This document shows, piece by piece, positions 1 through 43,915 of a stretch of DNA of 43,915 bases. The notes below the pieces were generated by a model that was not told the origin of the DNA, did not search any database, and worked only from the letters and a program-made list of their open reading frames with translations. The position numbers and the translations under genes are program-made. The stretch is from the NCBI RefSeq assembly GCF_001194135.2, contig NC_069009.1:11593849-11637763 (forward strand). Reading direction: 5' to 3'. How positions within the stretch are numbered: the stretch's first letter is position 1; each line of letters opens with the position of its first letter. The DNA is from Octopus bimaculoides (lineage: Eukaryota).

Positions 1-22
1 ATATATATATATATATATATAT

Positions 23-418
23 AGGAGTAACTACGTGGTAAGTAGTTTCCTTACCAACCACTTGGTCCCGGGTTCAATCCCACTGTGTGCCACCTTGGGT
101 AAGTGTCCTCTACTATTGCCTCGGGCTGACCAAAGCCTTGTAAGTGGATTTGGTAGATGGAAACTGAAAGAAGCCCGCCGTATATGTATGTATGTATGTA
201 TGTATTTGTGTGTCTGTATTTGTACTCCCACCATAGCTTGACAAATAATGTTGGTGTTATTACGTCCCCGAAACCTAGTGATTCGGCAAAAAGAGATCGA
301 TAGAATAAGTACTAGGCTTACAAGGAATAAGTCCTGTGATCGATTTGTCCGACTAAAGCCCATGCTCCAACATGGCCGCAGTCAAATGACTGAAGCAAAT
401 AACAAAATAAAAGAAAAA
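23..418 (+). mobile_element. tRNA-derived SINE, family A (octopus-type), near full length
   Basis: Pol III B-box-like GGTTCAATCCC at 71-81, an internal (TATG)n/(TG)n spacer and the tail ...CATGGCCGCAGTCAAATGACTGAA plus an A-rich end. The same sequence recurs at 1565, 2931 (reverse) and 22047 (reverse). Boundaries approximate. Confidence 0.85.
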
Positions 419-1533
419 TAATGTATAAATATATATATATATATGTATGTATGTATGTATGTATACTCCTCATTTTGAGCATTCAACGACAATATGAGTC
501 TTGAAAGACAGAAGCTCCCATGAATTCCAAAATAAAATTTAGGATTTATGTAGGGTCAAATTTGGGAAAAAACAGGGCAGTGGGGAAATAAAAGGAAACC
601 GAACGGAAACAAACATGGACGGTCGTAAGGCCAGAATGAGAGGAAAATAGTGTACACTGCGAGAAACATTTTCTTTGAAAAGAGAAAAGATAGAAGAGAG
701 ACAAAGAAAACGTCCAATCCTTTAAACGACGTGCAGGAAAAGAAAGATGGTCACGTGAGGAAGAGATAGAAGGACGATAGTCACGTGTGATCAATGAGAG
801 AGAGAAAAGGAGAAAGAAGAGAGAGAGACAGACAGACAGACAGAAAACGGTGAAGGGGAGAAAAAGGGAATTAGAGAAGGATGGGGTAAAAAAGTATAGA
901 GTAGAGTCGCATCAAAAAGTTTAAGATAAACTTACTTGGAAATAGATGCGTGACGTTCAGTTAAATAATAATATAAATAATATATACATGTTTGNNNNNN
1001 NNNNNNNNNNNNNNNNNNNNNNNNNNNNNNNNNNNNNNNNNNNNNNNNNNNNNNNNNNNNNNNNNNNNNNNNNNNNNNNNNNNNNNNNNNNNNNNNNNNN
1101 NNNNNNNNNNNNNNNNNNNNNNNNNNNNNNNNNNNNNNNNNNNNNNNNNNNNNNNNNNNNNNNNNNNNNNNNNNNNNNNNNNNNNNNNNNNNNNNNNNNN
1201 NNNNNNNNNNNNNNNNNNNNNNNNNNNNNNNNNNNNNNNNNNNNNNNNNNNNNNNNNNNNNNNNNNNNNNNNNNNNNNNNNNNNNNNNNNNNNNNNNNNN
1301 NNNNNNNNNNNNNNNNNNNNNNNNNNNNNNNNNNNNNNNNNNNNNNNNNNNNNNNNNNNNNNNNNNNNNNNNNNNNNNNNNNNNNNNNNNNNNNNNNNNN
1401 NNNNNNNNNNNNNNNNNNNNNNNNNNNNNNNNNNNNNNNNNNNNNNNNNNNNNNNNNNNNNNNNNNNNNNNNNNNNNNNNNNNNNNNNNNNNNNNNNNNN
1501 NNNNNNNNNNNNNNNNNNNNNNNNNNNNNNNNN

Positions 1534-1564
<31 letters not shown>

Positions 1565-1566
<2 letters not shown>

Positions 1567-1670
1567 TTCGGTAAATGGGGCCGGTAAGAATAAGTCCTGG
1601 GGCCGATTTGTTTGACTAAAGGTGGTGCTCCAGCATGGCCGCAGTTAAATGACTGAAACATTTGAAAGAA
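1565..1670 (+). mobile_element. SINE family A, 3' part (5' part lost in gap)
   Basis: GAATAAGTCCTGGGGCCGATTTG...CAGCATGGCCGCAGTTAAATGACTGAAAC matches the 3' half of the copy at 23-418. Confidence 0.8.
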
Positions 1671-1699
1671 TTAAAATATATATATGTACAAGTTGCAGA

Positions 1700-2925
1700 C
1701 GATATTCGAGGACATGCATTTTAGTCATTATTTTATTTGCCTAATTGTTATTGATCTTCTATTTAACAAAATAACAATGACAGGCCCCATGCTTACTAAT
1801 GAAATGTAAATGCTGTGATTGTGGCTTTGAAGGCTAATCATGGTGATTTAGAAATTTCTCGTTTTCTGAGAGCTGCAAGATCTTTTGTCCACGAGATTTG
1901 GTGTGCGTTAGAGAAAGAAGATGGAAGCGTATTACCATTATCAAAACGTAAAAACATTCCAAACGCTCTGATTCTATCAGGACACCTACATTTATTCATG
2001 TTATTAAACAAAACATTGAAGCCTATCCAAGAAATCAATGTGGTCAATTGCAAAAAAATTCGTGTGCCAGAAAAACAATCAGAAATGCTGTACATGATGA
2101 CATCAAATACAAATCTTACGTGGTGAGGACAGGTCAATTCATGTCAGAACAAAACAAAAGAAAACCGTTTAATCAGATCCAAAAGGCTTTTGAACAAACT
2201 TAAAAATCCACCAGAAGATGGTGTAATTTGGTTTTTCTCAGATGAGGAAAACTTTGACCAGGACCAGAAAACTAACAGAAGAAATGACAGATGGCTATGT
2301 GCAACCCTTTCTTAGGTTCCAAGAGTAATACACACAAAATTTCCTGCAAGTGTCATGGTTTTGGATGGTGTTAGCAATGAAGGACATGTGATGCCTCTTC
2401 ACGTTTTTCCACAAGGCCTTAAGGTGAATGCTGCTGCGTATATTGAGGTTCTGGATAAATTGTTAAGCCTTGAATCAACAGTGTATGCAATGGAAGGCCC
2501 TATGTCTTTCAACAAGATTCTGCACCATCACACAAGGCTCGACCGACACAAGAATGGATAGCCGACAATTTACATGATCACATCACCCCCAACATTTGGC
2601 CTCCTAATTCTCCAGATCTCAATCCACTGGATTACTATGTCTGGTGCATCTTTAAGAAAAATGTCAATGAACCCACCCCCCACTCCCATAGCACTAAAGA
2701 TTCATTGAAAGCCGCCGTAGTTCGAATCATGTCCGATACGAACAAGGGCCACTTAATCTAAACTTGTAAACGATTTCTACACCGCGTAGGGATAGTTATT
2801 GATGCTTATGGTGGTTTTATTGAATTAAATTATTAAACTGATAATTCAGCTTTATGTTTATGCTATTTTTATAGAAATACAGATTTTTTTCCTGTTATTA
2901 TATACGCGTTCTTTTTTTAACCATA
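1700..2925 (+). mobile_element. Degenerate Tc1/mariner-superfamily transposase, maT (DD37D) type
   Basis: Hand translation across stops and frameshifts gives WFFSDEENF...KFPASVMV...FQQDSAPSHKARPTQEWIADNLHDHITPNIWPPNSPDLNPLDYYVW. Exactly 37 residues separate the second and third catalytic Asp. In-frame stops are present (e.g. VKP*INSV) and no matching TIR pair was seen. Confidence 0.85.
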
Positions 2926-2930
2926 TATAT

Positions 2931-3253
2931 CTCTTTTACTCTTTTATTCTTTTACTCGTTTCAGTCATTTGACTGCGGCCATGCTGGAGCACCACCTTTA
3001 GTCGAGCAGATCGACCCCAGGACTTATTCTTTGGAAGCCTAGTACTTATTCTATCGATCTCTTTTGCCGAACCGCTAAGTTACGGGGACGTAAACACACC
3101 AGCATCGGTTGTCAAGCGATGTTGGGGGCGACAAACACAGACACACACACATATACAAATATATATATATATATATATACATATATACGACGGGCTTCTT
3201 TCAGTTTCCGTCTACCAAATCCACTCACAAGGCTTTGGTCGGCCCGAGGCTAT
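2931..3253 (-). mobile_element. SINE family A, antisense, cut by gap
   Basis: Reverse complement of the 23-418 element (GTTTCAGTCATTTGACTGCGGCCATGCTGGAGC...GGGCTTCTTTCAGTTTCCGTCTACCAAATCCAC). Confidence 0.9.
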
Positions 3254-3667
3254 NNNNNNNNNNNNNNNNNNNNNNNNNNNNNNNNNNNNNNNNNNNNNNN
3301 NNNNNNNNNNNNNNNNNNNNNNNNNNNNNNNNNNNNNNNNNNNNNNNNNNNNNNNNNNNNNNNNNNNNNNNNNNNNNNNNNNNNNNNNNNNNNNNNNNNN
3401 NNNNNNNNNNNNNNNNNNNNNNNNNNNNNNNNNNNNNNNNNNNNNNNNNNNNNNNNNNNNNNNNNNNNNNNNNNNNNNNNNNNNNNNNNNNNNNNNNNNN
3501 NNNNNNNNNNNNNNNNNNNNNNNNNNNNNNNNNNNNNNNNNNNNNNNNNNNNNNNNNNNNNNNNNNNNNNNNNNNNNNNNNNNNNNNNNNNNNNNNNNNN
3601 NNNNNNNNNNNNNNNNNNNNNNNNNNNNNNNNNNNNNNNNNNNTATATATATATATATATATATATA

Positions 3668-4240
3668 TTAGTCGTGGCCGAGGTCACAATATAAGTGAGG
3701 TCGTACTTGTGATCGTCGCCAGTGTCTCGTAACTGGTCGGTTAATATCACTCTTCACTTGTTGGGCGATACGCTGTGCTTGTGAAGACCTGTCGAACCGA
3801 GAGAAATCGTGGTTATGGTTGTTGACAGTACTTCCTAGTTGACACCCGTGCCGGTGGCACACAGAAAATACTGTTCGAGCGTTGGGCCTCATGGGGGCAG
3901 TGACAGGTTACCAAACCTCTGTCGATATACTGCGCTTGTGTATAACTGTCAGGCCGAGTGAGACCGTAGTCGTGGCCGTTGCCGGCGTCAGGTCCTTGGC
4001 ACCCATGCCAGTGGAACGTAAAAAAAACCCCCATCACACTCTTGTAATGGTTGGCATTAGAAAGGGCGTCGAACAGTAGAAATCTTGCCAAATCAGATCG
4101 GAGCCTGAAACAGCTTCCCGGTTTACCGTTTTCAGTCAAATACTGCAATCCAAGCCAGCATGGAAAGCGGACAATAAATGAAGGTGATGATGATGATGAC
4201 GACGATGACGACGACGACGACGACGATGATGATGATGATA
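3668..4240 (+). mobile_element. Non-autonomous retro-element (family C) with an RTE-like 3' tail ending in (GAT/GAC)n
   Basis: TGGTTGGCATTAGAAAGGGC...GCCAAATCAGATCGGAGCCTG...CATGGAAAGCGGAC plus (GAT)n matches 33770-33930 and, in reverse, 17040-17340. Confidence 0.7.
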
Positions 4241-5061
4241 TTATATATATATATATATATATNNNNNNNNNNNNNNNNNNNNNNNNNNNNNNNNNNNNNN
4301 NNNNNNNNNNNNNNNNNNNNNNNNNNNNNNNNNNNNNNNNNNNNNNNNNNNNNNNNNNNNNNNNNNNNNNNNNNNNNNNNNNNNNNNNNNNNNNNNNNNN
4401 NNNNNNNNNNNNNNNNNNNNNNNNNNNNNNNNNNNNNNNNNNNNNNNNNNNNNNNNNNNNNNNNNNNNNNNNNNNNNNNNNNNNNNNNNNNNNNNNNNNN
4501 NNNNNNNNNNNNNNNNNNNNNNNNNNNNNNNNNNNNNNNNNNNNNNNNNNNNNNNNNNNNNNNNNNNNNNNNNNNNNNNNNNNNNNNNNNNNNNNNNNNN
4601 NNNNNNNNNNNNNNNNNNNNNNNNNNNNNNNNNNNNNNNNNNNNNNNNNNNNNNNNNNNNNNNNNNNNNNNNNNNNNNNNNNNNNNNNNNNNNNNNNNNN
4701 NNNNNNNNNNNNNNNNNNNNNNNNNNNNNNNNNNNNNNNNNNNNNNNNNNNNNNNNNNNNNNNNNNNNNNNNNNNNNNNNNNNNNNNNNNNNNNNNNNNN
4801 NNNNNNNNNNNNNNNNNNNNNNNNNNNNNNNNNNNNNNNNNNNNNNNNNNNNNNNNNNNNNNNNNNNNNNNNNNNNNNNNNNNNNNNNNNNNNNNNNNNN
4901 NNNNNNNNNNNNNNNNNNNNNNNNNNNNNNNNNNNNNNNNNNNNNNNNNNNNNNNNNNNNNNNNNNNNNNNNNNNNNNNNNNNNNNNNNNNNNNNNNNNN
5001 NNNNNNNNNNNNNNNNNNNNNNNNNNNNNNNNNNNNNNNNNNNNNNNNNNNNNNNNNNNNN

Positions 5062-5096
<35 letters not shown>

Positions 5097-5310
5097 GCAT
5101 ATACATCATCATCATCATATATATACATATGTATACACACATGCATATGTATAGACACACATATTTTGTAGTTCAGTGAGCTTTTTATTTTGGTTATCTT
5201 TATATTTTTATATCGGGCTGTGGTATTTATTCGTTTGTATATATGTATATATATCCAAAGTTTTGAATTTAAAAGAGAGTTTTGACGCTGATATCCATTA
5301 TTATTGAAAT

Positions 5311-5567
5311 TTATTCCTATGTCAACATTTCTGTATAAGGCTATATTTAACTGTCAAATTCAAGTCAAACATATAAATTACCTCACACATCTTCAGGGGA
5401 AAAAGGTAAAGAACAAAAGGTAAACACCAAAACATCGTCTCTAAGTTTTGGTGTTTACCTTTTGTTCTTAACCTTTTTTCCCTGAAGATGTGTAAGGCAA
5501 TTTATATGTTTGACTTGAATTTGACAGTTAAATATAGCCTTATACAGAAATGTTGAGATAGGAATAA
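5311..5567. repeat. Long inverted repeat (123-bp arms, 11-nt loop), possible foldback element or MITE
   Basis: 5311-5433 is the reverse complement of 5445-5567, with 5 mismatches by manual alignment. The right arm runs into a gap. Confidence 0.85.
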
Positions 5568-5773
5568 NNNNNNNNNNTATATATATATACATATATACAT
5601 ATATATGGATATGTGTATATACGTGCATTTAAATACAATATAAATCTCACTTAATTACTCCCGTCCCCAATCATTTCATCTGTTTAATTAATTTGATTAT
5701 TTTTCTTCTCTTTTTATGAGCCTTTGCTTGTAAATCTCCAGCGCACTCTTTTTTAATGTTTTTTTTTTTCCAG

Positions 5774-5928
5774 GTGAATGAACGAAATACTGTTGGTCGC
5801 ACACCTCTACATGAGGCTTGTTACTCTGGATACACAGAAACAGTTCTTCTCTTATTGAATCACACTGGCATCGGTGTCAATATAGTGGACAATAATGGTG
5901 ATACACCTCTACATCTAGCAGTTATTAA
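5774..5928 (+). CDS. ANK-RING-Death gene, first visible internal exon (ankyrin repeats), phase 0-2
   Basis: ttttccag acceptor and gtaagt donor. Encodes [51 protein letters not shown](K), with two G-x-TPLH ankyrin motifs. Upstream exons are not visible. Confidence 0.95.
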
Positions 5929-6339
5929 GTAAGTCCCCAATGGATCTGGAATACCAAATCTGTTCTTTTTGTTGACAATAATGTTTGTTCCGTTTTCATT
6001 GAGTCATTCATGTTATAATGCCACCATGGGGTCATCGTCTTCCTTCTCTTGTCATTACATCACACTGTAATGACAATGCAATCTATTTCATTAATTAATC
6101 GTCACCATGTGTTTGCTGTTGTTGTTGTTGTTGTTGTTGTTGCTGCGGCTTAACTAGACTCATTACTTCATCTCATTCTCCATTACTTCAACGTTACAGG
6201 TTCAAACCATCTCTCTTCTTCTTTTCATTCCATGTAAACAATCTTCCTCTCTCTCACACACTCTCTCTTGCAATTGTCCTCTTTCCTCTGACTTTGGGAT
6301 AAATACAGAATCATCCTCCGACAAAATTTACATTTGTCT

Positions 6340-6625
6340 TTTTAAGTTCCAAGTTCAAATCCTGCCAGAGCACATATTACCATTGTGGGAATTAATATAA
6401 ATTGTACCAGTAATATCCAGGGGTCCATTTAATAAACTGTCCTCTCCTCTCTTGTTCTTGTGTCTTCTTTCTGTTGGACAAAATACGTAGTAGTATTTAT
6501 TTACGACCCGTTATGTTCTGAGTTCAAATCCTGCCAAGGTCGACTTGTCCCTCCATCTTTGCAAGTTTAATAAAATATAATACCAGTCATGGTGTGGGGT
6601 CCATATAATTAACTGAAGCCCTTCT
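6340..6625 (+). mobile_element. Two decayed SINE family B fragments
   Basis: GTTCAAATCCTGCC(A/C)AGG...GTACCAGT motifs at about 6352 and 6522 resemble the body of the copies at 7090 and 9445. Confidence 0.5.
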
Positions 6626-6747
6626 TTTCCGCCTAAATTTCATGTTTATATAAGTTGTTCATCGTACCATATATAGATATTTCTGTATTTTACTCAGGTG
6701 TGTATATATCATTGTTCTACTGTGTACAGTGTGTATTGACTAAATAA

Positions 6748-6784
6748 GTGTGTGTGTGTGTGTGTGTGTGTCTGTGTGTGTGTG

Positions 6785-6834
<50 letters not shown>

Positions 6835-6843
6835 CGTTTGTGT
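6748..6843. repeat. (TG)n microsatellite
   Basis: Directly visible. Confidence 0.95.
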
Positions 6844-6981
6844 AATAACTGTTGTAATTAGGTTACAGTGACCCAGTCACTTTTATTTTCTTTAATTAAT
6901 GACCTAACAATTATTAAGTGCTTCAATCTCTGTGATGTCTGTAGTTTTCATATTTTTCTTTCGTCTTTCCATAACTTTCAG

Positions 6982-7018
6982 GCAACATTATGATGTGGTG
7001 ACTTTGATGCTCTCCAAG
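6982..7018 (+). CDS. ANK-RING-Death gene, 37-nt exon, phase 2-0
   Basis: ctttcag acceptor and gttagt donor. G+CAACATTATGATGTGGTGACTTTGATGCTCTCCAAG = (K)QHYDVVTLMLSK. It completes the ankyrin helix and is exactly the phase bridge needed between the 5774 and 11116 exons. Confidence 0.9.
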
Positions 7019-7089
7019 GTTAGTTAAAACACATATTACATACAGTTTCTAGTATTTTATTGATCTGTTTAATATTTATATCATAAAAA

Positions 7090-7305
7090 GTCGGCGAGCT
7101 GGCAGAAACGTTAGCACGTTGGGCGAAACGCTTAGTGGTATTTCGTCTGCTTTTACGTTCTAAGTCCAAATTCCTCCGAGGTCGACATTGCCTTTATCCT
7201 TTTGGGGTGGATAAATTAAGTACCAGTTGCACACTGGAGTCGATCTAATCGACAGGCCCCCTCCTCCAAAAATTTCAGGCCTTGTGCCTGGAATAGAAAA
7301 GAATA
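7090..7305 (+). mobile_element. tRNA-derived SINE family B
   Basis: GGCGAGCTGGCAGAAACGTTAGCACG...GAGGTCGAC...AAGTACCAGTT. Homologous copies at 9445, 11944 (reverse) and 28647 (reverse). Confidence 0.85.
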
Positions 7306-7856
7306 TTTATATCATAAGGGTACCATTGAAATAATGGAGCTAGATTTAATCACCTGTATCACAAAACCCTTTAAATGGCCGGTGTTGAGTCTGTAGAGGA
7401 ACATTATGTTGATCATGCTGATAACGACGGTATTAGTGACAGTCCAACTGACCACCACCGCTGACAATAGTATCTTTAATGGTCAGATGAAACAAAGTCA
7501 ATATGAAATTACCCAAATATATCACATTCTCCCTCACTCCGTATAAACATATTATGCTACATTATAATAAATATCCAACATCAGCTGCATTATATTCTAC
7601 TACATTTTATTTCGTTAAATTATATTTTATTATTTTTCTCTTCACTCCATCATTCAGCTTTTCTTTTTATTTGACGTCTTCACTGATCAATTCTAGATAT
7701 TAAACACCCCATAACATAACGCTAACAACTTTAGCTGTCTGATAATAAATAAATGAAAATGGATTTAATAAACATATATGTTTGATTGTGAGTTTATGTA
7801 TGTACATGTATATTTCTGTGATTATACGCATATGTGTGTCTATGAGTATATACGTA

Positions 7857-7910
<54 letters not shown>

Positions 7911-8626
7911 AATGTATAAAAACATAAATATGAATATATACAGTTTATATATTGAAGAGTAAAGGTCTACATGTAAGTCTTTCGAGTTACATATCTTAAC
8001 GGTCAGATTTTTCAAACTCCTGTATAGTCTTGATCTAGAATATGACACAATCGCATCCATAGATTTCCTGAACTCTATCTATTACCAAACCAATGAAAAT
8101 AATTAATTTATAACGGTCGACTAATTATTTCTTTTTACTATCATGCTTACCCGTCATTTATTTTATTATATAATTCTTCCCCTGCATATTTAAGCATTGT
8201 TTTATTCCTTTTATTTAAATTTATATATTATATATTTTGCATACATTTATATTTTTATTCAGTAGCTAAATACATACGCATAATATATACGATCTAACTT
8301 CTTAAATTTATTAGTTATTCGTCTGCATCCTTTCGAGAATATGTTAATCTTTGTTGTATAAGCTCATAAAGCCCTGTTGAAATTCTGCCCCACATAGTTG
8401 AAAATGATTATCAATTCTTAGCATTTGACCCTACCCTTATGCTTAGAATTACGAATCCCCCTAGAGACATGAATCGCTACATATATGTAAGATTTTGGCA
8501 TCTACCATTTTTTAGACCTTTATAATCTATTAGCATTGTCTTTATAAAAAACTTTCAACCTCTTAATATCATACAAATAAATCATTTATACATCCATAAT
8601 TCTTCATAATTCTCTCTTCCATTATA

Positions 8627-8753
8627 CAGGGTGTCCACAAAGTCTGGGTACATGGGGATTAACGCATACTTTAAGAAATGATTATTCCTTATATTTAATT
8701 GTTTATGTTATGATTTTATTTACTCTATGTACCCAGATCTTGTGTACACCCTG
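8627..8753. mobile_element. 127-bp Tc1/mariner-type MITE with TA target-site duplication
   Basis: TA|CAGGGTGTCCACAAAGTCTGGGTACAT ... ATGTACCCAGATCTTGTGTACACCCTG|TA: roughly 27-bp imperfect TIRs with TA on both sides. Confidence 0.9.
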
Positions 8754-8788
<35 letters not shown>

Positions 8789-9063
8789 GTGTGTGTGTGT
8801 GTTTGTGTGTATGTATGTATGTAAATTTAGTAAATGGAGTAAAACGCATATTTTAACTGAATACTTTTATTTCCAACATATGTTTCGAAGATTACAAATT
8901 ATACCTTCCATAGGAATAGGTGATGTTGATAAGAATGTAATCTTCTCTTCAGGGAAATGCCTGGGAACCTGCTTAAACGTAAGACATTTTAACCGAACCA
9001 ATTTATTTTGTCCGAGTTAATTATTAACTAGGAGAAAATAAATACATATAATAATATATATAC

Positions 9064-9109
<46 letters not shown>

Positions 9110-9444
9110 GTATTACGATGAATATAAGCAAGCCAATATTTGCCTCAGAAGCGCTGAAATGTGTATTGTGAGGTACAAATATGGTTGATTTATTTTCAAA
9201 CGCTGAGAGAACAGCAGAGACAAGATAAAATATCAATACAAAGCGGAAATATATGCCAGCAACCAGCCATGAGTCTCGAATTCACATCCCTTTAATTACC
9301 GTTCAAGTTCATTACCAATTAAGCTAAACTGCCCACTGGCAAATTAACCTACAATTTTAGAACACTTATAAAGCTTTGAAAATAAATTATTACGTTATTT
9401 GTATTTCACAATAGACATTTGTATCTCATAATACACATTTCAGG

Positions 9445-9662
9445 AAGGCAGCGAGCTGGCAGAACTGTTAGCACGCTAGACGAAATGCTTAGCGGTATTT
9501 CACCCGTCGCTACATTCTGAGTTCAAATTGCGCCGAGATCAGCTTTACCTTTCATCCTTTCGGAGTCTATAAATTAAGTACCAGTTGAGTACTGGGTCGA
9601 TGTAATCGACTATCCCCTCCACCCAATTTCAGGCATTGTGCCTATAATAGAAAGGATTATAA
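9445..9662 (+). mobile_element. tRNA-derived SINE family B
   Basis: GCAGCGAGCTGGCAGAACTGTTAGCACG...GAGTTCAAATTGCGCCGAG (B-box-like)...AAGTACCAGTTG. Confidence 0.85.
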
Positions 9663-11115
9663 TACACATTTCAGCACTTTTAAGGTGAACATCGGTTTTG
9701 CTTACATTCATCATAATAAACAATTGCGACTTTGCAGCGTTCGGATCTTCTTTAAAACGGGGGCCACATTTTTCATTAACGAAACACTTTGAAACTTGGA
9801 ACACTGGTAGAATGTGTCATATAAAACATCTTTTTCTCTTAGTCTTCTTTNNNNNNNNNNNNNNNNNNNNNNNNNNNNNNNNNNNNNNNNNNNNNNNNNN
9901 NNNNNNNNNNNNNNNNNNNNNNNNNNNNNNNNNNNNNNNNNNNNNNNNNNNNNNNNNNNNNNNNNNNNNNNNNNNNNNNNNNNNNNNNNNNNNNNNNNNN
10001 NNNNNNNNNNNNNNNNNNNNNNNNNNNNNNNNNNNNNNNNNNNNNNNNNNNNNNNNNNNNNNNNNNNNNNNNNNNNNNNNNNNNNNNNNNNNNNNNNNNN
10101 NNNNNNNNNNNNNNNNNNNNNNNNNNNNNNNNNNNNNNNNNNNNNNNNNNNNNNNNNNNNNNNNNNNNNNNNNNNNNNNNNNNNNNNNNNNNNNNNNNNN
10201 NNNNNNNNNNNNNNNNNNNNNNNNNNNNNNNATGGAGATTAAATACGCTTTACATCGCTTAATCAGCCAAAGGAGTAAATATAAACAACTGAATACTTGT
10301 CAGTGATTGGTTGAAATTATCGAAATAAGACAATTTTTTACATGAAATAAATTCGAATACAAAAATATTTTTCTGTTCTATAACACAAAATAGATAAGTA
10401 TACGAAGTTTGAAAGTCTTTCGGTACCAAAAACACTACGTAAAACATTAATGAAAAATGTGGCCCCCGTTTTAGAAAAGATCCCAGCGTTCTGCTCGGTA
10501 GCTTTATAACTGCGGATTAATTTGTCAGTGGGTAGTTTAGCTTAATCGGAAAAACGCTTGACCGGTAGTCAAAGGGATCTGAGTTCGAGCCTTATGTCTG
10601 TTTGCTGACGTATTTTTCCGCTCTGTATGAATATTTTTTCTTATCTCTGCTGTTCTATCAGCGTTTGTGCGTTTGAGAATAAATTATTACCTTATTTGTA
10701 TCTCACAATACATATGTGTGTGAGTACATTAATTTTATAGATGTGGACACTAACTGCCTCAACAATTTTGTAAACCCTTTATTAATATAGTAATATCAAA
10801 GGCATCCATCACATATATAATTCCTCTTTACTAGATTCGATTTGCTATTCATGAGTTCACTCTTGTTCATTTCCCTTATAACTTACTATAGTCAGGAATA
10901 AAGGTAGATTAAGCTGAAACGATCTGTTTACGACATCTTAATTTCAATTATCATGTCACTACCACGTAACCATAGCAAGTTATAGAGTGACCTTACAAAG
11001 GCTGACTTCATTGACAAACATCACTTATACGTGGTCAGTTTGATCAATCACCCAGTAGAAGGCTCTTATGACACATTGCTATCCACCCTAATTTTCTATT
11101 TTTACTCCCACAAAG

Positions 11116-11325
11116 GTTTCAGTGAAATTGAATAGCAAGAACCATAAGAAAATGACACCATTGCTTGAAGCCGTCTCCGAGGCCCACCTCGGAATAATAA
11201 AGAAATTAATTTCACGTGGAGCAGGCATAAATGTTGTCGACAATGACGGCAATAATTGTCTGCACCTTGCTGTGAAGAAAAAGAGTTTTCATTCTGAGGA
11301 GGAATATATTCCCATTTTAGACGAG
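11116..11325 (+). CDS. ANK-RING-Death gene, 210-nt ankyrin exon, phase 0-0
   Basis: Overlaps track ORF 11122..11337. caaag acceptor (inferred from phase) and GAG|gtaagt donor. Encodes VSVKLNSKNHKKMTPLLEAVSEAHLGIIKKLISRGAGINVVDNDGNNCLHLAVKKKSFHSEEEYIPILDE. Confidence 0.92.
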
Positions 11326-11373
11326 GTAAGTTTTTAAATTTCTTTGTGAATGTGTGTGCTTGTGCGTGTGTAC

Positions 11374-11417
<44 letters not shown>

Positions 11418-11943
11418 GTGTGTGTGTGTGTGTGTGTGTNNNNNNNNNNNNNNNNNNNNNNNNNNNNNNNNNNNNNNNNNNNNNNNNNNNNNNNNNNNNN
11501 NNNNNNNNNNNNNNNNNNNNNNNNNNNNNNNNNNNNNNNNNNNNNNNNNNNNNNNNNNNNNNNNNNNNNNNNNNNNNNNNNNNNNNNNNNNNNNNNNNNN
11601 NNNNNNNNNNNNNNNNNNNNNNNNNNNNNNNNNNNNNNNNNNNNNNNNNNNNNNNNNNNNNNNNNNNNNNNNNNNNNNNNNNNNNNNNNNNNNNNNNNNN
11701 NNNNNNNNNNNNNNNNNNNNNNNNNNNNNNNNNNNNNNNNNNNNNNNNNNNNNNNNNNNNNNNNNNNNNNNNNNNNNNNNNNNNNNNNNNNNNNNNNNNN
11801 NNNNNNNNNNNNNNNNNNNNNNNNNNNNNNNNNNNNNNNNNTGTTTGCATGAATTTCTGTGTGCGAGAGAGAGAAAGAGAAAAAGAAAGAAACTGGCAGG
11901 CAATGCTTTCCACGCCTTTATTCACTCCCTTCAACCTCCCTTT

Positions 11944-12161
11944 AATATTCTTTTGTACTCTAGACACAAGGCCCGAAATTTTGGGGGGAGGCGCCAGTCG
12001 ATTAGATCAACCCAGTACGCAACTGGTACTTAATTTATCTACCCCGAAAGGATGAAAGGCGAAGTCGACCTCGGCGGAATGGGAACTCAGAACATAAGGA
12101 CAGACGAAACACCGCTAAGCCTTTTGCCCCGGGGTACTAATGTTTCTGCCAGCTCGCCGCC
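11944..12161 (-). mobile_element. SINE family B, antisense
   Basis: ...AACTGGTACTTAATTT...GTCGACCTCGGCGG...TTCTGCCAGCTCGCCGCC is the reverse complement of the 7090 and 9445 copies. Confidence 0.85.
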
Positions 12162-12599
12162 AACCCTAGTTATATTATGTAACTAACAATATTCCATCTT
12201 CTTTCACCCCGCTCAAAGGCATGACCGCCTCACCATAAAGTGGGTAGCCTATCTCATATGTTGACCTTATAAACACAGCCAACACAGTGCGAAGGGGAGT
12301 TGACCAATTGAACAAAGGAGATATTACTTCCAAATAACAATGATACAGGGTAGGGAAGAGGTCTGTGTGACTTGTTAAACAATAACCGTTATAGTACTTG
12401 TGCCATGACAAGTACATCCCGTCCATTCTATGAACCTTCTAGTATGCAACATATCTGTTCTGGCATTTTGTGGAAAATCATAGCAATGTTGATTAGAACA
12501 TTAGAGAAGGGATACAATGAAGCAAGTTCCTTAGTGTATTTTCCTGTCTTAAGTTTTATATACGCAATTATATGTGCGTGTGTGTGTGCGTGCGTGTGT

Positions 12600-12637
<38 letters not shown>

Positions 12638-12819
12638 ATACATATATATGAATTTGTGTATGTATGAGAGAGAAAGAGAGAAATAGAGAAACTGGCAGAC
12701 ATTCACTCTCATCAACCTTTCTTCTTTTAGTGTTAAGTAATCCATGCTCTCCCTCTGTTTCACTTTTTCTTCTTCCCTTCTGGCTCCTCTCAGCTTCTGT
12801 TCACTCATAATATTAAAAG

Positions 12820-14005
12820 TTTATATACGTTGATCCCAAATAATGAAGGACTTCTCGCGCTTAAACTCACCCTAGACCTTCAGCCTAACCCTCAACCTGA
12901 TACTCCCACACTTCATCTGGCCGAACTTGTTATTTCTCTCAACGGCTTATTGTTCGTGGGTGAGTTCCACTTACAGGTCTACAGAGTGGTCATGGGAACG
13001 AAAATGGGCCTCAATTATGCGAATCTGTTCTCCCAATTCACTGGTCCCAATCCTGAAATATACGGTTGTTATATCAATGACTGTATCGGCGTGATCTCAC
13101 TTTCCTTCGAACAACTGGACTCCTTCCGTTCCTTTATCCAATTCTTCCATCCTGTCTTTGAATTCTCCTGCACTGTCTTTAACTCTTCCGTTGGATTACT
13201 CGACATTTCTGCGAGCATACACCGCCCCGCTCTTACTACCTCCATCCACTACAAACACACTGACTCATACACCTACCTTAACTTTTGCTCCTCCAACCCT
13301 ACCCACTCCATCCCCTACTCTCACTTCCTCCGGCTACGCAGGCTCTGCTGTGACAACCATGATGTTTTAGATTCACTCTCAACTTGTGGTTCACCATTTC
13401 ATTCTATGTGGATTCCCCCTCACCACTATCCACACTGCCGTTGCCCGAGCCTTTGCTCGGACACGATCTGCAGACCGTGCCTCTGCTCTTTCCCCTCGCA
13501 CCAGCTCCACCCTTACCCATCTCTCGTTGTGTGTGTATGATACACGCACATACACATCTGCACACACCAACTGCTACACACAACACACACACATACATTA
13601 CACACGCACACACACAGGCACGTCAGATTCCACCTTCGTTCACACATAAACATATACACATTCACACAAACCATTCTTATTTAAACACATATGCTTAAGC
13701 ACTTTAGCTCGTTGGGATCACCATTATTTTCTCCCTTTCATTCAACTTCTTTTCATCATTATCCCCCTTTCATTCAACCTCTCTTTTTTTCCACTCATTC
13801 ACCATATCGGACCGCTCAACTCTACACAGTTTTTCTCTCTCCGTTTTTTTTTTTTTCATTCTCTTTTTATTATATCCTCTTATTCCTTTCTGTTGAAGAG
13901 CGTAGGCTCGAAACATAAAAGACTTCCATTTTTTCCCGAGCGTCAAACTAATACACCTGCGTGTTGCTCTTACACCTATCTTCGTTTTTTACTTTTTCTA
14001 TAAAT
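12820..14005 (+). mobile_element. Penelope-like element (PLE) reverse-transcriptase fragment and 3' terminus, degenerate
   Basis: ORF 12830..13540 contains VVMGTKMGLNYANLF, YINDCIGV (YIDD-like), LLDIS, YKHTDSYTYL and SIPYSHFLRLRRLC, motifs typical of PLE reverse transcriptases. A hammerhead-like motif lies at 13881-13953. Confidence 0.8.
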
Positions 14006-14559
14006 ATATTATCATATGCATAAACGACAAAAGCTGGTTCTTGTTCGCTTGGCGTGACTCTCTTTTTAAGAAATCATACTGTTTTCTTTTCTGTTTGTTT
14101 TTTGTTCTCTAATTCACTCCCTAGATATCTATAACTTCCAGCTTGCTCCCGTTCTTCCCATAATCATTCTACTCACCTCCAAGCACCACCAGATAAACCA
14201 AACAGTTCGTGTGAGTAGTCGTTTGCCACAAGGTTTTGATCTTAGTCAACAACCCAAAATAATATAAAATAAACTAATAACTCTAGTAATAAGCAGCATT
14301 AGCTACCACGTGACGCTTCTGTATATTTCAGCCTCTCATCTTCTACAACTAAAACTGCTTAAAAAACCGTTGTGTTTCCTCTTCCTTGTCCAGATGTCGG
14401 GCTGTATGTGACCTACCGGTAACCTCACAGAGCGTGCTTTGAGAGGAGGGTGCTTTTGGGCACCCTGCAGGATTAAATACAAGATTTGTAAAAGCGCTGA
14501 TGATCTCTGAAGAGCCAACGGCCATCCAAATAAGCAATTATCGTCACTAGTCATGCTGA

Positions 14560-16425
14560 TTATTTAGCCTTTACCCGCTTAAGACAGCAGCGATAAATAA
14601 CGGCTCTGTTGCCTTGCGACAATACCCACTTAAAAGAGGGGTTTCGGGAGTAAACCCCTGGGATAAATCAGGGGCCAGAGTCCCTAAGGCAGTTTGACAA
14701 CCTCGTTCTGGCAGGCCCAGAGGCCCCACTGGTACCTTATTGTATTGGACCTTGCCCTTCCCTTGATAATACTGATGGCGGTGGACAGGGGAGACGTGAA
14801 AAACTGCCCAGGCCTGCGCTCTGGAGAGGAAACTTCAGTACCGTCTAACTACGACGGCAAAACACGGAAAGCAACAGTCTATCGGTTTTAAGCCTGCAAT
14901 AATTGGCGTAAGAGTAAGGCGGCAGGGGCTGCTTTCGACAGAGGGAGATATGCCATTGTGCCTCACTGGATAGTTACCACCCACCTCAACCTGGGTAGCC
15001 CCCAGCCAGTTAGGTGCTATCGCAGCCCAGCTCCACCACTGGATCTTAGGGAACCTAACTTCCTGAATTATAAGCTGTAAACTTTGCACCAAGAAAAGCG
15101 AACAAGCAAGCAAGCAACGCAAAAAAACTAGCATTCAAACTTGGATGCTGGAACATAAAGGGCCATGACAACTGGTCTGTCAGAGGACCTTCAAAACATC
15201 AGCAACACACGCAAGACAGAAGTGGTCAATAACGAACTACTTCGACTCCGAGTGGATGTTGAAGCACTCCGTGAAACGAGGCTCTCAGATTCGGGGACTC
15301 TTCGTGAACGAGTCTATACTTATTTTTCTAGCAAGGGAAAGGCATATATGAAGTCAGAGATCTTGGTTTTGACTCTGCCGTGAAGAACCCTCGGTTGAAG
15401 TTGGTAGAACTCAACAGTGACGACTCAGAGCTGATACTCTCACTTCGATCGCACACTTCTGATGAGCCTGTCAACATTTTCACTGCTTATGATCCAAACC
15501 TCTATTCCTCACAAGACACCAAGGATGAGTTTTAAAATCAGGTCTCTATGAAAATAGAAATGATCCCATATTGAGAACAGCTGATGTTACTTGATGACTT
15601 CAACGCCGGAGTGGGAGCTGATCATGATTACTGGCCAGAGTGTTTGGGTCGGTACGGGGCTGGAACTAAAATGGGCAACGGCTGCTTGAGCTCTGCATGC
15701 TCCATGGACTACGTGTCACTAACACCTACTTCCAGGCCGAAGCTCAACACAAGGTCTCCTGGCGTCATCCTCGCTCAAGCCACTGGCACCAGCTAGATTT
15801 GATTATCACAAGACGCAACCACCTGAGAAATGTCCTCCTGACTCGATCTTTTCAGAGAGCCGACTGTGGCACAGGCCACTCCTTGGTTTGCTGTAATATC
15901 AAACTCCAGCCAACAAAGATGCACTGCGCCAAGTCACCGGACAAGCAGCGCATCAATACTACCGCAACTAAACAGCCAATTGAAATAGATGCATCCCACA
16001 AGACATTAGAAGACGCCCTGCTTGCAGACCCACCAGCAGGCAATGTTCAACAAAGATGGGACATTCTCAAGGACATCATCCATAGCACAGCACTGAGATC
16101 CTTTGGAAAGAGGATGAGAATGATAGATGACTGGTTTGAAGCGAATGTGAAAGAACACAATAACCCCATGGAGGAGAAGTGTGCTGAAGCACAATCACTA
16201 ATTGACCAGGGCAACGCTGCAAGCATTGAGATCATCAACGCCGGTAGAGAGCTCCTTCAAACGCAGTCGCTGCATGCATGACCGCCACTTCCGTGTAGGC
16301 CTTTACAGCCATAACAGACGCTACACCACCATCAACAGATGACACGATTTCTTCGGGCACAGATCCATAGCGTCTCGAGACTGACGGATGCCTATTACTA
16401 TACTATAACTATTCTATACTATACT
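14560..16425 (+). mobile_element. RTE-clade LINE remnant: 5' region, APE endonuclease and C-terminus, with no RT domain
   Basis: CWNI..MTTGLSEDLQNISNTRKT..INNELLRLRVD..ALRETRL, LLDDFNAGVG and VSWRHPRSSHWHQLDLIITRR are RTE endonuclease motifs. These are followed by SFKRSRCMHDRHFRVGLYSHNRRY* (decayed C-terminal Cys/His motif) and a (TACTA)-like tail. The 5' boundary is approximate. Confidence 0.8.
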
Positions 16426-16426
<1 letters not shown>

Positions 16427-16504
<78 letters not shown>

Positions 16505-16510
16505 TAGATA
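16427..16510. repeat. (TAGA)n microsatellite
   Basis: Directly visible. Confidence 0.95.
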
Positions 16511-16522
16511 TAGCTATAGATA

Positions 16523-16960
16523 TTGGGTTGGTGCATAATTATTGCGGCTTTTTTTTTTTCAACAAATTTTATTCAATAAAAACAATAACAACATGTCACA
16601 AAAGCATCTTTAAATGATTATTCCGGAGCATACCATTTCTTAAATTACTGCTTCCCATTTGCTTGGCAGACGGTCAGACCGCTATTTAAAGATGTTATAT
16701 ATACACCAAGGTACCCACATCTATCTCTCGGTAGATCTGATTGAGTATACTGTCAACAGCTGTAGAATTGAAGCAACTCTGATTCCCGTAGGGGATAAAG
16801 ATCATTACAGATATGTGACTATTTTTCAGACTGTTGATGGCAATCTGTATATTGTATCAATGTCTACTTTGGTGAGAAGAACCCACTCTGGCAGCCAGCG
16901 ACCTCTCCACCGACTGGAATTCTCTATCAGATTAACAGTTTGAACAATTTATCAATTTTA
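16523..16960 (-). mobile_element. Mariner remnant (one TIR plus transposase C-terminus)
   Basis: TA|TTGGGTTGGTGCATAATTATTGCGGC resembles mariner TIRs (TTAGGTTGGTGCAAAAGTAATTGCGG type). The minus strand reads DRLPSKWEAVI, like a mariner C-terminus. The inner boundary is uncertain. Confidence 0.6.
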
Positions 16961-17039
16961 ATGTTTTAGTGCCTGAACTGTGACACCGGTTTTAACGGCT
17001 TTTTCTTCATTTTCATCACCAAAACATGTCTCCTTATTA

Positions 17040-17040
17040 A

Positions 17041-17092
<52 letters not shown>

Positions 17093-17730
17093 ATATCATC
17101 ATCATCATCAGTATCATCATCATCGTCGTCGTCGTCGTCGTCGTCGTTATCATCATCATCTTCATTATTATTTAAAATCTGTTTTCCATGCTGGCACGGG
17201 TTGCATTGTTTCACAGGATTTGGCCAGCTGAAGAAATACCCGGGCTCCATGTTTATTAGCGTATGGTTTCTACGACAGGATGCCCTTCCTAATGCCAACC
17301 ACTTTACATAGTGTACTGGGTGCTTCTAGGCAGCATTGGCATGGGTATTTTTTATGTGAGATAGGCACCCGTGATCCCACAAAATTAGGACCTCTCAGCC
17401 AAAAAAGGACGCAGAGGAATATGACTGTATGCAAGGACAACCAGTATTAATTTCACATATCTTCTCAACCACAGCAAACCACCAGACGTGTCGTTCCTAT
17501 TTCAACCCCTCTTTGAGGCCCAATGCCTGAAGCTCCTTTCTCACCACTTTATTGCACACCTTCCTTCGTCGACCCCTTCCACACATTCCTGCCACAATTA
17601 GAGATCATCACATCTTGATGCAGTTATCTTCATCCATATGAATTACATAACCATACCAGTGCAGTCTTCTCTCTTGCGCACAACATCCGATGCCTCATAA
17701 ACCCAGTTTTTCTCTCAAATCCACTTAATT
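17040..17730 (-). mobile_element. RTE LINE 3' end with (ATG)n tail, antisense
   Basis: The minus strand reads ERRLHWYGYVIHMDEDNCIK...GRGRRRKV, an RTE C-terminal motif. It is followed by the family C tail and (CAT)n at 17043-17163. Confidence 0.75.
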
Positions 17731-18333
17731 ATGGAAACCTTATTGATCTGTTTGGATATGTCTGTGTGGCGTTGATTTAGTTGTTATGTCTGAAGACATT
17801 ACTATGTTGTTGGTGTCTTCCTTCCTGGTATAACATACATTATTTGTGGTGTCCTATTTATATNNNNNNNNNNNNNNNNNNNNNNNNNNNNNNNNNNNNN
17901 NNNNNNNNNNNNNNNNNNNNNNNNNNNNNNNNNNNNNNNNNNNNNNNNNNNNNNNNNNNNNNNNNNNNNNNNNNNNNNNNNNNNNNNNNNNNNNNNNNNN
18001 NNNNNNNNNNNNNNNNNNNNNNNNNNNNNNNNNNNNNNNNNNNNNNNNNNNNNNNNNNNNNNNNNNNNNNNATGTTAACCAATAATGCGTGTTTTGCTCA
18101 ATATAATGATCATAAATATTGTCTTAATGGAGAAAGTAAAGTAAAAACAAATGATAATGAGAAATGAACTATAGATGATGTAAGAACTCAATACCTCAAT
18201 ATTGTGTAAACATTTTAATCACCAGATCGACAAACTATGTGTATATGTAGTTGAACTGTTGTGTAAGTTGGGTCATCTTTACCATGTATTTGTGTAGTAT
18301 TGTACTCGTCATTTTATATTTCATCATTTGTAG

Positions 18334-18509
18334 TGCTGCACTGAGCTCAAACGAAGCAAAGATAATAGGCTCTCTGGTGTGGTGGTTGCTTGCTATCTAG
18401 CCCGCCAGGGTGCCGACTTTTACCATAAAAATAACAAGAATAACACACCATTGGACCTCATTGAAAATCGAGCTTTGAAAGAAAAATTAAAAGCATGTTT
18501 ACTATCACG
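18334..18509 (+). CDS. ANK-RING-Death gene, last ankyrin exon (Mind bomb-like), phase 0-2
   Basis: catttgtag acceptor and CG|gtaaat donor. Open frame CCTELKRSKDNRLSGVVVACYLARQGADFYHKNNKNNTPLDLIENRALKEKLKACLLS(R). VACYLARQGADFYHKNNKNNTPLDL resembles the final Mind bomb ankyrin repeat ([25 protein letters not shown], from memory). Confidence 0.92.
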
Positions 18510-19199
18510 GTAAATATTCACTGGCAATGACAATATAAACCAGTAAATTTTCTATTTTGTATATAATAATGTTTATATGTTTGTATTATCTTAATTCTAC
18601 CAATACCCTATACTATCATAGTGCCTTCATGAAAGGCCACACAATACTAAGAACAACAATAAATAGAATGCAGTTGTTAGATGATCAAAGAAAGGGCACT
18701 ATTTTAATTATATTCACATCATTGGTTGTGTTGACAGATGTACCTCACTGTCAACCCACACCTACCTCTCTCAATTCCCAGTTTTAAAGATTTGTCACCA
18801 ATAGCAAAATGTAGAGCTAAATAATAACGTTAATGAATAGATTTTGAAATTACTATTTAGAAGTAAGTGAAATTTAACTGTCTACATATCTTCACAAAAG
18901 AGAATTGCCATGGAACAATTCATTCTTGTAAAACATAAACCATTCCTCATGTTTTAGGCTTCTTGGTCACCTTAAACTCCTGTATTTTATCAGTTTCAGC
19001 AATTTCATTGCCATACATTTGTCTATATTAACTGCTGTTGAAGCAGACAAATTATTCTCTTAGATAATATACTTAACTTTCTTTGTCTCTTGAAATTGAG
19101 ATATTGTTTATAGACGTTGATTTTTGGACTGTATAAATGTGGTTCTGCTTCATTCGATATACAAGCATTGGTAGGATTTCTTTATGGGAACATTATAAT

Positions 19200-21130
19200 A
19201 ATAATAATAATATAATTTATAACAGGGAGCTCAGATGTACTACAACTTACTGGAAAAGAGTAAAAGAGGGGACAGAAAGCAGCAGTTAATCAAATAACGA
19301 CAGCAGTGAAAGCTAGAAGTACATGCACGATACATAGAATAAAACACAACGAAACAGAAAAGAAAAGGGTGCATAGGAACATCTGAGGTGGCGTTGGTGC
19401 ACTTCAGGAAACATGGAAGTTTCTAAAGATGCAGTGTCCTGAAAGCTAAAAACTGACTTGGGTAGTTTATTCTGTGCTTAATTCTGAGTGAAGAGAGATA
19501 TTTCCAAAAGGCATGGGTGTTCCTTTTTACTTTGTAAACATGTNNNNNNNNNNNNNNNNNNNNNNNNNNNNNNNNNNNNNNNNNNNNNNNNNNNNNNNNN
19601 NNNNNNNNNNNNNNNNNNNNNNNNNNNNNNNNNNNNNNNNNNNNNNNNNNNNNNNNNNNNNNNNNNNNNNNNNNNNNNNNNNNNNNNNNNNNNNNNNNNN
19701 NNNNNNNNNNNNNNNNNNNNNNNNNNNNNNNNNNNNNNNNNNNNNNNNNNNNNNNNNNNNNNNNNNNNNNNNNNNNNNNNNNNNNNNNNGGATTCCAGAT
19801 TGGAGATGCAAACTGTGTGGACATATGATAGCCATATTTAACTTTAAATAGATTGGCCATAAATGGCAGACTGATTGATTGATGCTAAGACAACTTTAAT
19901 CTTTTTGATGATTTTGAGAATGTGGTTCATCCATCAAGGACCATTGTTGAGATTAATGCCAAGGTCAAGGTCACTGATAGAATTCTTAAGTTTGGTGTTT
20001 TGGAAGGAGTTGGTAAATCATGGGCTTTTCCTCCCATATTGTATGGTGGTGCACCTGTTTATAGCCAACTTCTGTTTCCAGTCAGCAATCCATTACTGCA
20101 TTGTGTCCAGGTGAGATTAAAGGAATGATCTATGGCATATAGTTGGCATAGATTTAGTTAATATATACAAGAAGCAACAGAAGACGAAGAACAGTTCCCT
20201 ACAGATTTTCTGTATTGGGTGCAGAATGTTATCCTAGTACTGTGACAATTTCTTTTCAACTGAGAATGTAAAGACTTCAACTAGTTATAAAATTTAGGCC
20301 TTGCATCCATTGCAGACAGTTTTGCCATAATTGGTTTGTGTGGCATAAAATTAAAGGCTTTGGTGAAGTTGAGATAGATAACATCCACCTATGAACCACT
20401 ATCTGTGGTTTAGGTGATGTCTTCAAGAAAATCAATGGGTTGACCACTGCAGCCACAGTTAGAAATAAATCCAAATGGTTGGGGTTCCAGGTGTCCCAGA
20501 ATATATTCGTGTCACACGAATCTATTAATTCGGTGAGACTAATTGAGTGGTAATCAATAGGTGATATCTGGTCATTCTTTTCGGAAAGGGGAATAACACT
20601 GGCAATTTTCCATTGTAGTGGAGTAAGCTGATTTAGAAGAGTTGAAAAAGCTGATGCAGGAGAAAAAGGATGCACCCTTTGAGAAGCAGATAAATGACAC
20701 CATTAAGACAACAAGAATCATATTTGCACATATGCTTCAATTAGCATCTCAGTATTGCAGAAATAAATTCAGTAGATATCATGGAATTTGATCTCAGCAG
20801 AAGTGAAGATGGTACATTTGGATTTTCAAAAGTGAAATTTCCAGCGACGCATTCATCACTAAACCGTGCACATTCGTTGGGATTGTCAGCAATCTGACAT
20901 GTGTAGAGATTACGAGGAGGGCCGACTAGAAAGTGAGGCCTCTGTTTTCGGATATACAAACTTCCAGAACATTTTACTATCCAGTTTTGTTGCTGTGTGT
21001 AGTTTGAATTTTTAGTCCCCCATTTGATATTGTTGGGTATCCTGTTGCACCGTTTCTTTTCTCCTCTGTTTTTTATTACCACGTCGAGCATCTCATCGAT
21101 ATTTCCTGGCAGTCTCACACATTCAGGATT
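19200..21130 (-). mobile_element. Decayed CR1/L2-like LINE (RT region), antisense
   Basis: Minus-strand fragments PLQWKIASVIPL..K...DYHSISLT, VIYLNFTKAFNFMPH and FASPIWN. Many stops; boundaries approximate. Confidence 0.65.
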
Positions 21131-21549
21131 CTAACACATTTATATGATACTGATACTTTACATGCGGCCCACATTGAAATAAGGGTGAATGTTAGTCTTG
21201 ACATGTCCGAAATTGTAAACTTGAAGCTGCAATAGGAATTCTAGTCTTTCTTATTCCAGTGAAAACAAGTAGTTTGGAGATTACAGTGGCTTTTCATTCT
21301 ATCCATTAGAGATATATTTGTATTCAGGACAAACTCGAAATGAAGTATTTTGCTAAAGAACACAAAACGTCCCCTGGTCCAGGAATTGAAACCACAATCT
21401 TACAATCATGGGTCCAACACTCTGAATACTAAGTCATGGTCCTCACTCTGATCATTGCAGTGTCTCATAATATTCTGTATTATAAACATGGACACAATGT
21501 AATATGTGTTACAAATGAATGTGGGACGTGTTTTTATTTTCTTCTGCAG

Positions 21550-21686
21550 GTGTATGCTTTGTGAAGTAAATGAGGCCACTGTGGAGTTACAACCCTGTGC
21601 ACATAATGCGGTATGTGGAGAGTGCTACACAATTAAACTTAGAAGATGCCCCAAATGCAAAACATGTATAAGCCCAAGAGTTTTTG
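21550..21686 (+). CDS. ANK-RING-Death gene, RING-HC (C3HC4) exon, phase 2-1
   Basis: cttctgcag acceptor and G|gtaagg donor. Encodes (R)CMLCEVNEATVELQPCAHNAVCGECYTIKLRRCPKCKTCISPRVF, i.e. C-x2-C-x11-C-x-H-x3-C-x2-C-x7-C-x2-C with all eight ligands present. Confidence 0.95.
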
Positions 21687-22046
21687 GTAAGGATACTTTT
21701 TGATGACCTGCTTGTTTGTCTCATGGAATTTATGGTGTGCAATAATGTATTTCATATTACTGTGTAGACCCAGGTCTGTCAGAATCTGACAGACTTTTAA
21801 TAAAAGATGTTCCAGCTGCCTTTTCTCGTTGATAGTATTTCTATGACTACACCCACTGAATATTGTCTTTATCTGAGTAGGAAACTTTTCACATATCAAA
21901 TGAGTACCGTCTGCAGCAGACGACTAATGCTTTCTAATGAAACCTAAATGGCGACTAACTGAAATATCAATAAATCTTGACGGTCCATTAGCAAATATAA
22001 GTTTTTAGCAATCAATTGTTTGCCAGCTATTATATGTGGTTAATGT

Positions 22047-22268
22047 GTTTCAGTTATTGGACTCCGGCCATGCTGGAGCACCGTCTTTAGTCGAAGAAAT
22101 CGACTCCAGAACTTATTCTTTGTAAACCTAGTACTTTAGTACTTGTTCTATAGGTATCTTATGCCGAGCTGCCAAGTTACGGGGACGTAAACATACCAAC
22201 ATTGGCTGTCAAGCGATGACTGGGGGACAAACACAGACACACAAACACACACACATATATATATATAT
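22047..22268 (-). mobile_element. SINE family A, 3' half, antisense
   Basis: GTTTCAGTTATTGGACTCCGGCCATGCTGGAGC...AAGTTACGGGGACGTAAAC matches 2950-3140. Confidence 0.85.
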
Positions 22269-23160
22269 CTAGTTGATTTCTATAAATTTTACCTTCATCT
22301 GAGCCATCTTGTTTGTCAGAATGACTGAAAACACGTTCCATACCTAAATTCGAATTGAATCGTTTAGCTGTAAAGTAATTCTGTTAAAGATATCAATATA
22401 ACTGAAATTTCATAAATTATCCACTGAGGTTAGCACAGATGGTAAAATGGATAAAACAGAAGACAATAGATTTAATATTCCATTTTTTGGAACAGGTGAG
22501 TTAATGAAAATTTTTGGCTAGTTATATATAATTTTAGTAAGTTTACAGAGAGGTTATTGTTATTGCTGTTGTTATTCAGTTAAATGTCTCTCATAATCTG
22601 GTAGAATTACGATGAAATGTGTTCTATGAGTGAATTCCGTCGTATTTCTCTGATAGTAAATCTATCATTACATCCACGAGACAACGGTTGTTTCTCTTTC
22701 TTTTCAAGGTAGATACTGGCTGTAAGATACAATACAATCAATGATATCGCCCTCATCATTTATCAGCTGATTTTCACGTTCCCATGGACAGGCTTGATAG
22801 TCACTTAGTCAGTTCTTATTCATAGTTACTGCCCCCTTGATTGGTTGAGGAACACAGCTAAAGTATTCCAGCTTTTCAATGGTGATATGCCCTTCCCAAC
22901 ACCAACCACTTTCTAAAGTGTCCTGGGTAAATTTTATCGTGGCACAGGTATTAGAAAGATTGTCCTCTGCATAAAAAGATTAAACGTTCCTCTCAAACTT
23001 ATAGTACCACTAGAGAAAGTCGAAAAATGTTGTCCGAAACGGTTGTGATCACTAATTGACCACTGATGATTAGAATGTCTCTCACTGATAAAATACAGAT
23101 AATTTGTAAAGATAAAAGATTATTAGTTTAAAGTGTAAAATTCGGAAATGTTTATTTCAG

Positions 23161-23211
23161 ACTGTCCAAAATTGTCCGACAAGGGTGTCCAGACGGTGGC
23201 AGAGTCAGTTA
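23161..23211 (+). CDS. Candidate 51-nt symmetric mini-exon E1 (phase 1-1), paralog of the first Death-domain exon
   Basis: tttatttcag acceptor and A|gtgagt donor; open frame (D)CPKLSDKGVQTVAESV. Flanks are homologous to those of 32478-32549. No transcript evidence available. Confidence 0.65.
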
Positions 23212-24393
23212 GTGAGTATAAAATAACTGTACCTAATTTATTTCTATAAAGTTTACCTTTACTTGAGCTATTTTGTTTGTCAGAATGATGGAGAGTAGGT
23301 TCCATTCCTAATTTTTGGCTGATAGGGAAGTTGTAAAGTAATTTTATTACAGATATCAATATTACTCATATTTCATAAACTATCCACTGAGGTTTGTTGT
23401 AATATGTTTCACTTGTTAGGGTATATACCCAAAATGCCTCAGGTCAGAACATATATATATATATATATATATATATCTTCGTTACAATATCATAAATCAG
23501 GAGAAGAGCATAGCCTATAAAATATAGAGCAGTTATTTATTGTACACATTTTCGGAAATTTTTACTTCTAAATTGCAAGACCTAGCTATCAAGTGAAGGA
23601 AGACAACTCGCCCGACCCTAATTTTTTAAGAGGAATATTTCTTGAATTATCTCCCCCGTTCTTGTGTTTAAAAAAACATTCTTTGCAGAGTACGGTTATT
23701 GTTTAAAGAAACTGAAGAGATGTCTAGTTCTAGTTCACGCTNNNNNNNNNNNNNNNNNNNNNNNNNNNNNNNNNNNNNNNNNNNNNNNNNNNNNNNNNNN
23801 NNNNNNNNNNNNNNNNNNNNNNNNNNNNNNNNNNNNNNNNNNNNNNNNNNNNNNNNNNNNNNNNNNNNNNNNNNNNNNNNNNNNNNNNNNNNNNNNNNNN
23901 NNNNNNNNNNNNNNNNNNNNNNNNNNNNNNNNNNNNNNNNNNNNNNNNNNNNNNNNNNNNNNNNNNNNNNNNNNNNNNNNNNNNNNNNNNNNNNNNNNNN
24001 NNNNNNNNNNNNNNNNNNNNNNNNNNNNNNNNNNNNNNNNNNNNNNNNNNNNNNNNNNNNNNNNNNNNNNNNNNNNNNNNNNNNNNNNNNNNNNNNNNNN
24101 NNNNNNNNNNNNNNNNNNNNNNNNNNNNNNNNNNNNNNNNNNNNNNNNNNNNNNNNNNNNNNNNNNNNNNNNNNNNNNNNNNNNNNNATATATATATATA
24201 TATATATATACGTATAGGTATATATACATAATTAGGGTCCAGCAAAAATTGCTTCACCACGTACCGAAATTTAGAAAATAGCAGTTAAATACTATTCCAC
24301 TACCATATATCTCCCAGACAGCAGCACTCGCAACTCACACAGGCAAAAAGGAAACAATAACGAATCCACCCGGCTTTCATTAACTGTATACGC

Positions 24394-24542
24394 GTTTCAG
24401 GATTAAAGAGATGTAAATTAAATTACTCAACTTACTTCAATCTTCAGTACAGTATTCCAAATTATAAATCATAATTTGGAATACTATACTGAATATGGAA
24501 GTAAGTTGAGTAATATAATTTACATCTCTTTAATCCTGAAAC
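24394..24542. repeat. 72-bp-arm inverted repeat with 5-nt loop
   Basis: 24394-24465 is the reverse complement of 24471-24542, with 4 mismatches. Loop AAATC. Confidence 0.9.
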
Positions 24543-27500
24543 ACCTATATTGTGAATAATGGTGGTAATGAAACTGAAGCCAATGACGGTGACAGTGTTG
24601 CACCCGGTAGTCTCAGAGATTCTGGCCCGGCTCCAGCCTGTCGATACCCAGAAAGGGACCACCACACACGGCGTAGATGGAGCAAGCAAATTAATGCTGT
24701 GGTCATGGAATGTTATTACCTGGGCAACCCGGTAGATGAAAATGGTGCTCAAATTAGGAGTTACCGACAACGTATGATCATTGGAGAGAAAAGGGATTGT
24801 TTCAACTCACGGAACAGAGACTATGTGATCAAGCTAGAGCAATAAGAAAAATTTGTTGATTCACAGAAGTAGTGCTCAAAGTTATCAAAAGACGGGTCAT
24901 GGAAAATAGCAGCAGAGATAAGAAGGAAAATACAGTTCTTACTAATAAGAGTAATCTCATAGCACAGGAAAGAAGCAGTGGTAGCTTACTTGATGAGAGA
25001 TATATAGATCATCTAAGAGAAGACGTTAAGACTAATAGCGACATAACAGATGAGCAAAAGGCAATCTACGACAGAATAAAGGTGACACTACAAGAGAACG
25101 ATAGCGACATTATTTGTAACCTTAAAAAGGTTGATCAATGGAAATTGAACCAAGAAACGGAAAGTGTGAATGAAATTCTGAAGTACATCAGAACAAACAT
25201 CACAGAAACAAATAATTTGATTAAGGCAGCAGGTATTGTTGTAGCAGAAAATGTGGGTGTCGATGTCAAGAAAAAGAAACATACTGGGATTGACAAAAGA
25301 AAAGATCCATGGTGGAAAAGAAGAATCCAGGGAGGGTTAGACATGCTCTCGAAGGAAATTTCTGTGTTAGACCAAAAGCAAAAGGGGAGCTTAAAAGTGA
25401 ACAAAAATACAGATTACTGAAAAGGAAGTATAACATTGAAAGAAAGGGCCTGAAAATATTAGTGGAGGAACTGAAACAGTGCCTCGTTGCAAAGAAAGGA
25501 AAGACGGTAAGATACGACCAAAGAATGAAGGGTGGGTTACTACTAGAAATGGTTATTCAGATTAGATCAGAAGAGATTCTATAAAGAAATAGATGAAGGA
25601 TGTACAGATGAAAAGTTGATACCAGATAACATTGAAAGTCAAAGGTTTTGGAGTGACAGCTGGAGCAAAGGCAAGGAGTACAAGAAGGATGCTGAATGGT
25701 TACAAGAACTGAAACAAACAGTAGTCTGTCCAAAGCAGAAAGAACTAGTCATTTCAGTTAGGGAAGTGAAGGAAGTCGGCAAAACAAAATTAACAACTAG
25801 AAGGCCCCGGGACCAGATGGAGTTCAAGGCTACTGGATCAAAAGATTTGGTGAATGTCATGCATGAATAGCTGCGCAGCTAAACACCTTGTTAAATGCCG
25901 ACCAAGCAACACCAGAATGGTTGACATTGTGTTGGACAGGGCTGTGCTTGAAAAAGATCGAAAAAGGCAAACGGTAGACAATTACTGGCTGATATCTTGT
26001 TTGCCGCTTATGTGGAAATTATTGATTGGAATACTCTCAGAGTCAATGTATGAACATCTAGAAAAAAATGGAGTCCTGCCACATGAACAGAAGGGCTGCA
26101 AGTGTAAGTGCAGAGGTACCAAGGATCAACTCCCGATAGATAAAACTGTACTCAGAGACTGCAAGAGGAGGAAAAGTAACTTAGCCATATCATGGATCCT
26201 AAGGCGTACGATATGATTCCACATTCTTGGATTATGGAGTGTATGAACCAGTTTGGGACTGCATCGAATGTTGAGCGAATGCTTGGAAAAAGTATGGCAA
26301 ATTGGAGGACGGACCTGACAGCATATGGAAGTAGTTTAAGGACAGTAGAAATTAGGAGGGGCATCTTCCAAGGAGACTGCCTGTCCCCACTGATCTTTGT
26401 ACTGTGCTTGCTACCACTGACACTGATTCTGAGGAAAGCAAAAGCTGGGTATGTATTCAAAAGCCGCTAATAAAAAGTCAACCATTTGCTATTAATGGAT
26501 GATCTCAAACTTTATGGTAAAGATGAAGCCCAAGTCAGTTCCCTCGTTGATACGGTGTATATCTTCAGTGCTGATATCAGAATGGAGTGCGTGGAGGTTA
26601 TGAAGCAGATTGAAGAGACGGGCTATAAGTACTTGGGGATTTTGGAAATGGATAAATTAATGGAGAAAGAAATGACAGAAGAATTTAAGGTGAGTACTTA
26701 CGCAGACCGAGACTGATCCTAAAGTCGAAATTAAACGGAAGGAATAAGATCGAAGCTATCAACACCTGGGCGGTTTCAATCCTTAGATATGGAGCAGGGG
26801 TAATCGCATAGACAGGAGACGAACTAAACAGCTTAGACAGAAAGACAAGGAAGTTGCTAACTAGATATGGGCCACTCCACCCAAAAAGTGATACAGACTG
26901 ACTGTATGTACCAAGAAAAATAGGGGTAAGAGGGCTTATTGGATGCGAACACAGCATTAGAGCAGAAGAAAACAACATAGCATGGTATGTAAAAATGCCA
27001 CAGAACCGCAATTATTAGAAGTAGGAAGGTCAGGCTTGTGTAGGATGAAAGAAATTGAAAACGAATGAAACTGAAAATAAGTGGATAAAGAAAAGAATGC
27101 ATGGTCAATTTTATAGGGACGTTGAAGATAAGACAGACAGAAAAAAGATGGCTGTGGATCACTAAGAGTGATTTAATACCGGAAACGGAGGCCCTAATCT
27201 TTGCTGCCCAAGTGCAAGCACTAAGAACAAACTACATAAACTACAGAATAGACGACACATCAGAAAGTGATAAGTGCAGAATCTATGGACAAAATGGTGA
27301 AACCGTATGGCATATTACCAGCCAATGTACACCACTATCTCAGAAGGAATATAAGAGACGCCACGACAATATAGCCAGGCTTGGTCCATTGGACATTTTG
27401 CAACAAGTATGGACTTGATAGAGCAAAAAATTGGTACGACCACAAACCTGAAGGCATTGTCGAAAATAGAAATGCAAAACTCCTATTGGATTTTATGATT

Positions 27501-27922
27501 CAGTACGACCATGAGATTGAGAATAGGAAGCCAGACACAGTCTTAATTGAGAAAGAAAGCAAACTATGCTGGATCATAGCTATAGCATGCCGAGCTGACA
27601 GCAAGGTATGCGATAAGGAAGAAAGAAAAGTCGAGAGATATGACAGGTTAGCTTGGTAAGTTAAGCACTTGTGGTCGATGAAAAAGGTGGTAGTAGGACC
27701 AATATACTGGGAAATACTGGGAACAGTGAGCAAAAATCTCGAGAAGTACGTGGAACAAATAGGAGTTGCAATAAGGGTGGAGCACTTTCAGAAAACAGCA
27801 CTGCTTGGGACCGCTCGAATACTCCGGAAGGTGATCGAAAAATAAGATGTGTTACCTTAGTTCACTGGTAGTGAACAGCTGACACTGTAGTACATCTCCA
27901 GCGTTAGAAGCTGTGCAAAGGC
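24543..27922 (+). mobile_element. Near full-length, inactivated R4/Dong-clade (RLE) non-LTR retrotransposon
   Basis: Frameshifted ORF pieces in the expected order: [85 protein letters not shown] (RT), YKYLGILE, TEALIFAAQ, CRIYG..ETVWHITSQC (zinc knuckle) and NRKPDTVLIEK (restriction-like endonuclease). Confidence 0.85.
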
Positions 27923-28030
27923 AAGAAGAAGAAGAAGAAGAAGAAGAAGAAGAAGAAGAAGAAGAAGAAGAAGAAGAAGAAGAAGAAGAAGAAGAAGAAG
28001 AAGAAGAAGAAGAAGAAGAAGAAGAAGAAG
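27923..28030 (+). repeat. (AAG)36 pure microsatellite at the LINE 3' end
   Basis: Directly visible; 108 bp. Confidence 0.95.
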
Positions 28031-28646
28031 ATCGAAAAATACCTTAGGAATAAGAACCTGGGTTCGAAATTTCCCCAAGACACCTGGCTGGGGGGTATAT
28101 CAACCGAAACGTTGTGTTAACAACAAATATTAGGTTGAATATCCGTCAAATGTAAATAATGTAAATAATGAACATACTGATAAAGTGCGATGTGAGCAGT
28201 TAAAATCAAAGATTACCAGCAACAACGTTTGACAAACAGAGCAGTTGTATGTTTATCCTACGTGAAGCGGCATGTCACGATCTTGTGCTTAGATCTTTGA
28301 GGGCCAATTGGTCGACATTGGAATTAAACAGAAGAAGAGGAGATATTGGCTGGTGAACTTTAAAGGTGAGAAGACAATGAGATGTCATAGATTTGGCACA
28401 GATATAAGAAAAAAAAACAACTCAATTAACATTAAAACTGTTGTAAAGGGATAATTAGATGAGGTAATTGCTACACTGTTAGATATATGGGACATCTTAA
28501 TATAGAGATGAGATTGAGGAAGATCAATCAATTTTGTTGTAGCCCTAAATATTAGGCATCAGACCATTTTTCAAAGTATAAAGATATTGACCAAAACCAT
28601 AGTGATCACTGATTGACCATTAATGACAGGAATGTCTCACAATAAT

Positions 28647-28866
28647 TATTTCTTTATTGCCCACAGGGGGCTAAACATAAAGGGGACAAACAAAGAGATT
28701 AAATCGATTACATCGACTCCAGTGCGTAACTGGTACTTATTTAATCGATCCTGGAAGGATGAAAGGCAAAGTCGACCTCGGTGGAATTTGAACTCAGAAT
28801 GTAACGGCAGACGAAATATCGCTAAGCATTTCACCCGGCGTGCCAACGATTCTGCCAGCTCACCGC
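28647..28866 (-). mobile_element. SINE family B variant, antisense, with apparent AATAAT target-site duplication
   Basis: Reverse-complement match to the family B head and body, with a different tail. AATAAT at 28641-28646 and 28867-28872. It interrupts sequence that is continuous in the paralogous unit near 32390. Confidence 0.85.
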
Positions 28867-28943
28867 AATAATGAAATATAAATTATTGATATAGATAAAG
28901 AAATTTTACTGTAAAGAATAAAACTTGGGAATATTTATTTTAG

Positions 28944-28994
28944 AGAATCCAAACTTTGAAGAGAAACAAAGGGAGACGATGGCAAAGAGAGTTG
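28944..28994 (+). CDS. Candidate 51-nt symmetric mini-exon E2 (phase 1-1), paralog of the first Death-domain exon
   Basis: tttattttag acceptor and G|gtgagt donor; open frame (K/E)NPNFEEKQRETMAKRV. The upstream flank is homologous to 32000-32477. Confidence 0.65.
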
Positions 28995-29001
28995 GTGAGT
29001 A

Positions 29002-29036
29002 TAACCCTAACCCTAACCCTAACCCTAACCCTAACC
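29002..29036. repeat. Interstitial telomeric-type repeat (TAACCC)x5.8
   Basis: Five perfect TAACCC units plus TAACC, equivalent to TTAGGG on the minus strand. Confidence 0.9.
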
Positions 29037-29039
29037 TCA

Positions 29040-29170
29040 TGTCTATTTTGCCATGGTTTCTATGGGTGAATACCCTCCCTAATGCCAACAACTTCAAAGT
29101 GGGACGTGTTTACTGGGTGCTTTTATGTGGCATCAGCAGCAGTGAGGTCACCAAGTATCTTGCAACGCAA
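29040..29170 (-). mobile_element. Family C / RTE-tail fragment, antisense
   Basis: CCCTCCCTAATGCCAACAACTT...TACTGGGTGCTTTTATGTGGC matches 17280-17330. Confidence 0.55.
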
Positions 29171-30861
29171 GGCCCTTCACCTGAGGGGTGGAGTAGCATT
29201 AAGGGGCAGAAAAAGTAGTTTTGCATTAGAGTGGAAACATGGCTGCCTTATGTGGGAAAAGAGAGATGATGGTGAAATATGATGGTGAGTGCTGCAGAGG
29301 TGGAGTGTGGGTGGGTTTATGAGATTGCGAAAGGTGAGTGGTAGATGATGGTGGGAATGTAATGAGTGGACACCACGTGGCAGGAGCAGGTTTGGGCGGT
29401 GTCCTTCGGGGACGACATTCAGTGCAGCCATTATATGTGCAAGTAGGTACATGAGAGACAATGAGATTGCAGAATNNNNNNNNNNNNNNNNNNNNNNNNN
29501 NNNNNNNNNNNNNNNNNNNNNNNNNNNNNNNNNNNNNNNNNNNNNNNNNNNNNNNNNNNNNNNNNNNNNNNNNNNNNNNNNNNNNGGGGGGGGGCATGAT
29601 GGATTGTAGAGGAGCATTGTTGGGGAACAGGCATGAGCTTGATTTTATTTTGGTGGGTGGGCCTTCTCAAGCACAGCAAACTGTCAATTGTCTGTTAGGT
29701 TCAACATCTGAGGTTCATTTCTGATGAGGGATCACAAACGTTGGATGATGCACAGGTGAGGTTTGATAGCAATATGCTATATTCTCGAGAACCAGTTCTT
29801 TTGTTCCATTTCAGATATTTTCACTGTAATAACGCGTGGGTGAATATGTATATGTTGTTAATGAGGATCTGTGCAGGTGTAAATTGTTTGAGGATGCTTG
29901 AATCACTTTCTGCTCCACTTGTGTAGATTTAATCTTTGCTCAAAAAAGTTGCTTTATTAAGGAGGATATGAGATTCAAATGTCTTCAAATATTTCCTTAA
30001 TCAGATGATATTCTGATGAACTTTGATGAGGGAAGTTAGAATTAATGATAGCCAGCAGTAACATTTAACAAAGAGAGCAGGTGTATGTTTATCCTAGGCG
30101 AAGTAGTGTGTGATGTGTTTGTCGCTATATCTTTGATGACTAACCTGGATGACACTGGAATTAAGCAGAAGAGGAGAAGAATGTTGGCTAATGGAAGTCT
30201 ATAGGTGAGAGGAGAATGCTAAAGAGTTGGCAAAGGTATCAGAAAGAAAAGATAGAACTGTGATAAAAACAGTTTTATCAAGTGATAATTAAATAAGAAA
30301 ATTAAAGCAGTGTTAGATCATTTGTCTTAATAGAGAGAGGTGATTTAGGACAGCTAGTCTGTTTTGTTGTGGACCTACATATTAGGTAATTGCATATTAG
30401 GTAAAATAGCATCACCTAATTGACTTCTGCAAATTTTCAGTTTACCCGAGCCATTTTGATTGTGAGAATGACTGAGAACTGGTTACGTTCCTAATTTCCA
30501 ATTGAAAGATTAGCTGTAAATAATTGGATTAAAAACGTTACTGAAACTTCCTGAAATCGAGTTTGGTATGGTTAGTAAAATTCATAAATTAGAATACACA
30601 AGAGAGTTAATGCTGTTTTGGGGGGACGGAGAACTAAAATATGATGTTAAATGTAAACAGGTGAGTTAATGAGGAAGATCTTGTTTCTTTTTCTACTAAG
30701 GTCTTTACTAAGTTTTCCGATAGATTATTGTTGTTGTTATGTAACCAGATGTCTGTCATGATATGTTGTCTCTTGTTTGGGTGTGTACCCAGAATGTCTC
30801 AGGTTAGAATATATAGGATTGTTATAAATTAAAAGAATTAAACATGAACTCTTTATAAATA

Positions 30862-31657
30862 CAGTGTGTCGACAAAGTCTGGGTACATGGGGATTTACAC
30901 ATACTTTAAGAAATTATTTCTTCTTATATTTAATTGTTTATGTTATGATTTTATTTACTCCATGTACCCACATGGGGATTAACACATACTTTAAGAAATT
31001 ATTATTTCTTATATTTAATTGTTTATGTTATGATTTTATTTACTCCATGTACCCACATGGGGATTAACACATACTTTAAGAAATTATTATTNNNNNNNNN
31101 NNNNNNNNNNNNNNNNNNNNNNNNNNNNNNNNNNNNNNNNNNNNNNNNNNNNNNNNNNNNNNNNNNNNNNNNNNNNNNNNNNNNNNNNNNNNNNNNNNNN
31201 NNNNNNNNNNNNNNNNNNNNNNNNNNNNNNNNNNNNNNNNNNNNNNNNNNNNNNNNNNNNNNNNNNNNNNNNNNNNNNNNNNNNNNNNNNNNNNNNNNNN
31301 NNNNNNNNNNNNNNNNNNNNNNNNNNNNNNNNNNNNNNNNNNNNNNNNNNNNNNNNNNNNNNNNNNNNNNNNNNNNNNNNNNNNNNNNNNNNNNNNNNNN
31401 NNNNNNNNNNNNNNNNNNNNNNNNNNATTTAATTGTTTATGTTATGATTTTATTTACTCCATGTACCCACATGGGGATTAACACATACTTTAAGAAATTA
31501 TTATTCCTTATATTTAATTGTTTATGTTATGATTTTATTTACTCCATGTACCCACATGGGGATTAACACATACTTTAAGAAATTATTATTCCTTATATTT
31601 AATTGTTTATGTTATGATTTTATTTACTCCTGGTACCCAGACTTTGTGGACACCCTG
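30862..31657. mobile_element. Same MITE family as 8627-8753, with its interior expanded into an 85-bp tandem array
   Basis: TA|CAGTGTGTCGACAAAGTCTGGGTACATGG at the left end and ...GGTACCCAGACTTTGTGGACACCCTG|TA at the right end. The 85-bp period is measured at 31441, 31526 and 31611. Gap at 31092-31427. Confidence 0.9.
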
Positions 31658-32477
31658 TATATGTATAATGATCATTAAACTATATTTAATGTTAAACTTA
31701 ATATTGGACTCTGGACATGTCTTTACATTTAAATAAAGTATTGGTGTTAACATAAAATATAAAGATAGGAATAAAATATGAGTTCCCAGTGTGACTTGAA
31801 AAACACAACACCTTGTTATTAACAATATGTAAAATACACTTACTCCATTTAGATAATATTTACGATCCATAAGAGCATTCTTATATTCACACTTGTTAGT
31901 TTTTATATTATATCAATGCTAATAGAGGCACAGCTTTCTGAGTCTGTCATCTTTTGGTTTTAATTCTGACTTAACAGAGAGAGAAGGTATTATGTTTATC
32001 TTGCTTGAAGTTGTCTGTTAAGTGTTTGTGGCTAGATCTTTGATGTGGCTAGATCTTTGATGTGGCTAGATCTTTGGTTGACATTGGAATTAATTAGGTG
32101 AAAGAATGTTGGTTAGTGAAGTCCACAGGCGAGAGGACAATGACATGTCATAGATTTGGCACAGATATAAGAAAGAAAAGCTAGAACTATGAGAAAAACA
32201 GTCTCATCAAATGATAATGAAATGAAATAATCGCAAGCTTATGTAGGATGTCTTAATACAATGACGAGGTTTGGGTAGGTTTATCTATAAATGTGAACCT
32301 AAATATTGAACTATTACATGGAACCATGATGGAAAGTATAAAAATGTTGGCCAAAACCATAGTGGTCACCAGTTGACCATTGGTGATAAGAATGTCTCAC
32401 TATGTTAAACTACAGATTATTTGTAGATATAAAGGAATTTTACAGTAAATTATAAACTTTGGAAACATTTATTTCAG

Positions 32478-32549
32478 GGAGTCAAAAGCTGAAGGAGAAG
32501 GATCTCCTGAGAGTGGCTAAGAGGTTAGGAAGCAATTGGTGGCAAGTAG
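32478..32549 (+). CDS. ANK-RING-Death gene, first Death-domain exon E3 (72 nt, phase 1-1)
   Basis: tttatttcag acceptor and G|gtgagt donor. Encodes (G)SQKLKEKDLLRVAKRLGSNWWQV(G), matching the Death-domain L..vA..LG..W..lg..LG pattern that continues into the last exon. Confidence 0.9.
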
Positions 32550-33019
32550 GTGAGTATAAAATTACAGTACCTAACTGAATTCTATAAATTTTACCTTCAC
32601 CTGAGCTATCTTTTTTTATTTTGTGAGAATGAATGAGAACAAGTTACATTCTTAAGTTCCTATTTAAAGGCTAGCAGTAGAAAAATTCTATGACAAATAT
32701 TCTTGAAATTTCATAAAATATTCGCTGAGGTTTTTATGGTTGGTAATAATGGACAAACTAGAAAACACAAATAGCATTTAATATTGCCTTGTGGACGAAG
32801 GAACTAAAATATGTTGTTTAAGGGTAAACAGGTGAGTTAACGACAAAGTTTTGGTTTGTTTTACATTTTCACTGAGTCTGCTGTTAGTTTATTGTAATTA
32901 AAGAAATGTACCAAAGTTAAATTCCATGACAAAGCATCTTTATTCCAATATAAGGCCTTGAGATTCCAGTTATATTGCCATATTGGAATAACTTTACCAC
33001 TGAGGCAAGTGAAATCGAA

Positions 33020-33930
33020 ATCAAGTTAAATTGGACACTAAACTCCACTTGCGAAGACTTATTGGTGCAAGCGAAAGCGAATTTGTGATGGCACCTGTGC
33101 CCAGAATCGCCTTTCTGGCACTTGTGCCCGCGGCATGTCTAAGGACTTTCGAGCGAGATCGTTGCCAGTGCCCCTGGACTGGCTCTTGTGCGGGTGGCAC
33201 ATAAAATACACCATTCTGAGCGTAGCCGTTGCCAGTACTGCCGGACTGGCCTTCATGCCGATGGCATGTAAAAGGACCCACTACACTCTCTGAGTGGTTG
33301 GCGTTTAGGAAGGGCATCCAGCTGTAGATACTCTGTCAAATGCCGTGCGTGAGAAAGCCCAGCAAGCCAAGTGAGATCTAAATCTAAGGCCTCAGCCAGT
33401 CCACTTAGGCGGACCTTCCTTCATTGGACACNNNNNNNNNNNNNNNNNNNNNNNNNNNNNNNNNNNNNNNNNNNNNNNNNNNNNNNNNNNNNNNNNNNNN
33501 NNNNNNNNNNNNNNNNNNNNNNNNNNNNNNNNNNNNNNNNNNNNNNNNNNNNNNNNNNNNNNNNNNNNNNNNNNNNNNNNNNNNNGCCTTTCTGGCACTT
33601 GTGCCCGCGGCATGTCTAAGGACTTTCGAGCGAGATCGTTGCCAGTGCCCCTGGACTGGTTCTTGTGCGGGTGGCACATAAAATACACCATTTTGAGCGT
33701 GGCCGTTGCCAGTACCGCCTGACTGGCCTTCGTGCGGGTGACACGTAAAAGCACCCACTACACTCTCTGAGTGGTTGGCGTTAGGAAGGGCATCCAGCCG
33801 TAGAAACTCTGCCAAATCAGATTGGAGCCTGGTGTAGCCTTCTGGTTTCACCAGTCCTCAGTCAAATCGTCCAACCCATGCTAACATGGAAAGCGGACGG
33901 TAAACGACAATGATGATGATGATGATGACA
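33020..33930 (+). mobile_element. Two tandem family C retro-element copies ending in (GAT)n
   Basis: 33106-33330 and 33586-33810 are similar but not identical. The second ends CATGGAAAGCGGACGGTAAACGACAATGATGATGATG. Confidence 0.8.
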
Positions 33931-35088
33931 TACGCCTGCAGACGCTTCAATAGAAACAGACTTAATAGCGCTCACACAACCAAATCATATCATATTCTCC
34001 CCATCAGTAAAGAGAGAATTTTTCTCTAAAGGAATTTACCAGAAAATGAATATTCACAAGTCAAACCAAACTGGAGGTGACCTCTCTGGCTGAGACTGAC
34101 ATAATAATAACTGAATAGGCTCAAAAGAATTTGATCAAATATGGAGTCCATTGGGGAATGGTCAGAAGAGTTATTTGGAGAGGATTCAACTGGGATTAAA
34201 TTTGACTCAGACTTATCGGCTGTTGCACTACCACTGATCCTTCAATTTTTGGTGTTATGTTGGGAACTTTGCAAGGTGACAGAGTGCACAGAGAGACATT
34301 ATTTAATAACCTTTTGATTATCAGATCTGAAGTCTGTCAGATTAAGACAGATATACAGGATTCCTCTAAAGGGTCTCTGGAGTAATGTTACTCAATAGGA
34401 TGTATAGTTCCAAGATCAGGGAGTCTCTGCAGGTTGAGCCTCTTCTTCTCCAAATCTCTGGTACTACAAACGTGATCAGAATGCCACGGGAATGAATTAC
34501 AAGACTGGTTCTTCAAGTCAAACCAACGGAGCAGGAAACTTAAGGATAGGCCAAGAATGAAATGGTTGGATGATATCCATGGTCTCAGTTGTTCATGCCT
34601 GGGAATCCAACCAAAATGTCATATGANNNNNNNNNNNNNNNNNNNNNNNNNNNNNNNNNNNNNNNNNNNNCCTATGGAGGAGGTGCCTGAGGACTCTACC
34701 CCAACAAACTTCCCAAGAATATTGCACGAAGAAAGTTGGATGGATGGATCATCAAATGGGTTGACTGCTGGGGGTCTCTGTTGATTCTTTAGGTTCTGAT
34801 GCACTTTTGCTTTCAAACACTTCTGACATTTGTTTGCCATAAATTTTCTCAAGTATAATTTCCAATTAATTTTCTTCAAAATCTTTTCTTTTAATTCAAT
34901 CTTTGTTGTATTTTCTTTAGAAATAGAAAACAATGTCTTATATTTTTCATGTTTCTTAGCTCTATTTTTTAAAAATTTCTTTATTGAAATAGTTTCTTTG
35001 TTATATTTATAACATCCTAGAGCACACATCTTTTATATTATTGTTAATGTTGTTGCAGTTATATTTCTTATTATTGTATCTTTTGCAG

Positions 35089-35276
35089 GCATTTTTTTAG
35101 GCATTCAAGCTACTGAACTGAAAATTGATGATGACTCGAATGACACTGCAAGACGGGGTTTCCTGATGTTATATGAATGGTTTAAAGGTTGTGATCCAGG
35201 TACACGAAATCTCGAAACACTAAGGGCAGCTCTTGAAGAAGCCGAGTGTTCCACTGCACTGCAATATTTATCATAA
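35089..35276 (+). CDS. ANK-RING-Death gene, terminal coding exon (rest of the Death domain and stop)
   Basis: cttttgcag acceptor, phase 1. Encodes (G)IFLGIQATELKIDDDSNDTARRGFLMLYEWFKGCDPGTRNLETLRAALEEAECSTALQYLS, then TAA at 35274-35276. ML..W and TL..AL are Death-fold motifs. Confidence 0.92.
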
Positions 35277-35554
35277 ATGCAAAGTGAATTTCTGTGTAAA
35301 TGTTGTTGTTGCTGTTGTTTAATCCCGGGTTAATCTTGACCAAAGAGGGACTTATGATCAAATCCATTCCAGCCAGGACCATCCTGTTTTTTTTCTTAAA
35401 TGTAGACGACTCAGAACTATATTGTCCTATATGTCCATCTTTAAAGAGATAAGGTGTGAAGTACAGTGGATTTGGCTACTAACCCTAGCAGATCTATCAA
35501 TCATATAGAGTCTCCTTCACATGTTTGGCTCCTTTATTACAAATTAACATTTAA

Positions 35555-35942
35555 AATAAAGACAAACTTTGAAATGTTAACTTGTTGTTGCTGTTGTTTA
35601 AATATTTCCATTGTTATAAAGACTGTTTGAATATCCTCTGGTATATTGATAGTTATCTACCTTCATTTATAGCTGAGAGAAGAATGCCTGATGTATACAT
35701 ATGTCTATATATGTGTGTGTGTGTGTGTCTTTTCTCTTTATAGATCGTATAGAGATAGCATTTCTATACAATGTATGATGTACCTATGGATATCTCAATT
35801 TGACAGACCTCTCCAAAGTGAGGGTGGTTGAATAAAATTTCAGGGGTTTGTTAGTCCAATATACAATATTTTTATTTTATATTCTAGCCTTAGGTTCATT
35901 GTTATTTACTAATTACCATAATTTTTGTCAGTAAAAAATAAA
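35555..35942 (+). promoter_or_regulatory. Candidate polyadenylation signals (AATAAA) in the presumed 3' UTR
   Basis: AATAAA at 35555-35560 and 35937-35942, among others. The context is AT-rich, so chance occurrence is likely. Confidence 0.3.
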
Positions 35943-38900
35943 ACTTTATGATCATACATATGAAAATAAATCCCAAAATTTAAAACTTAATGATAACTGT
36001 GCTGAAAAATCCTGCCATAATAAAATAATGACACAACATTTTGTTATTTTAATTCCATGTGATTGTGGAAAAGCTACAATGTCTTCTTCTTTTCAAATAA
36101 CTTCAGATAAAGGAAGAGTACAGTTTTCCCCTACAATATTTACCTTCTACTCGACTGTTATTGCAAGTTATTTGAACTTGCAATTAAATTTCAAGTTTTT
36201 ACAACAGAAACTGAGATTAAATAAGCAAAACACATGAAACTTTTATGTACATTATAAGATACAAAAGGAATCTCTACCGAGCAAAATTTTGTGAAAGGAG
36301 ATAGGAAAGACTCATAAGTATTATCCACTTCTTGTTGGATTCTTTCATGATGGAAGTGAACAAACCTGGTTGTTTTGAAACTGAATAAAAAATGATATTT
36401 GAATTAGACCAAAGTATATTTTAATTCAGAAATTGGTAAGTAATTACTATTAAAAATGTTTAGTATTAAAACAAAATTATTTAGCATCAAATTTTGTACA
36501 AAATTATTCTAAATAAATTGATAACATATGTTACTGATTTTTTGCTTGAATAACTACGGGTGAAATTATATTCCCACATTATATGCGATGTGAATACACA
36601 GCGAAATAATAAAGTGGTCCGAAGCTGTAAGTTGTTGTTTATATAAACCAGGTGGAATAAATTTAGTTTTAACCCTTTTCAAGGCTTATTTATTGNNNNN
36701 NNNNNNGTCATGCATTACCTTCAAGCTTTGAGATTTCAATGACATTGTGTATTTTCAGAATAATATTGTAGGGTACGTGTGAGAGGCCAGATCTGTCTAG
36801 TTTGGAGATAATACAGGCAGATTGGCCAAACATGGTGAGTTTAAATGCTAAATCTGTAGCAATAAACTTATTTATAAAAGTGCTACTAAAACACTTTTAC
36901 TGACTCTCTAAAACTAAGAAGGGTAAATTCAATCTGTGCTGAGCCTAGATCAGTTCCTGCCACTCTACTAAGTGCTGAGTATTGCACCGCTGCATTGAAG
37001 CTTCGCCGTGCCGGGTCGAGCGCAGTGTGTGTGTGTGCCGGTGTGCTAGGGGCAGACACCTGTCTTGTTACGATATTCAGACCGACAGACAGACAAAGCG
37101 ACAGAGAGAAAGATGTGTGAGAATAAGAAATCGAGATGGCAGAGAGAGAGAGAGAGAGAAAGAGAGAGAAATTGAAGGAGATAGAAAGGGATTAATATAT
37201 AAGGTTAGCATAAAAGGGAGAGTATGAGATGAGAGACAAAGTGAAAGAGGCATGAAGATAGAATATTATATAATGAGGTAGAGAGAGAAATAATGATACA
37301 TAGATTTAGAAAGAGAGGGAGAGTGTGAGGTGGGAGAGAAAGCAAAAGAGGTAGAGGGATATTATGTTATATGAGATGGTGAAGAGGGAGAGAGGGAGAG
37401 AGAAAGGGGAAGAAGAGACAGCGTTAAAGAATTATATGTATGCTTTATGAGAGAGGGAGTATATCACAATAGAGAGAGTAAAGTAGAGAAGGACAGCGGA
37501 CATATTATCTGTGTGTAGGTGGGGGGTAAAAAGAGCAGACGACCATGATGTACAAGAGAAGGCAAGGGAAGTGGAGTGGAATTTTTTCGGTTTGGCTGTC
37601 AGCATCAATTCTGTTCAGAATGATTTTATATTCTGTGTATTAATACACTTTTATTGGCTAATGAATGACGTGAAAATCATTTTCACTATAAGTCAATAAA
37701 TAAAGAGTCATTAGTAATTAAAGTTTGAACATTTTGGTAATTTTAGCCAATCGTAAGCCAAAGATAGATTCATGTCTGTTTCCACAGTAACAAGCGGAAC
37801 ATGAGAACTCTTTTGTCTGCGAGAAAGCACCTGTTGACAAACACCTATCTGTTGACAACTGAGCTTGTGAATTTATTAATTGATCAACAATACGTTTGTT
37901 TGTTTTTTTAATATTTTATTTGTAACGTGTTGTTCATCGCATTTGCATTAAATGCATATTGAATGCTTAAAACTACTTGTTGATTCGTTTCGTTTTTTTT
38001 TGTCATTGAGGTGGTTGTCAGGTGTGCTAAAAATAACAGCTAAATAACGTTTCTTGGATACATCTTTTTAATTATCATAAACGTTTATTTACACGAAAGA
38101 AAATTACTGGAGAACTTTCGTCTAATTCTGCCAGATGTTTCTGTTAAACTGTATTAAAACTAATAAATCTCTGAACGAGGCATAAACAGTAAGCTGCACG
38201 ACAACATGAAGTATATTTGCCACTTAAATGTGGCTAACTACTAAGGGTGGATGCTACTGTAGCTTGTAGCCCCAGGAGAACACCTCCTCCAGCTGGCTAT
38301 TGACATACTTTCTAGGGCACAGACTGGGTGAAAATGATCAAACTTCAAGCCTCTATAACTTTTTAAAAACATTTTTCTGGAAAAAGTGAAATAACTCCAG
38401 CAATTCAGCTTGTAAAAGTATATTAATGTACCAAATTTTTTAATTTTCGATAAACTTTAATTTTTGAAATGCTGGCAGCCAAACCAACTAGATCCGTGGA
38501 TATATTGATATATAATGCGGTGGGAGAGAGATTTTCTAACTATCGTATATTTTTTGTATGAAAGACAACACAAAATTTTAACACACTTGGCTGCTGTTTC
38601 TAGCATCTCGTAAGACGGTCAGAAGGCCAATATTTCTCCAGGTACTTCGTAAAGTGTTCTATCGTTCATGAAAACAATACAGAATATAGTGTGCTGGCCT
38701 GTTGTTTCTAGCATGATACAAGACCACTTGTAGGACAATACATTTTATAGACGCTTTGTCAAGTGTCCTATTTTTATAAGAAAAGCAACACAAATTCGAA
38801 GGCCTTGCTGTTTCACGAAATATGTCAGTGAATATAGAGGTTAGTCTCGTTTATAAATCCTTCTTATGTGTCCTTCACTTATAGATAAATGAAAAATGAA

Positions 38901-39153
38901 CATAGAGAATTTGAAGTCATTTGGTTTCTATTTCGAGCATGAAGGCTGGCCACATTCGGAAATGTCTTTTATTTTTATGAATGCTTTTTAAAGAGTTTTT
39001 TTGTTTTTGTATGAAAAGCAACGTAAATTTGTGTACATCTGGCGGTTATTTCTAGCATGAGGGGAAATCATCTTTTGAACAATTCTTTTTATAAATTCTT
39101 CTAAAATTATGCTTCAATGCCTGGACTATTTGATTTCTTCCGTTATGAACAGG

Positions 39154-39154
<1 letters not shown>

Positions 39155-39211
<57 letters not shown>

Positions 39212-39349
39212 ATGAATGAAAGAAAGAGAGTAAAAAGAAAGAAGGAAAGACAGAAGGAAAGAAAGAAAGAAAGATAGCAGAAAGAAAGAAAGAAAGAAAG
39301 AACGTAAAAAAGAAAGAAGGAAAGAAAGAAAGAAAGTAAGAAAGAAGGA

Positions 39350-39384
<35 letters not shown>

Positions 39385-39452
39385 CAGAAAGAAAGAAAGA
39401 AAGTAAAAAAGAAAGAAAGAAAGACAGAATGAAAGACAGAAACAAAGAAAAA

Positions 39453-39483
<31 letters not shown>

Positions 39484-39540
39484 TAAAAATGAAAGAAAGA
39501 AAGACAGAAGGAAAGAAAGAAAGAAAGTAAAAAAGAAGGA

Positions 39541-39579
<39 letters not shown>

Positions 39580-39789
39580 GAAGGAAGAAGGAAAGAAAGA
39601 TAGCAGAAAGAAAGAAAGAAAGAAGGAAGGAAAGAAAGAAAGAAAGTAAGAAAGAAAGATAGCAGAAAGAAAGAAAGTAAGAAAGAAGGAAAGAAAAAAG
39701 AAATAAAGAAAGAAAGACAGTAAAAAAGAAAGAAAGAAGGAAAGAAAGAAAGAAAGAAAGAAAGAAAGAAGGAAAAAAAGAAAGAAAGT

Positions 39790-39828
<39 letters not shown>

Positions 39829-39912
39829 CACAAACAAAGAAAGAAAGAAAGAAGGAAGGAAAGAAAGAAGGAAAAAAAGAAAGAAAGAAAGAAAGTAAGA
39901 AAGAAAGATAGC

Positions 39913-39951
<39 letters not shown>

Positions 39952-39965
39952 AGGAAGGAAAGAAA

Positions 39966-39996
<31 letters not shown>

Positions 39997-40062
39997 GGAA
40001 AGAAAGATAGCAGAAAGAAATAAAGAAAGAAAGAAAGGAAGGAAGAAGGAAAGAAAGATAGC

Positions 40063-40093
<31 letters not shown>

Positions 40094-40161
40094 ATGAAAG
40101 TAAGAAAGAAAGAAAGTAAGAAAGAAGGAAAGAAAAAAAGAAAGAAACAAAGAAACGAACA

Positions 40162-40217
<56 letters not shown>

Positions 40218-40229
40218 ACGAACGAAAGT

Positions 40230-40273
<44 letters not shown>

Positions 40274-40879
40274 AGGAAAGAAANNNNNNNNNNNNNNNNN
40301 NNNNNNNNNNNNNNNNNNNNNNNNNNNNNNNNNNNNNNNNNNNNNNNNNNNNNNNNNNNNNNNNNNNNNNNNNNNNNNNNNNNNNNNNNNNNNNNNNNNN
40401 NNNNNNNNNNNNNNNNNNNNNNNNNNNNNNNNNNNNNNNNNNNNNNNNNNNNNNNNNNNNNNNNNNNNNNNNNNNNNNNNNNNNNNNNNNNNNNNNNNNN
40501 NNNNNNNNNNNNNNNNNNNNNNNNNNNNNNNNNNNNNNNNNNNNNNNNNNNNNNNNNNNNNNNNNNNNNNNNNNNNNNNNNNNNNNNNNNNNNNNNNNNN
40601 NNNNNNAAGAAAGATAGCAGAAAGAAGGAAAGAAAGAAAGAAGGAAAGAAAGAAAGAAAGAAAGTAAGAAAGAAAGCAAGAAAGAAAGAAGGAAAGAAAG
40701 AAAGAAGGAAAGAAAGAAAGAAAGAAAGAAAGAAGGAAAGAAAGAAAGAAAGTAAGAAAGAAAGATAGCAGAAAGAAAGAAAGAAAGAAAGATAGAAAGA
40801 CAGAAAGAAAGAAAGAAAGAAAGAAGGATAAAAAGAAGGAAAGAAAGATAGCAGAAAGAAAGAAAGAAAGAAAGAAGGA

Positions 40880-40939
<60 letters not shown>

Positions 40940-41081
40940 AGAAAAGAAAGAAGGAAAGAAAGAAAGAATGAAAGAAAGAAAATGAAAGAAAGAAAGAAAG
41001 AAAGAAAGAAGGAAAGAAAGGAAGAAAGGAAGAAAGAAAGAAAGAAAGAAAGAACGAAAGAAAGAAAGAAGGAAAGAAAGC

Positions 41082-41136
<55 letters not shown>

Positions 41137-41169
41137 AGAAAATAAAGAAAGAAGGAAAGAAGGAAAGAC

Positions 41170-41211
<42 letters not shown>

Positions 41212-41551
41212 GAAGAAAGAAATAAAGAAAAAAGGAAAGAAAGAAGGAAAGAAAGAAAGAAATGAAGAAAGAAGGAAAGAAAGAAAGAAGGAAAGAAAGA
41301 AAGAAGGAAAGAAAGATAGCGGAAATAAATAAAGAATGAAAAAAGAAAGAAGGAAAGAAAGAAACAAAGAAGGAAAGAAAGAAAGAAGGAAAGAAAGAAG
41401 GAAAGAAAGAAAGAAGGAAAGAAACAAAGAAAGAAAGAAAGGAGGAAAGAAAGAAACAAACAAACAAACAAAGAAGGAAAGAAAGAAAGAAAGAAGGAAA
41501 GAAAGGAAGAAAGAAAGAAAGAAAGAAAGAGAGAAGGAAAGAAAGAAGGAT

Positions 41552-41593
<42 letters not shown>

Positions 41594-41693
41594 CAAAAAG
41601 AAGGAAAGAAAGAAAGAAGGAAAGAAAGAAAGAAGGAAAGAAGGAAAGAAGGAAAGAAAGAAAGAAAGAAAGAAAGAACGAAAGAAAGAATGA

Positions 41694-41733
<40 letters not shown>

Positions 41734-41745
41734 AATAAAGAAGGA
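39155..41745. repeat. About 2.6-kb compound (GAAA)n/(GGAA)n tract with recurring GATAGCA variants
   Basis: Directly visible; gap at 40284-40606. Confidence 0.97.
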
Positions 41746-41819
41746 AAAAGAGTGAGAGGGAGAGGGAGAGAGGGATTTAGAAGAATACATTTTTAGCAGA
41801 GACGGAGAGTAAGAGTAGA

Positions 41820-41832
41820 GAGACAAAGAGAA

Positions 41833-41920
<88 letters not shown>

Positions 41921-41921
41921 A

Positions 41922-41960
<39 letters not shown>

Positions 41961-41985
41961 TACTGAGACAGACAGACAAAGCGAC
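41820..41985. repeat. (GA)n and (GACA)n microsatellites
   Basis: Directly visible. Confidence 0.95.
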
Positions 41986-43829
41986 AGAGAGAAAGAAGTG
42001 TGGAAATGAGAAATGAAGATGGCAGAGAGAGAAAGATAGAAACTTTGGGAAATAGAAGGAGATAGAGAGGGAGTAGAAAGGGAGTGGTATATAAAGGTTA
42101 GCATGAAAGGGAAAGTATAAGGTAAGAGAGAGAGTAAAAGAGGCGTGGTGGTAGAATATTATATAATGAGGTGGAGGGAGGGGGAAAAGAGAGATGATAA
42201 GACATAGTTTTAGAAAGAGAGGGAGAGAGTGGCGTTTAAAGAAAACAAAAGAGGTAGAGGGATATTATAATGTATAAGGTAGTAAAGAGGGAGGGAATGA
42301 GAGAGAACGCGAGAAAGGGGAAGAAGGAAACAAAGATGACGTATGATACATATGCTTTGTGGGAGAGGGAATGTATTAGTTAAGAGAGAGCAAGGGATTG
42401 GGGAGGCAGAGGGATATAATAATGAATAAAGAAGTGTCAGAGAAAAGTGAGTGAGAGGGAGAGAGAGAGAGAGAGAGTATTAGAGTAGAAAAGGACAGCG
42501 AATGATCTACATCTGTGTGTGGTGGGAGGGGGTGTAATAAGGGAAGGAGACTGTGGTGTTTTGAGAGGACAGAAGAGAGGCGTGGAGTAATATATTAATA
42601 TATAATGAGGTGAGGGTGTGAGATATATAGAAAGACTATTATATATAAAAGGGGGGAGAGTTAGAGGTGAGGGACAATGCAAGAGATGAAAAATACATAA
42701 TGAAATGAGAGGACGCAAGGGAGAAAAAGTAAGGGTAATAACTCTTCTTACATCCCTTTTTGCTTTAACTTGTATTACTTAGACTGTGAAGATTTCCAAG
42801 TATAATTTAATGTGAGTAATAGATCGAAGTGTTTATAACTTATTATCAATAAATAGCGAACTCCTCTCCACATTACTGATTCGTTTTTCGTTTGACATCT
42901 AACAATTTCGTTTATTTTACATTTCCGATCTCTTACTCTTTAGCTTTTCTCTTCCCTACAATCGTCACATAGCGTCAATAGTGGATGGACATGCTAGAAA
43001 TCACAGCCAAATAATCACACAAGAAATGATGAAGTATAAAACCTTTCTATCAATTTTTCAATTTTTAAAAAAAATTGATTTAATTTCTATTTTCTGATTG
43101 GCATTTGGTCAGAAAACTGCAAAGATAAACCAGTGTCTGTGCACTACAAAGAGGACAGCAAGAATATGCAATGGAGCCGTGCACTGGTCGTTGTCCTATT
43201 TCAAGCTGCATATATGTGAAATTAAAATATGAGAGGAAAATGATCAGACTGGAAGCAATGGAAATAGAGCAGTAAATAAGGGAATGTCATGAAAAGAACA
43301 AAAATAAAATTAAGGCTAAAATTAGCGTATATGTTTAGGCAACTAGGGAAAATATTATGTTTAATTTAAAACGTAATTTCAATTTATAAAACAAATAAAA
43401 TTTTCAAATACATGTTTATGATCGTTGAACTTTCTCTTCCACATGGATTCATGGAGAGAAGAAGGTATAGGAAAGTTGGTTATCCATCATCAGATGTATA
43501 CCTGACTTTCCTATATGAAATTAAAGAATGTAACGGAACGCTGAACTCCAGACTATCAACTTAAACAACATTTATTCAGGTGGTAAATATATACATCTTT
43601 GGCTCTTATTGTTACAGCTTCTATGTGTGTGAGCATAGTTGTTGGGACGTTGTTATGTAGATGTGAGCGAGCTGTCGAGTGTAAGTCCGAAAGATGGAGA
43701 GTGACAGCTATACACGTAAAGAGACTGTCTCCAGGCTGGAATGTTGGAGACACTGCTTGACACGTCCATGCTCATGGTCGGCCGACCGAGAAAGAGATAG
43801 AATTAAGCGGGAAAGCTTGCTTGTTTAAA

Positions 43830-43880
43830 TCCACGCATGCGTGAGACTACGCATGCGCACGGCGTTACTACAAAGGCGTC
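43830..43880. promoter_or_regulatory. CpG-rich promoter-like patch with two NRF1-type GCATGC palindromes
   Basis: ACGCATGCGT at 43833-43842 and ACGCATGCGCA at 43849-43859, plus ACTACAA, in an otherwise CpG-poor window. Confidence 0.4.
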
Positions 43881-43915
43881 AAGTGTTTCATGTGGTGATC
43901 GTAATATTTGTTTCT

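Follow-up and report, generated by a model that had tools for sequence, protein, structure and literature searches.

MIB1 and MIB2, the Mind bomb proteins, are the closest described relatives of the gene analyzed here, and each is the product of a conserved single-copy gene. In these proteins an N-terminal substrate-binding region (MIB/HERC2-ZZ-MIB/HERC2 and SH3 repeats) precedes a block of ankyrin repeats with an interrupted last repeat (…ACYLAxxGAD…PLDL…), which is followed by a zf-C3HC4_3 RING; the total number of RINGs is two or three. A RING1 mutant of human MIB2 still ubiquitylates cFLIP, whereas the last RING is essential (PMC7815719). In mammals, the Death-domain kinase RIPK1 is a binding partner and ubiquitylation substrate of MIB2, which has a role in TNF complex I (PMC7815719), so that a link between Mind bomb and death-domain proteins already exists in trans.

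We have analyzed a gene of Octopus bimaculoides that encodes a collinear ankyrin block with the same interrupted last repeat and a following zf-C3HC4_3 RING, and that shares with abalone MIB1 two introns of identical position and phase and a third of identical phase. Unlike MIB1 and MIB2, the octopus protein is without the substrate-binding region at the N-terminus, its only RING is of RING1/2 type, the catalytic last RING being absent, and it ends in a Death domain; its family is multi-copy and lineage-restricted. The gene has dozens of fast-diverging paralogues, all known so far from Octopus alone. The reading that we consider probable, with moderate confidence, is that of an intact gene in which a Mind bomb ankyrin-RING1 segment is joined to a Death module, belonging to an Octopus-only family and encoding a ligase that is recruited by its Death domain and activated by clustering.

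The locus and its exons

The window analyzed here, a stretch of 43,915 nucleotides, is base-identical to chromosome CM046629.1 of O. bimaculoides assembly GCA_001194135.2, with the same N runs (offset 11360, locus L001). Seven exons proposed in an earlier note on this DNA match RefSeq XP_014768682.2 exactly (P0001; 424 aa, titled "E3 ubiquitin-protein ligase MIB2 isoform X1"), and their phases are as that note gave them (0-2, 2-0, 0-0, 0-2, 2-1, 1-1, 1-stop). Residues 67-424 align to the window with no mismatches within these exons, all seven of which have canonical AG acceptors and GT donors. As a complete coding chain the proposal fell short, since the RefSeq model adds two 51-nt linker mini-exons and a first coding exon outside the window. 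The latter encodes residues 1-66 and is located 1153-1359 bp 5' of the first base of the window, beyond an assembly gap, and the 5' end of the model, with the N-terminus, is probably incomplete. The features are as follows.

5774..5928, + strand: ankyrin exon, phase 0 to 2, residues 67-118 of XP_014768682.2; AG acceptor, GTAAGT donor, 100% match to P0001, Pfam Ank matches
6982..7018, + strand: 37-nt exon, phase 2 to 0, K-QHYDVVTLMLSK, which completes an ankyrin repeat; P0001 residues 117-132 map here by tblastn
11116..11325, + strand: ankyrin-repeat exon, phase 0 to 0, residues 131-200
18334..18509, + strand: interrupted, atypical last ankyrin repeat (…LSGVVVACYLARQGADFYHKNNKNNTPLDL…), phase 0 to 2
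21550..21686, + strand: single RING finger exon (C3HC4, zf-C3HC4_3 type), phase 2 to 1
23161..23211, + strand: 51-nt linker mini-exon, phase 1 to 1, DCPKLSDKGVQTVAESV, in all three RefSeq isoforms
28944..28994, + strand: 51-nt cassette mini-exon, phase 1 to 1, KNPNFEEKQRETMAKRV, in isoforms X1 and X3, skipped in X2
30010..30691, + strand: relic of a Death exon 1 unit, exon deleted and flanks retained, non-coding
32478..32549, + strand: Death domain exon 1, phase 1 to 1, SQKLKEKDLLRVAKRLGSNWWQV
35089..35276, + strand: Death domain exon 2, phase 1 to stop, TAA at 35274-35276

There are nine N runs within 5774-35276, all of them intronic and the nearest 114 bp from an exon, and every residue of XP_014768682.2 is located outside the assembly gaps. 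Paralogues from independently built assemblies are collinear with this protein and contain no extra conserved segment; the gaps could at most conceal more copies of the variable linker mini-exon. The locus is a single, real and intact protein-coding gene. The two mini-exons jointly contribute 34 linker residues, and their omission leaves the frame intact. The first, 23161..23211, and the sequence on either side of it match the Death exon 1 unit at 68% identity over 395 bp (E=3e-42) and represent a diverged copy of that unit; the second, 28944..28994, is a further copy, the upstream part of which is broken by a short repeat insert. Death exon 1 was probably duplicated in tandem after the fusion, the copies decaying into linker mini-exons.

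Mind bomb ancestry and the Death module

The predicted protein consists of ~7 ankyrin repeats, one Mind bomb/IAP-type RING, a disordered linker of ~37 residues and a C-terminal Death domain. The tandem 33-residue ankyrin repeats are well matched in Pfam (Ank_2 3.7e-34, Ank 1.8e-29). In a full-length AlphaFold model the ankyrin, RING and Death regions are folded, with ankyrin pLDDT >90 over most of residues 30-250, and the linker (residues 303-339) has pLDDT <50. The collinear BLASTP alignment of P0001 with MIB2 (2e-29) spans the regular ankyrin repeats, continues across the interrupted last repeat and includes RING1; that with abalone MIB1 (4e-29) covers the same stretch. In the PDB, the last ankyrin repeat is matched best by the repeat that terminates the ankyrin block of MIB1 (8v0e, residues 341-384). 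The two introns that flank 11116..11325 correspond exactly in position and phase to introns of abalone MIB1: 130|131 on the 5' side to 671|672 and 200|201 on the 3' side to 743|744, all in phase 0. The phase-2 intron before the octopus RING is close to abalone MIB1 803+2, in the same phase and at most 2 codons apart. A Pfam scan found MIB/HERC2 (PF06701), ZZ (PF00569) and the Mind bomb SH3 repeat (PF18346) in none of 85 relatives, whereas true MIB1 proteins score for all three. The N-terminus of P0001 is perhaps incomplete, yet paralogues of up to 653 aa have only ankyrin repeats upstream. Mind bomb ancestry of the gene is supported, at the level of sequence and gene structure, by the collinear alignment, the two exactly shared abalone introns and the lack of MIB/HERC2 and ZZ domains; the last repeat and RING are indeed Mind bomb-like, as the earlier note had them.

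The Death domain of P0001 alone falls under the Pfam cut-off (PF00531, 13.3 bits, E=0.095), and 18 of the 85 relatives match Pfam Death at E<1e-3. A Death profile built from 17 paralogues matches RIPK1 best in the PDB (1.4e-11), followed by ankyrin-G (4e-11), PIDD (2.7e-10) and ankyrin-B (2e-8), with further matches to FADD, Fas, CRADD, TRADD and TNFR1. An AlphaFold2 model of the domain has pLDDT 85.8 and pTM 0.79, and the top 28 Foldseek matches of this model in the PDB are all death domains (TM 0.6-0.8, probability 0.91-1.00). Because the family profile matches RIPK1 and the confident model has these 28 matches, the C-terminus is confirmed, by profile and predicted structure, as a true Death domain of the RIPK1/PIDD/ankyrin type, and the death fold claimed for it in the note stands.

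The Death module consists of a 1-1 exon and a 1-stop exon. The same two-exon module, with identical intron sites and phases, occurs in an unrelated octopus Death-only gene, P0231, which RefSeq names 'RIPK1' but whose product is disordered at the N-terminus and contains neither a kinase nor ankyrin repeats nor a RING. A family-type Death tail is also found on an octopus adhesion GPCR (P0114/P0222). The recurrence of the module in P0231 agrees with the proposal of phase-1 exon shuffling, but the parental side of that proposal did not hold as simply. The intron after the RING, which is the limit of Mind bomb homology, has its abalone MIB1 equivalent 1 nt away, in phase 0 there versus phase 1 in octopus; the donor site must therefore have moved, unless the actual parent, octopus MIB1 or MIB2, differs from abalone MIB1. 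The source was probably a Mind bomb gene of which the C-terminal half was kept: the substrate-binding domains at the N-terminus were lost, as were the catalytic last RING or RINGs, and a two-exon phase-1 Death module of the P0231-like kind was joined on at the intron after RING1.

The RING, the paralogue family and competing readings

The RING of P0001 scores 23.9-25 bits against zf-C3HC4_3, for which the Pfam cut-off is 27; its eight zinc ligands are complete and in C3HC4 spacing (CMLC…PCAH…VCGEC…CPKC). The same domain is matched in 70 of the 85 relatives (best paralogue 1.8e-15). Each of the seven Cys ligands is kept in at least 68 of 69 paralogues, 67 of which have either His or Asp at the His position. 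Near-invariance of the zinc ligands among proteins that are only ~45-65% identical to P0001 indicates selection for a folded RING. Against a family RING profile, MIB RING1/2 reach 29-46 bits and the last MIB RING 3-9 bits. With Mind bomb homology ending after RING1, this resemblance to RING1/2 bears out the suggestion that the C-terminal RINGs were replaced.

Under the reading that we prefer, the Death domain would dock the protein into homotypic death-domain assemblies of receptors or adaptors, clustering would juxtapose the RINGs and switch on E2-dependent ubiquitination, and the variable ankyrin surface would select the substrate. The family probably joins death-domain signalling to ubiquitination. 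Ligase activity of the octopus RING is nevertheless not assured, because the RING retained is RING1, the type that is dispensable for the action of human MIB2 on cFLIP (PMC7815719). It is possible, if rather unlikely, that the same gene, with the same origin, encodes a non-catalytic adaptor or decoy, which would cap, scaffold or compete in death-domain assemblies, or tether ankyrin-bound partners, the RING serving as a structural or binding module with no ubiquitin transfer. The RING is internal and lacks the C-terminal tail through which IAP/MIB-type RINGs usually dimerise, 13 of the 69 paralogues have Asp or Gln in place of its His ligand, the residue following its last Cys is variable (R, G, Q, L…), and some relatives are modelled as ankyrin plus RING alone or RING plus Death alone. 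The retention of the seven Cys ligands argues the other way, as does a hydrophobic residue preceding the second Cys, at an E2-contact position in related RINGs, where 67 of the 69 paralogues have L, F, W or Y. The RINGs of the active ligases cIAP1/2, which are the top PDB RING matches, also speak for catalysis with their 42 bits on the family profile; that they equal MIB RING1/2 by sequence alone counts, in turn, against the reading that we prefer.

Proteins that combine RING and Death were found in only three Octopus species among the sequences searched, as dozens of paralogues. An exhaustive profile search covered 1.84 billion representatives, and among its best 150 matches RING plus Death occurred solely in Octopus. 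About 50 of the 85 relatives carry the last ankyrin repeat, RING and Death in this order, and 20 are modelled as ankyrin-RING without Death. Seemingly Death-only models start within the linker mini-exons, with a start codon derived from an intron tract, and so are truncated copies of the full ankyrin-RING-Death architecture. RefSeq names within the family include MIB2, MIB1-like, ankyrin-1, PSMD10 and others. The earlier note anticipated annotation as 'MIB2-like', which the title of XP_014768682.2 illustrates in a family where no relative has MIB/HERC2 or ZZ, and it was also right that the family is little characterised: full-text literature searches found no published description of octopus RING-plus-Death proteins.

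The exon joins, those of the fusion included, are predicted from gene models and from conservation across paralogues. One could accordingly suppose that predictors merged two adjacent genes, ankyrin-RING and Death, the first transcript ending past the RING exon, where read-through of the donor meets a stop after five codons (FGKDTF*). Between the RING exon and Death exon 1 lie ~11 kb of repeat-rich intron, and the relatives modelled without Death would fit such a merger. We regard it as very improbable. The RING-linker-Death order recurs in ~50 models, which cover three species and come from several annotation efforts, phases are all compatible, all three RefSeq isoforms connect both parts, and nothing like an independent first exon of a Death gene was seen in the sequence before 32478; the Death-only-looking models are truncated copies of the same architecture. 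Least credible of all is a plain octopus MIB2 orthologue acting in Notch-ligand endocytosis, which the RefSeq name and a genuine similarity to the ankyrin-RING1 region of MIB1 and MIB2 might suggest, and which is rejected by the domain tests (no MIB/HERC2, ZZ or Mind bomb SH3 repeats in any family member, a single RING where Mind bomb proteins have two or three, with the last-RING type missing, and a Death domain that Mind bomb proteins lack), by dozens of paralogues per genome, and by 25% identity to MIB, where vertebrate-to-sponge MIB1 all reach E<=1e-117 against one MIB1 query.

Implications and comparison with known systems

A fusion of this kind would be a dated case of exon shuffling, in which a Mind bomb developmental ligase was cut at an intron and joined to a mobile two-exon Death module. 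Its pieces (parent gene, breakpoint intron, candidate donor-type module) are identifiable, and it was later multiplied within one animal lineage. It parallels the mammalian interaction of MIB2 and RIPK1 as separate proteins, and may aid the dissection of that interaction. Cephalopods gain a candidate link from death-domain signalling (cell death, NF-kB-type immunity) to ubiquitination; to our knowledge, innate-immune gene expansions have hardly been reported in these animals. Dozens of octopus RefSeq/UniProt entries named MIB1, MIB2, ankyrin-1, PSMD10, PP6 regulatory subunit or RIPK1 are family members or fragments, and should not be used as orthologues of MIB1, MIB2, RIPK1 and the like.

A wider and distinctly doubtful extension is that the dozens of ankyrin-RING-Death ligases form an intracellular recognition-response set of octopus's own, recruited via matching Death domains. 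The recruiters would then be octopus-specific receptors, for example the adhesion GPCR P0114/P0222, and the Death-only adaptor P0231, and the set, with fast-diverging ankyrin surfaces, would have a role akin to that of vertebrate TRIM proteins or the expanded bivalve IAPs. Lineage-specific expansions of TRADD-N, a death-fold-associated class of immune adaptors, are reported to be scarce in cephalopods (PMC8195603), and such a set would therefore be an unrecognised arm of immune or stress signalling.

Each part of the octopus protein has counterparts elsewhere. RIPK1, which the family Death profile matches best in the PDB, is a kinase, and P0231 shares the phase-1 Death module at matching intron sites but has neither kinase, ankyrin repeats nor RING; the octopus family protein has both ankyrin repeats and RING. 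Ankyrins, DAPK1 and NF-kB p100/p105 likewise combine ankyrin repeats with a C-terminal Death domain, and the Death domains of ankyrin-G and ankyrin-B are among the best PDB sequence matches, but these proteins have no RING between the two. The ankyrin block of the octopus protein is Mind bomb-like, unlike that of ankyrins, and the ZU5-UPA, kinase and Rel-homology parts are absent from it. cIAP1/cIAP2 (BIR-UBA-CARD-RING) have the same RING subtype and unite a death-fold domain and a RING in one polypeptide, as do the oyster BIR-DD-RING IAPs (BIRC11 type, PMC8917759), which have also undergone lineage-specific expansion in molluscs. In contrast to both, the octopus protein has no BIR domains, its N-terminal binding module consists of ankyrin repeats, its death fold is a true Death domain and not the CARD of cIAP1/cIAP2, and its RING precedes the Death domain, whereas in the IAPs the death fold precedes a C-terminal RING.

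Gene model and domains

The window comprises 43.9 kb with 37% G+C, 15 runs of N and numerous simple repeats, and is identical base for base, gaps included, to CM046629.1 of GCA_001194135.2. Open stretches on its plus strand translate into ankyrin, RING and Death-like peptides. The earlier note had joined these through seven exons, and all seven have canonical AG/GT sites and exactly the phases that it stated. Protein search and mapping of the product, P0001 (XP_014768682.2, 424 aa, named E3 ubiquitin-protein ligase MIB2 isoform X1 in RefSeq), showed that its residues 67-424 correspond, with zero mismatches, to these seven exons plus two mini-exons of 51 nt.

Coding exons of the P0001 gene in the window
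5774-5928, plus strand, coding exon, AG/GT sites, phase 0-2
6982-7018, plus strand, coding exon of 37 nt, AG/GT sites, phase 2-0
11116-11325, plus strand, coding exon, AG/GT sites, phase 0-0
18334-18509, plus strand, coding exon, AG/GT sites, phase 0-2
21550-21686, plus strand, RING exon, AG/GT sites, phase 2-1
23161-23211, plus strand, linker mini-exon 1 of 51 nt (P0001 mapping), phase 1-1
28944-28994, plus strand, linker mini-exon 2 of 51 nt (P0001 mapping), phase 1-1
32478-32549, plus strand, Death exon 1 of 72 nt, AG/GT sites, phase 1-1
35089-35276, plus strand, terminal Death exon, phase 1-stop

Mini-exon 2 is missing from isoform X2, isoform X3 has an alternative 5' exon, and mini-exon 1 is skipped in no RefSeq isoform. 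The coding sequence for residues 1-66 lies outside the window, 1153-1359 bp before its start and past a gap. The 5' end of the model is probably incomplete, since it begins in the middle of an ankyrin repeat, its Met derives from a pyrimidine tract, and the N-termini of longer paralogues extend 80-100 residues further. All N runs between 5774 and 35276 are intronic (the nearest exon is 114 bp away) and no residue of the model is lost to gaps. P0001 is collinear with its paralogues in other assemblies, which contain no additional conserved block; the gaps could conceal only further copies of the variable linker mini-exon. An exon-like open stretch at 20627-20751 on the plus strand (ADLEELKKLMQEKK… / ADLEELKKLMQEKKDAPFEKQ…) was rejected: its phases do not fit, the donor at 18509 joins the acceptor at 21550 directly, and the stretch has no Pfam match and is found in no gene model. 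Direct splicing from 5928 to 11123 was likewise discarded, as it breaks the frame; inclusion of the 37-nt exon (6982-7018) and use of 11116 as acceptor restore it.

The ankyrin repeats of P0001 are unambiguous in Pfam. Against zf-C3HC4_3, whose cut-off is 27 bits, the RING reaches 24-25 bits, but it has a complete set of eight zinc ligands; among 69 paralogues, seven Cys are each retained in at least 68, and at the His position 56 have His and 11 have Asp. The Death region by itself reaches only 13.3 bits in Pfam. A profile of the C-termini of 17 paralogues, searched against the PDB, matched RIPK1 (1.4e-11) and ankyrin-G (4e-11), as well as the Death domains of PIDD, ankyrin-B, Fas, FADD, CRADD, TRADD and TNFR1. 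In an AlphaFold2 model of the region (pLDDT 85.8) the best 28 PDB matches are all death domains, with TM scores of 0.6-0.8. The profile and structural matches thus bear out the Death fold that had been proposed for the C-terminus. In the full-length model three modules are folded, and residues 303-339, encoded by the two mini-exons, make up a linker that is disordered. When all of P0001 is searched against the PDB, designed ankyrin proteins dominate the matches; Foldseek with the full-length model returns generic ankyrin matches, with MIB1 only at rank 13, and does not discriminate.

Several other elements occupy the window. Long plus-strand ORFs lie in introns at 24500-27850, 12737-13537 and 15165-16281; the only Pfam match among them is to reverse transcriptase (RVT_1, 28 bits) at 26180-26467, and they look like decayed retrotransposon copies. 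A dispersed repeat of ~220 bp, with copies 78-83% identical, is found at 7088-7307, 9445-9660, 11944-12161 (minus strand) and 28704-28866 (minus strand); other repeat families occur at 115-414, 2940-3253 and 22030-22271. Around the gap at 40284-40606, a tract of ~3 kb (39052-42100) of low-complexity tandem sequence rich in purines translates as FLSFFLS… or KERKKE… and yields a spurious minus-strand ORF of 975 codons. An Rfam scan of the window gave no matches.

Mind bomb ancestry of the ankyrin-RING part

Searched against the PDB, the stretch spanning the last ankyrin repeat and the RING matches IAP RINGs and, in MIB1, the terminal ankyrin repeat (8v0e 341-384). In the P0001 protein search the sole match that is neither Octopus nor metagenomic is P0084. 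This protein combines ankyrin repeats with two RINGs, shares its cluster with a bird protein and is taken to be a MIB2 C-terminus. P0001 is collinear with P0084 at 2e-29 and with MIB1 of the abalone Haliotis asinina at 4e-29. The MIB/HERC2, ZZ and Mind bomb SH3-repeat domains are absent from all 85 relatives. The RING itself was set aside as evidence of origin: the family RING profile scores MIB RING1/2 at 29-46 bits, the last MIB RING at 3-9 bits and cIAP RINGs at 42 bits, and because cIAP and MIB RING1/2 score alike, the RING by itself cannot separate MIB from IAP. The argument for Mind bomb ancestry rests on collinearity and gene structure. Octopus MIB1 was not among the best 120 matches to a MIB1 query. 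Introns were compared, by position and phase, with the mapped H. asinina MIB1 gene.

Introns of the octopus gene and of abalone MIB1
Octopus 130/131, phase 0; abalone 671/672, phase 0; exact
Octopus 200/201, phase 0; abalone 743/744, phase 0; exact
Octopus before RING, phase 2; abalone 803+2, phase 2; two codons apart, beside an alignment gap
Octopus after RING, phase 1; abalone 875/876, phase 0; same site, one nucleotide off

The similarity of P0001 to Mind bomb stops at the intron after the RING, a site nine residues past the last Cys. The collinear alignments and the two exactly matching introns uphold the derivation of the ankyrin-RING part from Mind bomb, as first suggested from the sequence. 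The MIB1 genes of Aplysia and Mercenaria exceed 100 kb.

Death module, linker and family range

The Death domain is encoded by the 72-nt phase 1-1 exon and the terminal exon, the split following WWQV. This two-exon module recurs, its phase-1 introns at the identical two sites, in the Death-only adaptor P0231 (O. bimaculoides CM046626.1:18973313-18982577), which RefSeq names RIPK1 although it has no kinase and its N-terminus is disordered; an Argonauta hians protein, P0127, is related to it. Two other candidate Death-only donors, the short family matches P0103 and P0097, proved to be truncated models of the ankyrin-RING-Death architecture. Within 22266-32862, Death exon 1 and its flanking intron form a unit present in four tandem copies.

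Copies of the Death exon 1 unit
22266-22479, flank relic
23015-23395, holds mini-exon 1
28174-29004, holds mini-exon 2; interrupted by a short repeat, a copy of the ~220-bp dispersed family
30010-30691, exon deleted
31971-32862, true exon

On the evidence of these copies, the linker mini-exons arose by duplication of Death exon 1 and have since decayed; the number of linker units varies among paralogues, from none to about three. The P0231 module and the tandem units support the proposal that the Death domain was acquired by phase-1 exon shuffling, with the caveat that the post-RING intron of abalone MIB1 is in phase 0.

The P0001 search yielded 83 Octopus clusters at 90% identity (11 from O. 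bimaculoides, ~47 from O. sinensis and 25 from O. vulgaris). An exhaustive HMMER search of 1.84 billion representatives with a RING-to-Death profile gave 2511 matches, of which the best 150 were inspected. All proteins with both RING and Death among these 150 come from the same three species, which agrees with the lineage-specific range earlier envisaged; the remainder are multi-Death proteins or Mind bomb proteins, the ranking of the latter being inflated by their tandem RINGs. In a second, word-indexed profile search, 58 of 58 matches were Octopus. In the collections searched, which may represent squid, cuttlefish and Nautilus proteomes incompletely, the architecture appears lineage-restricted. 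P0001 has its nearest relatives among the paralogues of O. bimaculoides itself (59-67% identity, one of them on the same chromosome), and its best match in O. sinensis and O. vulgaris reaches at most 54%, although an 83% orthologue exists for another family member; this pattern indicates birth-and-death evolution. Many members lie on CM046629.1 (12.0 Mb; at least 4) and on an O. vulgaris record of 12.0 Mb (about 20), pointing to a small, conserved chromosome as a hot-spot of the family. P0074 of O. vulgaris (278 aa), with RING, partial Death, LRR repeats and another partial Death, probably reflects chimeric or mis-joined gene annotation. TRADD-N proteins, death-fold-associated adaptors expanded in sessile marine invertebrates, have been reported as few or absent in cephalopods (PMC8195603), so that a Death-domain family expansion in octopus is mildly unexpected.

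Possible function and comparison with known systems

Alongside the demonstrated anatomy, ancestry, RING-ligand conservation and Death fold, the most likely model for family function is one in which the Death domain would dock into homotypic death-domain assemblies, clustering would switch on the RING, and the ankyrin repeats would select substrates. The main rival is a non-catalytic adaptor or decoy, because MIB2 requires its last RING and not RING1 (PMC7815719). It is unlikely that the ankyrin-RING and Death parts belong to two genes joined in error; about 50 of the Octopus clusters carry last ankyrin repeat, RING and Death in order. An adhesion GPCR of O. bimaculoides is a possible upstream partner for the ankyrin-RING-Death proteins: P0114/P0222, encoded on a different chromosome, has LRR repeats, a GPS motif, 7tm_2 and a terminal Death domain of the family type (102 bits against the family profile).

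RefSeq and UniProt already contain the proteins, misleadingly named, as the earlier note had anticipated, and its view of them as little characterised accords with a search of the full-text literature, which found no description of the ankyrin-RING-Death architecture. Ankyrin repeats and a Death domain are known together from ankyrins, DAPK1 and NF-kB precursors, which have this combination in common with the octopus family. Death-fold and RING are likewise united in one protein in IAPs, among them the BIR-DD-RING proteins of oyster (PMC8917759). What appears to be new is an architecture of Mind bomb parentage in which ankyrin repeats, RING and Death follow one another in this order.

What the first reader, a model, noticed from the sequence alone, without database searches (positions are those of the whole stretch)
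23101..32609. Cassette exons have diverged more than their own flanking introns
Manual ungapped counts: E1 vs E3 about 28/50 identical (56%) and E1 vs E2 about 29/51 (57%). By contrast the 60 nt upstream of E1 and E3 match at about 45/60 (75%) and the 60 nt downstream at about 52/60 (87%). Most exon changes are non-synonymous (CPKLSDKGVQTVAESV / NPNFEEKQRETMAKRV / SQKLKEKDLLRVAKRL), yet frame and length are kept. Coding sequence evolving faster than intron is the reverse of the norm and suggests diversifying selection, as in host-pathogen interaction surfaces. Caveats: the sample is small and the intron windows include constrained splice signals.
Basis: partly seen in the sequence, partly recalled or inferred. 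Interest (0 to 1): 0.75.

Follow-up and report, generated by a model that had tools for sequence, protein, structure and literature searches.

The report
Octopus death-domain exon copies outdiverge introns
In an octopus gene, short spare copies of one exon really do differ more from each other than the introns around them, but the pattern looks like old exon types sitting in younger, reshuffled intron DNA, not like an arms race.

Summary
The counts are exact (E1-E3 28/51, E1-E2 29/51, flanks 45/60 and 52/60). The excess holds against 160-480 nt of intron, which is 71-77% identical.

The locus is the 3' end of an Octopus-only ankyrin-RING-death-domain ('MIB2-like') gene. Five ~1-kb tandem units lie between the RING exon and the last exon.
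- E3 (72 nt) encodes death-domain helix 1 and is conserved.
- E1 and E2 (51 nt, phase 1-1, intact splice sites) are shortened derivatives that lack the LG..WW motif.
- Two units have lost the exon.

In paralogues such cassettes are annotated as alternatively spliced. They map to a predicted disordered RING-DD spacer.

Diversifying selection fails its own test. Pooled dN/dS is about 0.6, and synonymous sites are as diverged as non-synonymous ones. Recent cassette duplicates change at the intron rate.

The real oddity is discordance. Exons split cassette versus DD with 94% bootstrap, and half the type-diagnostic changes are synonymous. More than 600 intron sites give a star tree.

The best reading is old exon classes embedded in younger introns, produced by recombination and array turnover. 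That turnover is directly visible in the family. No assembly gap touches a compared stretch.

The parts
21551..21688 (+). RING (C3HC4) exon of the ankyrin-RING-death-domain gene. It ends in phase 1, so it can join E1, E2 or E3 in frame.
   Evidence: Sequence and splice sites. Pfam zf-C3HC4_3 at E=7.6e-5, below the curated cut-off. Homologous RING exons in Octopus 'MIB2-like' proteins.
22266..22564 (+). U0: remnant of a repeat unit. Only the downstream-intron part is left; the exon and upstream part are replaced by a repeat and a microsatellite.
   Evidence: 72-79% identical to the downstream introns of U1, U3 and U4.
23015..23460 (+). U1: repeat unit carrying cassette E1.
   Evidence: Self-BLAST and alignments.
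23161..23211 (+). E1: 51-nt phase 1-1 cassette (CPKLSDKGVQTVAESV). It derives from the first death-domain exon and lacks 21 nt (the LG..WW part).
   Evidence: Its closest relatives are annotated cassettes of O. sinensis paralogues (La_c 69%, L6_c 65-68%).
28174..29004 (+). U2: repeat unit carrying cassette E2. A SINE-like insertion lies at 28642-28870, and the downstream intron is replaced from 29002 by (CCCTAA)n.
28944..28994 (+). E2: 51-nt phase 1-1 cassette (NPNFEEKQRETMAKRV).
   Evidence: Its closest relative is an unannotated intact cassette at L006 4444-4494 (exon 36/51, upstream intron 73/86).
30010..30815 (+). U3: repeat unit whose exon and proximal flanks are deleted.
   Evidence: The upstream part matches U2 and U4 and the downstream part matches U1 and U4. 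The junction lies at about 30386/30402.
31971..32900 (+). U4: repeat unit carrying E3.
   Evidence: 75-80% identical over 560-1010 nt to the DD-exon units of paralogues.
32478..32549 (+). E3: 72-nt first death-domain exon (SQKLKEKDLLRVAKRLGSNWWQV; helix 1 and the LG..WW motif).
   Evidence: The family profile aligns from this exon onward to the PIDD, RIPK1 and ankyrin death domains (E=2.6e-10). In the paralogue model this exon is a helix with pLDDT about 94. Foldseek top hits are all death domains.
35089..35276 (+). Last coding exon: the rest of the death domain and the stop codon. An alternative acceptor 9 nt downstream is also in frame.
   Evidence: Collinear with L001, L005 and L006 at 74-76% over 1.7-2.9 kb.
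5720..18510 (+). Upstream ankyrin-repeat exons of the same gene. The open segments are 5720-5929, 11092-11334 and 18334-18510; exact exon ends were not determined.
   Evidence: ORF list. Pfam Ank at E=7.7e-22.

Best explanation
What it is (shown). The region is the 3' end of an Octopus-specific ankyrin-RING-death-domain gene. It holds a tandem array of five ~1-kb units, all descended from the segment that carries the first death-domain (DD) exon.
- The last unit keeps that exon (E3).
- Two units keep shortened in-frame derivatives (E1, E2).
- Two units have lost the exon.

What the cassettes do. This rests on annotated isoforms and a structure model of paralogues. E1 and E2 add 17-residue modules to an unstructured spacer between the RING and the DD. 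They are included or skipped by splicing. They are constrained for frame, splice sites and exon-like composition, but hardly for sequence.

Why exons differ more than introns (inferred). The comparison is between old, functionally different exon classes: spacer cassettes versus DD helix 1. The split between these classes carries as many synonymous as non-synonymous changes, so it is old. The intron DNA of all units, in all genes sampled, coalesces in a star at about the time the family radiated. Exon and intron therefore have different histories. The array's introns were renewed or homogenised by unequal crossing-over, gene conversion and unit turnover, while selection kept the exon classes apart. 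Since then, cassettes have drifted at roughly the neutral rate.
For: Array anatomy.

Family and isoforms:
- All 37 hits are Octopus.
- O. sinensis MIB2 isoforms X1 and X3 differ by 17 aa.
- LOC115230672 X1 and X2 differ by 17 aa, and X3 lacks the 24-aa DD exon.
- O. vulgaris proteins carry 2 or 3 tandem 26-aa cassettes.

DD identity and the spacer.

Constraint on cassettes:
- All 6 independent cassettes are open in frame (joint chance 0.0014).
- Their lengths are 51, 72 or 78 nt, and splice sites are intact.
- Their G+C is 0.41-0.51, against about 0.3 in introns.

Discordance between exon and intron:
- Quartet (E1, La_c | E3, La_d): exon informative sites 12:0:0; intron sites 6:6:6 of 310.
- Deep intron quartet: 4:3:5 of 309.
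- Fisher test, 12/51 versus 10/620: p=4e-9.
- The NJ exon tree splits cassette from DD with 94% bootstrap and an internal branch of 0.25. In the intron tree no split exceeds 43% and internal branches are at most 0.03.
- Type-diagnostic columns: 8/44 in the exon (4 synonymous, 4 non-synonymous, by my codon-by-codon reading of the columns) against 5/220 in introns.
- Synonymous 4/10 versus intron 5/220: p=2e-4.

Neutral-like recent evolution:
- The O. vulgaris triple cassette has 6, 2 and 7 differences per 78 nt, against 5.7-7.4% in 2.3-4.5 kb of flanking unit. Non-synonymous to synonymous counts are 4:1, 2:0 and 4:2.
- E1 versus La_c: exon 69%, intron 66%.

Recombination is active in the family:
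- Between two O. sinensis paralogues, identity jumps from 73% to 93% about 50 nt upstream of the last exon.
- O. vulgaris and O. sinensis loci that are 95% identical over 5 kb carry different cassette arrays and unrelated RING exons.
- The order of cassette types differs between this window and L006.

Precedent: in primate L/M opsins, exon divergence exceeds intron divergence, and exon trees are deeper than intron trees because of intronic gene conversion (PMC3213168, PMC3924837).
Against: - Intron trees do not cluster units of the same gene (6:6:6, 4:3:5). There are no significantly long identical tracts between window units. So there is no sign of ongoing within-gene conversion. Homogenisation would have had to stop everywhere at about the time of the family radiation, which is not explained.
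- Conversion tracts would have had to spare only 50-70 nt of exon.
- Sample sizes are tiny: 14-16 codons and about 10 synonymous sites per exon.
- Pairs are not independent.
- NG86 is unreliable at this level of divergence.
- One within-type pair (E2 versus L6_c0) shows the exon at 71% against the intron at 85%, with roughly 12 non-synonymous and 1 synonymous change (hand count). That looks like protein-level acceleration.
- Inclusion of E1 and E2 in transcripts of this particular gene is not shown.
Confidence: 0.5

Rival explanations
1. Episodic burst after duplication. Right after the DD exon was duplicated, the upstream copy lost its helix-1 role. It was then remodelled quickly by positive selection, for example to stop a second helix 1 from interfering with folding. 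All of this happened in the short interval before the gene family radiated.
For: - The intron tree is a star with only a very short cassette-versus-DD stem (5/220 diagnostic columns), which fits a short interval.
- The cassettes lost the LG..WW motif and the hydrophobic LLRV face.
- Asymmetric divergence: E3-type exons are conserved and cassettes are not.
Against: - The exon stem is at least about 8-fold the intron stem, which would need an extreme rate.
- Half of the diagnostic stem changes are synonymous (4 of about 10 synonymous sites, against 4 of about 31 non-synonymous sites). This is the opposite of what protein-level positive selection predicts (with my codon assignment).
- At least three exon classes (E1-like, E2-like, 78-nt type) are each 50-57% apart, which would require several such bursts.
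Confidence: 0.2
2. One reading: continuing diversifying selection on the cassette peptides, as at host-pathogen interfaces.
For: - Exon divergence exceeds intron divergence in cassette-cassette comparisons (0.53 versus 0.65 identity).
- The closest pairs have dN at or above dS: E1-E2 0.71/0.30; E1-La_c 0.36/0.26; E2-L6_c0 roughly 12:1.
- Death-domain E3 ligases plausibly act in innate-immune or cell-death signalling. This is general knowledge of DD proteins, not tested here.
Against: - Pooled dN/dS is 0.57-0.64.
- The three disjoint cassette pairs give pS 0.53 and pN 0.37.
- Synonymous differences at conserved codons are also elevated.
- Recent duplicates evolve at the intron rate.
- The cassette is predicted to be an unstructured spacer.
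Confidence: 0.1
3. The exons are ordinary and neutral. It is the introns that are slow, because the flanks of alternative exons carry splicing-regulatory or other functional elements.
For: - The nearest flanks are the best conserved (75-87%). Several blocks are shared by all 14 units examined.
- Conserved intronic flanks are a known hallmark of alternative exons (general knowledge).
Against: - Identity is uniform (about 72-77%) out to about 500 nt and in the exon-less units U0 and U3.
- It equals the bulk intron identity between this gene and its paralogues (74% over 2.9 kb).
- In recent duplicates the intron and exon rates are equal.
- Slower introns would rescale the tree, not erase its internal branch.
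Confidence: 0.08
4. E1 and E2 in this gene are dead pseudo-exons, or products of mis-scaffolding, and the pattern has no biological meaning here.
For: - Each cassette lies on its own contig between N-gaps.
- Taken alone, the open frames of E1 and E2 are weak evidence (P=0.45 and 0.35).
- No annotated protein contains them.
- Arrays in paralogues do contain dead units.
Against: - The canonical splice sites of both are perfectly kept, along with their 3n length and exon-like G+C.
- Their closest relatives are annotated, spliced cassettes.
- The gap-free paralogue loci that carry cassettes (L001, L005, L006) have the same architecture.
- Neutral decay cannot exceed the intron rate, so this reading does not explain the excess.
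Confidence: 0.07

Closest known systems
Tandem exon duplication giving alternatively spliced exons (described by Kondrashov & Koonin 2001 and Letunic et al. 2002; cited from memory)
   Same: Adjacent homologous exons with homologous flanking introns. They have the same phase (1-1) and 3n lengths. Paralogue isoforms differ by exactly one unit.
   Different: The exons are not mutually exclusive: several cassettes are co-included (P0009 has three). The copies have changed role, from a structural helix of a folded domain to a disordered spacer. Units are frequently lost (U0, U3, and dead units in L005 and L006).
Primate L/M opsin genes: intronic gene conversion with selection keeping exon differences (PMC3213168; review PMC3924837)
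   Same: Exon divergence is significantly greater than intron divergence. The exon tree places the duplication deep and the intron tree places it late.
   Different: In opsins, introns cluster by species and conversion tracts are detectable. Here the introns form a star, with neither by-gene clustering nor detectable tracts. The units are exon-sized modules inside one gene, not whole genes.
Accelerated evolution of exons relative to introns in venom and toxin genes (snake PLA2, cone-snail conopeptides; from memory, not checked here)
   Same: Coding exons are more diverged than the flanking introns.
   Different: Those cases are defined by dN/dS above 1 in the mature-peptide exon. Here the pooled dN/dS is about 0.6 and the peptide is an intracellular spacer.
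Mind bomb 2 (MIB2) E3 ligase, the name that NCBI gives the relatives
   Same: Ankyrin repeats followed by a C-terminal C3HC4 RING.
   Different: These proteins end in a death domain, and the annotated relatives are only 120-275 aa. No MIB/HERC2 or ZZ exons were seen among the window's ORFs, but this was not searched systematically. The family was found only in the genus Octopus.

Membership tests
Tandemly duplicated alternative exons | Neighbouring exons are homologous to each other, and so are their flanking introns. | tested here: met
   Exons are 55-57% identical. Flanking introns are 71-77% identical over 160-480 nt.
Tandemly duplicated alternative exons | Frame-compatible: same phase, length a multiple of 3. 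| tested here: met
   All are phase 1-1. Lengths are 51, 51 and 72 nt here, and 51, 72 or 78 nt in paralogues.
Tandemly duplicated alternative exons | Alternative use in transcripts. | tested here: inconclusive
   Annotated isoforms of paralogues differ by exactly one cassette. No transcript data exist for this gene, and no database protein contains E1 or E2.
Tandemly duplicated alternative exons | Mutually exclusive choice of one copy. | tested here: not met
   Paralogue proteins carry 0, 1, 2 or 3 cassettes in addition to the DD exon.
Exon under diversifying selection | dN/dS above 1. | tested here: not met
   Pooled NG86 estimates are 0.64 (cassette-cassette) and 0.57 (cassette-DD). The closest pairs give 1-3 but are not significant.
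Exon under diversifying selection | Synonymous divergence no greater than the neutral (intron) divergence. | tested here: not met
   pS is 0.54-0.60 against an intron p of about 0.30-0.35. Diagnostic synonymous sites are 4/10 against 5/220 in introns.
Intron homogenisation by gene conversion (opsin type) | Exon divergence exceeds intron divergence, and the exon tree is deeper than the intron tree. | tested here: met
Intron homogenisation by gene conversion (opsin type) | Introns of copies in the same gene or genome cluster together. | tested here: not met
   Quartets give 6:6:6 and 4:3:5. Within-gene intron identity is no higher than between-gene identity.
Intron homogenisation by gene conversion (opsin type) | Detectable conversion tracts. 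| tested here: inconclusive
   No significant long identical runs between window units (best P=0.02 in 10 tests). A sharp 73% to 93% identity breakpoint between two paralogues shows that exchange does occur in the family.
Death domain (Pfam PF00531) | Sequence or profile match and a helical-bundle fold. | tested here: met
   The family profile matches the PIDD, RIPK1 and ankyrin DDs (E=2.6e-10 to 6e-9). Seven of 8 members match PF00531 (best E=6e-11), but the window's own sequence reaches only E=0.095. The paralogue model best matches the RIPK1, p84 (THO complex subunit 1), RAIDD and PIDD DDs, with target TM-scores of 0.63-0.75.
MIB2 orthologue | N-terminal MIB/HERC2 and ZZ domains, two RINGs and no death domain. 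| tested here: inconclusive
   A death domain is present and only one RING exon was found. Annotated relatives are 120-275 aa with Ank, RING and DD only. The 5' end of the gene was not searched systematically.

The most novel reading that the evidence does not exclude
The cassette exons of this Octopus-specific RING-death-domain family might undergo exon-limited accelerated change at synonymous and non-synonymous sites alike. The cause could be exon-targeted mutagenesis, or repeated exon-sized sequence exchange anchored in the conserved splice flanks. Either would generate a variable repertoire of spacers in a putative cell-death or innate-immune ligase while the surrounding introns stay similar.
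Probability: 0.1. Interest if true: 0.75.

Novelty: new member of a known kind. Interest (0 to 1): 0.4.

Why it matters
The locus shows how a piece of a folded domain (death-domain helix 1) can be duplicated in tandem, shortened and recycled as a modular, alternatively spliced spacer. This happened in a gene family found so far only in Octopus.

It is also a caution. 'Exon more diverged than intron' is not by itself evidence of positive selection. Here synonymous sites and tree discordance point to a mosaic history.

If the exon-intron discordance proves general across the family, it would give a compact system for studying array turnover, gene conversion and exon identity in cephalopod genomes.

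Tried and rejected
- Splice-signal artefact: rejected. The excess persists after removing -20..-1 and +1..+8, and also against deep intron.
- Alignment artefact in the exon: rejected. Gap-optimised alignments raise identity only to 57-66%.
- Base-composition effect: too small. Intron G/C sites match at 0.60 and A/T sites at 0.75, which predicts 0.68 for the exons.
- Saturation of introns: rejected. Ungapped stretches are 75% identical, against about 29% expected for random sequence of this composition (my calculation, not a tool result).
- Recent within-gene gene conversion in the window: no signal.
- Intron constraint: argued against by the exon-less units, the bulk intron identity and the recent duplicates.
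- Pfam on the window's own DD sequence alone gave no significant hit. The family profile and the fold search were needed.
- Genomic loci for P0003 and P0011 were not on record.
- A literature search found no description of this Octopus family.
- Docking/selector RNA pairing was considered by eye only. A 6-nt complementarity between the conserved upstream and downstream blocks is not conserved across units, so it was not pursued.


Full report
OBSERVATION.
- E1 at 23161-23211 (51 nt), E2 at 28944-28994 (51 nt) and E3 at 32478-32549 (72 nt).
- Each follows a ...tttatttcag or tttattttag acceptor, precedes a gtgagtat donor, and is in phase 1-1.
- E1 and E2 lack 21 nt of E3. The protein alignment (MAKR-V against VAKR-LGSNWWQ-V) and the gap-optimised DNA alignment place the deletion over the LG..WW codons.

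ASSEMBLY GAPS. All three gaps (23742-24187, 29476-29585, 31092-31426) are in introns. None touches an exon or a compared flank, so frame continuity is not at issue.
- They separate the contigs that carry E1, E2, an exon-less unit and E3. The order of these contigs therefore rests on scaffolding.
- The third gap lies inside one 85-bp tandem array, with the same unit on both sides.
- The RING exon, unit U0 and E1 share a contig.
- Gap-free paralogue loci have the same order: RING, cassette units, DD exon, last exon.
- Continuity across the first two gaps could not be tested.

WHAT THE LOCUS IS. On the + strand the window encodes the following:
- ankyrin-repeat exons (Pfam Ank, E=7.7e-22);
- a C3HC4 RING exon at 21551-21688;
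- the three exons of the finding;
- a last exon at 35089-35276.

E3 plus the last exon form a death domain.
- A profile of the family aligns from E3 onward to the PIDD, RIPK1 and ankyrin death domains (E=2.6e-10 to 6e-9).
- Seven of 8 family members match PF00531.
- An AlphaFold model of a paralogue matches only death domains at the top of a PDB fold search.

Protein searches found relatives only in Octopus sinensis, O. vulgaris and O. bimaculoides, named 'MIB2-like'. A literature search found no description of the family.

THE ARRAY. E1-E3 are not isolated look-alikes. They sit in five tandem copies of a roughly 1-kb unit:
- U0 (22266-22564): the exon is lost.
- U1 (23015-23460): carries E1.
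- U2 (28174-29004): carries E2. A SINE-like insertion lies 73 nt upstream, and a (CCCTAA)n tract replaces the downstream intron.
- U3 (30010-30815): the exon is deleted.
- U4 (31971-32900): carries E3.

ARE THE CASSETTES REAL EXONS? In paralogues, yes.
- O. sinensis MIB2 isoforms X1 and X3 differ by one 17-aa block between RING and DD.
- LOC115230672 isoforms X1 and X2 differ by 17 aa, and X3 lacks the 24-aa DD exon itself.
- O. vulgaris proteins carry two or three tandem 26-aa cassettes.

I fetched the genomic loci (L001-L007) and located the cassettes.
- All six independent cassettes are open in frame (joint chance 0.0014).
- Their lengths are 51, 72 or 78 nt, and their splice sites are intact.
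- Their G+C is 0.41-0.51, against about 0.3 in the introns.
- In the model of P0007 the cassette lies in an unstructured, low-confidence stretch (pLDDT below 50 for residues 38-54, about 59 for 51-60), while the DD exon forms a helix at pLDDT about 94.

So the cassettes are spliced modules of a disordered RING-DD spacer. They are constrained for frame, splicing and composition, but hardly for sequence. For E1 and E2 of this particular gene, inclusion is inferred, not shown.

IS THE EXCESS DIVERGENCE REAL? Yes.
- Every unit pair, the exon-less ones included, is 71-77% identical over 160-480 nt of intron. Windows of 51 columns as low as the exon values are essentially absent.
- Without the splice cores, the exon-versus-intron contrast gives Fisher p = 0.007-0.08 per pair, with a distance ratio of about 2.
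- The excess survives gap-optimised exon alignment and a correction for exon G+C (expected 0.68, observed 0.52-0.55).
- Across 14 units from five genes, the mean identities are as follows:

| Comparison | Exon | Intron |
|---|---|---|
| Cassette-cassette | 0.53 | 0.65 |
| Cassette-DD | 0.52 | 0.69 |
| DD-DD | 0.86 | 0.80 |

E3-type exons therefore behave normally, under purifying selection. The anomaly concerns the cassettes.

IS IT DIVERSIFYING SELECTION? The evidence says no.
- E1 or E2 against E3-type exons give dN of about 0.53 and dS from 0.97 to saturated. All three codon positions are equally diverged.
- Pooled dN/dS is 0.64 (cassette-cassette) and 0.57 (cassette-DD).
- NG86 is shaky at this divergence, so I also looked only at codons whose amino acid is unchanged. 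By hand count from the sequences, 7 of 13 such codons differ synonymously. That is more than intron-like divergence predicts.
- The three recently duplicated O. vulgaris cassettes differ at 6, 2 and 7 of 78 nt. Their 2.1-kb units differ by 5.7-7.4%, which is the same rate. Non-synonymous to synonymous counts are near the neutral expectation.
- E1 against its O. sinensis counterpart is 69% in the exon and 66% in the intron.
- One pair, E2 against an unannotated cassette in L006, does look protein-accelerated. The exon is 36/51, the intron 73/86, and I count roughly 12 non-synonymous changes to 1 synonymous. It is not significant on its own.

THE REAL ODDITY: DISCORDANT HISTORIES.
- In the quartet (E1, La_c | E3, La_d) the exon has 12 informative sites, all grouping by exon type. 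The 310 intron sites split 6:6:6.
- A further 309 deep-intron sites split 4:3:5. The combined Fisher test gives p=4e-9.
- The NJ exon tree splits cassettes from DD exons with 94% bootstrap and an internal branch of 0.25. The intron tree is a star: no split exceeds 43% and internal branches are at most 0.03.
- Type-diagnostic columns number 8/44 in the exon against 5/220 in the introns.
- Reading those 8 columns codon by codon, four are synonymous whatever the order of changes. That is 4 of about 10 synonymous sites against 5/220 intron sites (p=2e-4).

A burst of positive selection on the peptide would not produce synonymous change. Slow introns would rescale the tree but not erase its internal branch. 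The simplest reading is that the exon classes are much older than the intron DNA now around them.

A PLAUSIBLE MECHANISM, VISIBLE IN THE FAMILY.
- Two O. sinensis paralogues jump from 73% to 93% identity about 50 nt upstream of the last exon.
- O. vulgaris and O. sinensis loci that are 95% identical over 5 kb carry different cassette arrays (three 78-nt units against 51-nt units) and unrelated RING exons.
- Arrays contain intact, dead and exon-less units, and the order of cassette types differs between this window and L006.

Unequal crossing-over, unit birth and death, and gene conversion therefore operate here. The L/M opsin genes are the textbook precedent: exon divergence exceeds intron divergence and exon trees are deeper than intron trees (PMC3213168, PMC3924837).

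WEAKNESSES OF THIS EXPLANATION.
- Unlike in opsins, the introns here do not cluster by gene, and I found no conversion tracts among the window's units. Homogenisation would have had to end at about the time of the family radiation.
- Conversion would have had to spare only the 50-70-nt exons.
- The exons are tiny, the pairs are not independent, and alignment choices matter.

I therefore hold the mosaic explanation at about 0.5. The alternatives are an episodic post-duplication burst at 0.2, ongoing diversifying selection at 0.1, intron constraint at 0.08, and pseudo-exon or assembly artefact at 0.07.

VERDICT. The interpretation as diversifying selection fails its own test.

The feature is a new example of two known kinds of thing. 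One is tandem exon duplication that yields alternative cassettes. The other is exon-intron discordance in recombining duplicates. Its unusual aspect is that a structural helix of a death domain was recycled into a modular spacer in an Octopus-only gene family. Interest is moderate.

Noticed in passing
window 24560-27860 and 27923-28031; also 24379-24557: A degenerate LINE-type retrotransposon lies in the E1-E2 intron on the + strand. It carries a reverse transcriptase (Pfam RVT_1, E=2.7e-11) with many stops and frameshifts, and ends in a perfect (AAG)36 tail. Just upstream is a 179-nt near-perfect palindrome (88% identical to its reverse complement).
   Followed up: partly
window 28642-28870 (core 28704-28886); copies at 7092-7307 (-), 9428-9660 (-), 11944-12161 (+), 6508-6609 (-): A SINE-like element of about 160-220 nt is present in five copies (74-83% identical). 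One copy is inserted 73 nt upstream of E2 without disturbing the acceptor region.
   Followed up: no
window 29002-29036: A telomere-like (CCCTAA)5.8 tract starts 8 nt after the E2 donor. From there the E2 downstream intron is no longer homologous to the other units.
   Followed up: partly
window 30885-31091 and 31427-31639; single copy at 8624-8763: An 85-bp tandem repeat flanks the assembly gap 31092-31426 on both sides, so the gap lies within one array. A related copy sits 22 kb upstream.
   Followed up: partly
window 2474-2758: A remnant of a Tc1/mariner-type transposase (Pfam DDE_3, E=4.6e-7) on the + strand.
   Followed up: partly
window 39145-42084: About 3 kb of purine-rich (GAAA)n-like satellite on the + strand (GC skew up to +0.87, AT skew up to +0.93), interrupted by a gap at 40284-40606.
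   Followed up: no
window 33109-33341 versus 33586-33817: A 233-nt direct duplication (93.6% identical) brackets the gap 33432-33585. It may be a true tandem duplication or an assembly artefact.
   Followed up: no
L006 11058-13773 versus L001 18420-22503: Two O. sinensis paralogues are 73% identical through the DD-exon unit. About 50 nt upstream of the last exon they jump to 93%, and stay there over 1.9 kb. This is a sharp recombination or gene-conversion breakpoint.
   Followed up: partly
L005 (O. vulgaris) versus L006 (O. sinensis): The two loci are 95% identical over 5 kb (L006 6808-11847) yet carry different cassette arrays and unrelated RING exons. L005 has three 2.1-kb units with 78-nt cassettes, and L006 has 51-nt cassettes. 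This points to rapid array turnover or chimeric genes between sister species.
   Followed up: partly
last exons of L001, L005 and L006: Among these close relatives, the death-domain coding sequence shows dN at or above dS in two of the three pairs (for example 12 non-synonymous changes to 1 synonymous in the last exon; over both DD exons, dN 0.095 versus dS 0.047). The third pair (L001 versus L006) has dN below dS. This hints at relaxed or positive selection on the death domain itself.
   Followed up: no
L006 4444-4494; L006 ~8766-8815 and L005 ~18330: An intact but unannotated E2-type cassette (SPNFKEKEAKMMAGAV) lies upstream of the annotated cassette in L006. A further unit, shared by L005 and L006, has its acceptor AG mutated to AA and is a likely dead pseudo-exon.
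   Followed up: partly
L007 7476-7601 (O. bimaculoides, protein P0023): The annotated protein reads through the polypyrimidine tract into a 72-nt cassette ('...REIFISV|NPHSENKGVQ...'). The gene model probably starts inside an intron. This cassette keeps the full 72-nt length without the LG..WW sequence.
   Followed up: no
E3-type exons of five genes (W_E3, La_d, Lb_d, L5_d, L7_d): The first death-domain exon is conserved at synonymous sites too (pooled pS 0.13). Synonymous divergence in the last exon of the same gene pairs is 0.6-0.8. This suggests nucleotide-level constraint on, or homogenisation of, this exon.
   Followed up: no
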